Origin: Acidobacteriota bacterium | GTDB lineage: Bacteria > Acidobacteriota > Vicinamibacteria > Vicinamibacterales > JACPPN01 | Length of the DNA stretch: 53,860 bases | Direction of reading: 5' to 3' | NCBI GenBank assembly: GCA_016190995.1 | Contig: JACPPN010000241.1 | Coordinates: 1-53,860 of the forward strand | Part shown: in pieces, positions 1 to 53,860 of the stretch | Numbering within the stretch: position 1 is the first letter of the stretch | Layout: every line of letters begins with the position of its first letter | Translations under genes and position numbers: made by a program | The notes under the pieces: model-generated | Databases searched by the model: none | Seen by the model: the letters and a program-made list of their open reading frames with translations, nothing else | What the model was told of the DNA's origin: nothing

Positions 1-140
1 CGAATGTGCGCCCTATGAACGACTACCGCGAGGGGCGCGGGACGACTTTCAGTCGTGCGCCGGAGTCTACCGCCTTTCAGGCGGTAGTCGTTCAAAAGAG
101 GTCTAAGTGGGCGCACGCCGGTCGACCCGCGTCGCCGATC

Positions 141-3100
141 TCAAATGCGGCCCACCTCAAGCGTGCGGCTGGGCATCCGTGATGAACCGCGCTTCAGGAG
201 ATTGCGACCCAGCGCGACTGCCAGCCACGCCGCCATGACGAGCGGCACCGCGCCCAGCACGAGCGCCATCCTTCGATCGATCACGCCGAGATAGTGAAGG
301 TAGAGCCACCAGAAATCGAGGCTGAACGAGAACTGTTGCGAAAAATCACGCTCTGCTTCGGCGGCGGTTCTCTCCAACGGCGGGGGAGCCTCGAGGCCGG
401 CGAGGTACCGAACGTTCCGCGGCACGGCGCGGCTGGCGGCGCACGCGTTCAGCCACAGGCCCGAGGCCGACCAGGTCGAGCTGCTCGCGGCGAAGGCGGC
501 CGGTCCGATCTGGCGCGCGTACTCCACCCGCACCTTCGAGAAATCCACGATGACGGCCGGAATCTGTACCGCGATGCTGATGACGGCGGCGGCCGTCACC
601 AGGCGTTTCCTGAACGGACGCGCGTCACGCGTCAACCAGCTGGCGAGCGGCAGGCAGACGTAAGGCAGCAGCGGCACGAGATAGCGCGGCCCGTACGAGC
701 GACCGCCGGCCCATTCCGAGAGACTCGCGTAGAGAAGCAGACACGCAACCGTCGTGGCCGCGAACAGCGCCGCCGTCGCCCGATCGCGCTTGAACATGTC
801 GATGAGCGCGACCACGCCGATGATGGCAATCGGCGTGTACACGAAGAGCGACGCATGCGGAGAGAGCAGGAGACCGGAAAGCCCAGCGAGCACCGATCCA
901 CCGAGACGTGAGCTGTCGTCGCGCAGGTAACCGGTATCGAACGGGTGGCCGAACCGCGCATGGTTGTAGGCGAGCGCGATCGCTCCTGCGATCACGACCC
1001 CGGCCGACACGTTGGCCACTCGCGTGATCCGATCGCGTACCGACGCCCGCGCCTGCCAGAAGACCCAGGCGGCGATCGGGACGGTTGCGACGAGCAGTTC
1101 GTGTCGTGTCAGGAGCGCCGCCCCGAGACACCAGCTCGCCCGGCGCAGCTTGCGCAGCGATCCCGCCTGGGCGCCGCGCCACGCGCTGTACACGCCCGCC
1201 AGCAGCCAGAACGTCGCGAGCGGTGCGCTGAAGCCGAATTTCGAGTACGGCCACAGCAACGTCGCGAACGCCGCGATGAGCGCGGTGAGGGCGGCAGCCC
1301 GGGCATCCAACGTCAGGTGTGCGGCGAACAGGAATATCAACCAGACGCATCCCGCTGCCGCCACCGCCGATCCAAGCGCGACGATCGCGCGGGGGAGCGT
1401 ATCGGGCTTTCCGATCCGGACGCCGAGCAGGCGCTCGACGCTCACGCCGGCCAGATAGAAGGGCACGTTGTACAGCGACTGACCGATGCCAAACGGCGAG
1501 TAGTACCGTCCATCCTTGCCTCGCGCCGCGTCCATGCCGGCAATGTTGCCGGCGAGCGCGATCGAGCCGTGCTCGACGAGGCTTTCGGTCAGCTCGTAGC
1601 TCACAACAGCATCGGTGGATGCGAGGCTTCCGCCAGCGGTCGCCAAGTAGGTCAGGAGCGCGATTCCTGATACGGCCAGCGCGGCGCGCTGCCACGACGG
1701 AAGCGCGCGATGCGGCTCCGGCGCGCGCGTCGCGAGGCGTCCTTGCTCGAGCAGCTCCTCGGGCGAGGGCGTGCCGACAATCTCGCCCGCCAGCTCGGTG
1801 GTTTCGACGGGCACCTGTGTTGCGCGCGGTGGCCGCAGCCGCGCGGCGATTTGGCGGATGCGATCGAGCTCCCCTGTCCTGAAAAAGCCGGTCAGGGTCA
1901 GGGTCGCCGGATAGAGGAAGAGGACAACCCCGCCGCGCGCCAGAACGCCGACGATGGGAGCGACCGAGGAGGGAACGGCGACCGACGCGACCGCGTAACT
2001 CGCGAGCCCCGCGACGATCAACCGCGCAATCCGTGCGCGCTCGTAGCGGATCCGATAGAACTTCTGCGAGAACCGGAACGCCGTCGCGGCGAGCACGCCG
2101 TACGCCAGCACGTTCGCCCACGCCGCGCCCAGGACGCCGTACCGCGGAATGAGGATCAGATTGGCGCCGACGCTGGTGACGGCGGCGAACAGGGTGGCCA
2201 CCGGGTAGTACTCGGTGTGCTTCGTGATGTTCAGGCCGATCGACGTCAGCAGGTACACGCCCTGCAGCAGCACGCCGAGCGCGATCCAGGGAATGACCTC
2301 CGCCGCTCGGAAAAACGCCGGCGTCGTCATCAGGCGCACGATGTCGGTGGCGACGGCCGAAAGCCCCGTCGCGAGGAGGATGAGAGCCGCAAGCCCGTAC
2401 GTCGTGACGGCACCGAAGGTCCGCGCGGCGTCCTTCTCCCGCATGGTCGCGAAGTAGAAGGGCGCCCATGCGTACTCGAACGCGCTCAGGAACAACTTGA
2501 GCGCCAGCCCGAAGCTCGCTCCGATCGAATAGAGACCCACTTCACGAAGCGAGACGAACAGGCTCAGGAGATATCGATCGGCCACTGCCGTGACTTGCTG
2601 CGCCACACCATGCGGCACCCGGGGCAGGCCGAAGCGCAGCGCCTCGCGAAGCATCCCAGGGGAGAACATCGGCCGCAGGAGCGGCACGAACCATCGCGCA
2701 AGCACGAACGTGAACATCACGCTGACAATGATGTCCGCCAGCACGATGCCGACGATCCCCAGCCGCGCGAACGCCACGAGAATCACGCGGGCGATCAGGG
2801 TGGCCGCCGATCGACTGAACGTCAGCGATACGAAGAGCCGGGGCTGATCCGTGATGCGCAGAACGTGGAACGGGATGAAGTAGAACCCGATGACGAAGGT
2901 GTTGACGAGCGTCAGGCGCAGAACGCCCGTGTAGCCGGGCACGCCGAAGAGTCGATCAGCGATGAGTGGAGCGGCGGCGAGCGCCATGGCGAGGCACACC
3001 CCGTTGAGCGCGAAGAGGAACACGCAGAGCGTGCTCGCAAGGCGCTGCTTGGCCCGGCGATCGGGACAGTCGTAGTACAGCCGCATGAACGACGCATCGA

Positions 3101-3287
3101 CGCCCCACCGGAAGATGATCTTCGCGACCACCTCGACCGTGAGGAGGAGGCTGATGACGCCGTAGTCGGTCGCGGAGAGAAAGCGGACGTACAACGGCAG
3201 GAGCAGGAAGCTCGCAATCGAGGTAATGACGTCACCCAGGCCGTAGATGGCGAGGTTGACGAAGAGCCCTTTGATCTTCTGAAACAC
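141..3287 (-). CDS. Fusion protein: N-terminal MOP/Wzx-type polysaccharide flippase (about aa 1-480) plus C-terminal polytopic GT-C (PMT/ArnT-like) glycosyltransferase-like domain (about aa 530-1048)
   Basis: Uninterrupted 1048-codon ORF with a GTG start at 3287, 1 nt after the TGA of the upstream methyltransferase. The N-terminus 'FVNLAIYGLGDVITSIASFLLLPLYVRFLSATDYGVISLL' plus many TM segments is typical of Wzx/RfbX flippases. After a Pro/Glu-rich linker (nt ~1697-1847), 'STDAVVSYELTESLVEHGS...GKDGRYYSPFGIGQSLYNVPFY' followed by many TM helices matches COG1807/PMT_2-type lipid-carrier-dependent glycosyltransferases. Assignment is by motif recognition only. Confidence 0.7.
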   Translation of the reverse strand: MFQKIKGLFVNLAIYGLGDVITSIASFLLLPLYVRFLSATDYGVISLLLTVEVVAKIIFRWGVDASFMRLYYDCPDRRAKQRLASTLCVFLFALNGVCLAMALAAAPLIADRLFGVPGYTGVLRLTLVNTFVIGFYFIPFHVLRITDQPRLFVSLTFSRSAATLIARVILVAFARLGIVGIVLADIIVSVMFTFVLARWFVPLLRPMFSPGMLREALRFGLPRVPHGVAQQVTAVADRYLLSLFVSLREVGLYSIGASFGLALKLFLSAFEYAWAPFYFATMREKDAARTFGAVTTYGLAALILLATGLSAVATDIVRLMTTPAFFRAAEVIPWIALGVLLQGVYLLTSIGLNITKHTEYYPVATLFAAVTSVGANLILIPRYGVLGAAWANVLAYGVLAATAFRFSQKFYRIRYERARIARLIVAGLASYAVASVAVPSSVAPIVGVLARGGVVLFLYPATLTLTGFFRTGELDRIRQIAARLRPPRATQVPVETTELAGEIVGTPSPEELLEQGRLATRAPEPHRALPSWQRAALAVSGIALLTYLATAGGSLASTDAVVSYELTESLVEHGSIALAGNIAGMDAARGKDGRYYSPFGIGQSLYNVPFYLAGVSVERLLGVRIGKPDTLPRAIVALGSAVAAAGCVWLIFLFAAHLTLDARAAALTALIAAFATLLWPYSKFGFSAPLATFWLLAGVYSAWRGAQAGSLRKLRRASWCLGAALLTRHELLVATVPIAAWVFWQARASVRDRITRVANVSAGVVIAGAIALAYNHARFGHPFDTGYLRDDSSRLGGSVLAGLSGLLLSPHASLFVYTPIAIIGVVALIDMFKRDRATAALFAATTVACLLLYASLSEWAGGRSYGPRYLVPLLPYVCLPLASWLTRDARPFRKRLVTAAAVISIAVQIPAVIVDFSKVRVEYARQIGPAAFAASSSTWSASGLWLNACAASRAVPRNVRYLAGLEAPPPLERTAAEAERDFSQQFSFSLDFWWLYLHYLGVIDRRMALVLGAVPLVMAAWLAVALGRNLLKRGSSRMPSRTLEVGRI

Positions 3288-3288
3288 G

Positions 3289-4008
3289 TCAGGGCTGCTC
3301 GGGTTTCCGGAAGCGGAGCAGATTCAGGAAGCACCAGCCGGGGACGGGTACGAGGCGCGTCAGCCAGCCGTGCAACGGCAGGAGCGTGGCGGGATGCCGG
3401 CGAATCCACTTCGTGAGAACCGGTACCGTCGGGAAGATCCCCCGCCGTTCGACGAGCTCGAACCCTGCGCTCTCGCAGAGCCGGATGAATTCCTCAGCGG
3501 GCCGATCGCCCGGGTGCTTCAGCTCGCTCGCCGTTCGAATGAGGCGTCCGCGCAGCAGGAAATGCATCCGCGACTGCAGGTGCGCCAGGTTCGGGATGGA
3601 GATGAGCAGCTCGCCGCCAGGCCGAAGCACGCGGGACAGCTCCCCGACCGCGATTCGTTGATCCGCGTACCCAAGATGTTCGAGCACGTCCAGACAGAGG
3701 ACACGGTCGAAACCGGCGTCGGGATAGGGCAGCGCGGCCAGAGACGCGTGCTTGACGCGGCCCGACGAGTAGTTGGGATCGATGCCTTCGATGGCGAGCT
3801 TCCGAGCGTACTCCTCGACGAGGATGCCTTCGCCGCAGCCGGCGTCGAGGACCCGTGTGTCCCGGGGCAGGGCGTCGAGGTACTGTCGGACAAGGCGAAG
3901 CTTCGCGAGGTAGGTCGGGTAAAACTCCCAGGAGGGCTCGAGCCGGCGGTGATAATCGCCGCGGGTGGCATACTCGCCGAGACGCAGGTTCGGCAAGGGC
4001 TCGGCCAT
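3289..4008 (-). CDS. Class I SAM-dependent methyltransferase
   Basis: 239 aa. Motif I 'VLDAGCGEGILVEEY' and the downstream 'FDRVLCLDVLEHL...VLRPGGELLISIPN' are typical of the Methyltransf_11/23 fold. Confidence 0.8.
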   Translation of the reverse strand: MAEPLPNLRLGEYATRGDYHRRLEPSWEFYPTYLAKLRLVRQYLDALPRDTRVLDAGCGEGILVEEYARKLAIEGIDPNYSSGRVKHASLAALPYPDAGFDRVLCLDVLEHLGYADQRIAVGELSRVLRPGGELLISIPNLAHLQSRMHFLLRGRLIRTASELKHPGDRPAEEFIRLCESAGFELVERRGIFPTVPVLTKWIRRHPATLLPLHGWLTRLVPVPGWCFLNLLRFRKPEQP

Positions 4009-4128
4009 GAGGGAATCGTGGATGTACGGAAGCGATCTCGTCAGACGAACAAGTCCTGACGCGTTTGTCCCACAGGACGAATTGTAGCGGAAGGACGGCC
4101 AGGTCGGGTCGGCCGCTCGGTTATCGCG

Positions 4129-5214
4129 TCAACGGGCGACGGCGCGCGCCCGAAGAGCGATCGCGCCCGCACCTCGCACGCGCACCGCAGGACTGTCCGC
4201 ACGCAGCATCTGGCGCAAGGTGGAGACCGGACCACGTGCCGCCGTCGTCAGAATGCGAGCAGCCTCCTTCTGGACCACCGGATTCGGATCCTGCACCGCT
4301 TCGCCCAGGACGGCCAGCGCATCGGGATCTTCGGGGAGCAGGAGCTCGGCGGCGTAGAGATAGGTCAGGCCGTCGCGATCGTGGAGCAGCGGCAGGAGCG
4401 CGGGCACCCATGACGGGTCGGCCGCTGCCGCGAGACCCTTCGCCGCCACGAGGCGAAGGTCGGGCGCCTCGCTTTGAAGCGCCTCCGACAGCACGGCATC
4501 GCCGCCCGCGTCTCCCAGGCGCTTCAGGGACGCTGCCGCGCTCACACGAACCAGAACCGAAGGATCGTCCAGGGCGGGACGCAGTGTGTCGACGGCCGTT
4601 GCATCGCCCAGCGTGCCAAGCGCCGCGGCGGCGGTGGCGCGCGGAAGAATCTCCGGATCCGCGAGCAATCTCGCGAGCGTTGGGAGACTTCCCCCATCGC
4701 CGACCTCCCCCAGCGCCTGGATTGCAGCGACGCGGATGTTGGGTGGGCCGGCCTCCGCCAACCCATTCAGACGCGACACGGCGGTTCGATCACCGCTGCG
4801 CGCCGCCGCCTGCAGAGCGGGGACATCGCCGGACGCCGCCGTCTGTCCGGTGAGCGACTGCCTGGCCTGCCGATCGCCGGCACGAGCCAGCGACTCGATG
4901 GCCTCGACGCGCACATCCGGGGCGTCCGAGCGCGAGAGCTCGAGAAGTTCCGCACGCGCGATCGTCGCGAGCAGCGGCAGGTCCTCGTTGCCTGTTTGCG
5001 CGATGAACTGCTCGTAGGCCGACAGCGCCTGCCGCGTGTTCTTCCCGGCGAGCGCCGACTCGATTCGCTGAGCGGCCGCGCGCCGACCCGGCGCCTGTCC
5101 TTCCGCCGCGATTCCCGGCGCAGGAAGTCCTGCCGTGAATGCGAGCGCGCACACCAGGGGTGACACGATCACGGTGAAGCTCTGATTTAAACCTCTCATC
5201 GTCATCGATCTCAA
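4129..5214 (-). CDS. Secreted HEAT-repeat (PBS-lyase HEAT-like) protein
   Basis: 361 aa. N-terminal signal-like 'FTVIVSPLVCALAFTAGLPAPGIAAEG'. Repeated units include 'PDVRVEAIESLARAGD', 'NIRVAAIQALGEVGD', 'PRATAAAALGTLGD', 'VLVRVSAAASLKRLGD', 'PDLRLVAAKGLAAAAD' and 'NPVVQKEAARIL'. Confidence 0.75.
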   Translation of the reverse strand: MRSMTMRGLNQSFTVIVSPLVCALAFTAGLPAPGIAAEGQAPGRRAAAQRIESALAGKNTRQALSAYEQFIAQTGNEDLPLLATIARAELLELSRSDAPDVRVEAIESLARAGDRQARQSLTGQTAASGDVPALQAAARSGDRTAVSRLNGLAEAGPPNIRVAAIQALGEVGDGGSLPTLARLLADPEILPRATAAAALGTLGDATAVDTLRPALDDPSVLVRVSAAASLKRLGDAGGDAVLSEALQSEAPDLRLVAAKGLAAAADPSWVPALLPLLHDRDGLTYLYAAELLLPEDPDALAVLGEAVQDPNPVVQKEAARILTTAARGPVSTLRQMLRADSPAVRVRGAGAIALRARAVAR

Positions 5215-5340
5215 GCCTTGACCGCGGAGGGCGCCGAGAGCGCACAGGAATGACCTTTCCTAATCGCCGCGTGGCTCCCCGTTCTCCGACCGGTGAAAGC
5301 TCTTGACGCGGGATCCAGGAGGATCAATGTAGGACAGTCG

Positions 5341-6660
5341 CTACTTGTACCTGAAGCCGTTTGCCAGCGTGCCGCTCTGGCTGTCCGGGTTCGTCACGAC
5401 GACATCCACCAGTCCCGCGGCATGCGGAGGGGAAATCGCCAGTATCGTGGTCTTGCTGATGACCTGGACGTTGGTCGCGGGTACGCCACCGAGCGTGACC
5501 GTCGCGCCCACGACGAAATCCGTGCCCATCAGACGGAGGGGCATTCCTCCGCCAACAGGGCCTTCCAGGGGAAGAACGCGCGTGACGGTGGGCGCGGGCA
5601 CCTGCGCCTGGTACGTATAGCCGTTCAGCAGGGCTCCCGACTGCAGGTCCGGGTTGGTCACCAGGACGTTGAACGTTCCTGCCGAGCGCGGTCCGGTGAG
5701 CGCCGTGATCGTGGTTGAATTCAACACCTGCACGTTGGTGGCCGCCGCGCCGCCAATCGACACGATGGCGCCGTTGGCGAAATAGAGGCCGGTAATCGTG
5801 ATGGGCGTGCCGCCCGCCGTGCTGCCCTGGTTCGGATTGACGCTCTGGACGATGGGCGCCGGGGCGGGCACACCCGCGACGTAGGTGTAGCCGTGGTAGA
5901 TCATCCCCGACTGTCCGTCAGGATTGGTGACGATGACGTTGACAATGTCGGGGGCGCGAGGCGCCGTGAACGCCGTAATCGTATTCGAGTCGACGACCAC
6001 GACGTTGGTGGCCGCCACCTTGCCGATCAACACCGTGGCTCCCGCAACGAAGTATGCCCCGTTGATCGTGACGAACGTGCCGCCCGCCGTGCTGCCCTGG
6101 TTCGGCGTGATTGTCTGCGGAGCTGGCGCCGACGCCTGGCCGGGCGGAACGTAGGTGTACCCGTGGATCAGGATGCCGGACTGGCCGTCGGGATTCGTCA
6201 CGAGGACGTTCACGAAATCCGCGGCCCGCGGCCCGGTCACCGCCGTGATGGTCGTGGAATCGACGACCACGACGTTCGAAGCCGAGACCTTCCCGATCTT
6301 CACGGTCGCGCCGTTGCCGAACCCGGTGCCGCGAATCGTCACCGGGGTCCCGCCGGCCGTGCTCCCCTGGTTCGGCGAAACGCTCTGAACCGTCGGCGCC
6401 GGTGCCGCGACGTACGTGAAGAGCGCCGTTGCGGTCTGCCCGTCGAGGTTGGTGACGACGAGATTGACGGCGCCTGGGGCATGCGGCGGCGTGACACCCG
6501 TGATAGTGGTGCTTTGAACGACGAGATTCGTTGGCGCGGACCCGCCGATCGTCACCGTGGTTCCCTCGCCGAAATTGAGGCCGGTGATCGTGAACGGCGT
6601 ACCGCCCAGGCTCGTGCCCTGGTTCGGGCTGAGATTCTGAATGATGGGAGGCGGCGCGAA
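5341..6660 (-). repeat. Five tandem coding repeats (about 252-270 bp each) encoding the IPT/TIG domains
   Basis: A 29-nt block 'gtgccgcccgccgtgctgccctggttcgg' occurs at 5807 and again, identically, at 6077. A near-copy 'gtcccgccggccgtgctcccctggttcgg' is at 6347 (270-bp period) and a more diverged copy is near 6599. Confidence 0.8.
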
Positions 6661-8244
6661 GTCGTCGTTGACAATGGTGCCAACCCCTTGGGAGTCCTGA
6701 ATGGGCGCGTTGGTCGCGTTGCTCAGGTTCACGACAAACGTCTCGTTCGGCTCGATGGCCGTGTCACCGTTGACGGTAATCGACACCGGCTGCGTCGTCG
6801 TGCCTGGATTGAACGTCAGCGTGCCCGATTTCGACACGTAGTCGCTGCCGGCGCTCGCCGTGCCGTTCGCGGTCGCGTAGTCGACCGTAATCGTCTGCGA
6901 GCTCGAGGCGGTCAGGCTGACGTTGAATGTCGCCGTGACCGTCCCGCCGTTCCCCTCGGTTACCGATACGTCGTTGATGCCCAGCGATGGCGGTCCGCTC
7001 GAGCTCGAGGTCTGCAGGAACTGGGCGACCGGCTGCGCGTAACTGCGGGACGTCACCAGCAGCCATTGCTTGACGTCCTCGCTGGGGGCCACGCGCGGGT
7101 TGAACGTGCCGGCTCCGCCCGCTGCGGTCACGAAGAAGTCGGGTGACGGGACTCCCGTTGCGCTGATTTCCGCACCCTTGTCTTCGGGACTGTTGCTCTG
7201 AAAGACGGCCAAGTACGTGCCGGAGATTGGATTGCGGTCGACGTCGAGCGCGCCGTACGACGAATAGCAGCAGGCAATCGCGATCTTGTTGCCCGCTGTC
7301 GTCCCGTTCGCGTTGACGAAGTTGCCGTAGATCGTTCCGTTCCCGACAAAATTGAACCAGACGACGAAGTATCGCTGGCTCGAAGGATCGTAGGTGGTCT
7401 GCGGAGCCGACACGAACGCGGCGGTGTCGAGGATGGTCGGTGAGCCCAGGACTGCACCCGTTCCCGACTGCACGCGCGTGCCGTAGATGCGATCGACGCC
7501 GCCGCCGTTAAAGTGATAGGTGATGAGGAACTCGTTGGCGCTGGCGTTGTATCCAATCGACGGTTGATCCTCGAAATCCGGATTCTGGGTAATCACGATC
7601 TCCGAGCCAAGCAACTGTCCCGCATTGCCGACGCGCCTCATCCTGATGTCGTTGGCCGCCGGCGCCTCAACCTGGTACGCGACACCGAATTCATCGGCGC
7701 TCGTCGAGTACGCGATCGCGGCCGCGTTGCCCGCGCGCGCGGTTTGTCCTGGAGACGAGATTCTGAAGTCGTTCGTGAGGAACGTCGGCACGCCACCCTG
7801 GAACGCGAGAATGCGCCCCCAGATTTCCGAGACTGCGGGGTTGACGCGACCATCCAACCACGTCACCAGGAAGGCGCCCGTGTCGGGGCTGTAGGCGACC
7901 CGCGCCGTCTGTGTGTACGCGTTCGTCTGATGAATCTTGAAGACCGCGCTGGCGAACGTGCGGTCCGGATTCACGAACCGCCCGAGCGTCGGGTGGTTTC
8001 CCCAGACCGCGAGATACACATGATTGACGGGATCGTAAGCCACGTCCGGATCGCGCACGAGCGGTCCCAATGGAACGATCCCGAACGTCGGACCGAGCAT
8101 CGATACCTGCGCATCCGCCATCGACGGCGCAACGAGCATGATCGTCGCGACGACACACCGGGCAGCGAGATGAAAGGGGCGGGTCAATGAGCGCACGGGA
8201 CCTCCCGTTGGCAGGTGAGTGCAGACGTGGAACCTATCGGACAT
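5341..8244 (-). CDS. Secreted multidomain surface protein: signal peptide, about seven ~45-aa repeats (beta-propeller-like), a Calx-beta domain and five tandem IPT/TIG domains
   Basis: The ORF runs 5341-8367. The likely start is the ATG at 8244 ('MSDRF...'), followed by the hydrophobic segment 'AARCVVATIMLVAPSMADA'. 'VSVTEGNGGTVTATFNVSLTASSSQTITVDYATANGTASAGSDYVSKSGTLTFNPG...ETFVVNLSN' is a textbook Calx-beta. Five C-terminal ~85-90 aa units of the type 'SV.PNQGSTAGGTP.TI.G..F..GA.V.IG...A.NV.VV.S.TI.A.T.PR....VNV.VTNPDGQSG....YTY' match IPT/TIG. Confidence 0.8.
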   Translation of the reverse strand: MSDRFHVCTHLPTGGPVRSLTRPFHLAARCVVATIMLVAPSMADAQVSMLGPTFGIVPLGPLVRDPDVAYDPVNHVYLAVWGNHPTLGRFVNPDRTFASAVFKIHQTNAYTQTARVAYSPDTGAFLVTWLDGRVNPAVSEIWGRILAFQGGVPTFLTNDFRISSPGQTARAGNAAAIAYSTSADEFGVAYQVEAPAANDIRMRRVGNAGQLLGSEIVITQNPDFEDQPSIGYNASANEFLITYHFNGGGVDRIYGTRVQSGTGAVLGSPTILDTAAFVSAPQTTYDPSSQRYFVVWFNFVGNGTIYGNFVNANGTTAGNKIAIACCYSSYGALDVDRNPISGTYLAVFQSNSPEDKGAEISATGVPSPDFFVTAAGGAGTFNPRVAPSEDVKQWLLVTSRSYAQPVAQFLQTSSSSGPPSLGINDVSVTEGNGGTVTATFNVSLTASSSQTITVDYATANGTASAGSDYVSKSGTLTFNPGTTTQPVSITVNGDTAIEPNETFVVNLSNATNAPIQDSQGVGTIVNDDFAPPPIIQNLSPNQGTSLGGTPFTITGLNFGEGTTVTIGGSAPTNLVVQSTTITGVTPPHAPGAVNLVVTNLDGQTATALFTYVAAPAPTVQSVSPNQGSTAGGTPVTIRGTGFGNGATVKIGKVSASNVVVVDSTTITAVTGPRAADFVNVLVTNPDGQSGILIHGYTYVPPGQASAPAPQTITPNQGSTAGGTFVTINGAYFVAGATVLIGKVAATNVVVVDSNTITAFTAPRAPDIVNVIVTNPDGQSGMIYHGYTYVAGVPAPAPIVQSVNPNQGSTAGGTPITITGLYFANGAIVSIGGAAATNVQVLNSTTITALTGPRSAGTFNVLVTNPDLQSGALLNGYTYQAQVPAPTVTRVLPLEGPVGGGMPLRLMGTDFVVGATVTLGGVPATNVQVISKTTILAISPPHAAGLVDVVVTNPDSQSGTLANGFRYK

Positions 8245-8430
8245 CCACCGCCATCCGAATAGGGATGTGACAAGAGTTCGAATGTATTGTTGGGCTTCGG
8301 GTCTGCTGCTGGGACGGCAAGGCCGAAGAACGCGACACACTGTAAGGGATTGGTGCGGATCGGTCAAGCGGGGTGAGCGCCGGAACGTAGGCGGGCGTCG
8401 CCCACGACCGACCGCCGGTCCGATTACGGA

Positions 8431-10038
8431 TCAGCTCGGTACCCGGCGGTACAGCACGAAATCCTCGATGTCGGTCTCGTGGCTGTATCGGCCAAGCAGA
8501 TCTTGAATGGGCGGCGACGCAAAATGCTCGTCGGCATTCCGATCGTTGCGCTCCAGGATGAAGTATGCGGGCGGAGTCTGACGAAGGCTCGCGGCAAGCG
8601 TGGCGAGCGTGAAGTCGGGATGAACAAACATGCCGGAGACGGCCGGCGCTATCCAGACGAAGCGGTTTGCCGGCAATCTCAGACTGGCGAAGTACACCCC
8701 GGGCTGCATGCCGAAGATGAACACGCGGTCGGCGGGTGAGGTGTGCGCGCGCAGATACGCGGCGAGCTCCGCGTTCGCGCGTGCCGAATACCCCCGTCCG
8801 TTGGCGTATCCGCCGAATCGTTCCAGGTACGCCTCCTGGCGATCGCCGTCACGCGTCAACTGCTGCAGATTGGCGGCCGTCACGAGGTACACCCGCCGTG
8901 TGTAGCCGTAGTGGGCGATCACCGCAGCCGCGAGAATGGCGGCACTTGCCTGCACCGCAACCCGCCGCCGCGACGCGCTCGCGAACAACCCTGCAGCCAA
9001 CAACGCCAGCGGCGGCAGCGAAGGAATGAAGTAGGTCGTGAACAGGCGTGCGCCGCTTGCGAACGCGCCGGCGAGGGCGCCTGCCAGCCAGAGGGCGCCC
9101 AGGGCGGAGCCGACGTCCACCTCGCGACGCCGAATCCAATCCCATGCGGCAACACAAATGGCCACCCCGCCCAGCAGCCACAGCGCGTCTGTCTTGACTC
9201 GCAGCCAGCCCTCCTTTAGGAAAGCGATGGCGAAGGCATCCCACCGCAGCTCGAAGGCGAGGTAGCTCGCGTTGTATCCGAAGATCGCGACCCTTGCATC
9301 CTCACCGGCGTTCTGGCTCCAGAGCCACGCCCCCACGATAGCAGGCACCGCGAGCAGTCCGAGCATCGAGAGCCCCGCGGTCTTGAACAGGCGGTGGTCT
9401 GGGTTCACGAGTTTCGTGAAGAGCAAGAGCGCGGGCCAATAGAAAACGGCGACGGGCTTGAAGACGAGGGCGGCGCCCAGAAGGGCTCCCCAGGCCCACG
9501 ACGCCCAACCCGGACGCCCTTGGGCATCGGCGGCCCGGAACGCGGCGGCGGCCATCAGGGTGCACATGAATACTTCGGGCACAGCTCGCTCGAGGAACCC
9601 GCCGTACTTGTACTGACCTGCCGGTATGGTCAGGACGACGTACAGGGCGGCTGCACGGAGCCCGCGCGCGGAGCCGCCACACCGCCGCCCGACCAGAAAG
9701 AGAAACAACCCCGTCAGGGCTGTTGTGAAGATATCGAGCGCCGCAACGGCCTTCGTCGTCGGACCCCAGACGAGGAATGCGGCCAGGTAGGTCAGGTGGA
9801 TGCCGGGCGGCTTTTGATCCCAGAGATCGCCATAGGGACGCAAGCCTTCGTGCAGTCCCCAGCCGATTGTCGCGAAAATGCCCTGATCGATTCCCAGTGG
9901 TTCGGCGACGATCGGTACACGGACGAGGAGTCCTCCCATGACGGCGGCCACCCATAGCGCGGCGATCAGCCGAGAGGGTGTTTGTTCACGACGGCGGACG
10001 GTACGGAGCAGGCCGTGCGGCCGAGGCCACGCCGTCAC
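8431..10038 (-). CDS. Polytopic GT-C-like membrane glycosyltransferase (PMT/ArnT-like family)
   Basis: The ORF extends to 10278, but its first 80 codons are Arg/Pro-rich and overlap the upstream gene. A GTG at 10038 forms a GTGA overlap with the stop of the radical SAM gene. 'LIAALWVAAVMGGLLVRVPIVAEPLGIDQGIFATIGWGLHEGLRPYGDLWDQKPPGIHLTYLAAF' is followed by about 10 TM segments and a soluble C-terminal domain. Confidence 0.65.
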   Translation of the reverse strand: MTAWPRPHGLLRTVRRREQTPSRLIAALWVAAVMGGLLVRVPIVAEPLGIDQGIFATIGWGLHEGLRPYGDLWDQKPPGIHLTYLAAFLVWGPTTKAVAALDIFTTALTGLFLFLVGRRCGGSARGLRAAALYVVLTIPAGQYKYGGFLERAVPEVFMCTLMAAAAFRAADAQGRPGWASWAWGALLGAALVFKPVAVFYWPALLLFTKLVNPDHRLFKTAGLSMLGLLAVPAIVGAWLWSQNAGEDARVAIFGYNASYLAFELRWDAFAIAFLKEGWLRVKTDALWLLGGVAICVAAWDWIRRREVDVGSALGALWLAGALAGAFASGARLFTTYFIPSLPPLALLAAGLFASASRRRVAVQASAAILAAAVIAHYGYTRRVYLVTAANLQQLTRDGDRQEAYLERFGGYANGRGYSARANAELAAYLRAHTSPADRVFIFGMQPGVYFASLRLPANRFVWIAPAVSGMFVHPDFTLATLAASLRQTPPAYFILERNDRNADEHFASPPIQDLLGRYSHETDIEDFVLYRRVPS

Positions 10039-10988
10039 GCGAGTTTCGTCACCCACAGCGGCGAATCTTTCTTGGGCAGGTCGCACGACCGACAGATGTC
10101 CGGGCCGCCGCTTTCGAGATGCTGGCGGCGGACGCGACGGTAGGGCTCGGAGTTCCAGATCTGCCGGATGCCCGACGTGCGGAGATCTCCCAGGATCTCC
10201 TTGCCGTCGAAATCCGCGCAGCACAGCGACACGCGGCCATCCCACAGCACCGTGAAGGTGAGCCAGGGACGATAGCACGGGTACGCGACGTTCGATTCCC
10301 GGTTGAGTGTACCCGCCCAGTTGTGCAGGTCGGTGACGTGAATCTTGTCTGCGATCGATCGCCAGTGCTCGATGAACGCGCGCTCCTCCTCCGAGTTGTT
10401 CTGCCGCACGAACGACAGAATCAGCTTGGGGCGCCGCCGCCCCAGCTCGGATCGGATTCGGACGAGCTGCTCGATGTTGGCGATGACCTTGTCGTACTTG
10501 AGGCCGACACGCGTCCGCTCGAAGACCTCTTTGCCCGAGGCGTCAACGCTGACGTTGATGGCGTCGAGCCCCGCCTCGATCATCCCGCGGGCGGTCTCGT
10601 CGGAGATCAGGGAGCCGTTGCTGATCATGCCCACTTCCGCAATTCCTGTCTGCTTCGCGTACCGCACTTTGTCGACGAGCGTGCGATCGATGAACGGCTC
10701 CCCGTAGTTGTGCACGCGGACGTGGCGGATGCCGAGATCCGCGCACTCGTCGACAATCTTGCGGTAGAGCAGCATGTCCATCACACCCTGCCGGCGAAGC
10801 ATGTCGTCGCGCGGGCAGAAGGTGCACTTGGCGTTGCAGATGTTCGTGCTCTCGATCTGGACGATTTCGGGAAGGTGAGGCGCCGCGTCGCGGCCGGCGA
10901 AGAGAAGGGCGCGGCGCAGCGGCTTCGCGTTCCGGAGCAGCAGCGCTTCGATTGAGCGCCGCGCGCGCCGCCCGAGGCCGGCCATCAC
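10035..10988 (-). CDS. Radical SAM enzyme with C-terminal SPASM/twitch-like Cys cluster
   Basis: The CX3CX2C motif 'NICNAKCTFCPRD' is present. The C-terminal cysteines 'PCYRPW...VSLCCADFDG...ICRSCDL' are also present. The start (GTG 10988 or ATG 10985) overlaps the stop of the upstream SDR gene. Confidence 0.8.
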   Translation of the reverse strand: MMAGLGRRARRSIEALLLRNAKPLRRALLFAGRDAAPHLPEIVQIESTNICNAKCTFCPRDDMLRRQGVMDMLLYRKIVDECADLGIRHVRVHNYGEPFIDRTLVDKVRYAKQTGIAEVGMISNGSLISDETARGMIEAGLDAINVSVDASGKEVFERTRVGLKYDKVIANIEQLVRIRSELGRRRPKLILSFVRQNNSEEERAFIEHWRSIADKIHVTDLHNWAGTLNRESNVAYPCYRPWLTFTVLWDGRVSLCCADFDGKEILGDLRTSGIRQIWNSEPYRRVRRQHLESGGPDICRSCDLPKKDSPLWVTKLA

Positions 10989-11959
10989 GCGAGCCCGACC
11001 GTCTCCTGGAAGGAGCTGACGACTGTGGCAAGAATCTCGTCGAGCTGCACGCGGGGCTCGTAGCCGACGAGCGCCTGAATCTTACTGATGTCAGGGACGC
11101 GGCGGGGCATGTCCTCGAATCCGGCCTCGTACGCCCGGTCGTACGGGATGGTGACGATTTCCGACGAGCTGGCGGTGATGGCCTTGATGCGTTCGGCCAG
11201 CGCGCGGATCGTGATTTCCTGGCCGTTGCCGATATTGAAGACCTCACCCACGGCCCGCGGCTCCCTGGCCAGCGTCATCATCGCCTTGACGACATCGCCG
11301 ACGTAGGTGAAGCTCCGTGACTGCGATCCGTCGCCGAACACGGTAATCGGCTGACCGAGCAGCGCCTGACGGACGAAGGTCGGAATGACCATGCCGTACC
11401 GACCGGTCTGGCGGGGCCCGACGGTGTTGAAGAGCCGGAGAATGATCACCGGCAGCCGCTTCTCCTTCCAGTACGCGAGCGCCAGGAACTCATCGATCGC
11501 CTTGCTGCAGGCGTACGCCCACCGATGTTTCGTGGTCGGGCCAAGCACCAGGTCGGCATCCTCGCGGAACGGCACCGTCGCGCTCTTGCCGTACACCTCC
11601 GAGGTTGAGGCGATGACGACCAGCTTCTTCTTCTTGTTCGCGTGCTTCAAGACGACTTCCGTGCCGTGCACGTTGGTCTCGATGGTGCGCACCGGCGCCT
11701 CCACGATCAGCTTGACCCCGACCGCCGCCGCCAGGTGGAAGATGACGTCACATCGATCGATCTGCTCGGCGAGGACCGGCTCGTTCGCGACCGAGTCGAT
11801 CGTGTAGTGAAATTTTCGGTTCGCCTTGAGGTGCTCGATGTTGTCCATCGAGCCGGTCGACAAATCGTCGAGCGCGTAGACTTCGTGGCCGCCAGTGAGC
11901 AGTGCTTCGGCCAGGTGGGACCCGATGAAACCGGCCCCGCCGGTGATGAGCACACGCAT
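10985..11959 (-). CDS. UDP-glucuronate decarboxylase-type extended SDR (ArnA C-terminal domain / UXS-like)
   Basis: The true start is the ATG at 11959 ('MRVLITGGAGFIGSHL'); the track ORF that extends to 12460 is a spurious extension overlapping the upstream gene. 'IASTSEVYGKS...GPTTKHRWAYACSKAIDEFL...RLFNTVGPRQ' closely parallels ArnA 'STSEVYG...PRWIYSVSKQLLD...RPFNWMGPR'. Confidence 0.85.
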   Translation of the reverse strand: MRVLITGGAGFIGSHLAEALLTGGHEVYALDDLSTGSMDNIEHLKANRKFHYTIDSVANEPVLAEQIDRCDVIFHLAAAVGVKLIVEAPVRTIETNVHGTEVVLKHANKKKKLVVIASTSEVYGKSATVPFREDADLVLGPTTKHRWAYACSKAIDEFLALAYWKEKRLPVIILRLFNTVGPRQTGRYGMVIPTFVRQALLGQPITVFGDGSQSRSFTYVGDVVKAMMTLAREPRAVGEVFNIGNGQEITIRALAERIKAITASSSEIVTIPYDRAYEAGFEDMPRRVPDISKIQALVGYEPRVQLDEILATVVSSFQETVGLA

Positions 11960-11972
11960 GATTGAGGTCCGT

Positions 11973-13838
11973 CTATCGGCTGAGTTGGATGGAACGGCGA
12001 CGCTCAGCATACCAGCTTGCCAGGTATTCTGCCATGAAGCGGTGACCCGCCGGCGACCAGTGGCAGTCGGCGCGCAAGTGTAGCGGCGGCGCGCCCGCGC
12101 GATGGCGCGCACGCATGGCCGCAGTGGGGTCGAGGAACTCGAGGCCATAACGGCGGCAAACGTCGGCGAGCCAGTCCTGCAAGCCTGATGTCGGCGGCAG
12201 CACGGTGGCGTCGTCCACGCGATCGAAGTAGCGGCCCGCCGCGCACTCGTCGGTGGAAACCTGGAGCGGATTGGTGACGTACACGACAACGAGCCGGCCA
12301 CTATCGGCCTGCACGTCCTCTGCAAACAGCCGGAGGATGCGCTCGCTCGACGCCGCAGCGTTCCGTTGCTCGGTGGTCCAGAGACTCCGCGGCCGCATGC
12401 TCGGCCAGAATTTCGTCTGGGCGATCGGTCGCAACCGATTGGGGAGCGCGCGCGGATCATCGCGAAGCAGATGCTCGATGTCTCGCGATTCGAGCGGCTC
12501 TTCTGCGGCCATCCTCCGCGCTTGCGCCTTCACCGCCTCGAGGCCGGCGTCCCTGGCGGTGGTCGTCGGACGTTGCCGACTGAGGTTGAAGAGGCGCCTC
12601 ACCTGCAGCTCGCCCAGGCGCTGAACGGTGTATTCGACGAGCTGAAAGGTCCGGAGCCATCGGAACCACAACCACCGCGGCCCGATCCGCAGATCGAAGT
12701 AGGCCGGGCGGCCGGACGAGGTCAGGACGGCCCGATAGTCGGCGGCCTCGTCGCGCGCGATCCAGAGGTCGTTCCAGAAAAAGAAGAGGAGGACCACTTT
12801 GGGATGCAACTGGCGTCCGACTTTCAGGTACCAGTTCCACTCGAGCAGCGGTGACCAGCCCAAGACGCCATGGCTCGCGACCGCCGCACGGAGGCCGCGC
12901 CCTTCGAGCGCCGATTGCAGCCGTGGGGTGACGGTCTGTTCCCACGCGATCTGCTGCGCCTGAATGAAGCTGTCGCCGAGAAGCAGGATGTCGACACGCG
13001 ACCTGCGGAGCTCGGGGCCGCGCATCCCGAGCGAGTTTGTCTCGATGAGCACCGGCGGAAACTCGTCCAGGGGCTGCGGGTGGCGGATGAACGCCGATCG
13101 TGGGGCGGTGTTGTGATGGAACTGGCGGACGTACGTGGGGTCGTCGAACGCCATGAGCCCCTCAGCGACATGCATTCCACGCAGCGCGCCCTCCATCACC
13201 GCCAACGTCACCATCGTCGATCCCGCAATCGTGAGGGTGTTGCGAACGGCGATCGCGCTCCCCGTCAGCGCGCCCGACGCCATCAGGAGCGCGGCCGCCA
13301 TGACGATCACGGAAATCCAAAAGGAGAATCCCGAGACACCCAGCGAGAGGCCCTGCAGCGCGGCCGTGAGGAGAAGGAGGGCTGCCCCGAGGAGCCACGA
13401 GCGGGTGGATGACCAGGCCGGCTGTTCGCGTGCGCGCGCGAGCCACAGAAGCGACCAGTCAACGAGCGCGAAACACACGAAGAGGCGTAGCTGCCACGGA
13501 CGCTGGAACCACCAGAGCAGGCGAGTCGAGACGGCAGCTACGAGCAGCGGCCATCCCGCAAGGGCGATGATGCGATCTCGAGGCGACGGGGCGCGCGCCG
13601 CCGAGTCGCCCCGTGCCTCCGACCCTCTCGGCCACAACGTGCTGCGGGCGCTCACGACGAGCGCGAGCAGTCCGGCCCCGAGCGCGAGCGTGTACGACAC
13701 CGAATAGCGTCCTGCGATTCGGGCGGTCGTGCTGCGCCCTCCAAAGAGATTCACGTACAGCAGAAGGAGGACGATCCAGCTCGCCACGAGCAGAGCCTGA
13801 TGAGGACGGCTGCTGATGAGACGATGCAAGTCGTTCAA
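11973..13838 (-). CDS. Membrane protein with C-terminal SGNH/GDSL-type hydrolase or acyltransferase domain (AlgX/AlgJ-like)
   Basis: A TTG start at 13838 overlaps the upstream TGA (TTGA). The N-terminal ~230 aa are multi-TM. The C-terminal domain has the 'ILLLGDSFIQ' (GDS block) and 'ADCHWSPAGHRFMAEYL' (catalytic His block) motifs. Confidence 0.65.
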   Translation of the reverse strand: MNDLHRLISSRPHQALLVASWIVLLLLYVNLFGGRSTTARIAGRYSVSYTLALGAGLLALVVSARSTLWPRGSEARGDSAARAPSPRDRIIALAGWPLLVAAVSTRLLWWFQRPWQLRLFVCFALVDWSLLWLARAREQPAWSSTRSWLLGAALLLLTAALQGLSLGVSGFSFWISVIVMAAALLMASGALTGSAIAVRNTLTIAGSTMVTLAVMEGALRGMHVAEGLMAFDDPTYVRQFHHNTAPRSAFIRHPQPLDEFPPVLIETNSLGMRGPELRRSRVDILLLGDSFIQAQQIAWEQTVTPRLQSALEGRGLRAAVASHGVLGWSPLLEWNWYLKVGRQLHPKVVLLFFFWNDLWIARDEAADYRAVLTSSGRPAYFDLRIGPRWLWFRWLRTFQLVEYTVQRLGELQVRRLFNLSRQRPTTTARDAGLEAVKAQARRMAAEEPLESRDIEHLLRDDPRALPNRLRPIAQTKFWPSMRPRSLWTTEQRNAAASSERILRLFAEDVQADSGRLVVVYVTNPLQVSTDECAAGRYFDRVDDATVLPPTSGLQDWLADVCRRYGLEFLDPTAAMRARHRAGAPPLHLRADCHWSPAGHRFMAEYLASWYAERRRSIQLSR

Positions 13839-15751
13839 CGATGCGCTGAGCGGGGTGGGACGGGATCGGAGTCGCGAACGGGTCGTGCGACATCCGGCGA
13901 AGCAACGTGACGCGATGCCAGCCCGAGGATCGCGTCGCCGGCGCGTCTGGCCGCGCCGCCGTCGCTCACACTCGACGATCGTTCGAGGAGGGCCCGGCCG
14001 GATCGCGTCAACGTGTCCCGAGCGCGCTCATCATACACGAGCGCCCGGAGCTTCAATGACACGTCGTCCTGCGATTGCGCTCCCGCCATCGCGCCCGCAT
14101 CGACGAACGGGCTGAGATTGTTGGGCAACGCCACGACCAGCGCAGGAATCCCGAGCGTCAGACCATCCACCGCGACCGTTGAGTTGACGGTCACGACGAG
14201 TCGCGCGACGGCGAGCAGGCGCGCAAGATCCGCCGAGCCGTCCGCAACCACGACGTTCGCGGCCCCCGCCGCCGCCCGCCGATAGGGCTCGGGCGATTCG
14301 GCCGGATGCGCTTTCACGACGAGCTTTACCTCGGGCATGCCTGCAGCCGCCTGCACCAGCGATCCGAAGGTTCCGCCAATCTGCGAGTACTTCGACGCCA
14401 CCAGGACGATCGGCTGATCGGCATCGGCGCCGACACCGCGCCGCGCCTGCTGTCGATCGTCTTCGGTCAGCGATCGAACGGCGGCAAGGAGCGCGTCCAG
14501 ACGGGGGCTCCCGGTCACCACGAGAGCGCTCGGGGGAAAGCGTCCGGCGTCGATGAGGTGCCGCGCCGTGAGCTCGTCATAGACGAGCGTCAGGTCGGGC
14601 AGGGGAAAGCCACGATCGGCCGAGTTGACGGCCGACGGCTGCATTTCGTCCGGCTCGTGCAGATAGTTCAGCCAGTGGCGGTAGATGAACCCATGCTGCA
14701 GGCCGACGAACGGAATGCCGCGGCGACGCGCATCGAGAGCGAGGGCGCGACCCCATCCGCCAGCCTCGGCGTACGTCACCGCGACGTGCGGCTCCAAGGC
14801 GTCGAGGGCAGCGCCCGCTTCATCCATGGCGCGCGCGGACCACGGGAACTGCAGGTGACACACCCCAGCGAGTTCAGCCTGGACGATCGGCCATACGTCG
14901 CAACCGCGGATGATCGCGGCATCGCGGACATCGCAGCTCGTCTCGAGCGCGCGCAACATCGCCTGGCGTTCGCGCCACACGGCCTGAGATGGCCGGACGG
15001 CCTCCGCCGGGACGTACTTCTCGATTGGGGTGACCTGCATCGTTTCGAGAGCGCCGGCCCTGAACTCCGCCAGACGCTCGCGCCACCCGCGCGCCCGGTA
15101 GTTCGTGCGGGGGCCCAGTCCGATGAGACGCATCGCGTCCCAGCCGATTCGGCCCACGAGCTCGCGCACGACGGGACCGACGTACGCTTCATCGCCGCGA
15201 TCGGCACGCCAGAACGCCGAGTGAATGAAGGTCGCAATCGGCGCGCGCTCATCACGTCGACGAGCGCGCGTGCCCCGCCGTTCCCGAATCGCGGCGGTCC
15301 AGGCATAGAACGCGGCGCGCGCGGCCGTGCGGGCGCGATCCACCGCCCGCGCTCGGGAGGGCCAGCCCTCGTCGCCGGCGTACGCCACGCCGAGACGTCG
15401 CGCGATTTGCGGGGCGAGGCCGCGGACGAGCGCGTCGGGAGACTTCGCCGCAAGCGTGCGTGGCTGCTCCCGCTCGATCAGTGCTTCGAGCGCGTAGATC
15501 GTCTTCAGGAGCGCCGCGATCCGTTGGCCCTTGTGGAGGAACAGCTCGGCCGACCACCACAGCGAGTCGCCGCGGTATGTGAAGCGATCGCGGAACGAGA
15601 GATTGTCGACGCGCGTGAGCCGAAGCTGTTTGATCCAGCGATTCGCATCGCCCTCGGCCGCTTCGGCGTCTGACGCGTCCAGATAGCTCCCGAGCAGGAC
15701 GGTCCTGCGTCCACCGTTGCCGAGAACGATTTCCGTCTCAAGGGCTCTCAT
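13835..15751 (-). CDS. Putative GT-B-fold transferase (TagF/KpsC-like, 'HP' motif); function uncertain
   Basis: The likely start is the ATG at 15751 ('MRALETEIV'), 20 nt after the GT9 stop. The C-terminal half 'PIVLVASKYS...KLVVKAHPAESPE...LLAVARLVVTVNSTVAVDGLTLGIPALVV' resembles capsule/teichoic-type GT-B transferases. The coding call is solid; the family call is weak. Confidence 0.55.
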   Translation of the reverse strand: MRALETEIVLGNGGRRTVLLGSYLDASDAEAAEGDANRWIKQLRLTRVDNLSFRDRFTYRGDSLWWSAELFLHKGQRIAALLKTIYALEALIEREQPRTLAAKSPDALVRGLAPQIARRLGVAYAGDEGWPSRARAVDRARTAARAAFYAWTAAIRERRGTRARRRDERAPIATFIHSAFWRADRGDEAYVGPVVRELVGRIGWDAMRLIGLGPRTNYRARGWRERLAEFRAGALETMQVTPIEKYVPAEAVRPSQAVWRERQAMLRALETSCDVRDAAIIRGCDVWPIVQAELAGVCHLQFPWSARAMDEAGAALDALEPHVAVTYAEAGGWGRALALDARRRGIPFVGLQHGFIYRHWLNYLHEPDEMQPSAVNSADRGFPLPDLTLVYDELTARHLIDAGRFPPSALVVTGSPRLDALLAAVRSLTEDDRQQARRGVGADADQPIVLVASKYSQIGGTFGSLVQAAAGMPEVKLVVKAHPAESPEPYRRAAAGAANVVVADGSADLARLLAVARLVVTVNSTVAVDGLTLGIPALVVALPNNLSPFVDAGAMAGAQSQDDVSLKLRALVYDERARDTLTRSGRALLERSSSVSDGGAARRAGDAILGLASRHVASPDVARPVRDSDPVPPRSAHR

Positions 15752-15770
15752 GGCAACGTCGCCTGCGGGG

Positions 15771-16979
15771 TCATGCGCGCCGTGACGCAGGTGGCGAGGA
15801 CAGCCTGGCGACTGGGCGCGCCAGCAGCTCCACGGCGGCGCGGTACACCACATCCGCGCCGATGCCTGCGAGACAATCGGGCGTGCCGGTTCGACATCGA
15901 TCGGGCGGACGTCTCACCCGATTGCATGGACTGCAGGGCAGATCGATCCGCGCGATGCGGCAATGCGGGGTGAGCGGGCCATACCGCGCCGGATCCGACA
16001 GGCCGAACACCGCAACGACCGGCGTCCCGACGGCTGCGGCCACGTGCATGGGACCGGTGTCTCCCGTCACCAGCGCATGACACTGCTCGAGCACGGCCGC
16101 GAGCAGCAGCAGATCGGCGCGTCCGGCGAGATCGATGATGCGGACGCTTGCCGGCAAGGCGGCCTGCAGCGCGGAGACGAGCGGGCGGTCGTCTTCGGTG
16201 CCGGTCAGGACGATCGTCGCGTCTTCGTTTCGGGCCAGACGTGCGGCCACGTCCGCGAAGCGCTCGGCCGGCCACTGCTTGATCGCTCGGCCCCCGCTGA
16301 CGTGAACGGCGATGACCCTCCGCCCCGCTTCTTTCAGCAGGTCCGCGGCTCTCCGGCGCTCATTGGCGGGAAGCTCGAGCGGCTGCGGCCGGTTTCGAGA
16401 TTCGATCGCGGTGCTCTTGAAGGCGGCGCGTACGAGCTGCAGTGCATTCTCCGAGGTGTGCGCGCGCGAGTCGAACGCGACGCGATCCGTCAGCAGCGGC
16501 GCGCCTCCGGCCATGTCGAAGCTCACGCGTCGGCGTGCGCCGCTCAGCCACATCAGCAGATGGGATCGAAGGTCGCCTTCCAGATTGATGGCGAGATCGT
16601 AATGCCGCTTCCGCCAGCTCAGTGCGCGGCGTGCAAGCGTGAGCGCGCTTGCGCTGCCGGCCGGGCGTGAGAGCCAGGGCAGATCCAGCGTCTCGATCCG
16701 ATTGACGTCGCGGATGAGCCGGGCAATTGGCTCGTTCCAGCTGCCGACGACCAGATCGATCGTGGCGTTGGGTGCCGCCGAGCGCACCGCCGAGATGGCT
16801 GGAAGCGTCATCAGCAGATCGCCAATCCGCTCGAACCGCAAGAGGAGAATGCGCGTCGGCGGACCTGGAGGCGCACGTCTCACCAGGCGTGATGGCAGCA
16901 TCGCCGCCCCCAGGAATCCGTCCGCCAGCGCGACCAGACGACGCTCACGCGGATCGTAGACTTGCAGGTACTCGAACAT
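15771..16979 (-). CDS. Glycosyltransferase family 9 (heptosyltransferase-like)
   Basis: 402 aa. 'ILLLRFERIGDLLMTLPAISAV' and 'LVTGDTGPMHVAAAVGTPVVAVFG' are the two GT9 hallmark blocks. Confidence 0.85.
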   Translation of the reverse strand: MFEYLQVYDPRERRLVALADGFLGAAMLPSRLVRRAPPGPPTRILLLRFERIGDLLMTLPAISAVRSAAPNATIDLVVGSWNEPIARLIRDVNRIETLDLPWLSRPAGSASALTLARRALSWRKRHYDLAINLEGDLRSHLLMWLSGARRRVSFDMAGGAPLLTDRVAFDSRAHTSENALQLVRAAFKSTAIESRNRPQPLELPANERRRAADLLKEAGRRVIAVHVSGGRAIKQWPAERFADVAARLARNEDATIVLTGTEDDRPLVSALQAALPASVRIIDLAGRADLLLLAAVLEQCHALVTGDTGPMHVAAAVGTPVVAVFGLSDPARYGPLTPHCRIARIDLPCSPCNRVRRPPDRCRTGTPDCLAGIGADVVYRAAVELLARPVARLSSPPASRRA

Positions 16980-17261
16980 GGATTGGGCAGGCAGCCTGGC
17001 AGCCGCGGTCGGCCGCCGGGTGGCGCGGCACGGAATCGGCCGAGACGCTCCACCAGTGTACCCCGAACCTTCAGCGCGGCTCCGACCCGACGCCTGTCGT
17101 CCGATGGCAGCGTGCTCACGCTACCGTCGAGCTCGCGCGAAGTGGGCGCCAAGCTTCAGGCCCTCACCGCGCACCGGGAACGTGGCACCGGGACCCTGGA
17201 ACCGGCACGATTTCTTCTAACGCTCTCAGCAGCCGCCCTCAGCACCCATCATTCGGAACGG

Positions 17262-19772
17262 CTACCTCACCTCGACGCGATCGAGCATGACGCCCAACTG
17301 CCGATCGTCACCGCGACCGAGCGTGGCTCGAGGACTCCACGTATTCGTCAGCAGTCGAAATACGGCGGGATTCTCGCTGGCGGCTGCCGCAGCCGCGAGC
17401 GCCGGGGGAAGCGAAAACGTGTAGGGGCGGAACCCGCCGCCTCGTTCGATTGTGACCTCGCCAATCTGCTGGTCGTTCAGCTGCACCGTCACGCGCGCGG
17501 GCTCGACGTTGGATGGGCGACCGCCGTCCCCCATCCAGAACACCGCGATACGGCTGTCCTGCCGGACCCCGAGCACGTTGACGAACGAGGAGTCGCGTGT
17601 CCAACGGAAGGTGGTCGACCCCGTGTGCTCCTTCGCGTGGAAACGGAGCACCTGCAGGTCGTCCATGACGCCGACGTCGAGCGAGACCCACGGCGGCTGT
17701 GGACCCGGCGGCACGAAGCGATAGATGCCGAAGTCGAATTCCTTGCGCCGTACCTCGCGGGGGTACGCGTTGCGCGGCGACTCGTACTCGGGCACCTGAA
17801 AGCGATCGCTGTCGAGCGCCTCGATGCCAATCGATCGCGAGAGCAGATCCATGCCCCCCCCGCCAATGAAGTACACGTTGCGATAATTCTGTTCGGCCCA
17901 ATCCAGGAATTCACCGAGGACCCCTTTGTTCGGGCGGGGTCCGGCGAAGACCAGCACGTTGCGCGCGTAGATATAGGCAAGGGGCGTCGCCAGGACGTGC
18001 AGATCGGACGAGTTCCTCGTCTCGACAAGCACGAGATCGTCGTCGCCGAAGCGCGCGGCGAGCGCCTCGAGCTTGGGGATGATGCCCGCGTATTCCACGT
18101 GATGCCGGACGGGATAGCTGGCCTGAAGGTAGCGCCAGCCAGTCAGCGCGGCGAGCAGCGCCCCGACGGCGACGAGAGCGGCACGCCGGGACCGGAGCTG
18201 CAGGCGCGGGGGCCATGCGAAAGCCTGCCAGAAGGCGAGCGGCGACATGCAGAGTGCCGAAGCGCACAACAGCGTGCCCGGCAGGATGACCGCGACGAAC
18301 CGGCGGGTCATCCAGAAGTGGTCCGGGACGATGCGCAGTTTGTAGAATGTGAAGAGCGCGAACCCTGCCAGCGTGAGCAACAGTGCCGGATCGCGCCAGA
18401 AGCGGCGGATCGCCACCAGGCCGAATCCTGCGACGCCGAGTACCAGCGCGAGACGCGTGCTGTACCAGGTGAACGATCGGAGCGACATCGCGTCGTGGAG
18501 CGCAACATGGTCCACCGGCTGGCGGAGGAAGTACGCGTAGAAGGCCGCCGCCGCGACGATCGCGCCGAGCCCTATCGGAATCCATTCTCGTAGCCGAGAG
18601 GCGAGCGGCTCGGATCGTGCCGCGCGCCAGAGCACCACCAGTGCGACGAGCGCCCCGAGAATCAGCCAGACCAGTCCCAGCTGGCGAGTCATGGTCAGCG
18701 GGAGGTCGGCGTACGGGCGCATCAGGCGCGTCAGATAGACCCACGCCAACAGGAGCCAGAAAGCGAGGGAGAGGACGAGTCCCGCGCGAATCGGTTTTCG
18801 ATCGAGCAGGCCGAGCCCGGACCCCGCCGCCATGCACGCGATGGCGAGCAGCGCGTCGTACCGGAGGAACAGCAGCAGCCCGAGCAGGCTGCCTGCGACC
18901 GGTGCAAAGAACCGGTCGCCGTCGATCTGCGATCGGGCGTTGGCGAGCAGCGCCGCGAACAGCAGCGCCTGCATGACGATCTCCGCGTTCGGATAACGGG
19001 CGTACCAGACATCGACTACATTGATCGAGAGTAGCGCCGTGGCAAGTCCCGCCGCCGTGCGACCGACCAGGCGCGCGCCCGCGAAGTACACGGCCAGCAG
19101 GCCGACGAGCGCCCACACGCCGCTGGTGCGGCGCACCCCCGTCAGGCCGTCCAGGCCGTAGCCGATCGCCATCGACGCAGGGTAGAGGTGCGGGAACTGA
19201 CCGAGAACGGTTCCCTCTGTGGGATCCATCACGAAGAATCCCATGAAGCGGATGCCGAAGTAGTTCGGATCGCGGTGCCATGGAAAAAACAGGTTCCTGG
19301 TCTGCGGCGGCACGGCGGCAATGACGGGATCGTGCAGCTCGAGCGAGCCTCGCTGCGCGATCTGGACCCCCTCGTTCACGTAGACCCCTGGATCCTTTCC
19401 GCCAATCACGTACTCCGACGGCGGAAAGAACGCCCAGGCGCCGAGGGCGACGAGGGTGAGGGGAATGAGCGTGCTCGGGCCAGGTCGCGGTGCGCCACGG
19501 CCGAATCGCAGGCGCCGGTTTCCAATCGCGAGAATCGCGAGCGAGAGGAGCAGGTTGACCACGAGGAGGCTGCGAAAGCTGTAGCGCCCGGCGGCGGCAA
19601 GCGCCAGGGTGATGGCACAGGACCATCCGATGCTGATGATGACGCCCCAGAAGACGCGCTCCTCGGCGTCGAGCGCCTCCCGCCGCTCGCGATTGGCGAA
19701 AGGGATGCGGAACAGCAGCGCGCCGGGCAGGTAGCCGACGAGGAACGCCGAGCTAATGGCGACCAGCATCAC
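17262..19772 (-). CDS. Large polytopic GT-C-like membrane glycosyltransferase with C-terminal beta-rich soluble domain
   Basis: 836 aa, starting at GTG 19772 or ATG 19769. 'IGGKDPGVYVNEGVQIAQRGS' lies in the first extracytoplasmic loop, followed by about 13 TM segments. The C-terminal ~230 aa ('...RWTRDSSFVNVLG...DDRQLGVMLDRVEV') form a non-membrane domain. Confidence 0.65.
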   Translation of the reverse strand: MMLVAISSAFLVGYLPGALLFRIPFANRERREALDAEERVFWGVIISIGWSCAITLALAAAGRYSFRSLLVVNLLLSLAILAIGNRRLRFGRGAPRPGPSTLIPLTLVALGAWAFFPPSEYVIGGKDPGVYVNEGVQIAQRGSLELHDPVIAAVPPQTRNLFFPWHRDPNYFGIRFMGFFVMDPTEGTVLGQFPHLYPASMAIGYGLDGLTGVRRTSGVWALVGLLAVYFAGARLVGRTAAGLATALLSINVVDVWYARYPNAEIVMQALLFAALLANARSQIDGDRFFAPVAGSLLGLLLFLRYDALLAIACMAAGSGLGLLDRKPIRAGLVLSLAFWLLLAWVYLTRLMRPYADLPLTMTRQLGLVWLILGALVALVVLWRAARSEPLASRLREWIPIGLGAIVAAAAFYAYFLRQPVDHVALHDAMSLRSFTWYSTRLALVLGVAGFGLVAIRRFWRDPALLLTLAGFALFTFYKLRIVPDHFWMTRRFVAVILPGTLLCASALCMSPLAFWQAFAWPPRLQLRSRRAALVAVGALLAALTGWRYLQASYPVRHHVEYAGIIPKLEALAARFGDDDLVLVETRNSSDLHVLATPLAYIYARNVLVFAGPRPNKGVLGEFLDWAEQNYRNVYFIGGGGMDLLSRSIGIEALDSDRFQVPEYESPRNAYPREVRRKEFDFGIYRFVPPGPQPPWVSLDVGVMDDLQVLRFHAKEHTGSTTFRWTRDSSFVNVLGVRQDSRIAVFWMGDGGRPSNVEPARVTVQLNDQQIGEVTIERGGGFRPYTFSLPPALAAAAAASENPAVFRLLTNTWSPRATLGRGDDRQLGVMLDRVEVR

Positions 19773-19892
19773 TCGATTCTTTCAACCTGAATCCGACGTC
19801 AAAAGCTCTCACCGCGGAGCACGCGAAGGACGCGGAGACTGGGAAAACCAGGCAATTCACATCCTCTCGTTGGCGAGAGCGTGCGGCGACCC

Positions 19893-21008
19893 TCAGCTCG
19901 TGACCGCGCGTGCACTCGTGTGCGACGCGGCGGCCCGGCTCACGATCATCACGTCAGTCGGATCGAGAGCCGGATAGAGCGGCAGGGACAGAAGGCGGCT
20001 GCAGATGTCGTCGGCGACGGGGCACTCGGCCGGACCGAGGTCGGCCAAGGCGGCCTGCCGCGGAATCGGAATCGGATAGTGGATCAGCGTCTCGACGCCG
20101 GACGAGGCCAGGTGCAAGCGCATGCGATCCCGATCCGACGAGAGGACGGGAAACAGGTGGTACACATGACCCGGCTCCAGCTCGGGCGGCACCTCGAAGG
20201 TCGCGATGGCGAGCGCCTGCCGATAGAGCGCCGCGAGGGCGCGCCGTTTGGTGGTCCAGGCGTTGAGGAACGGCAGGCGCGCCCGAAGAATCGCCGCCTG
20301 CAGCTCGTCCAGACGGCTGTTCACGCCCGCCTCGTCATGCTTGTAGCGGTCCGTCTGGCCGCCGTTGCGCAGCCGCCTGACCCGATCCGCGAGCTGCGCG
20401 TCGCTCGTCACGACAGCGCCGCCGTCGCCCAGCGCGCCGAGGTTCTTCGTCGGATAGAAGCTGAATGCGCCGCCAGACCCGAAAGTGCCGACCGGCGCGC
20501 CGGCCGACGTCGCGAGATGCGCCTGACAGCAGTCCTCGATCAGCGCGAGGTGGTGGCGCTCGGCGATCGCTTTAAGCGCCTCCATGTCAGCGGCCTGGCC
20601 GTAGAGATGAACCGGCAGGAGTGCCGCCGTGCGCGACGTGATTGCCGCCTCGGCCGCCGCCGGATCGATCGTCAGGCGTCGCCGATCGATGTCGGCGAAC
20701 ACGGGACGTGCGCCCGCCATCAGGATGGCGAGCGCCGAGTACGCCGCAGAAAGCGGCGAGGTAATCACCTCGTCCCCTGGCCCGACCCCGAGTGCGCGAA
20801 GCATGAGGGCAATCGCATCGGTGCCCGTTCCCACGCCGACGGCACGCGACGCCCCGCTTGCCTCAGCAAATTCCCGCTCGAACGCCTCGACCTCGGGCCC
20901 GAGGATGAACCATCCGCTCGCGATGACGCGCCGGATTCCCTCGTTGATCGCGGCGGCGTCTTCGGTTGGCGTGAGTCGCATGAAGGGCACGACATGACGG
21001 GTCATCAC
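19893..21008 (-). CDS. DegT/DnrJ/EryC1/StrS-family PLP-dependent sugar aminotransferase
   Basis: 'GWFILGPEVEAFEREFAE', 'GTGTDAIALMLRALGVGPGDEVITSPLSA' and the PLP-lysine block 'FSFYPTKNLGALGDGGAVVT' are all present. The start overlaps the stop of the upstream SDR gene. Confidence 0.9.
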   Translation of the reverse strand: MMTRHVVPFMRLTPTEDAAAINEGIRRVIASGWFILGPEVEAFEREFAEASGASRAVGVGTGTDAIALMLRALGVGPGDEVITSPLSAAYSALAILMAGARPVFADIDRRRLTIDPAAAEAAITSRTAALLPVHLYGQAADMEALKAIAERHHLALIEDCCQAHLATSAGAPVGTFGSGGAFSFYPTKNLGALGDGGAVVTSDAQLADRVRRLRNGGQTDRYKHDEAGVNSRLDELQAAILRARLPFLNAWTTKRRALAALYRQALAIATFEVPPELEPGHVYHLFPVLSSDRDRMRLHLASSGVETLIHYPIPIPRQAALADLGPAECPVADDICSRLLSLPLYPALDPTDVMIVSRAAASHTSARAVTS

Positions 21009-22033
21009 GCCTCCATGACGGCGCCCTCGGCGACATCGACGTAGCGGGAGAGATGTCGACGGTAGTACTCGACCGAGCGGGCGAGTCCTTCCTGCAAGGG
21101 CATCCGCGGTTCCCAGCCGACCGCTCCGCGGAACTTGCTCCAGTCCGCATAGAAGCTACCGATGTCGATGGCCTTCTTCTCCGGCGGCCAGTCGATGTAG
21201 CGAACGCGTCCGGCGCCCGCAATGTCGATCAGCAGGGCGACGAGCGCGCGAAGGCTGATGGGTTCGGCGCCGCCAACGTTGAACACGTCCCCGTTGCAGA
21301 GGTCCGACGCCCCCGCCCGCAGGAACGCATCCGCCGCATCGTCCACGTACACGAAGTCGCGGAGCTGCGATCCATCTCCATAGATCTGGATGTCTCGGTC
21401 CTCAATCGCGAGCCTTATGAACCAGCCGATGAAGCCCTGGCGATTGTGCTTGATCAGCTGCCGCGGCCCGTACACGTTCGTCAGGCGCAGGGAGCACGCC
21501 CGGATGCCGAACACGTGGTTGTAGAGCAGATGGTAGTACTCGCCCGCCGCCTTGTTGATGCCGTTGACGTCGCTCGGCCGCACCAGATGCGTTTCGGTCA
21601 CCGGCAGCGAGTCCGGCTTGCCATAGACCTGGCGTGTTCCGGCGAACACGACCTTCACACCGTTGTTGTGCTGCCGGCACGCCTCGAGGATGAATAGCTG
21701 GCTGCGGCAGTTGATTTCCAGATCGGTGTACGGATCGCGCATGCTATCGATGTGGCTGACCTGACCCGCCAGGTTGAAGATGACCTCGCGGTCACGTACC
21801 AGGTGGTTCATCGTGCTCTGTTGCCGGACGTCGGCGATGTTCACGCGCACGCGGTCGGCAATTCCGTCGATGTTGAACAGATTGCCCCCGTAGTCGGGAA
21901 TCAGGGAATCGACCAGAAGGACGTCGGCCCCGAGCTCCACCAGGTGACGCGCCAGGTTGCTGCCGATGAATCCGAGACCGCCCGTGATCATCACGCGACG
22001 GTCGCGGTAGAACGACCGGTAATCGTTCGTCAC
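21005..22033 (-). CDS. Extended SDR, NAD-dependent sugar epimerase/dehydratase family (atypical active-site motif)
   Basis: A GTG start at 22033 forms a GTGA overlap with the GT2 stop. The Rossmann motif is 'VMITGGLGFIGSNL'. 'AGTRQVYG' and 'RLTNVYGPRQ' blocks are present, but the expected YxxxK reads 'VNGINK' (nt 21551-21568). Confidence 0.85.
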   Translation of the reverse strand: MTNDYRSFYRDRRVMITGGLGFIGSNLARHLVELGADVLLVDSLIPDYGGNLFNIDGIADRVRVNIADVRQQSTMNHLVRDREVIFNLAGQVSHIDSMRDPYTDLEINCRSQLFILEACRQHNNGVKVVFAGTRQVYGKPDSLPVTETHLVRPSDVNGINKAAGEYYHLLYNHVFGIRACSLRLTNVYGPRQLIKHNRQGFIGWFIRLAIEDRDIQIYGDGSQLRDFVYVDDAADAFLRAGASDLCNGDVFNVGGAEPISLRALVALLIDIAGAGRVRYIDWPPEKKAIDIGSFYADWSKFRGAVGWEPRMPLQEGLARSVEYYRRHLSRYVDVAEGAVMEA

Positions 22034-22824
22034 GGCTGCGTATCCTTGGATTCGCGCGGGCGCTGAATTCCCGCGGTTCCGGGCTGGAAATCAGGCGAAG
22101 GGTTGGTCGATCGCTTGTGCTGCTGCTGGACCACGAGCTGCAGCCATAGCTTCATGACATCGACACCGGTGCGAAAGATGCGACGAAAATTGAAGAACTG
22201 CGACTTGCCGAACGCGCGGTGGTAATGATGAACCGGCACTTCGGCGATCCGGAAGCCCGCATCCTGGATCTTCTTCATCATCTCGAGGCAGATGACACCG
22301 CTGTTCTTCTCCAGGAGCACGCGATCGAAGATGGCCTTTCGCATCAGCCGGAAGTCGCAGTCGACGTCCCGCACTCGCAGACCGAAGAGGATCTTGACGG
22401 TGTGGTGATAGACGCGGCCGATGAGCCTTCGGTGTAATGGATCGGATCTGCTGATCTTGTAGCCGTTCACGAGATCGATTCCGTCCCGCATGGCGGCCCA
22501 CAGCGTCTCGAGCTCGAACGGGTCGTACTGAGCGTCGCCGTCGGTATAGAAGATGAGCTCTTTCGTCGAGGACGCGAATCCTGTCCGGAGCGCGCCGCCG
22601 TACCCGCGATTCTCCGGGTGATGGATGACCCGCACTTCGGGGTACATACGGGCGAGCTCGTCAGCGATCTGGGGGGTCGGGTCGGCGCTCCCGTCGTTGA
22701 CGACGATGACCTCAAAGTCGGAGGTCAGCTTGCGCGCGGCCTGCCGTGCCGTGACGACCATGCTGGCGATCGTCCCGCTGTCGTTGTACGCGGGAAAAAA
22801 GATGGTGAGCCCGGAGTGCTTCAT
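22030..22824 (-). CDS. GT2 glycosyltransferase, Dpm1/polyprenyl-phosphate glycosyltransferase-like (soluble type)
   Basis: 'LTIFFPAYNDSGTI...FEVIVVNDGSADPT...NRGYGGALRTGF...ELIFYTDGDAQYDP' is the classic GT-A/GT2 signature. This is the first gene of the long minus-strand operon. Confidence 0.85.
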   Translation of the reverse strand: MKHSGLTIFFPAYNDSGTIASMVVTARQAARKLTSDFEVIVVNDGSADPTPQIADELARMYPEVRVIHHPENRGYGGALRTGFASSTKELIFYTDGDAQYDPFELETLWAAMRDGIDLVNGYKISRSDPLHRRLIGRVYHHTVKILFGLRVRDVDCDFRLMRKAIFDRVLLEKNSGVICLEMMKKIQDAGFRIAEVPVHHYHRAFGKSQFFNFRRIFRTGVDVMKLWLQLVVQQQHKRSTNPSPDFQPGTAGIQRPRESKDTQP

Positions 22825-22935
22825 CGACCTGAATGACAGCGCATCGAAGCCGTAAACCTTACCATAGCAATCACTTGAACGACAAGAGAGGCAGCCGCGA
22901 GCATCGCGCGCGGTACGGCGCTACACTCGAAGTCT

Positions 22936-23559
22936 ATGCGTGCCGCTCAATGGCTGGCGATCGGAATCGTCCTTGTTCTCTCCGATTGCTCCGATCTCCA
23001 GGCCATCAACTTGGCGCTCAGCCGGTCGGACCTCGAGCGTGCGGTGGCGCTGGCGCGCTGGCCCCATTCCGACAGCGACCGGGCCCGATTCCACGCGCCC
23101 TACATTGTCGCGGTCAAGGGCCTTCTCGTCGATTACGTCATCGTCGATCGCATTGAAGTCATCACCGGGTTCCGCCGCCTTGAGCTCCTCGCGGAAGAGC
23201 ATGCGCGCCTGAACGACCTGTGGGGCCGGCCCGGCGTCCGCGACGCAGAGGAAGCGCTGCGTCCATGGCGCGATCGCGTTTCGATCGTGGCGCACCTCCG
23301 TTTCCAGGTGGCGAACCAGTACATCACCGGCGTTCCGCCCGTCGCCGTTGCGCTCGGTGAGCCTGAGCCAGTGGCACCAATCGACGTGCGCCGCCTGGGG
23401 ATGTACCGCAGTGATGATCACGGTTCGGTGCTGATTGGCGCGACGGTCGAGACGACGTTCGACGCGAGATCCGTGGGACAGACGGTCCGCCAGGTTCTCG
23501 TGCGCTGGGACGGAAGGGAGCTGGCTCGCGCGACGATGGACTTCGCGCGGCTGGAGTAG
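22936..23559 (+). CDS. Hypothetical exported protein (possible lipoprotein, non-canonical lipobox)
   Basis: This is the only plus-strand gene in the island. Codon third positions are GC-rich and the composition is normal, unlike the overlapping Arg-rich minus ORF 22921-23790. The N-terminus 'MRAAQWLAIGIVLVLSDCSD' is signal-like. No family was recognised. Confidence 0.55.
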   Translation: MRAAQWLAIGIVLVLSDCSDLQAINLALSRSDLERAVALARWPHSDSDRARFHAPYIVAVKGLLVDYVIVDRIEVITGFRRLELLAEEHARLNDLWGRPGVRDAEEALRPWRDRVSIVAHLRFQVANQYITGVPPVAVALGEPEPVAPIDVRRLGMYRSDDHGSVLIGATVETTFDARSVGQTVRQVLVRWDGRELARATMDFARLE

Positions 23560-23572
23560 CGGCCCTGGTCGG

Positions 23573-24802
23573 TCATGCCGGCGTGACGCGGTCGTAGATC
23601 TCCTCGAACGTCTTGGCAACGCGATCCCATCCATGCTGCTGCAGCATCGCCTGACGTGCCGCGAGACCAAGGTGCCCTCGACGAATCGGATCTTCCAGCA
23701 CTGATGCAATCCGCGCGGCCAGTCCCTCGGCGTCACGCTCCGGCGCGACGAGCGCCGTCTCGCCGTCCACCACGATCGACTGGATGCCACCCGCCGAGGT
23801 GGTCACGACGGGCGTTCCCGACGCCAGCGCCTCCATCAGGGTATTCGGCAGACCGTCGACGTTTCCCGACTCATCCCGCACGGACGGAATGACGACGACG
23901 TCGGCAGCCGCCAGATGCATGGCGATCCGCTGCTGAGGAATCACACCGGCGAATCGAACGTGCGACGCGAGGCCGCCTGCCGCAGCTCTGCTGCGCAGCT
24001 CGGATTCGAGGTCACCGCCACCCGCGACAACGAGACGGAGGTCGGGCCACCGGGGCACCAGGCGCGCGACGGCGTCGATCAGGTACTCGAACCCCTTCTT
24101 ACGAACCAGCCGGCCCGCCGTGAACAGCATCGGCGTCGCCTGGGAAATGCCGAGCTGCCCGCGCACCAAGGCGCGAGCCTCCGGGTCGGGTTTGAAGCGG
24201 CCGGCATCGACGCCGTAGGGCACCACGTCGAAGCGGTCGGCTGGCGCCCCGATGGCTATCGCTCGGCGACGCAGATCGTCGCTGCAGGCCGTTATCCAGC
24301 TCGCGCGCCGAAGTGTCGCCCGCCCGGCGCATCTCACGGTCGCATGCCGCTCCGCGACGTACACGTCCGAGCCGTGCAGGCTCACGACGACCGGGATCGA
24401 TCCCGCCACTGCGGACGCGATCGTTCCGCCGGGGACCATCCAATGACCGTGGAGGATCGTCGCGCCCTCGCGCACCGCGACCGTTCGAGCCGCACGCATG
24501 CCCGCGACGAGCGCGAGCGGTGCGACGAGCCACGCCGACAGCCGAAGGTCCGTGTCCGCCCGGAGGGCGCCCGAGTATCCGAAGACGTTCAGACGGCGGA
24601 GGGGAGCGTACTTGAAGAAATGAAACGAGACGTTCCCTTCGCGGCTCGGCCGGTCGAGGCGCGGATGCCACGGCGCAACCACGTGGACGGAGTGACCGCG
24701 TGCGGCGACGCCGTGCGCGACGGGCTCGAGAAACGTGGCGATCGTATCCCCGGGGAACCGGGGATACGAGGTCGTCACCATGACGACGATGTGACGGCTC
24801 AT
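23573..24802 (-). CDS. Glycosyltransferase family 4 (GT-B, GT1/GT4-type)
   Basis: The true start is the ATG at 24802 ('MSRHIVVMVTTSYPRFPGD'), forming an ATGA overlap with the upstream stop. 'LFTAGRLVRKKGFEYLIDA...LVVAGGGDLE...ADVVVIPS...ESGNVDGLPNTLMEALASGTPVV' is the GT4 EX7E region. Confidence 0.85.
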   Translation of the reverse strand: MSRHIVVMVTTSYPRFPGDTIATFLEPVAHGVAARGHSVHVVAPWHPRLDRPSREGNVSFHFFKYAPLRRLNVFGYSGALRADTDLRLSAWLVAPLALVAGMRAARTVAVREGATILHGHWMVPGGTIASAVAGSIPVVVSLHGSDVYVAERHATVRCAGRATLRRASWITACSDDLRRRAIAIGAPADRFDVVPYGVDAGRFKPDPEARALVRGQLGISQATPMLFTAGRLVRKKGFEYLIDAVARLVPRWPDLRLVVAGGGDLESELRSRAAAGGLASHVRFAGVIPQQRIAMHLAAADVVVIPSVRDESGNVDGLPNTLMEALASGTPVVTTSAGGIQSIVVDGETALVAPERDAEGLAARIASVLEDPIRRGHLGLAARQAMLQQHGWDRVAKTFEEIYDRVTPA

Positions 24803-25524
24803 GCGGCTCGACGTTCGGATGACCAGAGCTTTCGAAGGACGAGACGCCAGGGCGTCAACAGCGCTTCGAGCATCACGCGCTTCGACATCTTCGAGGTGCC
24901 CTGCCGGCGCTCGACGAAGACAATCGGCACCTCCGCGATCCGGAAGCCGAGCCGCGACGTCTCGTACAGCATCTCGAACTGGAAGGCGTAGCCTTCCGAC
25001 ACGATGCCGCGTTCGAGCACACGGACCAGCGCCTCGCGGCGCCAGCAGCGGAACCCGCTCGAACAATCGTGGACCGGGAGCCGCGTGACCGTGCGGACGT
25101 AGCGGTTCGCAAAGACGCTCAACGCCAGGCGGTGGAGGGGCCAGTTCACGACGCTGACGCCTTGCAGATACCGCGAGCCCAGGACCAGATCGTTCGTCCT
25201 CGACGCCTCGACCATGCCCGGGAGGTACTTCGGATCGTGGGAAAAGTCGGCGTCCATCTGACAGATGACGTCGGCCTCCGACTTCACTGCCCGCGACATG
25301 CCCTCGATGTACGAGCGGCCCAACCCTTTGACGCCGGTGCGGCGAAGCACCTCGATCCGTCCGGGATACTCCCGGGCGAGCTCTTCGGCAACCTCGCCTG
25401 TGCCGTCCGGCGACCGGTCGTCGACGACCATGACCCGATAGCCGTCGTGGCGCATGAGGTCGCCGACCAGGAGCGGCAGGTTGTCGCGCTCGTTGTAGGT
25501 CGGGATGATGATGAGCACGTTCAT
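24799..25524 (-). CDS. Polyprenol-monophosphomannose synthase-like GT2 (Ppm1/Dpm1 family)
   Basis: The likely start is the ATG at 25524 ('MNVLIIIPTYNERDNLPLLV'). 'VMVVDDRSPDGTGEVAEELAREYPGRIEVLRR..KGLGRSYIEG...QMDADFSHDP' is near-textbook Dpm1/Ppm1. Confidence 0.85.
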   Translation of the reverse strand: MNVLIIIPTYNERDNLPLLVGDLMRHDGYRVMVVDDRSPDGTGEVAEELAREYPGRIEVLRRTGVKGLGRSYIEGMSRAVKSEADVICQMDADFSHDPKYLPGMVEASRTNDLVLGSRYLQGVSVVNWPLHRLALSVFANRYVRTVTRLPVHDCSSGFRCWRREALVRVLERGIVSEGYAFQFEMLYETSRLGFRIAEVPIVFVERRQGTSKMSKRVMLEALLTPWRLVLRKLWSSERRAA

Positions 25525-25537
25525 GACGGCCACCGGG

Positions 25538-26812
25538 TCACGCGCGACCGAACCGCGCCGCGGCACAGACGATAAGCGTCGGGTCGATGATGGGAATGCG
25601 GAAGCGCTCCTGCGGAAAATACACCAGACAGACGAGCACGGCCGATCCGGCGAGCAGCCATAACGTGACAGGCCGCCGCTTTGCGCGCCACATCTTCAGG
25701 AAGCCGGCAACGGCCAATGGCAGCGTGACGCCGTACGCCAGCACGGACGCGGCGTAGTACCGCATGGAGTGCAGCCGGTACGACGGCCCGATCGGAACCC
25801 ACACATAGAAGAACTTTCGCACGAGGAGCCAGCTCCAGTCGACCGGATGCGCGGCGATGTACGCCAACGCCTCGCGATAGTAGATCGGCTCGAGTTGTTC
25901 GGCGGTCAGACCCGGGTGCCGGCGCCGGAGCTCGATATCGGCGCGCTTGATTTCCGGATTTGCCGCCATGTCGCCCTCGCCGCGCGCCAGTGGGTTGTTG
26001 CCCGTCCAGAACGTAATGCCGCCCTGCGAGGACACCAGCACGACCCGCTCGTACTGGCGGACGTTCCTGACGGTCCAAGGCGCCAGCACAAGCAATGTGG
26101 CGGCGGCGAATGCGACGCCAGGCCGCCAAGCGCGGTGCCACCCGAGCCACGCGACGACCAGGAGGACGAAGTAGATCGTCGCCGGCCGCGTGAGAATCGC
26201 CGCGCCGGTCAGGATGCCGGCGGCGGCGACCGGCGCCACAGACGAGCGGTGGCGATCGAGCTCGCGATCGACGGCTGGACCGAGCAGCGCCGCTGCCGCG
26301 AGAGCCAAGACCGAGTAGAGCGTTTCGCTGAGCGCATAGGCGCAGATCCAGACGAGCGGCGGATACACCGCCGTCAGAAACGCTGCCGCAACCCCGGCGC
26401 GCCTGCCTGCCACCCGTCGCGCCAGTCCGCTCACAATCCAGACACCCAGCGCGCCGAGGAACGCCTGCACGATCTTCAACGGCGCGGGGGTCGATTGCGG
26501 ATCCCGCTCGAGCGCGCCGCGACCGACGACCGCCGCCACGAACAACGGATAGACGGGAACCCGTCCGAACTGTTCGGGCGGCAGCTCGTCTTCGCGAACC
26601 GGCGGCGTGTCGTACGCGAACCCCCGTCCGCTGGCGAGATTCTTTGCGAGCGCCAGATACTCCCGCTCGTCGTGTGTCAAAGGCCGGCCGAGCCAGTACG
26701 TCAGGCCGAATCCGAGCCGCAGGATCAAGCCGAGCACGACGGCGACGAGGATGAGACGCCGCGCCCGATCAGTGCTAGGCGGCAACGCGGCGTGGTTGAT
26801 CGCGGTGGTCAT
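25538..26812 (-). CDS. GT-C membrane glycosyltransferase, ArnT/PMT family
   Basis: 424 aa and polytopic. The first-loop motif 'PLTHDEREYLALAKNLASGRGFAY' resembles the ArnT/PMT 'DExRYA' loop. Confidence 0.8.
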   Translation of the reverse strand: MTTAINHAALPPSTDRARRLILVAVVLGLILRLGFGLTYWLGRPLTHDEREYLALAKNLASGRGFAYDTPPVREDELPPEQFGRVPVYPLFVAAVVGRGALERDPQSTPAPLKIVQAFLGALGVWIVSGLARRVAGRRAGVAAAFLTAVYPPLVWICAYALSETLYSVLALAAAALLGPAVDRELDRHRSSVAPVAAAGILTGAAILTRPATIYFVLLVVAWLGWHRAWRPGVAFAAATLLVLAPWTVRNVRQYERVVLVSSQGGITFWTGNNPLARGEGDMAANPEIKRADIELRRRHPGLTAEQLEPIYYREALAYIAAHPVDWSWLLVRKFFYVWVPIGPSYRLHSMRYYAASVLAYGVTLPLAVAGFLKMWRAKRRPVTLWLLAGSAVLVCLVYFPQERFRIPIIDPTLIVCAAARFGRA

Positions 26813-26845
26813 GAGCGGGAACGGCGTGCGGCCCGAGCCGGCGCG

Positions 26846-27715
26846 TCAGTCCTGATAATTGCGCCCCTCGAATCGCAAGGCGGCGATCTGTTCCGAGACG
26901 AGGCCGACCAGGAACACGATGACGGACAGCATGATGAGCAGCACGGACGAGTTCGTCACGTGCGATTGCGTCGCGATCGTCCACGCGGCGTACCCTGCGC
27001 CGACGAGGAACGCAACGCCGCTCACCGGGAGGAACACACGCAGCGGACTGAAGATCGTGATTACCCTCAGGAGAATCAGGAAGAACTTGACGCCGTCGCG
27101 GGCGAGCCGGATCTTGCTGTGACCCACCCGCGGTCGTGCCTCGGTCGGCTCGAATCCGACGTTGTATCCCGCCTTGATGAACGCCAGCGTCGTCGTGGTC
27201 GGAGTCGAGAACCCGTTCGGCAACAGGTGCAGGAACTCGCGCAGGTACACCCGCCGTGCGGCCCGAAAGCCGGATGTCAGATCCGGGATCGGATGTCCCG
27301 TGAGATAGCTTGCGAGCCAGTTCAGCAGCCGATTGCCCCACAGCCGCACCGCGTTGGCCTGCGAGGCGCTCGCGCGCGCCCCGACGACGAGATCGTACTC
27401 GCCGAGTCGTGCGACGAGCCGTGTCGCATCGTCGGCGCGATGCTGCCCGTCACCGTCGAGGATCAGGACGAACTCGCCGGTCGCGCGGCGGATGCCGGTC
27501 TTCACCGCCGCGCCATTGCCTTTGTTGTACGGATGGCGGATGACTTCGGCGCCCGCCCCGACGGCGCGGGTCGCCGTCTCGTCCGACGACCCATCATCGA
27601 CGACCAGGATCTCGTGCCACCTGGCCGCCGAGCGTAGCGCGGCCACGACCTCGCCGATGGCCGCGGCTTCGTTGCAGGCCGGAATGACGATCGAGGTCGA
27701 TCCCGCGTCGGCCAT
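26846..27715 (-). CDS. GT2, GtrB/ArnC-like polyprenyl-phosphate glycosyltransferase with C-terminal TM pair
   Basis: 'SIVIPACNEAAAIGEVV...ILVVDDGSSDET...YNKGNGAAVKTGI...VLILDGDGQH' is followed by two C-terminal hydrophobic helices ('ITIFSPLRVFLPVSGVAFLVGAGY', 'VLLIMLSVIVFLVGLV'). Confidence 0.85.
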   Translation of the reverse strand: MADAGSTSIVIPACNEAAAIGEVVAALRSAARWHEILVVDDGSSDETATRAVGAGAEVIRHPYNKGNGAAVKTGIRRATGEFVLILDGDGQHRADDATRLVARLGEYDLVVGARASASQANAVRLWGNRLLNWLASYLTGHPIPDLTSGFRAARRVYLREFLHLLPNGFSTPTTTTLAFIKAGYNVGFEPTEARPRVGHSKIRLARDGVKFFLILLRVITIFSPLRVFLPVSGVAFLVGAGYAAWTIATQSHVTNSSVLLIMLSVIVFLVGLVSEQIAALRFEGRNYQD

Positions 27716-28717
27716 TCAGCGTTCCCAGCCTTCCGGCCGTCTCGTGCTGGCCGCGAGCTCGCGCGGCGACGCGGCGTCGGACAGCTCGATGGACCGGACG
27801 CGGTACAGAAGATCTTCGATGAGCTTGCGGTTGCCGGAGATGACGTCGGCAAGCAGCCCGATGAGCAGCGTCTGGAATCCGACAATCATCAGGACCGCTG
27901 ACAGAATCAGCGACTGCAGGTGACCGAGACCGTCACCGATGTAGTAGTAGTAGAGAAACCGCGCCGAGATCAGGAACCCGCCGGTGAAAATGAGCAACCC
28001 GATGTACGTAAACACCTTCAGCGGCTCGTACATCGCGTAGATCCGCACGATCGTCGCGGCCGATTTCTTGATGTACGAGAAGACGCTGCCGAACAGCCGC
28101 GAGTCGCGGGTGCGGGGATTCGTGCTCACCGGGACATGCGCGATCGCCATCCGCTGCTTGCCTGCCTGGATGATCGATTCGAGCGTGTACGAGAACTCCG
28201 AGATGATCGTCATGTGCAAGGCGGCGTCCCGCGTGTAGGCGCGCAGGCCACTGGTCGTGTCCGGCACCTGCGTGTTCGAGACCTGCCGGACGACCCAGCT
28301 TCCGAGACGTTGCAGCCACTTGCGCGTGGCGGTGAGATGCTCGAGCTCCCGGATATTACGATCGCCGATGACGATGTCCGCGTCGCCGGCGATGAGCGGC
28401 GCCAGCAGCTTCGGGATGTCCTGCCCCGTGTACTGGTTGTCGCCGTCGGTGTTGACGATGTAATCGGCCCCGAGCTTCAGGCAGGCATCGATGCCGGCGC
28501 CGAACGCGGCCGCCAGCCCTTTACGGCGGCGAAAGCGCACGATGTGGTGAACCCCGCAGCTTCGCGCCACCGACACCGTGTCGTCCTGCGAACCGTCATC
28601 GATGACCAGCGTTTCGATGCGATCGATTCCGGGAATGCTTGGCGGTAGATCGCGGAGCGTCGCCGGCAGCGTCGCTGCCTCGTTGAGGCACGGGATCTGG
28701 ATGATGAGCTTTGCCAC
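27716..28717 (-). CDS. GT2, GtrB/ArnC-like polyprenyl-phosphate glycosyltransferase with C-terminal TM pair (tandem paralog)
   Basis: The likely GTG start at 28717 ('VAKLIIQIPCLNEAATL') follows the upstream TAG at 28725; the track ORF to 28870 overlaps the upstream gene. 'LVIDDGSQDDT...NTDGDNQY' is followed by two C-terminal TM helices. Its stop directly abuts the next start (TGAATG). Confidence 0.8.
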   Translation of the reverse strand: MAKLIIQIPCLNEAATLPATLRDLPPSIPGIDRIETLVIDDGSQDDTVSVARSCGVHHIVRFRRRKGLAAAFGAGIDACLKLGADYIVNTDGDNQYTGQDIPKLLAPLIAGDADIVIGDRNIRELEHLTATRKWLQRLGSWVVRQVSNTQVPDTTSGLRAYTRDAALHMTIISEFSYTLESIIQAGKQRMAIAHVPVSTNPRTRDSRLFGSVFSYIKKSAATIVRIYAMYEPLKVFTYIGLLIFTGGFLISARFLYYYYIGDGLGHLQSLILSAVLMIVGFQTLLIGLLADVISGNRKLIEDLLYRVRSIELSDAASPRELAASTRRPEGWER

Positions 28718-28724
28718 GAGCGGA

Positions 28725-29768
28725 CTACCCGACCACGAGCTTCTCGACGACGCCGTCCCAGGTGACTTGGCGCGCCCGATCATGCCCCGCATCCCCAAGG
28801 CGTGCGGCGCGGCGACGATCCGCCGCGAGATCGTTGATCGCCACCGCGACCCCGTCGGGTCGCGCCTCACAGATCCGTCCGTTGACGTCGTCGATCACGA
28901 ATTCCAGCGGACCTCCCGAATCAACGGCCGTAATGACCGGCTTGCGCGCCAGGAAGGCCTCGAGCGTCACGTACCCATAATCCTCGTCGAAGGGCGCGTA
29001 AGCGACGGCGAGGGCGCCCGCATACAACTCGATCAACGCTTCGTCGTCGATCGTGCCGAGGAAATCCACACGATCCGCGACGCCTGCCTCCTCGGCGAGG
29101 CGTTCCACCGCAGGCCGGGCGGTCCCGTCGCCCGCCACAACGAGACGAACCGGCCGGTCGACGTGGCCCATCGCCTGCACCAGCAGGTCGACCCGCTTGA
29201 CCGCCTCGATGCGGCCGACCGACAACACGTAGTCGCCATACGGGCCCGGGCGCAGGCGATCGGCGAGCCGCGGGGGATGGTACAGCGGTTCGGCCTCCAG
29301 GCCTGTGTACTTCCGCAACCGGTCCGCCGTGTTGCGCGCGTTCGAGAAGAGGCGGCGGCACTCGGAGAGCATCTCGCGGTCGAGGCGCATCAGCGTGTCG
29401 CGGAGCCCGACATCGCTCTCGATGAAATCGAAATCGCTGTAGGGCGTCCCGCACAGATCGTACGCGGCCCGATACTGGTGGATGAGCCACGCCACCTTGT
29501 TCGGGTGCCGAACGAAGTACGATGGGAACTTCGATCCGATCGCCAGATCGACCGGCTGGCCGTTGCTCTCGGCGAGGTCGATCAGACGCCAGGCGGCCGC
29601 GTGCGCGAGGATTTCTTCCTTCGGGTACCACTTGAAGGGAATGCTAACCAGCTCGGCGTCGTACCCCTGGGCGCGCAGTTGGTTGACGAGTTCCCGGACG
29701 TGGTATTCGGCTCCGCCCCGAACGAACGGAACCTGCGCCTCGCAGACGACCACGGTCCGCACCGCCAT
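28725..29768 (-). CDS. Glycosyltransferase family 4 (GT-B)
   Basis: 347 aa. 'VLSVGRIEAVKRVDLLVQAM...LVVAGDGT...ALAVAYAPFDEDYGYVTLEAFLARKPVIT' is the GT4 C-terminal signature. Confidence 0.85.
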   Translation of the reverse strand: MAVRTVVVCEAQVPFVRGGAEYHVRELVNQLRAQGYDAELVSIPFKWYPKEEILAHAAAWRLIDLAESNGQPVDLAIGSKFPSYFVRHPNKVAWLIHQYRAAYDLCGTPYSDFDFIESDVGLRDTLMRLDREMLSECRRLFSNARNTADRLRKYTGLEAEPLYHPPRLADRLRPGPYGDYVLSVGRIEAVKRVDLLVQAMGHVDRPVRLVVAGDGTARPAVERLAEEAGVADRVDFLGTIDDEALIELYAGALAVAYAPFDEDYGYVTLEAFLARKPVITAVDSGGPLEFVIDDVNGRICEARPDGVAVAINDLAADRRRAARLGDAGHDRARQVTWDGVVEKLVVG

Positions 29769-29941
29769 CGATTCTGGTCTCGTGCTCCTTGGTGCCCCGT
29801 CTCGTCATGACGGCTGCACTTGGCCGCCCTTGCATCCCGCCTTCACCCCACCGCGCAAACCACGCGCGTCGGGGGCCCTGGGTGTGACGCCGTAATTACG
29901 AGACGGACCACTCAGCAGGAAGGTGTGCGGCCGAGATCGTA

Positions 29942-31024
29942 TCACGTGGCAAAGCGGATGTTGATCACGTCGCCGTCGGCCACCACGTACTCTTTGCCTT
30001 CGAGTCTGACCTCGCCATGGTCGCGGCAGGCCGCGTAGGAGCCGCGCCCAATCAGGCGCTCGTACGCCACGACTTCCGCCCGGATGAAGCCGCGAGCGAT
30101 GTCGCTGTGAATCTCACCGGCCGCGACCTGAGCAGGCAGGCCGCGCGGAATCGACCAGGCGCGGCATTCATCCTCGCCGACGGTGAAAAACGAGATGTAG
30201 CCGAGCAGCTCGTAGGTCGCGCGGATCACGCGATCGAGTCCTGACTCGGCGAGGCCAAGATCAGCCATGAATGCGGCCGCATCCATCTTGTCGAGCTGAC
30301 CGATTTCCCACTCGATCTTCGCGCATACGGGCACTGCGCGTGTCGCCGCGCCGGTCAGAAACTCCACGAGCCCCGCGAGCTCGGGTGCACGGGCAGCGTT
30401 CGGCAGATCCGCCTCGTCGAGGTTGAGGACGAGCAAGAGCGGCTTCGCCGAGAAGAACTGGAATCCTCGAAGGCGCTTCATCTCGTCGGGCGCCAGATCG
30501 AGCGCGCGCAGCGGACGGCCGTTCTCGAGCGCCTCCCGGCATCGCATCAGGACGTCTCGTTCCGCCTGCAGTTCGCGACCCGCGCCCTTCTTCATGTCTC
30601 GGTCGATCCGCTCGATACGCCGTTCCGCCACGACGAGATCCGCCAGAATCAGCTCGCTTTCCATCGCTTGCGCGTCGCGTACCGGGCTGATCGGGCCGGG
30701 CTCGTGCGGAATCGATGCATTGCGGAACATTCGGATCACGTGCAGAAGCGCGTCGGCACTGCGAAACGCGGGCGCGTCGACCAGCGCCTGCACATCGCGC
30801 CCCGGAATAGCCGGGTCGACGAATTCGACCGTGGCCGGCACTTTCTTCCGCGGGTTGTACATCGCCGTCAGGCGTTCGAGCCGCTCGTCGGGAACGCGCG
30901 CAATGCCGACGTTCGGTTCGGCTTTTCGCGGGGCGGCGCGCGGCAGGTCGTGCGCGCTCGTCATCACGTGGAAGAGGGTGGTCTTGCCGACCGAGGGGAA
31001 ACCGATGAGAGCAGCGCGGAGCAT
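29942..31024 (-). CDS. ychF: Redox-regulated ATPase YchF (Obg-like)
   Basis: The start ATG at 31024 gives 'MLRAALIGFPSVGKTTLF' (P-loop). The C-terminal TGS-like end is 'AGEIHSDIARGFIRAEVV...GEVRLEGKEYVVADGDVINIRFA'. Confidence 0.9.
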   Translation of the reverse strand: MLRAALIGFPSVGKTTLFHVMTSAHDLPRAAPRKAEPNVGIARVPDERLERLTAMYNPRKKVPATVEFVDPAIPGRDVQALVDAPAFRSADALLHVIRMFRNASIPHEPGPISPVRDAQAMESELILADLVVAERRIERIDRDMKKGAGRELQAERDVLMRCREALENGRPLRALDLAPDEMKRLRGFQFFSAKPLLLVLNLDEADLPNAARAPELAGLVEFLTGAATRAVPVCAKIEWEIGQLDKMDAAAFMADLGLAESGLDRVIRATYELLGYISFFTVGEDECRAWSIPRGLPAQVAAGEIHSDIARGFIRAEVVAYERLIGRGSYAACRDHGEVRLEGKEYVVADGDVINIRFAT

Positions 31025-31195
31025 GACGTCACGGCCGCGGGGTGCCTGTCCGCCCTGACTTGCCGCTTGGTTGGCGGAACGGCCGCCGGCAGATCTGCAC
31101 ATGCTAGCACGCGGCCGCACAGCTCAGCCTTGTTTCGCCTATTTGTTCGCCTAGCGAAAGTTAGACGTAAGATGCTGAAAAACATGATTTTGCCG

Positions 31196-31224
31196 TTGAC
31201 ACTGCAGAGCAGCTTCTCTACTAT
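31196..31224 (+). promoter_or_regulatory. Candidate sigma70-type dcw/mraZ promoter
   Basis: TTGACA (31196-31201), an exact 17-nt spacer, and TACTAT (31219-31224), lying in the only AT-enriched stretch of the ychF-mraZ divergent region. Confidence 0.5.
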
Positions 31225-31228
31225 TCGC

Positions 31229-31253
31229 GTGGACTTTGGTGGAGCAAAGTGGA
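31229..31253 (+). promoter_or_regulatory. Three direct GTGGA repeats at exact 10-bp phasing (candidate MraZ operator)
   Basis: GTGGA occurs at 31229, 31239 and 31249 ('GTGGActttgGTGGAgcaaaGTGGAg'), immediately downstream of the -10 element. The architecture matches the reported MraZ boxes (three TGGGN/GTGG-type repeats with 5-nt spacers). Confidence 0.5.
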
Positions 31254-31704
31254 GTCCACTGGCGTGTTGCGGGGCAACTACTCAGCCAAAATCGACGAGA
31301 AGGGTCGACTGAAGATCCCGAACGCCTTCCGGGCGGTCCTGCAAGAGCAGTACGGGGTCGAGGTGTTCGTCACCAGCCTCACGGGCGAGTGCGTCCGCAT
31401 CTATCCGATGCCGGTCTGGATCACGCTCGAGACCAAGCTGGCCGGCGTACCGTCGAGCCATCCGTCTCGCGCACGCTTTTTCGATCGGGTCAACTTCTTC
31501 GGTCAGCCGGCCGAGCTCGACAAGCAGGGACGGATCGTCATCCATCAGCGCCTGCGCGAGTCGGCCAACATGGTCGGCGAGGTTGACGTCTTCGGCCAAT
31601 ACAACTACCTCGACATCTGGAACCACGATCGCTTCACGGCGAAGCTGTCACGCGAGCCACTGACCGACGACGACCTACGCGCGCTGGCGCAGTTCGGAAT
31701 CTGA
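31249..31704 (+). CDS. mraZ: Transcriptional regulator MraZ
   Basis: 'LRGNYSAKIDEKGRLKIPNAFR' and a second 'LDKQGRIVIHQRLRE' are the duplicated DxxxR/SpoVT-AbrB MraZ motifs. The track start is GTG 31249. GTG 31264 (GGAG at 31251-31254, 9 nt upstream) gives the usual MxxG N-terminus and may be the real start. Confidence 0.9.
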   Translation: MESTGVLRGNYSAKIDEKGRLKIPNAFRAVLQEQYGVEVFVTSLTGECVRIYPMPVWITLETKLAGVPSSHPSRARFFDRVNFFGQPAELDKQGRIVIHQRLRESANMVGEVDVFGQYNYLDIWNHDRFTAKLSREPLTDDDLRALAQFGI

Positions 31705-31709
31705 GTCTG

Positions 31710-32597
31710 ATGGATGAGCACCAGCCAGTCATGGTGTCCGAGGTGGTCGCGCAACTGGCGCCGTCCCGCGGCGGCTTGTTCGTCGACTGCACGGTCGGGC
31801 TCGGCGGTCACGCTCGAGCGTTGCTCGAAGGGGGCGCGACACGAGTCATCGGGCTGGATCGCGATCGCGATGCACTCGAGCTGGCCCGGAGCCGGCTGGC
31901 CGCCTGGGGGGATCGCGTGGAGCTTGTCCACGCGGACTATCGGGACCTCGGCCGCATCCTCGACGCGCGTCAGGTTGCCACGGTCAATGGAGCGCTGGCC
32001 GATCTCGGCCTTTCCTCGATGCAGCTCGAGGCGCAGGGCCGCGGGTTCAGCTTTCGGCGAGACGAGCCGCTCGACATGCGCATGGATCGATCGTCGGGTC
32101 GGACGGCTGCCGAGCTGCTCCGTGACAGCTCTGAATCGGAGCTGGCCGACGTGATTCATCGCTTCGGTGAGGAGCGATACGCCCGGCGAATCGCGCGCGC
32201 GATTGTGGAGGCGCCGCGCCGGTCGCCGGTCGAGACGACGGGGCAGCTCGCGGCGATTGTGCGGGGCGCGATGCCGCGTCGCCGGTACGGGCGCATCGAT
32301 CCGGCGACACGGACGTTTCAGGCCATCCGGATCTGGGTGAATCGCGAGCTGGAAGGGCTCGATGGCTTCCTCGAGGCGGCGGTGCGCCGCCTCGCCGCTG
32401 CAAGCCGGCTGGTGGTCATCACGTTTCATTCGCTGGAGGATCGCATCGTCAAGCATGCGTTCCGCGCGCTCGAGCGGTCCGAAGAGGTGGCCTTGCAGAT
32501 CGTGACCAGGCGACCGCTCGTGCCCTCTGAGGATGAGGTCGAAGGGAACCCGCGGGCCCGGAGCGCAAAGCTGCGCGCAATCGAGAGGCTGGCATGA
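31710..32597 (+). CDS. rsmH: 16S rRNA (cytosine1402-N4)-methyltransferase RsmH
   Basis: The 'HQPVMVSEVV', 'FVDCTVGLGGHARALLE', 'GALADLGLSSMQLE', 'VITFHSLEDRIVK' and 'NPRARSAKLRA' blocks are all present. Confidence 0.95.
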   Translation: MDEHQPVMVSEVVAQLAPSRGGLFVDCTVGLGGHARALLEGGATRVIGLDRDRDALELARSRLAAWGDRVELVHADYRDLGRILDARQVATVNGALADLGLSSMQLEAQGRGFSFRRDEPLDMRMDRSSGRTAAELLRDSSESELADVIHRFGEERYARRIARAIVEAPRRSPVETTGQLAAIVRGAMPRRRYGRIDPATRTFQAIRIWVNRELEGLDGFLEAAVRRLAAASRLVVITFHSLEDRIVKHAFRALERSEEVALQIVTRRPLVPSEDEVEGNPRARSAKLRAIERLA

Positions 32598-32986
32598 GTC
32601 CTCGGGACTTCGAGTACGGGATCAAGAAGGACGTCCGCAACAACGCGATCGTCCGGGAGATCGATCAGGCGCGGCAGCGCGAACTGTGGCGGTCGATGGG
32701 CGTGTGGATGTTCTTCGTCGCCGTCGTTCTGTTCTCGGCATGGCAGCACTTCGAGTTGCTGCGTCACGGATATCGCGTCGAGCGCATGCAGCAGGAGCGT
32801 CGGGCCGAAGAGGAAATCCGCCGGCATCTGCAGCTCGAGATCGAAACGCTACGGTCGCCCAAACGGATCGAGCGGCTCGCCATGGAGAAGTTGCACCTGA
32901 TCGTACCAGGGCGTGACGAAGCGATCGTCATCGAGCGGGCGGTGGCCTCGCCGCCCGCGGGGAAATCGGTCGTCGCGTCGCGCTAG
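32594..32986 (+). CDS. ftsL: Cell division protein FtsL-like (single TM plus coiled coil)
   Basis: 130 aa, in the conserved position, with a 4-nt overlap onto rsmH. It has the TM segment 'MGVWMFFVAVVLFSAW', then a heptad-rich segment and 'PKRIERLAMEKLHLIVP'. Confidence 0.7.
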   Translation: MSPRDFEYGIKKDVRNNAIVREIDQARQRELWRSMGVWMFFVAVVLFSAWQHFELLRHGYRVERMQQERRAEEEIRRHLQLEIETLRSPKRIERLAMEKLHLIVPGRDEAIVIERAVASPPAGKSVVASR

Positions 32987-32994
32987 GAGTTGAC

Positions 32995-35076
32995 GTGACA
33001 GATCAGCAGCGTCGAAAAGGCCTGCAGCTCCCACGACGCCGGGGGTCGGACCGTCCGCGCGTGAAGTCTACGGGCGAGGGCGGCAAGCCTGACTGGCGCC
33101 GCGTCCTGCAGCGCCGGCTCGCGATCGCCGCCATCGGGTTCGGCTGCTGGGCCGTTGCGATCGAGGCGCGCCTCGTCTACCTGCAGGTCGTCACGCACGA
33201 CGAGCTCGTCCTCCGGGCGGAGCGGCAGCAGTTGCGGACGGTCGTGATTCCGGCCAAGCGCGGCGACATCGTCGATCGTCACGGGCGCGTGCTCGCCTAC
33301 AGCGTGGATGCCGAGACGATCTACGCGGTTCCCACGGATATCGACAACCCGGATCGCACGGCGGCCGCGATCTGCCGCGCGCTGGACGATTGCCGCGAGC
33401 GTGATGAGCGTGCGCTTCGGGATCGACTGGGCCGGCAGCGCGCGTTTGCGTTCGTGCGGCGTCAGGTCTGGCCGGATGAGGCGCGTCGCGTCGCGGCGCT
33501 GAACCTGCCCGGCATCGGGTTCCTCAAGGAAAACCGTCGCTACTTCCCGAAAAAGGAGCTGGCGGCGCACCTGCTTGGATATGTCGGCATCGACAACAAC
33601 GGTCTGAACGGCGTCGAAGCGGTGTACGAGCGCCAGATTCGCGGCGAGCCCGGACAGCTCCTCGCTCAGGCCGACGCGCTCCATCGCGCGTTCAGCCGCC
33701 TCGAGCGACCTCCCACGGCCGGCGCGACCCTCGAGCTCACGATCGACGAATACCTCCAGCACATCGCCGAGCGCGAGCTCCGGATCGGCGTCGAGGAGAA
33801 CCGTGCGACGGGCGGCAGCATCGTCATCATGGATCCGCAGACCGGCGAGATACTCGCGATGGCGAACGAGCCGACCTTCAATCCCAACGAGTTCAGCCGC
33901 TTCAGTGACAGCGATCGGCGCAATCGCGCGATCCAGGATCTGTACGAGCCCGGGTCCACCTTCAAGCTCGTGACAGCCTCTGCGGCGCTCGAGGAGAAGA
34001 TCGTCACGCCGGACGATCCCATTGACGTCGGCAGCGGCGCCATCCGCTTCGGCTCACGGCTGATTGAAGACGTGCATCAGTACGGCGTCCTCTCCTTCAC
34101 CGACGTCATCGTCAAGTCGAGCAACATCGGCGCGATCAAGGTTGGCTTGAAGCTCGGACCGGAGCGCCTCGGCCGCTACATCCGTCGGTACGGATTCGGG
34201 CAGGTGTTCTCGCGCGATTTCGCGGGCCAGAGCACGGGCATCGTGTGGGATGCGGCACGGCTCAGCGACAGCGCGCTGGCGTCGGTGTCGATGGGCTACC
34301 AGATCGGCGTGACGCCGCTGCAGATGGTCACCGCCGTCAGTGCCGTGGCGAACGGCGGAGAACTGCTCGAACCGCACCTGGTGCGCGCCGTCTGGCGGAC
34401 CGGCCGGCGCCGTGACGTGCAACGGCGCGTGATTCGCCGAACGATCGCGCCGGAGACGGCCGACGTGGTCACGACGATCATGGAATCGGTCGTCGAGCGC
34501 GGGACGGCGCGACGCGCGCAGCTCGATGACTATATGGTCGCGGGAAAAACGGGAACTTCGGCGAAGCTCGTGAACGGCCATTACTCGAAATCGGAATACA
34601 ACGCGTCGTTCGTCGGGTTCGTCCCGTCGCGCAAGCCCGCGCTTACGATTCTCGTCGTCATTGACTCGCCCCACGGTCACGGCTACATGGGGGGCGTCAT
34701 CGCGGCGCCAATCTTTAAACGCGTCGCCGAAGCGGCCTTGCGGCACCTGGGCATCGGCTCCACACTGCATCCATCACCGCCCGTTCTGGTGGCGCAGGCA
34801 ACCGAATCCGATGGGCTGGCGCCCGTCGGGGTGAAGATGCCGGCGTCGGTCAGGCCTGCGCTCGTGGCGGTCAAGGGCATCATGCCCGACCTGCGCGGTC
34901 TCAGCGCGCGCGAATGCTTGCGGGTCCTGACCCACCTTGGTCTGGCCCCGCGTGTGATCGGTGACGGACTCGTCGTGGCTCAGGAGCCACCGCCTGGATC
35001 GCCGATCGATGAAATGACGTGGTGCGAGCTGTCGCTGAAGCGGCAACCTGTCGCGTCCGGCGGGGCTGCGCCATGA
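32995..35076 (+). CDS. ftsI: Peptidoglycan D,D-transpeptidase FtsI (class B PBP) with C-terminal PASTA domain
   Basis: A GTG start lies 5 nt after GGAG. The SxxK 'PGSTFKLVT', SxN 'KSSNIG' and KTG 'GKTGTS' motifs are present. The C-terminal 'IMPDLRGLSARECLRVLTHLGLAPRVIGDGLVVAQEPPPGSPIDE' is PASTA-like. Confidence 0.9.
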   Translation: MTDQQRRKGLQLPRRRGSDRPRVKSTGEGGKPDWRRVLQRRLAIAAIGFGCWAVAIEARLVYLQVVTHDELVLRAERQQLRTVVIPAKRGDIVDRHGRVLAYSVDAETIYAVPTDIDNPDRTAAAICRALDDCRERDERALRDRLGRQRAFAFVRRQVWPDEARRVAALNLPGIGFLKENRRYFPKKELAAHLLGYVGIDNNGLNGVEAVYERQIRGEPGQLLAQADALHRAFSRLERPPTAGATLELTIDEYLQHIAERELRIGVEENRATGGSIVIMDPQTGEILAMANEPTFNPNEFSRFSDSDRRNRAIQDLYEPGSTFKLVTASAALEEKIVTPDDPIDVGSGAIRFGSRLIEDVHQYGVLSFTDVIVKSSNIGAIKVGLKLGPERLGRYIRRYGFGQVFSRDFAGQSTGIVWDAARLSDSALASVSMGYQIGVTPLQMVTAVSAVANGGELLEPHLVRAVWRTGRRRDVQRRVIRRTIAPETADVVTTIMESVVERGTARRAQLDDYMVAGKTGTSAKLVNGHYSKSEYNASFVGFVPSRKPALTILVVIDSPHGHGYMGGVIAAPIFKRVAEAALRHLGIGSTLHPSPPVLVAQATESDGLAPVGVKMPASVRPALVAVKGIMPDLRGLSARECLRVLTHLGLAPRVIGDGLVVAQEPPPGSPIDEMTWCELSLKRQPVASGGAAP

Positions 35077-36620
35077 CGCTTGGCGAGCTCTTGACCCGGC
35101 TGGCCGGCGTCATGGACATGCAGCGGACCGGCGAAGCGTTGAGCGATGCGGACCTGAGGCAAGGGGTCAGTGCCGTGTCGTACGACTCTCGTCAGGTGAA
35201 CGCCGGCGCGGTATTCGTGGCGCTGCGCGGACGACGTACCGATGGCCTCGCGTTCGCGAACCAGGCGCTCGCACGCGGAGCCATTGCGGTCGTCGCCGAG
35301 GAGAATCCGCCGCCATCGATGTCCGCGCCGTGGCTCACGGTGCCCGATGCGCGCCTCGCGCTGGCGGTGTTGTCGGCCGCGTTCTTCGGTGACCCGAGCG
35401 AGCAGATGCTCGTCGTCGGCGTCACCGGCACCAACGGGAAGACCACGACGGCCTATCTCCTTCAGGAGATTTTCAACCAGGCGGGCATCCTGTGCGGCCG
35501 CATCGGGACGGTGGGCCATCAGATTGGAAGAGACCAGGAGCGATCGGCGCCGCGCACGACGCCGGAGGCGCCAGACTTGCAGCAGTTGTTCCGGGACATG
35601 GTGGACGCGGGCTGCGGCGCCTGCGTGATGGAAGTGTCGTCGCATGCGCTGGCGCTTCGGCGCGTCGACCGGACCCGTTTCGCGGCGGCAGTGTTCACCA
35701 ATCTGACGCGGGACCACCTCGATTTTCACGGCGACATGGAGTCGTATTTCGCCGCCAAGCGGCGTCTCTTCGAGATGTTGCCGGACGAGTCGGTCGCGAT
35801 CATCAATCTCGACGATCCGCGAGGGGACCTGCTCGCGGCCGGCGTCGCCCGACCGGTGACCTATGGCATCGAGCGCGCGGCGGACGTGCGCCCGGGCGCG
35901 ATGGCCCCGTCGCTCGCGGGCCTCTCCTTCGACGTGCGGACGCCGCGCGGGTCGCTGCACGTCGAGTCGTCGCTCGTCGGCCGGCCCAACGCCTACAACC
36001 TCCTCGCCGCGATCGCTGCGGCCATGGCGCTCGACGTACCGTTCTCGGCCATCGAGCGTGGGGTCGCGCGGCTCGGGCACGTGCCCGGCCGCTTCGAGAT
36101 GGTGTCGAGGCCGCACGACGACGTGAGTGTGGTGGTCGATTACGCCCACACCGACGATGCGCTGCGCAACCTGCTCGACACCGCGCGTCCGCTCGCCGCC
36201 GGACGCCTCATCACCGTCTTTGGCTGCGGCGGCGATCGGGATCGCACCAAGCGCCCGCTCATGGGAGCGGTGGCCGCGCGACTCAGCGACGTCGTGGTGG
36301 TCACCTCCGACAACCCGCGCGCGGAGGATCCGGTCCGGATCATCGAGGAAATCCAGCGCGGCATCCCGCCCGCCGGGAGTCGATCGCCGCGCGAGCCGGG
36401 ACGTTCGCCGGATCGCGCCCCTGTATGCCTGACGATCGTCGACCGCCGCGACGCCATCGAGCGCGCGATCAAGGACGCGCTGCCTGGCGACCTCGTGGTC
36501 ATCGCGGGGAAAGGACACGAGCGATATCAGGAAATCGGCGACCGTGTGCTGCCCTTCGACGACGCGGAAGTCGCGCGAACCGCGCTGGCGCGCCGCCGAA
36601 GCGGCTCGCGCGTCGGGTGA
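35073..36620 (+). CDS. murE: UDP-MurNAc-L-Ala-D-Glu:meso-DAP ligase MurE
   Basis: The ATG at 35073 forms an ATGA overlap with the ftsI stop. 'VGVTGTNGKTTT' is the P-loop, and 'VVVTSDNPRAEDP' contains the DNPR motif associated with meso-DAP specificity. Confidence 0.9.
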   Translation: MTLGELLTRLAGVMDMQRTGEALSDADLRQGVSAVSYDSRQVNAGAVFVALRGRRTDGLAFANQALARGAIAVVAEENPPPSMSAPWLTVPDARLALAVLSAAFFGDPSEQMLVVGVTGTNGKTTTAYLLQEIFNQAGILCGRIGTVGHQIGRDQERSAPRTTPEAPDLQQLFRDMVDAGCGACVMEVSSHALALRRVDRTRFAAAVFTNLTRDHLDFHGDMESYFAAKRRLFEMLPDESVAIINLDDPRGDLLAAGVARPVTYGIERAADVRPGAMAPSLAGLSFDVRTPRGSLHVESSLVGRPNAYNLLAAIAAAMALDVPFSAIERGVARLGHVPGRFEMVSRPHDDVSVVVDYAHTDDALRNLLDTARPLAAGRLITVFGCGGDRDRTKRPLMGAVAARLSDVVVVTSDNPRAEDPVRIIEEIQRGIPPAGSRSPREPGRSPDRAPVCLTIVDRRDAIERAIKDALPGDLVVIAGKGHERYQEIGDRVLPFDDAEVARTALARRRSGSRVG

Positions 36621-36631
36621 GTGTCGTTCCC

Positions 36632-38077
36632 ATGCTGGCCCAAGCGAAAGGTGCGGACGTGGGTGGAAGTCGCGGCGGCGCGCAAGCCCCGCTCGGGGTG
36701 ACCGTCTCGGAAATCGCTGCTGCGGTCGACGGTCGGCTCGCATCCGGCCGCGGCGATCGCGTCGTCGACGGATTCTCGATCGACAGCCGCACGCTGTCGC
36801 CCGGCGATCTCTTCTTCGCGATTCAGGGTGAGCGCGTGGACGGGCACGCGTTCGTCGGGTCGGCGCTGGAGCGGGGCGCGTGCGGCGTTGTCGTTCGCGC
36901 CGACGCCGCGCCGCGCCTCCATGCCATCGTGATCGCCGTGGACGACACAACGCGAGCGCTTCAACGGCTGGCCCGACACATCCGGCGACTTTCGGGTGCC
37001 CGGGTCGTGGCCATCACGGGAAGCGCCGGCAAGACAACGACGAAAGAGCTGACGGCCGAACTCTTATCGTCGCAGTTGCGCGTCTATCGCAACAGAGGGA
37101 ACCTCAACAACCACATCGGCCTGCCGCTGTCGCTGCTCGACCTCAGGCACCGGCCCGACGTGGCCGTGGTCGAATTCGGCATGAATCACGCGGGTGAGAT
37201 CCGGACGCTCGTCGGCGTGGCGGAGCCCGAGGTGCGCGTCTGGACGAACGTTGGCGAGGCGCACGCCGGGTTCTTCGAATCGATCGACGCGATTGCGGAC
37301 GCGAAGGCGGAAATCCTGGAGGCCGCGTCCCCGGACGACCTGCTTGTCGCGAATGCGGACGACGCGCGCGTCATCAGTCGCGCGGCGCAGTTCGCCGGGC
37401 GTGTCATCACCTTTGGCATGGATGGAAGCGCCGACGTCTGCATCCGAACGATGGAGGATCGCGCGCTTGATGGCTTCAGCGCCGTCGTCCGAACGCCGGC
37501 GGGAGAGGTGTCGATTCACACGCCGCTCGTCGGCCGCGGCAACCTCGCCAATGCGCTGGCCGCGATTGCGGTGGCCACCGATTTTGGAGTCGCGCTGGAC
37601 GAGATCGCGCGCCGGCTGCGCCGCTTCTGGCCGGCGCCACACCGGGGCGAAGTGCTTCGACTCGGCCGCGGCATCGTGGTCCTCGACGATTCGTACAACT
37701 CGAACCCGACGGCGCTTCGTCTCGCGCTCGACCTTCTGCGCGCCAGCCGGCCGAGCGGCCGCCGGATCGCGGTCGTGGGGGAGATGCTCGAGCTCGGGCG
37801 GTACGCGTTCGAGATGCACGAGGCGTCAGGCCGTGAGCTCGCGCGGTCCGGCATCGATCGACTCGTGGCCGTCGGCGGCGCGCCGGCCCGCGCGCTGGCC
37901 AACGCGGCGGTCGCGGCGGGCATGGCCCCGGCCGTGGTCACGTACTTCGGAACGAGCGATGAAGCGGCGGACGCCATCGGCGCGCTCGTTGGACCCGGGG
38001 ACGTCGTGCTCGTGAAGGGGTCGCGCGGCATCAGGGCAGACAAGGTCGTGGATCGCTTGAAGGCGGAGCTCGCCTGA
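36632..38077 (+). CDS. murF: UDP-MurNAc-tripeptide:D-Ala-D-Ala ligase MurF
   Basis: This is the in-frame distal part of track ORF 35492-38077, whose upstream part is a shadow frame over murE. The start is ATG 36632 (alternative GTG 36698). '[24 protein letters not shown]', '[14 protein letters not shown]' and 'DDSYNSNP' are present. Confidence 0.9.
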
Positions 38078-39162
38078 TGCTGTACCACCTGCTGTACCCG
38101 TTCCACACGCAGATCTCGGTCCTGAACGTGACCCGCTACATCACGTTTCGGACCGCCGCCGCCAGCATGACCGCGCTCGCGATCAGCCTGTTGCTCGGGC
38201 CGTGGCTGATTCGCAAGCTGCGGGAGTTTCAGATCGGGCAGGTCATCCGGCACGAGGGGCCCGCCTCACACCGCGCGAAGGCGGGTACGCCCACGATGGG
38301 TGGCATCCTGATTCTGGCGGCGTCGCTGCTGCCGACGCTGCTCTGGGCGGACCTGACGAACGTGTACATCTGGATCGCCGTCGTCGCGACCGCGGCCTTC
38401 GGCGCGATCGGCTTCACCGACGACTACCTCAAGATCGTCCGCCGCACGCATCACGGCCTTCGGCCTCGCTACAAGCTGCTCGCGCAGATCGGGGTTGCCG
38501 TCGGAATCGGGCTGATATTGATGGTGCTGGCGGAGCGAAACCTCTACAACACGCGTCTGATTTTTCCGTTCTTCAAAGGGCTGATTCCCGATCTCGCGTG
38601 GTGGTACGTGCCGTTCGGGATCGTGGTGCTCGTCGGCGCGTCGAACGCGGTCAACCTGACCGACGGACTCGACGGTCTCGCGATCAGCGCGTTTGCCGTC
38701 GCAGCCGCCACCTCCACGGCCCTCAGCTACGTCACGGGTCATCGCGTGTTCGCGGAGTACCTCAATATCGCGCGTTTTCCGCTGTCGGGCGAGCTGACGA
38801 TTTTCTGCGGGTCGCTGGTCGGCGCGAGCCTCGGATTCCTCTGGTACAACTCTTATCCCGCGGACGTCTTCATGGGTGACGTCGGATCACTGGCGCTCGG
38901 CGGCGCGCTCGGAACGGTGGCGATTCTCATCAAGCAGGAGCTATTGCTCGTCATCGTCGGCGGCACGTTCGTGCTCGAGGCCTTGTCGGTCATCGTGCAG
39001 GTGGGATCGTTCAAGCTGACGGGCCAGCGGGTGCTGAAGATGGCGCCGCTCCATCATCACTTCGAGCTGATCGGCTGGAGCGAGCCGAAGATTATCTCGC
39101 GCTTCCTGATCGTCTCGATCGTGTTCGCCCTGTTCAGCCTCACGACCTTGAAGTTGCGATGA
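38077..39162 (+). CDS. mraY: Phospho-N-acetylmuramoyl-pentapeptide transferase MraY
   Basis: '[12 protein letters not shown]', 'GFTDDYLKI', '[13 protein letters not shown]' and 'MAPLHHHFE' are present. The start overlaps the murF stop by 1 nt. Confidence 0.95.
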
Positions 39163-39470
39163 AGAAGTGTTCCGCGATGGTGACGCCAGTTGCAGAACCC
39201 TGGATGCGGCCGCCCCAAGGCGTCGCGCGGCGTGGTCGAGGTGGCGTCCGGGCAAAGCGATCCTTGATGGCGGTCGTGCGACAGGCGCTCTGCGGCCTGA
39301 GAGAGCACGACCTGGTGATGCAATTCGAGCGCGACCGCTTGTTCCTTCGCTGCGATCAGTGCGGGTACGAGTCGGCCGGGTGGGACGTCGGACGGCGGCG
39401 CGCCCGGCCGTCTTACGACCGGCCGGTCCAGCGGTCTCGGCGCCGGACCAGCGCCGCGGGCTCACGGTAG
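39159..39470 (+). CDS. Small hypothetical Cys/His-containing basic protein inserted between mraY and murD
   Basis: The 103-codon ORF forms an ATGA overlap with the mraY stop. GC3 is clearly high only from about codon 37 (ATG 39267, '[41 protein letters not shown]'), so the real product may be about 67 aa. No family was recognised. Confidence 0.4.
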
Positions 39471-39482
39471 CCGGGAGAGGCC

Positions 39483-40844
39483 GTGGCGGGCTTCAGCCTC
39501 GAGGGCAAACGGGTCGTCGTGGTTGGCGCCCGTCGGAGCGGCCTCGCGGCCATCGAGCTGCTCCTCGCGCGCGGTGCGCGGGTGACGCTCGCCGAGGTGC
39601 GGGTGGTGCTCGAGCCCGCGGAGCTCGCGCGGACCGGCGGGGCGGAGCTTGAGCTCGGAGAACATCGCGTGCAGACGTTTCGCGAGGCCGATCTCGTGGT
39701 CTTGAGTCCTGGCGTGCCGCTCGGCCAGCCTGCGCTCGACGCGGCGCGCGCGGCGGCTGTGCCGATCATCGGAGAAATCGAACTCGCGTCGCGGTGGCTG
39801 AAAGGGCGCATCGTCGCCATCACCGGCACCAAGGGGAAATCGACGACGACGACGCTCATTGAACGAATCCTGCGGGAGGGCGGGCTGGACGCGCGCGTCG
39901 GGGGCAACATCGGCGCGGCGCTCAGCGCGAATGTGGCGGGATCGACCGACGAGACCGTTCACGTGGTCGAGATCAGCAGCTTTCAGCTCGAGACGATCGT
40001 CACGTTTCATCCGGCGATCGCGGTGTTCCTCAACTTCAGCGCGGATCATCTCGATCGGCATGCGTCGATCGAGGAGTACGCGACCGCGAAATGCCGCATC
40101 TTCGAGAACCAGACGGAACGCGACTGGGCCGTGATCAACGCCGATGATCCTGATGTGGTCCGGATGGCGAGGCACGGACGCGCGCGAACGCTCCGCTTCG
40201 CGCTGGACACGCCGCTCGACGAGGGGATCGTGATCGCCGGCGATGCAATCGCCGAACGTACCGGCTCCGGCGAGGTGCCCCTCGTTCCGCTCTCCGCGGT
40301 CCGGCTGATCGGCCGGCACCTCGTCGCCGACGTCATGGCCGCCGCGGCCGTCGGCCGGCTTTTTGATGTGCCCTCGGAGATCATGACCCGCGCGGTAACG
40401 TCGTTCACGGGCCTCGAGCACGCACTTGAGCCGGTCGCGGAAATCGACGGCGTACGGTTCGTCAACGACTCGAAGGCGACGAACGTCGCGGCGGCACGGC
40501 GTGCCATCGAGAGCTTCCAATGCGATCTCGTGCCAATCATCGGGGGGCGCTTCAAGGGCGGCGACCTGCGCGACCTTCGAGCGCTGCTCGCCGGCCGCGC
40601 GGTTGCCGTGGTGGCGATCGGCGAATCACGCGATCTCGTGACCGACGCCTTTGCGGATCTGCTACCGGTTCATCGCGCCTCCAGCATGAAAGAAGCGGTC
40701 GAACGCGCGTTCGCGGCGGCGCCGCGAGGCGGCACCGTGCTGCTGGCGCCGGCCTGCGCCAGCTTCGACATGTTCGCCGATTACGCCGAGCGTGGACGGG
40801 TCTTCAAGCAGGAAGTGGCGCGCCTGCAGGAGCATGAGCAGTGA
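39483..40844 (+). CDS. murD: UDP-MurNAc-L-Ala:D-Glu ligase MurD
   Basis: A GTG start follows GGAGAGG. 'GKRVVVVGARRSGLAAIELLLARGARV' and 'VAITGTKGKSTTTTL' are present, in the conserved position. Confidence 0.9.
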   Translation: MAGFSLEGKRVVVVGARRSGLAAIELLLARGARVTLAEVRVVLEPAELARTGGAELELGEHRVQTFREADLVVLSPGVPLGQPALDAARAAAVPIIGEIELASRWLKGRIVAITGTKGKSTTTTLIERILREGGLDARVGGNIGAALSANVAGSTDETVHVVEISSFQLETIVTFHPAIAVFLNFSADHLDRHASIEEYATAKCRIFENQTERDWAVINADDPDVVRMARHGRARTLRFALDTPLDEGIVIAGDAIAERTGSGEVPLVPLSAVRLIGRHLVADVMAAAAVGRLFDVPSEIMTRAVTSFTGLEHALEPVAEIDGVRFVNDSKATNVAAARRAIESFQCDLVPIIGGRFKGGDLRDLRALLAGRAVAVVAIGESRDLVTDAFADLLPVHRASSMKEAVERAFAAAPRGGTVLLAPACASFDMFADYAERGRVFKQEVARLQEHEQ

Positions 40845-40959
40845 GCAGTCATCAGTCTGGCTGCGGCGATGGAGAGCTGGCTGCTGGGAACGCAGGCTGC
40901 CCCGGTCTGCGGAGCTGGTGTCTCTATCCCCAGCCGGACTGATGACTGCTGACTGCTCA
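40835..40959 (+). repeat. Long imperfect inverted repeat (about 29-bp stem, 67-nt interior) starting in the last codons of murD
   Basis: 40836-40857 'gagcagtgagcagtcatcagtc' pairs with 40937-40958 'gactgatgactgctgactgctc' at 21 of 22 positions. The pairing extends through 40858-40863 / 40931-40936 (one G-U). Confidence 0.6.
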
Positions 40960-41116
40960 CCCGCTCGAACGAGCATCGAGCGGAGTCCTTCGCCTCCGGA
41001 CGGCAGGCATGCGACGGCCGCGGAGAGAAGTGCCGATCGCGGGAGCGTGAGGCAGCGACGGTCTCGACGACCGCTTAACGTTTCGGGCTGAGCTCGACAG
41101 AAGTTTAGAGCTCGGC

Positions 41117-42247
41117 GTGCTCACCCCCGATCAGGCGGGGAGTATGGCGCGAAAGCTCAAATCCGACAAGCTCCTTTTTCTCGTGACCCTCCTCCTCGTC
41201 GGGGCGAGCGTCGTGATGGTGTACAGCGCCTCCGCAGTCCTGGCGATGGACCGCTTCAAGCAGCCCTACCTCTTCCTCTTCAAGCAGATTACGTGGGCGA
41301 CGCTCGGGGTCTTCCTGCTCGCCCTGATGATGCGGATCGACTACCGCAACTACAAGCAGCCGGTGGTCATCTGGACCGCGCTCGGCGTCGTCGTCGCGGC
41401 GCTCGTCGCCGTGCTCTTCAGCCCGCCGATCAACGGGACCCGCCGCTGGTTCGCGGTCGCGAACATCGGCGTTCAGCCATCCGAGCTCGCGAAGATGGCC
41501 GCGATCCTTTTCACGGCGGCAATCCTGGAGCGCCGCATGGACCGCATTGACGAGCCCTCGTACGCGCTGCTGCCGATTGGCGCGGTCGTCGGCCTGATGG
41601 GCTGCCTCATTCTGCTCGAACCCGACTTCGGAACCGCGGTGTCGCTCGCGCTCGTCGCCGGCGTGATGATCTTTGCAGCGGGCATCAACTATCGGTACCT
41701 CGCCGCGCTGTTTCTGGCCCTCGTGCCGGCGCTCTACATCGTGCTGATGAGCGCGTCGTATCGCCGCCGCCGCATGCTGGCGTTTCTCAACCCCTGGAGC
41801 GATCCGCTCGGCGACGGTTTCCAGATCATCCAGTCGCTCATCGCGGTCGGCGGCGGCGGGGTATTCGGTCGCGGCCTGATGGGAGGCATTCAGAAGCTGT
41901 TTTATCTCCCGGAGCCGCATACCGACTTCATCTATGCGGTGATTTCGGAGGAGCTCGGACTGATTGGGGCGACGGCCGTCCTGATCTGCTTCGTCGTGAT
42001 CACCTGGCGCGGGCTTCGAATTGCGTCGCGGGCGCCCGATCGGTTCGGCGCATTCCTGGCCCTGGGCCTGACGATGATGATGTCCGTGCAGGCGTTTGTG
42101 AACATCAGCGTCGTCCTGAGCCTGCTGCCGACCAAGGGGATTCCCCTCCCGTTCGTCAGCGCGGGCGGGTCGTCGTTGCTGATCAACCTGCTGGGGATGG
42201 GCATGCTCCTCAACATCTCGCAGCACGCCTCGTCCTCGCACGCATGA
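41117..42247 (+). CDS. ftsW: SEDS-family peptidoglycan glycosyltransferase / cell division protein FtsW
   Basis: 'LLLVGASVVMVYSAS', 'QPSELAKMAAILF', 'LLEPDFGTA', 'PEPHTDFIYAVISEELG' and 'LPTKGIPLPFVSAGGSS' are present. The start is GTG 41117 or ATG 41144 ('MARKLKSDK'). Confidence 0.9.
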   Translation: MLTPDQAGSMARKLKSDKLLFLVTLLLVGASVVMVYSASAVLAMDRFKQPYLFLFKQITWATLGVFLLALMMRIDYRNYKQPVVIWTALGVVVAALVAVLFSPPINGTRRWFAVANIGVQPSELAKMAAILFTAAILERRMDRIDEPSYALLPIGAVVGLMGCLILLEPDFGTAVSLALVAGVMIFAAGINYRYLAALFLALVPALYIVLMSASYRRRRMLAFLNPWSDPLGDGFQIIQSLIAVGGGGVFGRGLMGGIQKLFYLPEPHTDFIYAVISEELGLIGATAVLICFVVITWRGLRIASRAPDRFGAFLALGLTMMMSVQAFVNISVVLSLLPTKGIPLPFVSAGGSSLLINLLGMGMLLNISQHASSSHA

Positions 42248-42292
42248 CGCCGGCTGTGCGGGAACGCGCACTGGTGAATCTGGACGGCAGCC

Positions 42293-43387
42293 ATGCACTC
42301 GGCACGCTTGCGTGTGATGTTCGCGGGAGGAGGCACGGGCGGCCACCTCTATCCCGCGATTGCCGTCGCGCGCGCGCTCGAGCGGCGCGCGCCGGACGCC
42401 GGGATCTCGTTCGTCGGAACCGCAGCGGGCATCGAGGGCCGCGTCGTTCCCCGCGAAGGGTTTCCGCTCGACGTCATCCGCAGCGCCGGGCTGAAAGGCA
42501 AGTCGATGATCGCCTTGGCGCGGGGCCTGCTGCTTCTGCCGGCCAGCGCGATCGACGCGTGGCGGGTGATCTCGCGGCGCGATCCCGATCTCGTGGTTGG
42601 CGCAGGGGGCTACAGCTCAGGGCCTATTGTGCTGCTCGCGGCGTTGCGCGGCATTCCGACGTTGCTCCTCGAGCAGAATGCCGTGCCCGGGCTGACGAAT
42701 CGCACGCTCGCGCGGTTCGTGGACGCGGCGGCGGTGACCTACGACGTCACGCTGCCGTACTTTCGAGGGAAAGGCTTTGTCAGCGGCAACCCGGTCCGGC
42801 CGGAATTCCTGGAGGCCAATGACCAACCAGAACCGGCACGCGATGCGACAGAGGTCCTGATCGTTGGGGGCTCTCAGGGCGCGCACGTCATCAACATGGC
42901 CATGGTGGAGGCGGCGCCGCGGCTGGCATCCCGGCCTCTTGGCCTCGCCATTGCGCATCAAACGGGCGACCGCGATCTGGCGCTGGTCCGTGAGGCGTAC
43001 CAGCGCACCGGCCTGGCCGCTCGGGTGGACCCGTTCCTCTTCCGGATGGGTGAGGAAATGAGACGCGCGAGCGTCATCATCAGCCGCGCGGGCGCGACGA
43101 CGCTGGCGGAGCTCGCGGTGGCCGGCCGGCCCGCGATTCTGATCCCGTTCGGGGCGGCCACCGACGATCATCAGCGGAAGAACGCGGCGGTGCTCGCGCG
43201 CGCGGGCGCAGCCGAGGTGATCGACGAGCGCGATCTGACGGGCACGGTCCTGGCCGATCGGATCTTGGCGCTGGTCGCCGACGATGCACGGCGTGCCCGG
43301 ATGGCGGAAGCGATGCGTCGCTTCGCGCGACCCGACGCGGCGGATGTCGTCGCCGATCGCGCGCTGCAGCTGGCCGCGGCCACGTGA
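42293..43387 (+). CDS. murG: UDP-GlcNAc:lipid I GlcNAc transferase MurG
   Basis: 'VMFAGGGTGGHLYPAIAVA', 'GGYSSGPIVLLAA' and 'ISRAGATTLAELAVAGRPAILIPF..ATDDHQRKNA' are present. Confidence 0.9.
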   Translation: MHSARLRVMFAGGGTGGHLYPAIAVARALERRAPDAGISFVGTAAGIEGRVVPREGFPLDVIRSAGLKGKSMIALARGLLLLPASAIDAWRVISRRDPDLVVGAGGYSSGPIVLLAALRGIPTLLLEQNAVPGLTNRTLARFVDAAAVTYDVTLPYFRGKGFVSGNPVRPEFLEANDQPEPARDATEVLIVGGSQGAHVINMAMVEAAPRLASRPLGLAIAHQTGDRDLALVREAYQRTGLAARVDPFLFRMGEEMRRASVIISRAGATTLAELAVAGRPAILIPFGAATDDHQRKNAAVLARAGAAEVIDERDLTGTVLADRILALVADDARRARMAEAMRRFARPDAADVVADRALQLAAAT

Positions 43388-43481
43388 TTCGCCTGGCACG
43401 CACTCATCGAGCGGCGCACTTGTGAGCGGCACATCGCGGACCAGCACGTCAAGCGGCCGACCCAGGGGGAGGCTCGGGCGT

Positions 43482-44888
43482 GTGCACCGCGTCCACTTCG
43501 TGGGCATTGGTGGCATCGGGATGAGCGCAATCGCCGAACTTCTCGCAGCGCAGGGCTACGACCTCAGTGGGTCCGACGTGCATCCGTCGGAGGTGACCGT
43601 GCGCCTGGCCACGCTCGGCATCAAGGTGCACGACGGTCACGACGCGGCGCACGTCGGCGACGCGGACGTCGTCGTAATCTCGTCCGCGATCCGGCCGTCG
43701 AATCCCGAAGTTGTCGAAGCGACGCGACGCGGCGTTCCGGTCGTGCCGCGCGGCGAGATGCTCGCCGCACTGATGCGGCAGCAGGAAGGCATCGCCATCG
43801 GCGGCGCTCACGGCAAGACGACGACGACCGCGATGATCGCGCTCGTGCTCGAACGGGCGGGGCTGGACCCGACGGCGATCATCGGTGGGCGCGTCGGCGC
43901 CTTCGGCGGCAACGCGCGCCTCGGCCGCGGCGCGTACATGGTCGTCGAGGCGGACGAGAGCGATCGATCGTTTCTGCTCTTGGCGCCGACCATCGCCGTG
44001 ATCACCAACGTCGATCGCGAGCACCTGGAGAACTACGGCACGTTCGACAATCTGCTGCAGGCATTCGTCCGGTTCGCGAACAGCGTGCCGTTTCATGGCG
44101 CGGCGGTCCTGTGCCTCGACAACCCCGCGGTTCGCGCCATGCGGCCGAAGATCGCGCGCCGAGTCATTTCGTACGGGCTGGACGCGGACGCGGCGGAATT
44201 CACCGCCGATCAGCTGGAGCAGGAGGCCTTCGGCGTCAGTGGGCGTGTGCTCCGTCGCGTGGGGCGATCGGCATCGGAAGAGCGGCTCGGCCGGATCTCC
44301 CTTCAGATTCCCGGCCGTCACAACTTGCAGAACGCGCTCGCGGCGGTCGCGGTCGCCTTCGAGCTCGGCATCCCGTTCGACACGGTCGCCGCGGCGCTGG
44401 CGGACTTTCGCGGAGCCGAGCGTCGGTTCCAGCTCCGCGGCGAGGCGGGTGGCGTTCTCGTCGTGGACGACTACGGTCACCACCCCACGGAGATTCTGGC
44501 GGTCATCGAGGCTGCACGTTCGGGCCTGAAACGGCGCGTCGTCGTGGTGTTCCAGCCGCATCGGTACTCCCGGACCATTCGACTGCTCGACGAGTTCGGC
44601 GCCGCCTTGTCGGGCGCCGACGAGATCGTGCTGACGGAGATCTATGCAGCTTCTGAAGACCCGATTCCCGGCGCGACCGTCGACGCGATCGCCTCTGCCG
44701 TTCGACGCTTGACCTCCAAGCCCGTGCACGTCGTCCGAGACCTGAAGGACGTCCCGGGTGCCGTGTGTGCGATCGCCCGACCGGGCGATCTGGTGATCAC
44801 GCTCGGCGCCGGCTCTATTGGAACGATCGGCGAGAGGATTCTCGACGAGCTGAAGAGGCGCCCGCCTGATTCGGGAGCGAGGCCCTGA
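43482..44888 (+). CDS. murC: UDP-MurNAc:L-Ala ligase MurC
   Basis: A GTG at 43482 lies 9 nt after 'GGGGGAGG'; the track ORF from 43284 overlaps murG. 'VHFVGIGGIGMSAIAELL', 'IAIGGAHGKTTTTAM' and 'VDDYGHHPTEI' are present. Confidence 0.9.
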   Translation: MHRVHFVGIGGIGMSAIAELLAAQGYDLSGSDVHPSEVTVRLATLGIKVHDGHDAAHVGDADVVVISSAIRPSNPEVVEATRRGVPVVPRGEMLAALMRQQEGIAIGGAHGKTTTTAMIALVLERAGLDPTAIIGGRVGAFGGNARLGRGAYMVVEADESDRSFLLLAPTIAVITNVDREHLENYGTFDNLLQAFVRFANSVPFHGAAVLCLDNPAVRAMRPKIARRVISYGLDADAAEFTADQLEQEAFGVSGRVLRRVGRSASEERLGRISLQIPGRHNLQNALAAVAVAFELGIPFDTVAAALADFRGAERRFQLRGEAGGVLVVDDYGHHPTEILAVIEAARSGLKRRVVVVFQPHRYSRTIRLLDEFGAALSGADEIVLTEIYAASEDPIPGATVDAIASAVRRLTSKPVHVVRDLKDVPGAVCAIARPGDLVITLGAGSIGTIGERILDELKRRPPDSGARP

Positions 44889-45763
44889 TGCCCGTCCCTG
44901 CACCAGCCGATCGCCGTTTTCGTCGTGCCCAGTTGCGGCCTGTGCGGGCGCACCGAACCGGCTTCGTTCGGCCTCTGCTCGGTGCGCTGAAGCGTGTGAT
45001 CACGCTTGCCGGGATCGGCTTCGCGATCTATCTGACAGGCAGGACCGTGTTGTACGGCTCCGCGTTCCAGATTCGGACGATCGTCGTCGGTGGGAACGCG
45101 CGCATGTCGATGGGCGAGGTCAACGCCGTCCTCGCCGGGATGCGCGATCGCAACATCCTCACGACCGATCTCGATTGGTGGCGCCAGCGGCTGCTGGCGT
45201 CGCCGTGGGTGGCGGACGCCGAGCTGCGGCGCGTGCTGCCCTCAACCGTCGAGGTGGCGATCGTCGAGCGGCGGCCGGTCGGCGTCGGCCGCCTGACGAA
45301 CGCGCTCTACCTGATCGACGTCCAGGGCGTCGTGATTGACGATTTCGGTCCGCAATATGCGGACCTGGACCTGCCGATCATCGATGGTCTCGTCCCGGCG
45401 CCGACCGGTGAGGCGGCGGCAGTCGACGGCCGGCGCGCGGCGCTGGCGGCGCGCCTGCTCGACGCGCTCGGGCGGAGGCCCGATCTGGCTCGACGCATCT
45501 CCCAGATCGACGTCTCGGACGAACACGACGCCGTCGTGATTCTCGACGGCGACTCCGCGCTCGTGCACGTTGGCGAGGACCAGTTCCTCGAGCGGGTGCG
45601 GGCGTACGTGGAGCTGGCGCCCACCCTTCGCCAGCGGGTGGCGGAAATCGACTACGTCGACATGCGTTTCGGCGAACGTGTGTACGTCCGGCCCCTGGGT
45701 GAAGGGCCCGGCCCGGACGGAGCGGTCGCGACGTCCGGGACGAAGGACCGCAGGCGCTTCTAG
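44888..45763 (+). CDS. ftsQ: Cell division protein FtsQ (POTRA domain)
   Basis: It has the N-terminal TM segment 'VITLAGIGFAIYLTG'. The POTRA-like region is 'IVVGGNARMSMGEVNAVLA...LLASPWVADAELRRVLPSTVEVAIVERRPVG'. It overlaps murC by 1 nt. Confidence 0.85.
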   Translation: MPVPAPADRRFRRAQLRPVRAHRTGFVRPLLGALKRVITLAGIGFAIYLTGRTVLYGSAFQIRTIVVGGNARMSMGEVNAVLAGMRDRNILTTDLDWWRQRLLASPWVADAELRRVLPSTVEVAIVERRPVGVGRLTNALYLIDVQGVVIDDFGPQYADLDLPIIDGLVPAPTGEAAAVDGRRAALAARLLDALGRRPDLARRISQIDVSDEHDAVVILDGDSALVHVGEDQFLERVRAYVELAPTLRQRVAEIDYVDMRFGERVYVRPLGEGPGPDGAVATSGTKDRRRF

Positions 45764-45784
45764 CTTGATCGACCCGGAGGGTGT

Positions 45785-47020
45785 GTGTCCCGCAGGGAAC
45801 GTTATCTGGTTGGGCTCGACGTCGGGACGTCCAAAGTCGCCGCCATTGTGGGCGAGATGCTCGACGATGGCGCGCTCGACATCATTGGTCTGGGGACCGC
45901 GGACTCGCAGGGCATTCGTCGTGGGGTCGTGGTGAACCTCGAGCTGGCCGTCGACTCGATCAAGAAAGCGATCGACGAAGCGGAGCTGACGGCGGGGATC
46001 GAGATTGATTCCGTGCATCTCGGCTTGTCGGGCGCGCACGTCAAAGGCTTCAACAGCCGCGGCGTGGTGGCGGTCGCGGGCAAGAACCGCGAAATCACGC
46101 GCGAGGACGTCCGCCGCGCCATCGACGCGGCGAAGGGGGTGGCGCTTCCGAGCGGGCGTGAAATCCTCCACGTGCTTCCGCAGGACTTCGTCGTCGATGA
46201 ACAGGACGGGATCGGCGCGCCGATCGGGATGACCGGCGCGCGCCTCGAAGTCAACGTCCACATCGTGACGGGCAGCGCGTCGTCCACGCAGAACATCGTC
46301 GCGTGCGTCAATCGCGCGGGCGTCACGGTGCTCGATACCGTGCTCGAGCAGCTCGCGGCCAGCGAAGCGGTTCTGACCGCTGACGAGAAAGAGCTTGGGG
46401 TCGCCCTCGTCGACATCGGCGGTGGCACGACCGACTTCGCCATCTTCGAGCGCGGCAGCCTGTGGCATACGGGAGTCCTCGCCATCGGCGGCGATCACTT
46501 CACCAACGACATCGCCGTGGGCCTGCGCACGCCGATTCCTGACGCGGAAAAGATCAAGCGCCGCTGCGGCTGCGCGTTGTCCGCCATGGTCGACGAGGAA
46601 GAAACCATGGAAGTGGCGAGCGTCGGCGGACGCAAGCCGCGCGTCATGTCGCGCCGCATCCTGGCGGACATTCTTCAGCCCCGCGCCGAAGAGATCTTCC
46701 ATCTGCTGTGGGATGAGATTCGGCGGGCCGGCTACGAGAAGTCCCTCAATTCCGGAATCGTGCTGACAGGCGGGGCCCCCATCCTCGACGGAATGGCCGA
46801 GATCGCCGAGCAGATCTTCGATCTCCCGATTCGCCGCGGATGTCCGGCGGGCGTCGGCGGCCTCGCGGATCACGTCAACAGCCCGGCGTTCGCGACGGCG
46901 GTCGGGCTGGTCATGTACGCGCACCGCAACCACATCGGGGAGCCCGCGCGCCTCATCGGCGCGGGCGCGTTCGGGCGCGTCGCGGGACGGCTCCGGGGTC
47001 TGTTCAAGGAGTTCTTCTAA
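45785..47020 (+). CDS. ftsA: Cell division protein FtsA (actin-like ATPase)
   Basis: 'LVGLDVGTSKVAAIVGE', 'ALVDIGGGTTDFAIF' and 'GIVLTGGAPILDGMAEIAE' are present. Confidence 0.95.
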   Translation: MSRRERYLVGLDVGTSKVAAIVGEMLDDGALDIIGLGTADSQGIRRGVVVNLELAVDSIKKAIDEAELTAGIEIDSVHLGLSGAHVKGFNSRGVVAVAGKNREITREDVRRAIDAAKGVALPSGREILHVLPQDFVVDEQDGIGAPIGMTGARLEVNVHIVTGSASSTQNIVACVNRAGVTVLDTVLEQLAASEAVLTADEKELGVALVDIGGGTTDFAIFERGSLWHTGVLAIGGDHFTNDIAVGLRTPIPDAEKIKRRCGCALSAMVDEEETMEVASVGGRKPRVMSRRILADILQPRAEEIFHLLWDEIRRAGYEKSLNSGIVLTGGAPILDGMAEIAEQIFDLPIRRGCPAGVGGLADHVNSPAFATAVGLVMYAHRNHIGEPARLIGAGAFGRVAGRLRGLFKEFF

Positions 47021-47077
47021 TCGGCGGAGTCCTCGAATCGACAGCGGCGCGCGTCGGCGCGCCATGGAGGCCACGAC

Positions 47078-48355
47078 ATGGCAGATCGTCATGAGATCGG
47101 GATCGCGGGCGGAAACGGCAGGCCGGAGGGCGTCAACCCCCTCCGACTGACGCTTGCCGACGAAAGCCGCGCCGGCGCCCGCATCAAGGTGATCGGGGTG
47201 GGTGGCGGCGGCAGCAATGCCGTCAACCGGATGGTGCGGACGGGCCTCGAGGGTGTCGAGTTCATCGTGGCCAACACGGACGTACAGGCGCTGCGCCTGA
47301 ACGCCGCGCCCATGAAGCTGCAGATCGGCGCGAAGCTCACCAAGGGCCTGGGCGCGGGGGCCGACCCCAACATCGGGCGTCAGGCCGCGCTCGAGGACAC
47401 CGAAAAGCTGATCGAAGCCCTCGACGGCGCCGACATGGTGTTTGTGACGACGGGGCTCGGCGGCGGGACGGGCACCGGCGCCGCGCCGGTGGTCGCGAGC
47501 CTCGCGAGCGAGCTGGGCGCGTTGACGATTGCGGTCGTGACGAAGCCGTTCGTCTTCGAGGGGAAAAAGCGCATGCTGCAGGCGGAGAACGGCTTGAAGG
47601 AGCTGCGCGACTGTGTGGACACTGTCATCACGATTCCCAACGAACGTTTACTCTCCACGATCAATCGTTCGACGCCCCTGACCGAGGCGTTCGCCGCCGC
47701 CGACGATGTGCTGCGTCAGGCCATCCAGGGTATCTCCGACCTGATCCTCGTCCCGGGGCTGATCAACCTCGACTTCGCCGACGTGAAGACCATCATGGCT
47801 GGGATGGGGATGGCCATCATGGGCACGGGCAATGGCGAAGGCGACGGCCGCGCGATCGAGGCGGCCAACCGCGCCATTTCGAGCCCGCTGCTCGAGGATG
47901 CCTCGGTGAACGGCGCGCGTGGCGTGATCATCAACGTCACGGGCGGCGCCGACCTGTCGTTGATGGAAGTCAGCGAGGCATCCTCCATCATTCATCAGGC
48001 GGCGCACGAGGACGCCAACATCATCTTCGGGGCCGTGGTCGATCCGCGGATGGAAGGACGCATCAAGATCACCGTCATCGCCACCGGCTTCGACAAGGCG
48101 CCGGAAAAAACAGCGAAGGCTTCCACGTCGAATACCCCGGTCGACCTGCAGAACTATGCCGCGTGGCGGCAGGAACCCACCGCTGAGCGGACCACGACGC
48201 CCCGCCTGTCCTTCGGTCGCCGGCCCGTGCTCGAGCTGCCGGTGGCGGTAAATGGCTGGGGCGACAACAAGCCGCTCGCCTCGACTGGAGGCGAGCTCGA
48301 CATCGGGTCGTCGTCGCTCGATATCCCTGCCTTTCTGCGGCGTCAGTCCGACTGA
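47078..48355 (+). CDS. ftsZ: Cell division GTPase FtsZ
   Basis: '[17 protein letters not shown]', the tubulin signature '[17 protein letters not shown]', and the conserved C-terminal peptide '[12 protein letters not shown]' are present. Confidence 0.97.
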
Positions 48356-48623
48356 GGACACGGCGCCTTCAAAACAACAACTGGTGCGCGGCCCCCGACG
48401 CCCTCTCGTGCGGCGGCGCGGGCGCGTTGTGCGCGATTTCGGAAACCAGTGCCTCGTCATGCGTCGCGCCTGCCGATTGATCGCCCTGTTCCTCGTCCGG
48501 GGTGGATCGGCGCGCATGGTAGACTAAATAGATCCATCGGACACGCGAACGGCGACGCCGGAGACGCATCCGGACGATTGTGGTAGCTCGAGGTCGCGTC
48601 ATGAGCAAAGCTCTCGGTCATTC

Positions 48624-50369
48624 ATGAAATCATGGCCCCAGCGTGAGCGCGCTCGGGACATGCTCGCGCGCGAAATCGGCTACGTGACGAAGCCGCCGGG
48701 GACCCGGCTGCGCATCGCGCTGGCATTCCCGAACACGTATTTCGTCGGCATGTCGAATCTCGGCTTTCAGACGGTCTACCGCCTGTTCAACGCCGATGAG
48801 GACGTCGCGTGCGAACGGGTGTTTCTGCCGCCGAAGCAGGAGCTGCAGGCGCTGCTGGCGGCGGGTCAACGAGTCGTCACGCTGGAGTCGCAGACACCGG
48901 TCTCGGACTTCGACGTCATCGCGTTCTCGGTTTCGTTCGAGTGGGATTACACGAACGTCCTGACGATGCTCCGGCTTGCGGGACTCCCGATGCATGCGGC
49001 GGAGCGCACCCTCCGGCACCCACTCGTTGTGCTCGGGGGCGCGGTCACGTTCGTCAATCCCGAACCGCTCGCTCCCTTCGTCGACGTCGTGGCCGCAGGG
49101 GAAGGGGAGGCGCTCGTTCCCGCGTTCATCCGCAACGCGGTGGCATCGACGAGTCGCGCCGATCTGCTGCGACGGCTCGCGGCCGAGCGCGGCTTCTATG
49201 TCCCTGCGTTCTACGCCGTTCGCTATTCACGAGACGGGACGATCGAACGATTCGAAGCAAACGAGCGTGCAGGCGCGCCGCCGGTCGTTCAGAAGGCGGC
49301 AATCAGGTCGACCGAGCGGATTGATCCACCGTCGACGTCAATCTTCACGCCGGAGACCGAGTTCGGCTCCAGGTTTCTCGTGGAGGTCGTCCGCGGCTGC
49401 GCAAATCTCTGCCGGTTCTGCTGGGCCGGGTACAACTATCTGCCTGTTCGCGCGTTCCCCACTGAACGCATCGTCGCGCTGGCCGAGCAGGCCCGCCCGT
49501 ACTCGGCGCGCGTGGGCCTCGTCTCCATTGCGCTCTGCGATCATCCGGACATCGAAGAGATCCTGCGGCGCCTCGTTGCCATGGGTTACAGCGTCAGCCC
49601 CGCGTCGCTGCGGCTCGACGACCTCACCCCAACCATCGTTGCGCTGCTCAGGCAGAGTGGAGAGCGCACCCTGACCATCGCCCCGGAGACCGGCTCCGAT
49701 CGGCTGCGTCGCGTGATCAACAAGACCGTCACGAACGACGAGATCCTCGATCGGGCCGAGCTCATCTTTTCGAGCGGCATCGAGAACCTGAAGCTGTACT
49801 TCATGATCGGGCTGCCGACTGAAACGGACGAGGACCTGGTGGCGATCCGCGATCTGACAAGTCGACTGCGCCACACGATGATGAAGCACGCGCGAACGCG
49901 GGGGCGCGCGGGACGGATCGTCGCGAGCGTCAATCCGCTTATCCCCAAGCCGGGCACGGCCTATCAGTGGCTGCCGATGACCGACCCGCGATCGATCGGC
50001 GCGAAAACGAGACGGCTGCGGTCTCTCGTTGCCGATCTCGACAACGTCTACGTCAACATCAAGTCCGAGCGGCACTCGTACTACCAGGCGCTGCTGTCGC
50101 TCGGCGATCGCCGTGTGGCTCCCACCATCGTGGCAGCCGAACGCAACGGCGGCGACTGGCGCCAAGCGCTGGCGGAAACGCGGGTGAACGCCGCCTTCTA
50201 CGTCTTTCGCGACCGCAGCGGTGACGCCATCCTGCCCTGGGACATCATCGACGGCGGGATGAAGCGCTCGTTCTTCCAAGCCGAATTCGACAAGGCGCTT
50301 CGTGCCGAATGGACGCTTCCCCCGAAGCGGCAGCGTGAAAACGCCAGGCTCCTGCCAGTCTTGAGCTGA
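48624..50369 (+). CDS. Radical SAM protein with N-terminal B12-binding-like domain (TIGR03960-like uncharacterised family)
   Basis: 'RIALAFPNTYFVGMSNLGFQTVYRLFN' matches the characteristic N-terminus of that family. The CX3CX2C motif is 'VVRGCANLCRFCWAG'. Confidence 0.8.
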   Translation: MKSWPQRERARDMLAREIGYVTKPPGTRLRIALAFPNTYFVGMSNLGFQTVYRLFNADEDVACERVFLPPKQELQALLAAGQRVVTLESQTPVSDFDVIAFSVSFEWDYTNVLTMLRLAGLPMHAAERTLRHPLVVLGGAVTFVNPEPLAPFVDVVAAGEGEALVPAFIRNAVASTSRADLLRRLAAERGFYVPAFYAVRYSRDGTIERFEANERAGAPPVVQKAAIRSTERIDPPSTSIFTPETEFGSRFLVEVVRGCANLCRFCWAGYNYLPVRAFPTERIVALAEQARPYSARVGLVSIALCDHPDIEEILRRLVAMGYSVSPASLRLDDLTPTIVALLRQSGERTLTIAPETGSDRLRRVINKTVTNDEILDRAELIFSSGIENLKLYFMIGLPTETDEDLVAIRDLTSRLRHTMMKHARTRGRAGRIVASVNPLIPKPGTAYQWLPMTDPRSIGAKTRRLRSLVADLDNVYVNIKSERHSYYQALLSLGDRRVAPTIVAAERNGGDWRQALAETRVNAAFYVFRDRSGDAILPWDIIDGGMKRSFFQAEFDKALRAEWTLPPKRQRENARLLPVLS

Positions 50370-50373
50370 CCCG

Positions 50374-50676
50374 TCAGCTCGCGACCGCAGCCTGCTCCTC
50401 GAATTCCCGGTACGCCGCCAGGATCTGGTCCCTCAAACGCTCCTGCGCGGTCGTGTCCACCACCGGCCGCAGCAACGCGAAGCTGCGCCGCTCTCCGTTG
50501 ACCGTGAACTGCCGGGCAGGGAACGTGACGTTGCGGCCTGCGCCGTTGCGGCGTTCCCAGATGCCGAAGCCAATCAGCTTCAGGCCGTCGAGCGCGCCGT
50601 CGCTGAAATGCAGCTCGGCGTCGGCGAGCTTGCCGGGAGGGTTGCCTTTCTCATTCGGTACGATCTTGACCACCAT
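50374..50676 (-). CDS. Small hypothetical protein, possibly SpoVG-like fold
   Basis: The likely start is the ATG at 50676, 8 nt after GGAG. 'KLADAELHFSDGALDGLKLIGFGIWERRNGAGRNVTFPARQFTVNGERRSFALLRPV...RLRDQILAAYREF' loosely parallels the SpoVG layout. The similarity is weak and judged by eye. Confidence 0.5.
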   Translation of the reverse strand: MVVKIVPNEKGNPPGKLADAELHFSDGALDGLKLIGFGIWERRNGAGRNVTFPARQFTVNGERRSFALLRPVVDTTAQERLRDQILAAYREFEEQAAVAS

Positions 50677-50895
50677 GACGTGCGCTCCGTTTGTGTGGGA
50701 ACTCGCGGCGCCACGCGCCGCGTGCTCATGACGAGGCAGGCGCCGGCAGGCAGGGGGCAAGGAGTGGGCCACAGCCGGGGCGCGATCCGGCGACCGCGGA
50801 AGTTGTTGGACAACCGCGAGATGCGCATGAGGTTCAAGCCAGGCTGGTGTGTGCCGGTGTCGGATCCTCCGCTCCCTGACAACCGGAGTTGCGCG

Positions 50896-51276
50896 TCAGG
50901 CGCCGAGGAAGACGACTTGGGCGATGGCGAGCGTCTCGGAATGTGTGATCGTGAGCAGCGACGATCGCGCGTGGAGGCCTTCGAACCAGGTGGCCGCTGC
51001 GCCGTGAAACTGGAGTTGCGGAGGGCCGCCCGAGCGGACGACCTCGATGTCACGCCAAAGCACGCCTCGTGAGTGGCCGGTGCCGAGTGCCTTCATGGCG
51101 GCTTCCTTAGCCGCGAACCTGCCGGCAAAATGCGGCGCCGGATTCCGACGCCGCAGGCAGTACGCGATCTCGCCTTCCGTGAAGACGCGACGGTAGAAGC
51201 GCTCGCCGAAGCGCTGGATGGTCTGCTCGACGCGGGAAATATCGGTGGCGTCAAGGCCGATTGCAACGATGTTCAT
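50896..51276 (-). CDS. acpS: Holo-[acyl-carrier-protein] synthase (4'-phosphopantetheinyl transferase)
   Basis: 126 aa. 'IVAIGLDATDISRVEQ', 'VFTEGEIAYC', 'FAGRFAAKEAAMKALGTG' and 'LTITHSETLAIAQVV' are present. Confidence 0.85.
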   Translation of the reverse strand: MNIVAIGLDATDISRVEQTIQRFGERFYRRVFTEGEIAYCLRRRNPAPHFAGRFAAKEAAMKALGTGHSRGVLWRDIEVVRSGGPPQLQFHGAAATWFEGLHARSSLLTITHSETLAIAQVVFLGA

Positions 51277-51337
51277 GAAGTAGAGTACGCGGAGGCCTCA
51301 CGATGATTCGGTACCCGAGCCGACGCGCTGAGGGCGA

Positions 51338-52111
51338 ATGATCCCGCACGAACAGCCTAACGACGCTTTCGCCTGGGTGCAAGAGCCGTGGGGCCCGGCG
51401 CTCAGGTGCGTGCTGCTGGCGCGTATCGCGGACCACTTCTTCACGACCCGTGCGCCGCTCGGCGCCGGTCCCGCTGGCACAGACCGGTGGGAGCCTGTCG
51501 CGCAGTCGATCGGGGTCGCCGCCTCGTGCCTAGCCCGCGTGCGGCAGGTGCACGGCGCCCACGTACTCATCGTTTCTCGGTCCAACGTACCATCCCTCGG
51601 CTCCGCCAGCGCGGATGCGCTGGTCACCGACGACCCAGCCGTGGCATTGGCGGTGAGGGTGGCCGATTGCGTGGCGATCCTGGCGGCTGACGCGCGAACG
51701 GGCGTTGTGGCGGCTGCCCATGCAGGATGGCGGGGGACGGCGGCGGGGGTGGGCCTCGCGGCCATCGAGGCCATGACCCGGCTCGGCGCGCGACCAGACG
51801 AGGTTGTCGCGGCAATCGGTCCCAGCATCGGACCGTGCTGCTACGAGGTGGGCGACGAGGTGGCTGCCGCGTTCCAGCACGAAGCCGCACGGCTCGGTGG
51901 GGTCGGCGGCTGGTTTAGGCGCAGTGAGGGCAAGCTGCGCCTCGACCTGTGGACCGCCACGACCGATCAACTCGCGCGGGCGGGGGTGAGACGCGAGAAC
52001 GTTCACCTCTCCGGCCTCTGCACGGCGATGAATCTCGATCTGTTTTTTTCCTACCGCGCGGAAGGTTCGGTCACCGGACGCATGGCTGGCGTCATCCGCA
52101 AGCGTTCCTGA
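51338..52111 (+). CDS. pgeF: Peptidoglycan editing factor PgeF / YfiH (Cu-oxidase_4, DUF152)
   Basis: 'DALVTDDPAVALAVRVADCVAILA', 'AAAHAGWRGTAAGV', 'IGPSIGPCCYEVG' and 'CT....LFFSYR' contain the conserved His/Cys/His blocks. Confidence 0.85.
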   Translation: MIPHEQPNDAFAWVQEPWGPALRCVLLARIADHFFTTRAPLGAGPAGTDRWEPVAQSIGVAASCLARVRQVHGAHVLIVSRSNVPSLGSASADALVTDDPAVALAVRVADCVAILAADARTGVVAAAHAGWRGTAAGVGLAAIEAMTRLGARPDEVVAAIGPSIGPCCYEVGDEVAAAFQHEAARLGGVGGWFRRSEGKLRLDLWTATTDQLARAGVRRENVHLSGLCTAMNLDLFFSYRAEGSVTGRMAGVIRKRS

Positions 52112-52117
52112 GGGCCG

Positions 52118-52582
52118 TCACGACTCCTCGGTCCCGCGTTCGCCGCCGGATGGGGGCGCGGGAATGCGGGGCTCGGTAACGGCGCGCCGGCTCTCATCCA
52201 TCGCGAGATTGGCGAGCCGGTCAGCCTCGGCGTTGCGGGTGCGCGGCACATGTTCGAAGGTGACGCGTCCCAATCGCATCACGAGCTCTCGCGCCTGGTG
52301 ATGCAAAGGCCGCAGTCCGGGATGACGCACCTTGTACTCGCCTCGCATCTGCTTCACGATCAGCTCCGAATCGGAGCGCACCGCAACGTCGCGGTGGCCG
52401 CGGTCGACGGCATATCGCAGCGCCGCGAGCAGGCCTTGATACTCCGCGTAGTTGTTGGTCGCGATGCCGAGCGCGCCGCGCAACTCGTCGAGGAGAAGGC
52501 CGTCGGGGCTCTCGACGCGGACGCCATAGCCGGCGGGTCCGGGGTTCCCGCGGGCGCCACCATCGACGTAGACGACGATCAT
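52118..52582 (-). CDS. rnhA: Ribonuclease HI
   Basis: The ATG at 52582 forms an ATGA overlap with the upstream stop. 'VVYVDGGARGNPGPAGYG', 'ATNNYAEYQGLLAAL', 'VRSDSELIVKQM' and 'RNAEADRLANLAMD' contain the DEDD catalytic residues. Confidence 0.85.
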   Translation of the reverse strand: MIVVYVDGGARGNPGPAGYGVRVESPDGLLLDELRGALGIATNNYAEYQGLLAALRYAVDRGHRDVAVRSDSELIVKQMRGEYKVRHPGLRPLHHQARELVMRLGRVTFEHVPRTRNAEADRLANLAMDESRRAVTEPRIPAPPSGGERGTEES

Positions 52583-53298
52583 GCGGCCGTGGTCGCGGAG
52601 GTGAAGTAGAGAATGCGCTGGCAGCTGTCGCACTGGATCAGCGCGTCGTTGCGGCGTATTTCGTTGAAGACCTGCGGGCGCAGTCGGACGTGACAGATGG
52701 TGCAAAGCCCGTTGCGCGCCTCGGCCACAGCAATGCCCCTTCGCAATCGCGCCACGTGCTCGAACAGCGCGAGCGCCGACGGGCTGAGCTCGCTGACGAT
52801 CGCGGCCCGGGACGTTCCGGCGCCCGCGAGCTGCTGCCCGAGACGGGCCCGCTCTTGGTCGATCGCCGTCCGCTCGCGCGCCGCCTCCGCCTGCTCGGCA
52901 GCGAACTCAGCTTCCTGCTGCTTGAGCGCCGCCGTCAGGTCGTCAGCCTCAATCATCAGCTCCAGGATGCAATCCTCGAAGGACCGGACCTCGTGCTCGC
53001 CCGTCGCGATCTCCTTCTGCACCGCCTGGTACTCCTTGTTGGTCTTTACCTCCATCAGCTGATCTTTGAATTTCGTCAGGCGTCCCTGCACGACGCTCAG
53101 GTCTTTCTCGACACTGCGGCGGCGGGCCTGATTGTCGGAGAGCCGCTGACGGCATGCGCCGAGCTCAGCGCTGCGTGTCACGATCCTTGTGTCGATGGCT
53201 TCGAGCCGTTGCGGTATCTCGGCGATGGCGCGACGCCACTGCTCGGTGGCGTTCTCGAGCTCCTGCAGACGAATCAGGCGTTCCAGGTCTGGCAGCAT
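52579..53298 (-). CDS. Coiled-coil protein with C-terminal C4 zinc ribbon (COG1579/DUF164-type)
   Basis: A long heptad-rich region is followed by 'CTICHVRLRPQVFNEIRRNDALIQCDSCQRILY' (CxxC...CxxC). It is translationally coupled to rnhA, an arrangement known for this family. Confidence 0.8.
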   Translation of the reverse strand: MLPDLERLIRLQELENATEQWRRAIAEIPQRLEAIDTRIVTRSAELGACRQRLSDNQARRRSVEKDLSVVQGRLTKFKDQLMEVKTNKEYQAVQKEIATGEHEVRSFEDCILELMIEADDLTAALKQQEAEFAAEQAEAARERTAIDQERARLGQQLAGAGTSRAAIVSELSPSALALFEHVARLRRGIAVAEARNGLCTICHVRLRPQVFNEIRRNDALIQCDSCQRILYFTSATTAA

Positions 53299-53304
53299 GG
53301 CACC

Positions 53305-53335
53305 AAGAAAAAAGGCCCCGTCAACGCGGGGCCTT
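53305..53335 (-). terminator. Rho-independent terminator (reads on the minus strand)
   Basis: The stem is 53312-53320 'aaggccccg' paired with 53327-53335 'cggggcctt', with a 6-nt loop. On the minus strand it is followed by 'ttttttctt' (complement of 53305-53313). Confidence 0.7.
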
Positions 53336-53519
53336 GGGCAGAAGGATCTGCATGGAATTGGACGGGGGGCTGCGCGCCGATCGATCGATCGATGGCGAAC
53401 ACGCCGGCGGAGGGTATGAATCGTGCCATCGGCACTGTCTCACCACTCAGGACCCGTCGCGGGGAGCATCACGAGATACCGGTTGCCCAGACCAAGCTCG
53501 CCCGAAGGTGCGCGAAGTC

Positions 53520-53595
53520 TGGTGGGCCCACCAGGATTCGAACCTGGAACGAACCGGTTATGAGCCGGTGGCTCTGACCGTTGAGCTATGGGCCC
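53520..53595 (-). tRNA. tRNA with CAU anticodon (elongator tRNA-Met, or tRNA-Ile2 if lysidine-modified), CCA encoded
   Basis: The reverse complement is 'GGGCCCATAGCTCAACGGTCAGAGCCACCGGCTCATAACCGGTTCGTTCCAGGTTCGAATCCTGGTGGGCCCACCA' (76 nt). It has a 7-bp acceptor stem, the T-loop GGTTCGAATCC and the anticodon loop CTCATAA. A G1-C72 pair argues against an initiator tRNA. Confidence 0.9.
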
Positions 53596-53709
53596 GTTCC
53601 GCACGGTGATTGAAGATTGACGAATGGCGAGGAGCGCGCGGGGGCACGTGCCGCGTCATTCACGACGTATTGTTCAATCGTCGATGATCAACCGTCAACC
53701 ATCAAATCG

Positions 53710-53860
53710 TCAGGTCCTGCCCTCGAGGAATGCCCGCAGCTTGCGGCTGCGCGACGGGTGCCGCAGTTTGCGCAGCGCCTTCGCCTCGATCTGGCGGATG
53801 CGCTCGCGCGTGACGGCAAAGCTCTGGCCCACTTCCTCCAGCGTGTGCTCGCTGCCGTCC
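53710..53860 (-). CDS. rpoD: Primary sigma-70 factor RpoD, 3' end only (region 4.2); gene continues beyond the window
   Basis: The minus-strand translation is '...[49 protein letters not shown]' with a TGA at 53710-53712. This is almost identical to the canonical RpoD region 4.2. Confidence 0.85.

Follow-up and report, generated by a model that had tools for sequence, protein, structure and literature searches.

A multiplied lipid-linked sugar donor, flippase and GT-C gene island of the Vicinamibacteria, probably a cell-envelope glycan locus

Flippases of the MOP type classically carry diphosphate-linked oligosaccharides. In the systems comprising GacI/J/K/L and WpsA/B/G/J, Wzx-type flippases act on monophosphate-linked donors, upstream of GT-C transferases (PMC10821137, PMC9574508). 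The pairing of a MATE flippase with a GT-C enzyme has a published precedent (PMC11127046), the Agl pathway of Haloferax volcanii is a precedent for the same logic (PMC3871713), and Rgt represents GalA transfer to lipid A/core (PMC7663294). The gene island described here shares its logic with the Gtr, Arn, Gac, Wps and Agl types of transmembrane glycosylation; its mechanism is most likely of this known type, present in an unusually multiplied form. A preceding sequence-only reading could match the gene combination to no described pathway. This holds at the level of the locus, as no characterised locus matches; in kind, the combination does match multi-component transmembrane glycosylation systems.

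The window, the whole stretch of 53,860 nucleotides that was analysed, is an entire contig of an Acidobacteria metagenome-assembled genome (MAG), from a soil acidobacterium of the class Vicinamibacteria. A 30-kb island in it is adjoined by ychF and the dcw cluster. The gene order of the island is kept in dozens of Vicinamibacteria genomes at ∼50-78% protein identity, so the arrangement is not due to chance. Relatives of the locus occur in 221 species-level genomes, almost all of them Vicinamibacteria among the 80 listed. The close relatives, all MAGs with generic gene names, carry no characterised O-antigen or EPS annotation, and the island is a conserved cluster without a match to any characterised locus. 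Six 4-nt start/stop overlaps (GTGA/ATGA/TTGA) link island genes, and a 748-nt gap (22825-23572) contains an orphan plus-strand ORF. The features are listed below, where fractions give occurrence among the 49 related loci with full flanks and transmembrane (TM) assignments, as throughout, come from a crude hydropathy scan.

141..1727, minus strand: GT-C domain of the LA_3751/3752-like family, in frame with the flippase, aa 521-1048 (PF02366, NF047440, hhalign; 2/49)
1728..3287, minus strand: Wzx/MOP-type flippase domain, aa 1-520 of the 1048-aa ORF 141-3287 (PF13440, PF01943)
3289..4008, minus strand: SAM-dependent methyltransferase (Methyltransf_23, Methyltransf_11; 35/49)
4129..5214, minus strand: secreted HEAT-repeat protein, accessory (HEAT_2 6e-30, N-terminal hydrophobic segment)
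5341..8367, minus strand: secreted Calx-beta and 5 IPT/TIG-domain protein, accessory (TIG 1.9e-64 in 5 stretches, Calx-beta 3e-18); true start probably the Met at ~8244
8431..10038, minus strand: GT-C of the PMT_2 family, accessory, window-specific (PMT_2 above gathering score, hhalign)
10035..10988, minus strand: radical SAM/SPASM enzyme (PF04055, PF13186; 39/49, 78% identity), GTGA overlap at either side
10985..11959, minus strand: UDP-glucuronate decarboxylase-type SDR, UXS/ArnA-C family (human UXS1 match; best-assigned gene in 38/49)
11973..13838, minus strand: membrane-anchored SGNH/AlgX-like protein, putative glycan O-acyl-modifying enzyme, accessory at its position (Lipase_GDSL_2, ALGX; five N-terminal hydrophobic segments; 1/49)
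13835..15853, minus strand: GT-B-like 'surface carbohydrate biosynthesis' protein (weak matches only; 39/49); true start probably near 15751
15771..16979, minus strand: GT9 glycosyltransferase, heptosyltransferase family (PF01075 2.3e-38)
17262..19772, minus strand: 836-aa GT-C with a C-terminal periplasmic alpha/beta and beta-sandwich domain, hallmark gene of the locus (AF2, Foldseek; 49/49)
19893..21008, minus strand: DegT/ArnB/PseC-type sugar aminotransferase (PF01041 8e-108; PseC 200.6 and ArnB 194.6 bits, both below cut-offs; 36/49)
21005..22033, minus strand: SDR2, second NDP-sugar SDR, epimerase/dehydratase type (Epimerase 1.5e-46; best PDB matches UDP-hexose 4-epimerase and CDP-tyvelose 2-epimerase; distinct orthologue in 25/49)
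22030..22824, minus strand: GT2a, soluble ArnC-like polyprenyl-phosphate glycosyltransferase (ArnC structures 2e-20; best-assigned orthologue in 28/49)
23573..24802, minus strand: GT4 glycosyltransferase, GT-B fold, cytoplasmic (Glycos_transf_1, Glyco_transf_4; 49/49)
24799..25524, minus strand: GT2b, soluble Dpm1/DPMS-like polyprenyl-phosphate mannose/hexose synthase (DPMS 5mlz match; best-assigned orthologue in 38/49)
25538..26812, minus strand: 424-aa minimal GT-C transferase (AF2, Foldseek; 40/49)
26846..27715, minus strand: GT2c, GtrB/ArnC/AglJ-like polyprenyl-phosphate glycosyltransferase with C-terminal TM pair (ArnC and GtrB matches; best-assigned orthologue in 41/49)
27716..28717, minus strand: GT2d, GtrB/ArnC/AglJ-like polyprenyl-phosphate glycosyltransferase with C-terminal TM pair (ArnC match; best-assigned orthologue in 36/49)
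28725..29768, minus strand: second GT4, first island gene, beside ychF (Glycos_transf_1 2.9e-28; 28/49, a count limited by flank length)

The conserved core comprises, as sugar transferases, the four GT2s, two GT4s, the 424-aa and 836-aa GT-Cs, the GT9 and the GT-B-like protein, and, as remaining members, two SDRs, DegT, the radical SAM enzyme, the methyltransferase and the flippase. Strain-specific additions are the SGNH protein, the GT-C at 8431, the TIG and HEAT proteins, and the GT-C joined to the flippase. In many relatives an SGNH and MBOAT pair lies instead between DegT and the 836-aa GT-C. The accessory genes had been named correctly from sequence, except that the 'ArnA-like' SDR is nearer human UXS1 (best PDB match, 1.5e-54, against ∼1e-34 for ArnA; NF008872 174.6 bits, below the cut-off of 294) and that 'GT-B' reflects weak matches only (TIGR04326 2.3e-16 and TIGR04396 4.9e-12, both below cut-off; weak Epimerase_2 and DUF6716).

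The four predicted Dpm1/ArnC/GtrB-type GT2s are all present where the earlier reading placed them, each matching PF00535 at 75-100 bits. In the PDB they come closest to ArnC, P. furiosus DPMS and GtrB, and a motif check found the QxxRW motif of processive synthases in none of the four. The best NCBIfam models (ArnC, PgfS, AglJ, PpgS and Dol-P-hexose transferase) all score far below equivalog cut-offs, and the donor sugars are therefore guesses. GT2a (NF007986 77.9 bits, below cut-off) has no TM segments by hydropathy, and GTGA overlaps couple its translation to that of SDR2 and DegT. Over a length of 229 aa, GT2b aligns with P. furiosus DPMS 5mlz (1.8e-33), and it contains the DAD motif. By the crude hydropathy scan the C-terminal TM pair is confined to GT2c and GT2d, as had been proposed. 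GT2c matches ArnC (1.3e-15), GtrB 5ekp (1.7e-6) and the AglJ model (132.6 bits, below cut-off), and GT2d aligns with ArnC along residues 3-294, a stretch that takes in the TM region (1.1e-10; AglJ model 124.5 bits, below cut-off).

The four polytopic proteins taken for GT-C transferases proved to be such, two by AlphaFold and Foldseek and two by Pfam and profile-profile comparison. The 836-aa protein, with more than 1500 full-length homologues, was modelled at pLDDT 90.6, and its top 30 Foldseek PDB matches are all GT-C, including AglB, STT3, PglB, ALG9/12, Emb, ArnT, DPY19, AftA and Pmt4. The 424-aa protein (pLDDT 90.0) has AglB, ArnT, STT3, ALG9, Pmt4, PimE and ALG3 as top matches and an invariant PLTHDEREY motif after TM1. 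The protein at 8431-10038 reaches 29 bits for PMT_2 (gathering score 26.1), a model matched by 26 of the 35 members of its family; the family aligns with the structurally validated 424-aa family at an hhalign probability of 96.6% (E 6.8e-10). A GIDQG motif follows its TM1, and an orthologue was found in none of the 49 related loci. The GT-C domain at 141-1727 matches PF02366 PMT at 31.2 bits (gathering score 22.7) and NF047440, the LA_3751/3752 family, at 8.2e-23; it aligns with the 424-aa family at an hhalign probability of 79.8% (E 1.5e-5). The domain carries an acidic TDAVV..E motif after its first TM, and a stand-alone orthologue with 40% identity is present in one related locus (L024).

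ORF 141-3287 joins a Wzx/MOP-type flippase in frame to this GT-C domain; the flippase half had been overlooked. It scores 47.4 bits for PF13440 and 40.4 bits for PF01943, both above gathering score, with HfsF as the best NCBIfam model (below cut-off) and ∼12-14 hydrophobic segments by the crude hydropathy scan. Its orthologues, at 50-60% identity, are stand-alone proteins of ∼515-530 aa in ∼26 related loci. The methyltransferase gene (∼70% identity among relatives) lies immediately upstream of the flippase gene, with a median gap of 14 nt. In roughly two out of three relatives the gene directly after the flippase gene encodes a GT-C. Of 25 relatives, 14 have a GT-C ORF that begins at the flippase stop or overlaps it, and the case is weaker in another 3. 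Four independent assemblies carry the two genes fused in frame, with GT-Cs from two unrelated families; all are MAGs, in which single-base indel errors could feign a fusion because the ORFs overlap in unfused relatives. The frequent adjacency together with occasional fusion argues for functional coupling of flippase and GT-C.

From family membership, a pathway in five steps may be proposed. Nucleotide sugars would be tailored in the cytoplasm by the UXS-type UDP-GlcA decarboxylase, SDR2, DegT, the radical SAM/SPASM enzyme and the methyltransferase. At the inner face, the four GT2s would then charge polyprenyl phosphate with one sugar each, all different: mannose or another hexose is probable for GT2b, and an amino sugar for GT2a, which is coupled to SDR2 and DegT. 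The two GT4s, the GT9 and the GT-B-like enzyme would build the acceptor glycan or extend a lipid-linked sugar, the flippase would bring lipid-linked donors to the periplasmic face, and the GT-C enzymes would pass the sugars to an envelope acceptor. As first suggested, the types of synthase and GT-C point to lipid-linked donors whose sugars are transferred in the periplasm, and away from a pathway dependent on Wzy or ABC proteins. In agreement, the Pfam scan of the island gave no match to Wzy_C, Wzz, Poly_export (Wza), ABC or WaaL.

It is equally possible that a monophosphate-linked oligosaccharide is assembled in the cytoplasm, then flipped and transferred as a whole, following the logic of lactococcal Wps (PMC10821137) and haloarchaeal Agl (PMC3871713). 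The Wzx-type flippase, the two GT4s, the GT9 and the GT-B-like protein would allow this route, as would the lack of a Pfam match to a priming phosphoglycosyltransferase in the island; such a gene could lie elsewhere in the genome, of which the analysis covered one 54-kb contig. Of the earlier proposal of up to four single-sugar steps, the lipid-linked donor enzymes thus stand, whereas a restriction to single-sugar steps is not established. The matching of four GT2s to four GT-Cs is peculiar to the source genome. Among the 49 loci, 18 have 4-5 GT2 genes of this type, 18 have 3 and 13 have 1-2, all lower bounds; typical relatives combine 3-4 GT2s with 2-3 GT-Cs, and only two GT-Cs of the window, those of 836 and 424 aa, are conserved. 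With the ratio varying among relatives, certain GT2s may act with partners that lie elsewhere, or may serve to prime oligosaccharides instead of providing single sugars.

For the donor/flippase/GT-C pathway, LPS core or lipid A is a tentative choice of acceptor, with the LPS core weakly favoured: the GT9 scores barely above the cut-off for heptosyltransferase II (TIGR02195, 135.6 bits against 134.6), and in 48/49 loci lies directly downstream of the 836-aa GT-C gene (median gap 30 nt), this one enzyme carrying the LPS assignment. Another envelope glycan or lipoglycan is a similarly plausible candidate, and a protein acceptor is improbable. The encoded surface proteins, once considered as acceptors, cannot be general ones, as the TIG (1/49) and HEAT (4/49) genes are not conserved with the locus. 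The island would probably represent a multi-module transmembrane glycosylation system of polyprenyl-monophosphate donors, flippase and GT-C enzymes, and as such a cell-envelope glycan locus of the Vicinamibacteria.

The 53,860-nt contig that makes up the entire window belongs to an NCBI MAG named 'Acidobacteria bacterium' and has a GC content of ∼66%. The genes of the island all lie on the minus strand, running from 29768 down to 141, and are chained as the sequence-only reading had described, with 4-nt start/stop overlaps (GTGA, ATGA, and TTGA) at six junctions and mostly short gaps elsewhere.

Main features of the island and its right flank
141-3287, minus strand: flippase domain (N-terminal) joined to a GT-C transferase (C-terminal half, 141-1727)
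8431-10038, minus strand: GT-C membrane protein (GT-C 8431)
10985-11959, minus strand: UXS-type SDR
15771-16979, minus strand: GT9
17262-19772, minus strand: 836-aa GT-C membrane protein, locus tag HYX76_10440 (the public gene call begins one residue later)
21005-22033, minus strand: second SDR (SDR2)
22030-22824, minus strand: GT2a
22936-23559, plus strand: orphan ORF of 207 aa
24799-25524, minus strand: GT2b
25538-26812, minus strand: 424-aa GT-C membrane protein
26846-27715, minus strand: GT2c
27716-28717, minus strand: GT2d
29942-31120, right of the island: ychF
Right of the island, divergent: full dcw cluster (rsmH, ftsI, murE/F, mraY, murD, ftsW, murG, murC, ftsQ, ftsA, ftsZ)

The only large gap in the island (748 nt, 22825-23572) contains the orphan plus-strand ORF, which has a signal-peptide-like N-terminus and breaks the otherwise co-directional gene chain; it has no Pfam match and no homologue among 82 related loci. 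An arginine-rich minus-strand ORF at 22921-23790, also lacking a Pfam match, was rejected as spurious. The intergenic gaps of the island hold no small ORFs of the GtrA, ArnE/F (SMR), or GacJ type, promoter and terminator scans gave no signal above the shuffled expectation, and Rfam and tRNA scans returned a single tRNA-Met outside the island. This tRNA (53520-53595, minus strand) and an RNase H/RVT_3-type gene (52118-52705, minus strand) lie at the right contig end and are unrelated to the island. In the dcw cluster, FtsI/PBP3 (32995-35076, plus strand) carries a C-terminal PASTA domain (35.4 bits); PASTA domains are usually associated with Gram-positive PBP2x/PknB-type proteins, and the host is presumably a diderm acidobacterium. 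The murE/murF region contains an 861-aa ORF (35492-38077, plus strand) with Mur-ligase domains confined to its C-terminal half (aa 426-845), overlapping a 533-aa ORF (35019-36620, plus strand). Gene calls in one relative (L084) combine Transpeptidase with Mur ligase and Mur ligase with MraY, which suggests fusions or miscalls.

PF00535 is present in all four GT2 enzymes, whose nearest solved structures are ArnC, the P. furiosus DPMS, and GtrB; family-level similarity places them in the polyprenyl-phosphate glycosyltransferase clade. GT2b matches the DPMS structure 5mlz at 1.8e-33 and has a DAD motif, with no NCBIfam equivalog reached. The best NCBIfam models for the four (ArnC, PgfS, AglJ, PpgS, and a Dol-P-hexose transferase) all score far below their equivalog cut-offs, so that sugar specificity is not readable from them; for both GT2c and GT2d the best model is AglJ, at ∼125-133 against a cut-off of 325. 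Mutual identity among the four is only 26-34%. The QxxRW motif of processive synthases is absent from all four, and a simple hydropathy scan agrees with the sequence-only reading in finding the GtrB/ArnC-type C-terminal TM pair only in GT2c and GT2d.

The same reading took four polytopic proteins for GT-C transferases, an assignment that is upheld for two by structural models compared with Foldseek and for the other two by Pfam and hhalign, so that none has to be read as a ligase or polymerase. The four share no pairwise BLAST similarity and thus represent four different families. Fold comparison was needed because sequence and profile searches of PDB chains found no relative for any of them. 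The 836-aa protein, with no Pfam match above threshold and no PDB sequence relative even by profile, gave an AlphaFold2 model (36 homologues) with a pLDDT of 90.6, and its 30 best Foldseek matches in the PDB are all GT-C enzymes (AglB, STT3, PglB, ALG9/12, EmbB, ArnT, DPY19, AftA, and Pmt4). Its C-terminus forms an alpha/beta plus beta-sandwich domain that weakly resembles carbohydrate-binding modules. The 424-aa protein falls marginally under the PMT_2 gathering score, and its model (pLDDT 90.0) matches AglB, ArnT, STT3, ALG9, Pmt4, PimE, and ALG3. GT-C 8431 passes PMT_2, as do 26 of the 35 members of its family, and hhalign aligns this family with the 424-aa family at 96.6% probability, GIDQG being paired with THDEREY. 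The C-terminal half of 141-3287 scores 31 bits against 22.7 on PF02366, matches the LA_3751/3752 putative glycosyltransferase family at 8e-23, and aligns with the 424-aa family at 80% probability.

GT-C enzymes keep acidic residues in the first extracytoplasmic loop past TM1, and each family here has candidates for them: D47 and E50 within the invariant PLTHDEREY that follows TM1 in the 424-aa family, the nearly invariant D51 of GIDQG in the 8431 family, D39 in the fused GT-C (invariant in three aligned sequences), and the invariant E119 and D126 in the 836-aa family. A regex scan found the WWDxG oligosaccharyltransferase motif in none of the four, which counts against oligosaccharyltransferase identity, and a fold resembling AglB and STT3 is common to GT-C enzymes in general. 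What is new at the protein level is a pair of predicted GT-C families, both well modelled and without a solved sequence relative, the 836-aa family being also mostly without a Pfam assignment.

The sequence-only reading had listed Wzy, Wzz, Wza, and an ABC exporter as absent, and by Pfam the island indeed contains none of these, nor a WaaL or a priming phosphoglycosyltransferase, but a flippase had been overlooked. The N-terminal 520 residues of ORF 141-3287 constitute a Wzx/MOP-family flippase, with PF13440 (47 bits) and PF01943 (40.4 bits against a gathering score of 28.2) spanning aa 11-320 and the holdfast flippase HfsF as the nearest NCBIfam model. As the C-terminal half is a GT-C, the ORF is a flippase-GT-C fusion.

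In ∼26 relatives the flippase stands alone, at ∼515-530 aa. Among the 25 relatives with downstream DNA visible, a PMT_2-type GT-C ORF with an LPxxYNPDE motif begins at or overlaps the flippase stop in 14, and weaker GT-C-like ORFs are found in 3 more; the flippase is followed by a GT-C at ∼20.5-20.8 kb in loci L005, L011, L033, L037, L042, L049, L055, L059-L061, L065, L075, and L077. In three other assemblies (proteins P0123, P0126, and P0127) the LPxxYNPDE family likewise forms an in-frame fusion with the flippase, which brings in-frame fusions to four assemblies, window included. The fused GT-C of the window belongs to a different family, with a stand-alone orthologue elsewhere in L024, and to judge from the sequences this looks like non-orthologous partner replacement. 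That two unrelated GT-C families are found beside orthologous flippases, or fused with them, points to a functional link between flippase and GT-C. These data come from MAG assemblies throughout, and since the flippase and GT-C reading frames overlap where they are separate, an error of one base could produce an apparent fusion. In several relatives (e.g. L002, 20928-22427) the flippase is followed by radical SAM/SPASM and B12-binding radical SAM genes, not by a GT-C; in the window, a B12-binding radical SAM gene lies elsewhere, just past ftsZ (48624-50369, plus strand). No description of Wzx-GT-C fusions was found in the literature searched.

Searches with the 836-aa protein found more than 1,500 full-length homologues, which are 50-56% identical to it. 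Relatives occur in 221 species-level genomes, the best 80 of which are all MAGs and almost all from Vicinamibacteria/Vicinamibacterales. Across the 49 loci with full 10-kb flanks, the conserved order starts from ychF and runs GT4, GT2d-GT2c, 424-aa GT-C, GT2b-GT4-GT2a, SDR2-DegT, 836-aa GT-C, GT9-GT-B-like, UXS-SDR-rSAM/SPASM, and methyltransferase-flippase. The dcw-ychF neighbourhood is also kept on one 1.9-Mb contig.

Gene presence among the 49 related loci with full 10-kb flanks; GT2 counts are paralogue-aware, refer to distinct genes, and are lower bounds limited by flank length
4-5 distinct GT2 genes: 18 of 49
3 distinct GT2 genes: 18 of 49
2 distinct GT2 genes: 7 of 49
1 distinct GT2 gene: 6 of 49
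836-aa GT-C: 49 of 49
424-aa GT-C: 40 of 49
HEAT protein: 4 of 49
Fused GT-C (C-terminal half of 141-3287): 2 of 49
TIG protein: 1 of 49
SGNH protein of the window: 1 of 49
GT-C 8431: 0 of 49

This distribution indicates a conserved core plus variable slots. The matching of four GT2s by four GT-Cs, noted in the sequence-only reading, is particular to the window genome and does not extend to the system. Between DegT and the 836-aa GT-C, many relatives have an SGNH+MBOAT pair instead of the window's SGNH protein; the SGNH/AlgX-like protein of the window has a membrane domain at its N-terminus. Public annotations of the relatives are generic, with no characterised O-antigen or EPS locus among them, and no description of the locus or its product was found in the literature searched on glycosylation in Vicinamibacter or Acidobacteria. 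One relative (L085, 7043-12744) contains a GT4-GT2-GT2-GT-C(424 aa)-GT2-GT4 cassette without ychF or dcw genes, next to different GT4 genes on the opposite strand, which suggests that this block is a mobile or modular unit. On a 3.36-Mb Vicinamibacterales contig (L001/L008), IS1595 and two DDE_Tnp_1 copies interrupt and truncate the locus (∼5.9-6.9 and 14.1-19.8 kb) and an SDR is fragmented, showing that the locus can decay in some lineages.

At the family level, the island thus contains polyprenyl-phosphate-type GT2s, a MOP/Wzx-type flippase domain, and GT-C transferases. Since these parts fit a described class of multi-component transmembrane glycosylation systems, the locus probably encodes a multi-donor polyprenyl-monophosphate/flippase/GT-C system, in which a GT2 would charge polyprenyl phosphate, the flippase would export the product, and a GT-C would transfer the sugar. 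Three- and four-component systems of this class include GtrA/B/C, ArnC/E-F/T, CsbB/GtcA/YfhO, and GacI/J/K/L, a concept credited to Mann and Whitfield (2016) in PMC10821137. They share with the island a cytoplasmic GT2 that charges polyprenyl phosphate with one sugar, a flippase, and a GT-C acting outside, and GacK is a Wzx-type flippase able to serve in such a system (PMC10821137). Wzx-type flippases have been documented or proposed in a monophosphate-sugar role for GacK and WpsG (PMC10821137, PMC9574508), and a MATE-family flippase has been proposed in O-antigen pentofuranosylation (PMC11127046). In contrast to the single GT2 and GT-C of the Gtr, Arn, and Gac systems, an operon-like cluster here holds four GT2s together with two to four GT-Cs of unrelated families, and it has no small protein of the GtrA, SMR, or GacJ type. 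Its flippase adjoins a GT-C or is fused with one, numerous sugar-tailoring genes lie within the cluster, and the set is conserved class-wide, whereas those systems provide strain-variable or phage-borne decoration.

Two other systems are also close to the island. In mycobacterial PIM/LM/LAM synthesis, the GT4s PimA/PimB', Ppm1, and the GT-Cs PimE/Mpt/Emb/Aft are involved (PMC12041525, PMC3229680); the likeness is that a glycolipid made by cytoplasmic GT4s is extended outside by a GT-C series, with polyprenyl-P-mannose provided by a soluble DPMS-like synthase. The 424-aa GT-C has PimE as one of its fold neighbours, through a weak match (E 3e-3). The mycobacterial system belongs to another phylum, however, and the island has no inositol-lipid enzymes or decaprenyl-phosphoarabinose genes. 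In the rhizobial Rgt system (rgtD, rgtF, rgtE), several polytopic transferases that decorate lipid A/core in the periplasm are fed by one bactoprenyl-phosphate sugar synthase, a precedent for LPS modification (PMC7663294). Compared by description, the likeness lies in several transferases sharing a lipid-linked donor; Rgt differs in its single donor, GalA, and its dispersed genes, whereas the island has four distinct synthases and is linked to LPS via the GT9 alone.

The LPS core or lipid A as acceptor is favoured only by this GT9, which is marginal on the WaaF model (TIGR02195, heptosyltransferase II; 135.6 bits against a cut-off of 134.6) and adjoins the 836-aa GT-C in 48 of the 49 loci. No ADP-heptose synthesis genes were seen in the window. 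The GT9 ends in a four-cysteine motif, CSPC-x10-C-x6-C (residues 349-369), which from its sequence is a possible metal-binding finger. Among the remaining enzymes, SDR2 is similar to UDP-hexose 4-epimerases and CDP-tyvelose 2-epimerase, the PseC and ArnB models give DegT nearly the same score, under the cut-off of each, and the 672-aa protein is only weakly GT-B-like.

A related reading, possible though not favoured, is that the sugar is extended before export and transferred en bloc. An AglJ/GacI-like GT2 would prime polyprenyl monophosphate, the GT4s, the GT-B-like protein, and possibly the GT9 would lengthen it into a cytoplasmic oligosaccharide, and after export by the flippase, the flippase-linked GT-C and possibly the 836-aa GT-C would transfer or polymerise the product onto a glycan, lipid, or protein, with leftover GT2/GT-C pairs adding side-branch sugars. 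This reading modifies the favoured explanation and does not oppose it, and it has published precedents (PMC10821137, PMC9574508, PMC3871713). The lactococcal PSP (Wps) pathway starts with the priming of undecaprenyl monophosphate by a GacI-like GT2, after which cytoplasmic GTs lengthen the chain and a Wzx-type flippase exports it; GT-Cs polymerise and attach the chain, extra GT2/GT-C systems add side-chain glucose, and there is no diphosphate-forming primer (PMC10821137, PMC9574508). In Haloferax volcanii, an AglJ-type GT2 acts on dolichol monophosphate, further GTs extend the glycan, and the Wzx-like AglR serves as flippase, along with a separate Dol-P-mannose synthase (AglD), two GT-Cs (AglB and AglS), and a methyltransferase, AglP (PMC3871713). 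In both, a monophosphate-linked sugar is extended in the cytoplasm, flipped, and transferred en bloc by a GT-C, the final sugars coming from separate Dol-P/Und-P-monosaccharide systems (PMC10821137, PMC3871713).

This logic would explain a Wzx-type flippase and GT4/GT-B enzymes, four cytoplasmic GT-B-type enzymes in all, without a priming phosphoglycosyltransferase: no PF02397 or PF00953 protein (WbaP/WecA type) is encoded in the island, and the only PF00953 protein of the window is the MraY of the dcw cluster. In pathway logic the island would be like Wps in the steps named, and it is like Agl in kind of component and in AglJ being the best model for two GT2s. The adjacency or fusion of the flippase to a GT-C, the excess of GT2s over GT-Cs in compact relatives, and the position of AglB as top structural neighbour of both modelled GT-Cs are also consistent with en bloc transfer. 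However, Wps is a Gram-positive pathway with a rhamnan acceptor, the activator WpsB, and the regulator WpsI, whereas the island comes from a diderm acidobacterium and has a GT9, a family whose usual substrate is Kdo-lipid A and not a polyprenyl-linked intermediate. Agl is archaeal, the island's AglJ scores are far from the cut-off, and AglB is an oligosaccharyltransferase with the WWDxG motif that all four GT-Cs lack; the AglB/STT3 fold TM-scores are low (0.3-0.55), as expected for any GT-C_A enzyme, and there is no chain-length regulator.

Protein glycosylation, in which PMT-like GT-Cs would modify secreted proteins, for example the adjacent TIG/Calx-beta protein, by O-mannosylation or another glycosylation, in the manner of actinobacterial Pmt with polyprenyl-P-mannose, is unlikely. 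The DPMS-like GT2b lies beside a PMT_2-type GT-C, GT-C 8431 lies 63 nt upstream of a secreted 5-TIG protein with ∼20% Ser+Thr in its repeat region, and the matched Pfam families are named after protein mannosyltransferases. But the GT-C family PMT_2 is broad and takes in ArnT-like enzymes acting on lipids and glycans, MIR domains are absent, and the conserved core holds the GT9 and many glycan-building enzymes. As the TIG protein, the HEAT protein, and GT-C 8431 are missing from essentially all related loci, protein glycosylation at best covers a window-specific accessory module. A metagenome pattern scan for GT-C 8431 returned a single distant relative and nothing on pairing with TIG proteins.

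Less likely again is a bona fide Arn pathway, which would lead from UDP-GlcA through UDP-Ara4N and undecaprenyl-P-Ara4N to lipid A phosphate and cationic peptide resistance. In its favour, a UDP-GlcA decarboxylase-type SDR is present, the DegT protein scores on the ArnB model, ArnC structures are the best matches of GT2a, and both modelled GT-Cs have ArnT as one of their fold neighbours. The SDR, called ArnA-like in the sequence-only reading, is closer to human UXS1 (1.5e-54) than to ArnA (∼1e-34), and it is not adjacent to DegT and GT2a. Arn equivalogs are widely missed (ArnC 77.9 against 529, ArnA 141.5 against 777, ArnT 18.1 against 567, and, for the DegT protein, ArnB 194.6 against 631 bits), and the pathway would leave three or more of the four GT2s unexplained. 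With the ArnA formyltransferase domain, the ArnD deformylase, and the ArnE/F SMR flippase also absent from island ORFs and gaps, the strict pathway was rejected. A canonical Wzx/Wzy O-antigen/EPS locus, in which some polytopic proteins would be Wzy polymerases or WaaL ligases, is barely credible despite the Wzx-family flippase and several cytoplasmic glycosyltransferases, as both conserved membrane proteins give confident GT-C_A models, for each of which the 50 listed matches include no Wzy, WaaL, or SEDS chain, the other two match PMT/PMT_2, Wzy_C, Wzz, Wza, and a priming transferase are lacking in the island, and four ArnC/Dpm1-type GT2s would be useless there except for side-branch addition.

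The multi-donor system is of a known kind. What is new is that a single conserved operon-like cluster gathers many donors and transferases, that it is kept next to the dcw genes across the class, and that flippase and GT-C are recurrently adjacent or fused. A bolder proposal, held with considerable doubt, is that Vicinamibacteria make a class-wide envelope glycoconjugate wholly on polyprenyl-monophosphate carriers, from a locus tied in the genome to the dcw cluster; Agl/Wps logic would then operate in a diderm, and flipping and transfer would be channelled in a single machine by the coupling, through adjacency or fusion, of flippase to GT-C.

For three-component systems, direct evidence of flippase activity is still missing for the proposed proteins (PMC11127046), and recurrent Wzx/MOP-GT-C adjacency and fusion would constitute genetic evidence for direct hand-over of the donor from flippase to GT-C. 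New donor sugars and new CAZy GT-C families may be represented by the four polyprenyl-phosphate sugar synthases, the two modelled GT-C families, and the radical SAM/UXS/aminotransferase set. Many surveys of soil microbiomes have found Vicinamibacteria (Acidobacteriota subdivision 6). The conserved 17-gene core beside the cell-division cluster provides a concrete handle on what these bacteria display at their surface, which matters for the aggregation of soil, recognition by phages, and tolerance of desiccation.

Follow-up and report, generated by a model that had tools for sequence, protein, structure and literature searches.

Results

Gene content of the locus

The window is the whole stretch of DNA analysed here, 53,860 nucleotides in length. 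Its host is an uncultured soil acidobacterium. On the minus strand, 141..3287 holds a complete open reading frame of 1048 sense codons with one terminal stop at 141-143, in which a flippase half and a glycosyltransferase half are joined. The start codon is a GTG at 3285-3287, one base past the stop of the upstream methyltransferase gene, and the translated plus strand over 141-3287 is full of stops. The initial annotation had described a single 1048-codon frame at 141-3287; its coordinates are exact, and the strand, which it left unstated, is the minus strand. The features of the fused gene and its neighbours are as follows.

1878..3287, minus: MOP-superfamily lipid-linked-glycan flippase domain, residues 1-470, predicted to have 14 TM helices and both termini cytoplasmic (Pfam, AlphaFold, Foldseek, K+R count)
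1689..1877, minus: predicted cytoplasmic junction, residues 471-533, with an Arg-rich helix (471-484) followed by a Pro/Glu/Arg/Ala-rich disordered linker, ~65 residues
1776..1796, minus: tail motif ELAGEIV, residues 498-504, common to fused and unfused orthologous flippases in junction alignments
144..1688, minus: predicted GT-C-fold glycosyltransferase domain, residues 534-1048, with TM1 at ~535-553 and then the first periplasmic loop with Asp559 (nt 1611-1613)
3289..4008, minus: SAM-dependent methyltransferase, immediately upstream of the fused gene
4129-5214, minus: HEAT-repeat protein (domain annotation)
5341-8367, minus: putative secreted 1008-aa protein with five TIG domains and Calx-beta (domain annotation; signal-peptide-like N-terminus)
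8431-10278, minus: second GT-C, PMT_2 (domain annotation)
10035..28870, minus: rest of the surface-glycan cluster, with a radical SAM/SPASM protein, an ArnA-C-like dehydratase, an SGNH/AlgX-like protein, a 672-aa surface-carbohydrate protein, a GT9, an 836-aa GT-C-like membrane protein, a GT4, a 424-aa PMT_2-like protein, two further GT2s and the three genes below
19893-21008, minus: DegT aminotransferase, matching PseC/ArnB
21005-22033, minus: 4,6-dehydratase
22030-22824, minus: ArnC-like GT2, whose best matches are polyprenyl-phosphate sugar synthases

GC3 is 0.77-0.95 in every 60-codon window of the fused frame, linker included. Since this value is of the coding type, orthologues begin with residues that align to its N-terminus (MFQK[IV]KGLF) and both domains score past curated thresholds, the frame goes beyond the long ORFs that GC-rich DNA produces by chance. 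The product is 100% identical to NCBI P0001, annotated as 'polysaccharide biosynthesis C-terminal domain-containing protein', and a protein database search places this exact protein in only one contig. A sequence search of the full-length protein against PDB chains returned no match.

The N-terminal half is a MOP flippase of the Wzx/MurJ kind

Profile matches and the predicted structure identify the N-terminal 470 residues as a Wzx/MurJ-like MOP flippase with 14 helices and, as its predicted activity, translocation of a polyprenyl-diphosphate-linked glycan, in agreement with an earlier assignment of the first ~480 residues to the MOP/Wzx flippases. The half matches Pfam Polysacc_synt_3 (PF13440; 47.4 bits against a cut-off of 23, residues 34-320) and Polysacc_synt (PF01943; 40.4 bits against a cut-off of 28.2, residues 11-277). 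Its AlphaFold model (pLDDT 87.9) adopts the two-lobed MOP fold, and the best Foldseek matches are WzxE (PDB 9g9n) and MurJ (PDB 6nc6), with E 1e-8, TM up to 0.83 and ~500 aligned columns to the 14-TM MurJ. Under an N-in orientation, the cytoplasmic loops contain 30 K+R residues and the periplasmic loops 7. The likeness to Wzx and MurJ thus extends from the fold and Polysacc_synt membership to the 14 helices of MurJ, the cytoplasmic termini and the setting of the fused gene in a glycan-biosynthesis cluster, whereas the N-terminal half is only 13-19% identical to solved flippases and bears the conserved cytoplasmic tail motif ELAGEIV and a covalent link to a GT-C. It scores 54.3 bits against the HfsF holdfast flippase equivalog model (NF050818), far below the cut-off of 700, which indicates a relative of HfsF and not an equivalog.

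The C-terminal half is an intact GT-C-fold enzyme

The two halves were modelled separately because a mixed full-length alignment mis-placed the GT-C-only rows (18-25% identity). The model of the C-terminal half (pLDDT 93.6, pTM 0.93) retrieves GT-C enzymes as all of its top ~37 Foldseek matches in the PDB (probability 1.00, TM ~0.45-0.5), and residues 602-748 match Pfam PMT (PF02366, CAZy GT39/GT83-like; 29.6 bits against a cut-off of 22.7). This fold and the PMT score sustain the proposal that the last ~520 residues form a PMT/ArnT-like polytopic domain. Asp559, Asp592, Arg778, Asp915 and Asp991 are conserved in 108-109 of 109 homologues, and all are present in the fused copy; position 559 is Asp in 109/109 when a 2-residue indel is allowed, and position 565 is Glu or Asp in 104/109. 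An invariant 'SLDFWWLYL' motif of the family bears a mere resemblance to the oligosaccharyltransferase WWDYG. The fused copy keeps every invariant residue of both the flippase and the GT-C family. Sequence and model together identify this half as an intact GT-C-fold enzyme of an uncharacterised family, with predicted use of a polyprenyl-(di)phosphate-linked sugar donor, in keeping with the ArnC-like GT2 of the cluster.

The family is almost restricted to Vicinamibacteria and other Acidobacteriota. By profile, the nearest named family is the LA_3751/LA_3752 putative glycosyltransferases (NF047440; 80.9 bits, E 8e-23, residues 637-907), below the cut-off of 200, and the ArnT equivalog model (NF009784) gives 18.1 bits against a cut-off of 567. 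The half shares its fold and PMT match with GT-Cs that use polyprenyl-phosphate sugars (ArnT, PMT/Pmt4, ALG9/ALG12, AftA/AftB, EmbC, PimE) and with STT3/AglB/PglB. A universal Asp opens the first periplasmic loop as in solved GT-Cs, and ~515 residues is the size typical of ArnT/ALG/PimE. It is, however, only 9-16% identical to each solved GT-C, at TM ~0.45-0.5, and therefore no subfamily is clearly closest. The model spans 515 residues, is helical almost throughout and lacks any large periplasmic domain, in contrast to STT3, AglB and PglB, which carry a large C-terminal periplasmic WWDYG domain.

In solved GT-Cs the periplasmic catalytic loop directly follows TM1, where the universal Asp of this half sits. 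The membrane orientation that we assign rests on homology to these enzymes and is thus predicted. A positive-inside count for this half is ambiguous in the assignment of DSSP helices to TM segments.

The junction is continuous, cytoplasmic and almost seamless

A Pro/Glu-rich linker had been placed at nt ~1697-1847. The sequence then quoted, 'RLRPPRATQVPVETTELAGEIVGTPSPEELLEQGRLATRAPEPH', corresponds to residues 484-527 (nt ~1707-1838), inside that range, and its composition and low pLDDT (30-55 from residue ~485 on in the AlphaFold model) agree with a linker. The linker is predicted to be cytoplasmic, as it begins after the even-numbered helix 14 and ends ahead of GT-C helix 1, which is compatible with the native topology of both parts; the 14-helix model and the K+R count of the flippase half thus also settle, as a prediction, the side of the membrane on which it lies.

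The ELAGEIV motif and the GT-C TM1 lie in one frame, 29 codons apart, with no in-frame ATG, GTG or TTG in between. The only such in-frame codons in residues 470-560 are GTG492, upstream of ELAGEIV, and TTG548, inside TM1, and a start at TTG548 would delete TM1. GC3 across the linker is 0.77-0.82; the other forward frames at the junction are stop-free until residue ~545. The initial annotation had named nt 1650-1900 as the stretch in which a frameshift or missed stop would split the gene; coding is continuous there, and the codon scan finds no frameshift, stop or leftover start. In junction alignments the linker resembles the natural tails of unfused flippases in length and composition. The join is almost seamless: it retains a whole flippase, tail motif included, and a GT-C that lacks no more than a few residues at its N-terminus.

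The fusion is very rare, though not unique

The closest flippase orthologues are stand-alone in 120 of 120 cases, as are more than 500 GT-C homologues. None of 66 species-representative loci carries the fusion, and no fusion was found in 80 metagenome loci. A fusion of the same type is present in one continuous frame on an independent metagenome contig from a different sample (P0052/L005); in a star-like neighbour-joining tree, it and the fusion in the window are not each other's nearest relatives. A second type occurs in Vicinamibacterales MAGs (P0003, P0006 and P0007, annotated 'oligosaccharide flippase family protein'), where an orthologous flippase is joined to a different, PMT_2-type GT-C, and is conserved end-to-end over ~1000 residues at 47-54% identity in three lineages. 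Its flippase is 51-57% identical to the N-terminal half in the window, with the same upstream methyltransferase, tail motif and cytoplasmic-linker logic, and its clusters carry the same methyltransferase and rSAM context, whereas its GT-C has an 'NPDEVS' loop and an extra C-terminal domain of ~300 residues. This GT-C has no BLASTP similarity (E <= 0.01) to either GT-C of the window, so that its identity with the second one (8431-10278) was rejected. A full-text literature search found no characterised flippase–GT-C fusion and no description of the present one. The initial annotation, which knew of no characterised case, is thus supported on that point, but the architecture itself is not unique, the other examples (P0052; P0003/P0006/P0007) being uncharacterised.

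Two sets of candidates were set aside. P0004, P0005, P0009, P0010 and P0011 contain Arg/Pro-rich out-of-frame stretches and were treated as frameshifted assemblies; L060, L028, L056, L048, L031, L038 and L053 have long open frames upstream of GT-C homologues but no extra domain.

As a Rosetta-stone comparison, two separate genes encode the halves in almost every relative, and these often sit next to each other in one operon. In the closest unfused relative, the flippase (P0283) and GT-C (P0014) genes are translationally coupled and lie in different frames with a 4 bp overlap, on a contig that also bears HEAT, PMT_2 and TIG genes. The order flippase, X, GT-C, where X is a membrane-protein gene, is seen in L011, L024, L065, L067 and L091; no X-like gene start is present in the last 140 nt of the window. 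Of 48 species loci of the GT-C family, 32 have X within 7 kb of it, 20 a MOP flippase, 17 an ArnC-like GT2 and 16 DegT; many of the 20 flippases are distant copies (37-41% identity) on the opposite strand. No member of the window's GT-C family lies within 9 kb at L006-L009, the loci of the closest flippase orthologues; the two therefore need not occur together. An orthologue of the methyltransferase, 67-70% identical, precedes the flippase in L006, L007 and L009, and a methyltransferase does so in L158.

The cluster encodes a putative Arn-like pathway

Gene content places the fused gene in a predicted surface-glycan cluster of ~29 kb with an Arn-like lipid-phosphate-aminosugar pathway. One of its dehydratases matches ArnA-C/UDP-4-keto-pentose synthase. 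The closest unfused relative has the same HEAT, TIG and PMT_2 gene set (4129..10278 in the window) on its contig. Apart from MraY, which belongs to the adjacent dcw cluster, the window yielded no gene for an initiating phosphoglycosyl transferase, Wzy or export. With an ArnC-like GT2, an ArnB/PseC-like aminotransferase, an ArnA-C-like dehydratase and GT-Cs, the cluster resembles the three-component periplasmic glycosylation systems ArnC/ArnEF/ArnT, GtrB/GtrA/GtrC and CsbB/GtcA/YfhO (PMC7389260). Their logic, in which a lipid-phosphate sugar is made inside, flipped and used outside, fits the cluster, but its flippase, a 14-helix MOP protein fused to a GT-C, is not of the small GtrA/SMR type.

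Discussion

We consider it reasonably probable that the gene is a genuine in-frame fusion of two normally separate, operon-linked genes, in which the flippase moves an acceptor glycan and the GT-C adds a sugar. The flippase domain would transfer a polyprenyl-diphosphate-linked oligosaccharide, built by the cytoplasmic GT2/GT4/GT9 enzymes of the cluster, to the periplasmic leaflet, and the tethered GT-C domain would add a sugar on the periplasmic side, either to this oligosaccharide or to a growing glycan. Its donor may be a polyprenyl-phosphate amino-sugar supplied by the ArnC-like GT2, the DegT aminotransferase and the dehydratases. Being fused would hold both membrane machines side by side at a set 1:1 ratio; a shared channel would not be required. 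We infer the substrate, the acceptor and the role of the flipped lipid (acceptor or donor), as well as the physical coupling of flipping to transfer that had been suggested earlier. A parallel is TfpW of Pseudomonas aeruginosa, a GT-C-type enzyme proposed to carry out both translocation and transfer as one polypeptide (bioRxiv 10.1101/2020.04.19.049825). As described there, TfpW differs in that multifunctionality is proposed within a single GT-C-type protein, without a separate MOP flippase domain.

The frame could instead be a sequencing or assembly artefact, with truly separate overlapping genes merged by a one-base indel in the MAG consensus. A single indel would suffice given the different frames and 4-bp overlap of the closest unfused relative, off-frame stops are few in GC-rich DNA, the exact protein is carried by a single contig, the five frameshifted apparent fusions described above come from long-read assemblies, and an occasional error is expected among hundreds of database homologues. 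We nevertheless judge this quite improbable, because the coding signal is unbroken over the junction, at linker GC3 values typical of the gene, and no start or stop is left there: ELAGEIV and TM1 share a frame with no separate GT-C start between them. The tail-like linker, the recurrence of the fusion in an independent sample and the conservation of the second type over ~1000 residues in three lineages likewise argue against it. A real but mechanistically neutral fusion, in which a small deletion erased the stop/start overlap and the halves work as before, with no advantage or channelling, is a somewhat unlikely but serious prospect. In its favour, a long disordered linker joins the halves, the fusion is both rare and scattered in its phylogenetic distribution, and neither half has lost a family-invariant residue, as would be expected of two parts that act independently. 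Retention of the second type across deep divergence (47-54% identity), on the other hand, points at least to tolerance and probably to benefit, and even a neutral fusion implies the same membrane neighbourhood and stoichiometry for both proteins.

The flipped lipid may also be the donor: the MOP domain would take the ArnE/F or GtrA role, flip the polyprenyl-monophosphate amino-sugar of the ArnC-like GT2 and pass it directly to its GT-C partner. In that case the fusion would unite successive steps that act on a single substrate, and gene fusions of consecutive steps are the commonest kind. Also in favour are the co-occurrence of the GT-C family with ArnC-like GT2, DegT and dehydratases, the lack of a GtrA- or ArnE/F-type annotation among ORFs of 80-90 aa or more in the scanned parts of the window, and the resemblance of a 515-residue GT-C without a large periplasmic domain to the lipid-monophosphate-sugar users ArnT, ALG and PimE. 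To our knowledge, however, the MOP flippases characterised so far have diphosphate-linked oligosaccharides or lipid II as substrates and not monophosphate monosaccharides, and only 20 of the 48 loci of the GT-C family have a flippase nearby, in many cases a distant one on the opposite strand; we regard donor flipping as unlikely. If true, it would widen the MOP substrate range and provide structural studies with the first natural complex of a flippase and a transferase. Very doubtful, in our view, is that the GT-C half, by itself or together with the cluster's other GT-Cs, glycosylates the neighbouring five-TIG protein in a TMEM260- or oligosaccharyltransferase-like manner. Eukaryotic TMEM260 is an IPT/TIG-domain-specific O-mannosyltransferase (PMC10214176; bioRxiv 10.64898/2026.03.17.711096), which combines a GT-C core with a luminal Rossmann-like and TPR acceptor-binding module (bioRxiv 10.64898/2026.03.17.711096). 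It is the sole PDB sequence match of the GT-C family profile (E 6.5e-4), the five-TIG protein is encoded three genes upstream, a TIG protein is also present on the contig of the closest relative, and STT3, AglB and PglB are among the top fold matches. Yet the TMEM260 match is weak and limited to the membrane core, the TIG repeats, which read 'PNQGSTAGGTPVT', do not exactly match the published sequon, just 3 of the 48 species loci of the GT-C family have a TIG homologue nearby, and the fold matches favour no single GT-C subfamily. The GT-C model has no TMEM260-type soluble acceptor-binding domains, and TMEM260 is absent from its fold-search matches, from a library that may lack it.

For bacterial surface-glycan assembly it has long been asked which flippase works for which periplasmic glycosyltransferase, and whether flipping and transfer are physically coupled. 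Such coupling has been proposed for Wzx-Wzy-WaaL complexes and for MurJ with synthases, on mostly genetic evidence. A natural single-chain flippase-GT-C, together with its operon neighbours and the second fusion type, provides Rosetta-stone evidence for joint action. It also offers a defined pair, fused or split (P0283 and P0014), for co-purification, cryo-EM and flipping/transfer assays. Finally, it draws attention to a large uncharacterised GT-C family and its partner X in Vicinamibacteria, which are abundant soil bacteria.

A single reading frame joins two membrane domains

The ORF at 141–3287 on the minus strand opens with a GTG and runs for 1048 codons to a single terminal stop, confirming the uninterrupted frame reported in the initial annotation and placing it on the minus strand. 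Its start lies one base past the stop codon of the upstream methyltransferase gene and agrees with orthologue N-termini in the alignment. GC3 (third-position GC) stays at 0.77–0.95 across all 60-codon windows, linker included, base composition over the region is smooth overall, and the plus-strand translation there is riddled with stops. The ORF is genuine. The source record is an NCBI 'Acidobacteria bacterium' MAG contig of 53,860 bp, in which the product is annotated as 'polysaccharide biosynthesis C-terminal domain-containing protein'.

The initial annotation had read the first ~480 residues as a MOP/Wzx flippase and the last ~520 as a PMT/ArnT-like polytopic domain, and both assignments are borne out. 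Residues 11–320 match Pfam Polysacc_synt and Polysacc_synt_3 over curated cut-offs, with a sub-threshold NCBIfam match to HfsF. A structure model of residues 1–560 (alignment of 118 sequences; pLDDT 87.9) contains 14 transmembrane helices plus a short, Arg-rich one (471–484); residues ~485 to 560, linker included, are modeled at low confidence (pLDDT 30–55). Among solved structures the model comes closest to two flippases, WzxE (lipid III) and MurJ (lipid II), with TM-scores up to 0.83, and the fused copy retains all invariant residues of the flippase family. In this subfamily the cytoplasmic tail is disordered and variable apart from a conserved E-[LM]-A-G-[ED]-[IV]-V motif (1776–1796, minus strand; residues 498–504), common to fused and unfused members (also P0002, P0008, P0052 and P0275–P0326), which could be a docking peptide.

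In the C-terminal half, residues 602–748 match Pfam PMT over the curated cut-off, and the NCBIfam matches (LA_3751/LA_3752 putative glycosyltransferase family; ArnT) are both sub-threshold. The model of residues 520–1048 (alignment of 109 sequences; pLDDT 93.6, pTM 0.93) retrieves GT-C enzymes without exception among its best ~37 PDB matches, including ALG12, STT3, AglB, ArnT, ALG9, AftA, Pmt4, PglB, AftB, EmbC, DPY19 and PimE; with identities of 9–16% and TM-scores of ~0.45–0.5, this indicates a GT-C fold without a close solved relative. Asp559, opening the first periplasmic loop, is universal in the family, and the fused copy has all of the invariant or near-invariant residues Glu565, Asp592, Arg778, Asp790, Asp915 and Asp991. 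An invariant 'SLDFWWLYL' motif (residues ~989–997; window 144–320, minus strand) sits just ahead of the family's last helix, with Asp991 and Trp994 present in 109/109 sequences; its resemblance to the WWDYG motif of oligosaccharyltransferases is superficial. Both halves belong to known superfamilies; neither ranks as an equivalog of any characterised enzyme.

A 14-helix layout with a cytoplasmic N-terminus puts 30 Lys and Arg residues in cytoplasmic loops versus 7 in periplasmic loops, so the linker emerges from helix 14 into the cytoplasm. Helix 1 of solved GT-C structures is entered from the cytoplasm. The linker is predicted to enter GT-C helix 1 in this same orientation, which would place Asp559 in the periplasm, and the modeled fusion is topologically legitimate.

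The fusion is rare and is unlikely to be an assembly artefact

An exhaustive HMMER search over 1.84 billion cluster representatives returned only the query and P0052, a protein from a different JGI sample, as spanning both halves; all other top matches were flippase-only (~480–540 aa) or GT-C-only (~500–530 aa). The 120 best flippase orthologues (55–66% identity) all stand alone, as do more than 500 GT-C homologues (45–53%), mainly from Vicinamibacterales MAGs, and the fused arrangement occurs in 0/66 species-representative and 0/80 metagenome loci. The fusion is rare. In full-text literature searches, no account of a fused MOP flippase and GT-C came up; the closest published idea is a proposal that TfpW, a GT-C enzyme, is multifunctional (bioRxiv 10.1101/2020.04.19.049825). 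We classify the protein as known parts in a covalent arrangement not previously described.

Because unfused flippase and GT-C neighbours overlap in different frames, a single indel in the assembly could have merged two separate genes. Spurious fusions of the same operon neighbours do occur publicly, in ENA long-contig assemblies (P0004, P0005, P0009, P0010 and P0011): these apparent methyltransferase–flippase or flippase–X fusions or long extensions, X being a membrane protein often encoded between flippase and GT-C, contain Arg/Pro-rich out-of-frame stretches and were rejected as probable frameshift errors. At the junction studied here, however, the tail motif and GT-C helix 1 (~535–553) share one frame, 29 codons apart, with no in-frame ATG, GTG or TTG between them. 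The only candidate starts for a separate GT-C are GTG492, ahead of the flippase motif, and TTG548, within the GT-C's own first helix. The other forward frames hold no leftover stop before residue ~545, and the coding signal is unbroken; the junction bears no relic of a start or stop codon. Moreover, the 29 residues after the motif fall within the range of natural unfused tails (9–46, median 23), and independent fused examples exist. We therefore regard an artefactual merger as unlikely.

P0052 (locus L005), cut by its contig end, has a single frame running from flippase helix 14 through the tail motif 'AELAGEIVG' and across a 33-residue linker into a GT-C of the same family; X follows. In P0003, P0006 and P0007 an orthologous flippase is fused to a different, PMT_2-type GT-C. 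These three align end-to-end (47–54% identity) and the P0007 contig (L158), the one inspected, has the same methyltransferase and radical-SAM surroundings, indicating that flippase/GT-C fusions are inherited and maintained.

Relatives encode the two halves as linked genes

A Rosetta-stone search for orthologs found the halves as separate genes in relatives. The nearest relative for both halves carries them on one contig as adjacent genes with a 4-bp overlap, encoding flippase P0283 (65% identity) and GT-C P0014 (53%), after HEAT, PMT_2 and TIG genes, a gene set also present in the window. Five further loci (L011, L024, L065, L067 and L091) have the order flippase, X, GT-C on a single strand. 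This operon structure supports a functional linkage of flippase and GT-C.

Protein X, absent from the window, is encoded in relatives at:
L005: 1797–3209
L008: 10598–11986
L009: 2994–4427
L091: 2772–4151

It is a membrane protein of ~470 residues with a GT-C-like motif in its N-terminal loop ('GDAxHYYxxLRSxVFDxDLHF'). A Pfam/NCBIfam scan gave no match; similarity to residues ~800–908 of the GT-C half is weak. X lies within 7 kb of the GT-C family in 32/48 species loci, often between flippase and GT-C, and is probably another GT-C-like enzyme.

The fusion lies in a glycan gene cluster

The cluster occupies the minus strand from ~141 to ~28,870 and is succeeded from ~31 kb by a dcw cluster, indicating ordinary chromosome.

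Genes accompanying the fusion
5341–8367, minus: secreted protein, five TIG domains and a Calx-beta domain
8431–10278, minus: second GT-C, PMT_2, 615 aa
10035–10988, minus: radical SAM/SPASM enzyme
10985–12460, minus: ArnA-C/UDP-4-keto-pentose-synthase-like dehydratase, 491-aa ORF
17262–19772, minus: 836-aa GT-C-like membrane protein, weak LA_3751-family match
25538–26812, minus: 424-aa PMT_2-like protein, PMT_2 match slightly under cut-off
In cluster, minus: methyltransferase; HEAT-repeat protein
In cluster, minus: SGNH/AlgX-like protein; 672-aa surface-carbohydrate protein; GT9
In cluster, minus: DegT aminotransferase, best matches PseC and ArnB
In cluster, minus: 4,6-dehydratase
In cluster, minus: 264-aa GT2, best matches exclusively polyprenyl-phosphate sugar synthases (ArnC, PgfS, Dol-P-hexose transferase, AglJ, PpgS)
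In cluster, minus: GT4; two more GT2s
~31249–50369, plus: dcw division/cell-wall cluster (mraW, PBP with PASTA domain, two Mur-ligase-family genes, mraY, murD, additional ORFs)

Counting the fusion, at least four GT-C-type enzymes are encoded in ~29 kb, and GT2, DegT and dehydratase orthologues occur near the GT-C family in 16–22/48 loci. The radical SAM/SPASM gene, conserved in 9/48 loci (median identity 73%) and adjoining the other fusion type (L158), is an unusual member for a polysaccharide locus (also L008, L009). Longest-ORF calls on the minus strand overlap by hundreds of bases (10985–12460 with 11973–13838; 8431–10278 with 10035–10988). As no dehydratase domain is seen before residue ~170 of the 491-aa ORF, translation of that gene probably starts inside the ORF as called. 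The first ~100 residues of the PMT_2 ORF, rich in Arg and Pro, are probably not translated. The TIG protein (1008 codons) has a signal-peptide-like segment at residues ~70–86, an N-terminal region of ~450 aa without a Pfam match, one Calx-beta domain, and five TIG repeats in which 'SPNQGSTAGGTPVTI' occurs; its homologues in L008 have FG-GAP repeats. Perhaps it is a surface protein that goes with the glycan cluster.

A flip-and-modify model

The best-supported model, which we infer, has three steps: Arn-like enzymes would produce a lipid-phosphate amino-sugar as GT-C donor, the flippase domain would export a lipid-diphosphate-linked oligosaccharide, and the tethered GT-C would modify this oligosaccharide, or else the polymer, from the periplasmic side. 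In its main mechanistic rival, the MOP domain itself would flip the lipid-phosphate amino-sugar donor. A protein-glycosylation role for the GT-C half is poorly supported: the family has a weak profile match to TMEM260, an IPT/TIG-specific O-mannosyltransferase (PMC10214176; bioRxiv 10.64898/2026.03.17.711096), and a TIG protein is encoded nearby, but the GT-C half lacks the acceptor-binding domains of TMEM260, the sequon is unmatched in the TIG protein, and such a protein lies near the GT-C family in only 3/48 loci.

The finding demonstrates no new chemistry; the fusion provides a natural handle on flippase–transferase coupling and on an uncharacterised glycan system of the Vicinamibacteria.

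Follow-up and report, generated by a model that had tools for sequence, protein, structure and literature searches.

The window, a stretch of 53,860 nucleotides from an uncultured groundwater acidobacterium of the order Vicinamibacterales, carries a gene for a large exported protein in the midst of glycosyltransferase and flippase genes, which raises the question of what such a protein does among the enzymes of a glycan island. A preliminary description had taken it for a possible acceptor of Pmt-type O-mannosylation, modified by the neighbouring GT-C enzymes in the Pro/Ala/Ser/Thr linkers between its IPT domains as in Actinobacteria, or alternatively for a glycan-binding scaffold. The features on which the question turns are the following.

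141..3287 (-): Wzx flippase fused to a GT-C domain, downstream
3289..4008 (-): class I methyltransferase, in the conserved block HEAT/propeller, methyltransferase, Wzx
4129..5205 (-): HEAT-repeat protein (HEAT_2, PBS-HEAT/alphaRep type), exported by way of a signal peptide, downstream of the propeller gene
5341..8196 (-): exported propeller/Calx-beta/five-IPT coding sequence, 951 aa plus stop (public gene call)
5344..5592 (-): IPT/TIG domain 5 (Pfam), with Arg instead of Thr at the TMEM260-type acceptor position
5608..5856 (-): IPT/TIG domain 4 (Pfam)
5878..6126 (-): IPT/TIG domain 3 (Pfam)
6148..6396 (-): IPT/TIG domain 2 (Pfam)
6409..6648 (-): IPT/TIG domain 1 (Pfam)
6712..6966 (-): Calx-beta domain, one copy (PF03160, 66.4 bits against a gathering cut-off of 27)
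6982..7017 (-): Ser/Pro hinge QTSSSSGPPSLG between propeller and Calx-beta; homologs have Pro/Thr/Ser/Gly-rich hinges in the same place
7003..8106 (-): seven-bladed beta-propeller, 368 aa (uncurated family; AF2 fold)
8107..8196 (-): Sec-type signal peptide, 30 aa, predicted cleavage between ADA and QV, supported by alignment with homologous signal peptides
8339..8367 (-): promoter-like site TTGACC-17-TACAGT, located within the 237-nt gap that precedes the propeller gene
8431..10038 (-): upstream GT-C glycosyltransferase, nearest to ArnT in fold

Gene, export signal and domain architecture

The mechanical open reading frame at 5341-8367 (-), which had been described as the gene, exists and is of the coding type (GC3 = 0.81); the gene is real, and its translation most likely starts at the GTG at 8196 and not at 8367. 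Specifically, the public gene call of 951 aa places the start at this GTG, a GGAGG lies 4 nt 5' of it, and the opening 57 codons of the mechanical frame are probably untranslated. The promoter-like site overlaps the TTG that begins the mechanical frame, although one such site found against 0.5 expected is weak evidence. Contigs from three groundwater metagenome runs of one study span the gene and differ by SNPs only, with no indels. The neighbour annotation agrees with the described location among GT-C and flippase genes and next to a secreted HEAT-repeat protein, and the island also holds Dpm1/ArnC-like GT2 genes and an AlgX-like SGNH gene. In relatives, the Wzx and GT-C halves of 141..3287 are two separate adjacent genes. 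The long open reading frame of the upstream GT-C, running to 10278, overlaps the radical-SAM gene.

The signal-like N-terminus of the preliminary description is a Sec signal peptide, VRSLTRPFHLAARCVVATIMLVAPSMADA, followed by QV; in alignments with homologs, both it and the start of the mature protein match their counterparts. The protein was also searched for an outer-membrane translocation signal, a lipobox and a C-terminal sorting signal, and only the Sec signal was visible; surface exposure in a diderm bacterium is therefore left without explanation. The N-terminal region that follows had been called a repeat region; it is a seven-bladed beta-propeller, modelled by AF2 with a pLDDT of 92 and a pTM of 0.93, in which 27 strands form seven groups, blade 7 is completed by the N-terminal strand, and the motif xVAY[DSN]..(F/Y)LVxW...GR.V occurs once per blade.

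The Calx-beta domain and the five tandem IPT domains stood up to the profile searches: the former, placed earlier at nt ~6672-6981, is matched by Pfam at nt 6712-6966, and the latter are found in five stretches by IPT/TIG PF01833 (214 bits against a gathering cut-off of 20.9, E = 2e-64). The linker strings quoted for the IPT domains are likewise present, but they are mostly the first strand of the following IPT domain. The true inter-IPT linkers (AAPA, PPGQASA, AGVPAPA and AQVPA) have 4-7 residues each and, over 23 residues in total, contain one Ser and no Thr, while the hinge behind the propeller, with QTSSSSGPPS, is the sole Ser-rich linker of the protein.

A conserved propeller and HEAT pair with a variable tail

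Compared with Pfam, NCBIfam and PDB sequences, the propeller gave no significant match and lies outside all curated propeller families, yet its own family is large, with 2750 cluster representatives at E<=1e-3, of which 166 reach E<=1e-30, and in it the propeller sits nearly always directly behind the signal peptide. A structural search with the model returned 731 propeller matches at E<=1e-3, all of them generic propellers at 7-13% identity, including the non-enzymes YncE and WD40 proteins as well as sialidases (Neu2, TM about 0.6), the oligogalacturonate lyase 3pe7 and GH43/GH32 enzymes. A comparison with GH33, GH43 and PL22 gave no profile match and no unique invariant catalytic set, and known lectin propellers were unrelated in sequence. 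The conserved polar and aromatic residues repeat blade by blade as [W/Y]-[E/Q/D]-x-x-P ahead of the inner strand, an aromatic-acidic motif recurs before the inner strand in blades 2-6, and the family-conserved D285 and H303 are replaced in this propeller by Gly and Gln, respectively. Judged from the residues, this per-blade pattern would be of the type seen in multivalent binding propellers and not that of a single active site.

The propeller gene does not travel alone. The HEAT gene directly adjoins it in 16/16 Vicinamibacterales loci, with signal peptides on both proteins in all 16, and the pairing was also recovered in metagenome loci reached from either of the two genes and at the one other homolog with an IPT tail, the loci beyond the 16 including L029, L030, L045 and P0133. 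Every pair locus examined is a glycan locus, containing either Wzx, GT-C, methyltransferase and radical-SAM genes or Wzy_C and a WecA-like transferase. At the genome level, the propeller is present in 29 of the 31 genomes with the radical-SAM marker of the island and absent at E<=1e-10 from genomes of the same order without it, except G236 (4e-17); within one genus, G210 has both marker and propeller and G046 has neither. The propeller and the exported HEAT gene are a conserved two-gene module of Vicinamibacterales glycan loci, which supports a functional link to the glycan island and bears out the earlier view of the gene as a functional part of envelope-glycan loci. Across Vicinamibacterales the pair stays together with genes for a sugar polymer of the cell envelope, and the protein therefore most likely binds such a polymer or is attached to it. 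In most loci anchored on the radical-SAM gene, the pair is not beside that gene (the methyltransferase directly follows it in 56/80), and in many genomes the pair sits in another glycan locus than the radical-SAM island; therefore, the assignment of the pair to one particular glycan is tentative.

The tail behaves differently. The preliminary description had asked whether orthologous loci always keep an IPT-repeat protein: the propeller and its HEAT neighbour are kept, but IPT domains occur in only 1 of 158 other propeller-family representatives and Calx-beta in none (0/158). Other members carry InlB B-repeats (up to 13), BACON, FG-GAP, DUF5719/ASRAH, PA14 or Y_Y_Y modules, tail composition differs in each genus examined, and among the homologs there are tails of 11-13 InlB B-repeats and proteins of up to 1970 aa. 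The Calx/IPT tail is thus the lineage-specific, variable part of the protein; the tails are exchangeable modules of beta-sandwich or adhesion type, several of which are predicted carbohydrate binders (PMC2739507). The hinge region shows a shared bias, as the 30 residues after the propeller have a median Ser/Thr/Pro/Ala/Gly content of 0.73 against a background of 0.48 (95 homologs); some homolog hinges include PT repeats such as TPTPTPAPSP, and many consist wholly of poly-Pro and lack hydroxyl residues.

Competing explanations for the role of the protein

The proposal of Pmt-type O-mannosylation finds no support in this comparison. The GT-C proteins of the island give weak Pfam PMT/PMT_2 matches (25-31 bits) and no match to PDB sequences, and by fold the adjacent GT-C comes closest to ArnT 5f15 (TM 0.58), with yeast Pmt1/2 (6p25) ranking 38th at E = 0.25. 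With a variable tail, Ser/Thr-poor linkers, an ArnT-like GT-C and a host that is a Vicinamibacterales acidobacterium and not an actinobacterium, the argument from Pmt and the linkers fails, and the reading of the protein as a Pmt (GT39) substrate is not supported, as no Pmt ortholog is shown and Ser/Thr-rich Pro/Ala linkers are absent. The glycan-binding scaffold, named earlier as the alternative, suits the comparative data better.

The explanation favoured here, tentatively and with somewhat less than even confidence, is that the propeller is an anchor that binds the glycan of the island, bearing a variable projecting stalk and having the HEAT protein as its partner. The surrounding genes would assemble an envelope glycan on the outer face of the inner membrane by means of the Wzx flippase, polyprenyl-phosphate-sugar-dependent GT-Cs, the methyltransferase, and radical-SAM and sugar-nucleotide enzymes. 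Sec would export a modular envelope protein whose conserved functional part is the N-terminal propeller, and the propeller and the exported HEAT protein, the latter as partner or chaperone, may dock non-covalently onto the envelope glycan. From this anchor, a short Ser/Pro hinge followed by a rigid stalk of Calx-beta and five IPT beta-sandwiches would project as a module for display or adhesion that is particular to the lineage and exchangeable. The protein would end up as a glycan-anchored scaffold or surface component, and be neither an enzyme nor primarily a Pmt substrate.

The adjacency to periplasmic glycan transferases suits an acceptor equally well as an anchor. A dedicated glycosylation acceptor, O-glycosylated after export by the adjacent periplasm-facing transferase (GT-C here, Wzy_C family elsewhere), most plausibly at the Ser/Thr/Pro hinge that follows the propeller or in the IPT strands and with the HEAT protein as substrate adaptor, is a doubtful but serious candidate. 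The gene always lies beside periplasm-facing transferases, which come from two unrelated superfamilies, the Dpm1/ArnC-like GT2 genes could supply a lipid-linked donor, and the enrichment behind the propeller points to the hinge. IPT1-4 moreover agree with the degenerate TMEM260 sequon (Px6Px3Px2GGx3T) in all but the third Pro, where they have Thr or Ser, and four of the five IPT domains bear Thr at the acceptor position. This sequon is, however, no more than the generic IPT consensus, and the TMEM260/DUF2723 family is matched by 0/4 GT-C proteins of the island at E<=1; the unconserved tail, the near lack of hydroxyl residues in the inter-IPT linkers, the poly-Pro hinges of many homologs and the likeness of the adjacent GT-C to ArnT and not Pmt also argue against an acceptor, and the Wzy_C genes beside the pair in relatives are without a PglL-specific domain at E<=0.01. 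A bolder form of covalent linkage would be an undescribed protein-to-glycan attachment system of Vicinamibacterales, with the HEAT-propeller pair as its signature, propeller and hinge as the common "handle" of diversified surface proteins, an adjoining periplasm-facing transferase (ArnT-like GT-C or Wzy_C-family) that covalently links or decorates the handle with glycan, and the HEAT protein as substrate adaptor; it is given a slim chance and, by analogy, would be the bacterial counterpart of the helical-repeat substrate-binding regions in the animal TMTC/TMEM260 O-mannosyltransferases.

Exopolysaccharide systems also contain proteins that trim or remodel the polymer, such as PslG, PelA, AlgL and BcsZ, and a catalytic domain followed by a variable tail of binding modules is a common enzyme architecture. 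The fold matches with sialidases and an oligogalacturonate lyase leave room for such a role beside the anchor, and those with GH43/GH32 enzymes, the faint GH43-type Pfam matches in some homologs and the propeller-then-variable-tail layout are consistent with a hydrolase, lyase or modifier acting on the polymer of the island, its tail being a set of binding or spacer domains. Such an enzyme is nevertheless unlikely, given that no enzyme family or PDB entry is matched significantly by sequence or profile, that the structural matches are generic and count YncE and WD40 non-enzymes among them, that the conserved residues are chiefly per-blade structural motifs, and that D285 and H303, the few unique conserved polar residues, are replaced in this protein. 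By analogy with the TPR and beta-rich accessory proteins of the alginate, Pel, cellulose and PNAG systems, the HEAT and propeller proteins might instead form a periplasmic assembly scaffold that guides lipid-linked or nascent glycan from Wzx and the GT-Cs toward the outer membrane, with the stalk as spacer. Sec signals only on both proteins, the tight placement of both genes among inner-membrane components (Wzx, GT-C, Wzy_C) and a HEAT protein of the helical-repeat kind whose scaffolds are typical of such systems speak for it; a hypervariable tail is unexpected in a core machine part, the pair sits in another locus than the island in several families, and tails of 11-13 InlB B-repeats would seem over-long for the periplasm if extended, so that this scaffold is also improbable. 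Lastly, an unrelated adhesin or passenger gene that merely happens to lie in the glycan island would account for the way in which the pair changes place with respect to the radical-SAM block between genomes and for the generic adhesion modules of the tail, but it is very hard to reconcile with the adjacent HEAT gene in 16/16 loci, the glycan context of every locus examined and the co-occurrence of propeller and island marker, which within one genus are jointly present or jointly absent, and is highly improbable.

Known relatives in design and biological meaning

The anchor reading has its closest precedents among systems that share single traits with the locus. ASRAH/DUF5719 surface proteins (De Souza, Iyer & Aravind 2009, PMC2739507) are likewise exported, beta-rich and encoded beside glycan-synthesis genes, the proposal for them is that they bind the polysaccharide of the linked transferase and so build a structure on the cell surface, and DUF5719 occurs in 7/54 propeller-family tails. 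In contrast to the ASRAH beta-sandwich, the conserved module here is a seven-bladed propeller with a HEAT protein, the tail is Calx-beta and IPT, and the lineage is Vicinamibacterales instead of Actinobacteria. PorZ, which has two propellers and belongs to the type IX secretion system, binds anionic LPS of its own cell so that cargo can be attached, and is similar in being an exported beta-propeller protein with the role in own-envelope glycan binding that is proposed here. Unlike with PorZ, a T9SS, a C-terminal sorting domain and a sortase-like partner were not seen, the two proteins are unrelated in sequence, a HEAT-repeat protein is the partner here, and the genes lie inside a glycan synthesis locus.

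AlgK/AlgX, PelB, BcsC and PgaA are helical-repeat or beta-rich periplasmic accessory proteins of exopolysaccharide systems that act on nascent polymer outside the cytoplasm. The locus resembles them in encoding an exported alpha-solenoid with polysaccharide synthesis genes, and an AlgX-like SGNH gene; however, the AlgK/PelB/BcsC/PgaA systems are synthase-dependent, and their TPR repeats are joined to an outer-membrane porin or dock onto it, whereas the locus here is of the Wzx/GT-C (or Wzy_C) type, its repeats are PBS-HEAT, and the protein paired with them is a propeller that bears a variable stalk. Actinobacterial Pmt/Ppm1 loci similarly combine a GT-C fold transferase, Dpm1-like GT2 genes and an exported protein, and differ in the host, the GT-C type, the linkers and the tail as described above. 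In animals, TMEM260 is a GT-C with a helical-repeat luminal region that modifies Thr in the first two IPT strands (PMC10214176; bioRxiv 10.64898/2026.09.21.753134). Four of the five IPT domains here carry a Thr at the corresponding position, in a sequon-like context that equals the generic IPT consensus; unlike the animal targets, they stand in an island with no TMEM260/DUF2723 GT-C detected, and IPT domains are absent from nearly all orthologs.

The analysis defines a propeller family that is uncurated and numbers its members in the thousands, together with an exported HEAT and propeller module whose stalks are exchangeable and which goes along with the envelope-glycan genes in Vicinamibacterales, and it shifts attention from the unconserved IPT linkers to the propeller, the hinge and the HEAT partner. 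Soil and groundwater are rich in Vicinamibacterales (Acidobacteriota subdivision 6), which are seldom cultured, and to our knowledge almost nothing is known of their cell envelope, so the module offers a way into asking how they display or attach proteins on surface polymers. If the protein is indeed a glycan anchor, or part of a protein-glycan attachment system, it would represent a new kind of envelope organisation in diderm bacteria.

Gene limits and domain architecture

The open reading frame originally assigned to the propeller gene, 5341-8367 (-), is open throughout, and its GC3 of 0.81 is the bias expected of genuine coding sequence in a contig of 66% G+C, but translation most likely begins further in: the public gene call gives a protein of 951 aa starting at GTG 8196, and a GGAGG motif ends 4 nt 5' of this codon. 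Since the TTG that opens the longer frame lies within a promoter-like site (TTGACC-17-TACAGT, 8367-8339 (-)), the first 57 codons are probably an untranslated leader. This site sits in the gap of about 237 nt 5' of the gene (8197-8430 (-)), and the TTG belongs to its -35 hexamer. The N-terminus from GTG 8196 is a typical Sec signal peptide, VRSLTRPFHLAARCVVATIMLVAPSMADA, with predicted cleavage before QV; the region around this site and the opening strand of the mature protein (LGPTF) line up with their equivalents in homologs. The gene is single-copy in its own genome and is covered, with SNPs as the only differences, by contigs of three groundwater metagenome runs of one study, which probably include the source sample, so that this coverage is not independent support. 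No RNA runs holding the sequence were found, all matches being DNA runs of one groundwater study, and an Rfam scan of 3900-8700 returned no RNA element. A conserved 5' leader between the HEAT and propeller genes was considered and dropped, as the distances between the two genes, measured from the true starts, are an unremarkable 80-160 nt.

The N-terminal 368 residues (nt 7003-8106) carry about seven copies of a ~50-aa motif, xVAY[DSN]..[FY]LVxW...GR.V, and have no significant Pfam, NCBIfam or PDB sequence match; with the propeller as query, PDB sequence and profile searches gave no match, and Pfam at E<=10 gave DUF7015 alone, below threshold. The AlphaFold2 model, built on a 15-sequence alignment, is all-beta (pLDDT 92, pTM 0.93), with 27 strands arranged in seven four-stranded blades, the seventh closed by the N-terminal strand. 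Foldseek retrieved hundreds of generic propellers at 7-13% identity, including the prolyl oligopeptidase propeller, YncE, the sialidase Neu2, CylK, oligogalacturonate lyase and WD40 proteins, with no specific relative prominent. Whole-protein homolog searches were swamped by unrelated multi-Calx-beta proteins, and propeller-only queries were therefore used; an exhaustive HMMER search of this kind retrieved 2750 cluster representatives at E<=1e-3 (166 at E<=1e-30), and among 106 near-full-length matches nearly all have the domain immediately behind a signal peptide, beginning at residue 20-40. The conserved residues form aromatic/acidic motifs in each blade, in the loops before the inner strands, and the window copy lacks D285 and H303, two of the few unique conserved polar residues of the family. 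The sole two cysteines of the mature protein, C279-C280 (IACCYSS; 7267-7272 (-)), are adjacent residues of the loop that precedes blade 6, and the family does not conserve them.

A Ser-rich hinge, QTSSSSGPPS, connects the N-terminal region to the tail, and homologs commonly carry a Pro/Thr/Ser/Gly-rich hinge behind the propeller (median Ser+Thr+Pro+Ala+Gly fraction 0.73 vs a background of 0.48). Pfam confirms the Calx-beta domain and five IPT/TIG domains reported in the preliminary description (one Calx-beta at nt 6712-6966, 66 bits; IPT/TIG at E = 2e-64); NCBIfam names the same tail units 'choice-of-anchor Z' repeats, and pairwise identity among the five IPT units is 43-72%.

The propeller is the conserved part of the protein, and the tail is not conserved. 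In the regions behind the propeller of 54 homologs, Pfam recognises FG-GAP (9), DUF5719 (7), fn3 (5), Y_Y_Y (5), BACON (4) and InlB B-repeats (4), while TIG occurs in only two and Calx-beta only in the window's own protein. Ten orthologs of the same order end in DUF5719, in 13 and 11 InlB B-repeats, in Y_Y_Y, in BACON (alone or combined with FG-GAP) or in sequence without a recognisable domain. The IPT-unit profile matches one of 158 other family representatives (P0133, likewise with five IPT domains), and the window's Calx-beta matches none of them. In genome G219, three propeller copies stand in a row in two genes, between the radical-SAM gene and the HEAT gene:

Propeller genes of genome G219
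L017:8861-14773, gene one, 1970 aa: two propellers and 13 InlB B-repeats
L017:14934-19499, gene two, 1521 aa: 11 repeats

At L029:6110-11604, the second propeller of a propeller protein of 785 aa breaks off halfway, and its remainder opens the product of the following gene call (1065 aa); a frameshift or an assembly error has probably divided what is a single tandem-propeller gene.

The HEAT partner and the glycan loci

The propeller gene is flanked upstream by a GT-C gene and downstream by the gene of a HEAT_2 protein of the PBS-HEAT/alphaRep type (4129-5205 (-)), which has its own signal peptide. The island further holds a methyltransferase, a Wzx-GT-C fusion, a radical SAM/SPASM enzyme, an ArnA-like SDR, an AlgX-like SGNH protein, a TIGR04326-type surface-carbohydrate protein, a GT9, another GT-C, a DegT, and several Dpm1/ArnC-like GT2 and GT4 genes. 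A complete dcw cell-division cluster abuts it in the right half of the contig (31249-48355 (+); mraZ, rsmH, ftsL, ftsI, murE, murF, mraY, murD, ftsW onward). The Wzx and GT-C parts fused at 141-3287 are separate neighbouring genes in loci L045, L049, P0279 and P0133. The upstream GT-C frame, 615 aa long, shares 240 nt with the 3' end of the radical-SAM gene (10038-10278 (-)); as its homologs align only from about residue 86, its real start is placed by alignment near GTG 10038, and tblastn matches of the N-terminal extension in other loci were discarded as artefacts of the overlapping frame.

The preliminary description raised the question of whether orthologous loci keep an IPT-repeat protein beside GT-C genes: what they keep is the propeller and its HEAT neighbour, not the IPT tail. 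Specifically, when 16 propeller-anchored loci from other genomes of the same order were compared with all window genes, a HEAT homolog directly adjoined the propeller gene in 16 of 16, with signal peptides on both proteins throughout. The HEAT gene usually lies upstream, and it lies downstream in the window, in its closest relative (L016, genome G055) and in G219. Metagenome loci found through the propeller again contained the pair, as did two of three examined loci found through HEAT, and the recurring block runs radical SAM - propeller - HEAT - (an exported protein of ~300 aa) - methyltransferase - Wzx - GT-C. The only other IPT-tailed homolog stands in the order HEAT - PMT_2 - propeller-5xTIG - Wzx - PMT_2. 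Other families of the order carry the pair in another glycan locus, with a Wzy_C-family gene immediately upstream in two cases (L021 and L022) and a WecA-like phosphoglycosyl transferase gene flanking it in four (L019, L022, L024, L026). These Wzy_C proteins (O-antigen ligase/polymerase family) are unusually long (L021:5691-8249, 852 aa; L022:11975-13933, 652 aa). As an exception, locus L046 (1672-5985) has a HEAT homolog, then a 947-aa FG-GAP protein, which is another propeller type, and then the same methyltransferase, with no member of the present propeller family; propellers of different kinds may therefore serve as partners of HEAT. Phylum-level matches (L031-L037, L043, L044) were rejected as orthologs, as they share the blade repeat only, without HEAT or glycan synteny.

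Relatives also conserve a small exported protein, encoded after the radical-SAM gene or after HEAT (L049:11025-11714, L057:10960-11778, L045:9243-10151, L028:4795-5517). In it, a globular domain of ~110 aa (LRL..GRVTLVA....QIL.EWARIG...IV...L.GPP.TLEL.DVPE.RALE..LR) precedes a long tail rich in Pro and Gln; the protein has no significant Pfam match and no homolog within the window.

With the radical-SAM protein as the marker for locus searches, 31 genomes besides the window's own were positive among 300 sampled genomes of the class (70-80% identity), and the propeller was present in 29 of them, 22 by single-sequence and 7 by profile search. Marker-negative genomes of the same order gave no propeller match at E<=1e-10, except G236 (4e-17, profile search); within genus g14, G210 has both marker and propeller, and G046 has neither. 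Among 80 marker-anchored loci, the radical-SAM gene is directly followed by the methyltransferase and Wzx in 56, and the 10-kb flank contains the propeller in 20 and HEAT in 14, often inverted and at the far end; thus, the window's order (radical SAM - GT-C - propeller - HEAT - methyltransferase - Wzx) is found in a minority of loci. Within glycan loci, the pair behaves as a module that can change position.

Glycosylation and the island's GT-C proteins

The protein had been proposed as an acceptor of the island's GT-C enzymes, by analogy with actinobacterial Pmt, a model that presupposes an enzyme of the Pmt type, linkers rich in Ser/Thr and, by the same analogy, an actinobacterial host. The four island GT-C proteins match Pfam PMT/PMT_2 weakly (25-31 bits) or not at all, and no PDB sequence relatives of them were found. 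The AF2 model of the adjacent GT-C (pLDDT 85) has ArnT as its nearest fold (5f15/5ezm, TM 0.58), followed by STT3, AglB and PglB, with yeast Pmt1-Pmt2 ranking 38th (E = 0.25). The linker strings quoted in support of the proposal are present, but they are mostly the first beta-strand of the following IPT domain (P-x-[IV]-x-S-[IV]-x-P...); the true linkers, AAPA, PPGQASA, AGVPAPA and AQVPA, hold one Ser and no Thr in sum, and the tail that carries them is the unconserved part. The named relatives found through the radical-SAM protein are Vicinamibacterales, Vicinamibacteria or unclassified Acidobacteriota MAGs, with one exception. This record, L107 (CAYUPN010000020.1), carries a Vicinamibacterales-type island with a radical-SAM gene 77% identical, is labelled 'uncultured Bifidobacteriaceae bacterium' and is probably a mis-binned or mislabelled MAG. 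Animal TMEM260 O-mannosylates IPT domains, and IPT1-4 of the window fit its published degenerate sequon except for the third Pro; this fit is the generic IPT consensus, and a TMEM260/DUF2723-type GT-C is absent among the four island GT-C proteins. Altogether, the linker-mannosylation argument fails, and a Pmt-type substrate role through the IPT linkers is rejected. A role as glycosylation acceptor in general is unlikely; the hinge or some other site of the protein might carry a glycan.

Function of the propeller-HEAT pair

Both proteins carry export signals, the N-terminal region has a propeller fold, and the strictly conserved pair is constantly located in glycan loci beside periplasm-facing transferases and Wzx; that the gene is an unrelated passenger there is very hard to credit. 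Exchangeable modules of beta-sandwich or adhesion type make up the tail, and several of these, including ASRAH/DUF5719 (PMC2739507), are predicted to bind sugars. Since the aromatic/acidic motifs recur in each blade, as in a multivalent binder rather than around a single active site, the propeller is read as a putative glycan binder and would serve as a binding module for an envelope glycan. The same pattern speaks against a glycan-processing enzyme, and the loss of D285 and H303 in the window copy argues against an essential catalytic site; this alternative is quite improbable. A purely periplasmic assembly scaffold would agree with the export of both proteins, but the tails, with as many as 13 repeats, look too long for such a role, and we consider it rather unlikely as well. 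A defence role against phages was rejected, because PADLOC reported nothing for the propeller protein and generic HEAT matches only for its partner.

Our leading, still tentative reading, held at somewhat below even probability, makes the protein a scaffold or surface component anchored to the glycan and partnered by HEAT. An N-terminal anchor that stays conserved while the distal part diversifies would follow the logic of glycan-anchored surface proteins; the main weakness of this reading is that the protein shows no visible signal for outer-membrane translocation or anchoring.

No relevant paper on a HEAT/propeller glycan module in Acidobacteria emerged from the literature searches. The tail domains are ordinary, and glycan loci are already known to encode exported proteins with accessory or anchor roles. 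The new elements are an uncurated propeller family that counts thousands of members, the pairing of the propeller with an exported HEAT protein, which we call obligatory, and the residence of this pair in Vicinamibacterales glycan loci.
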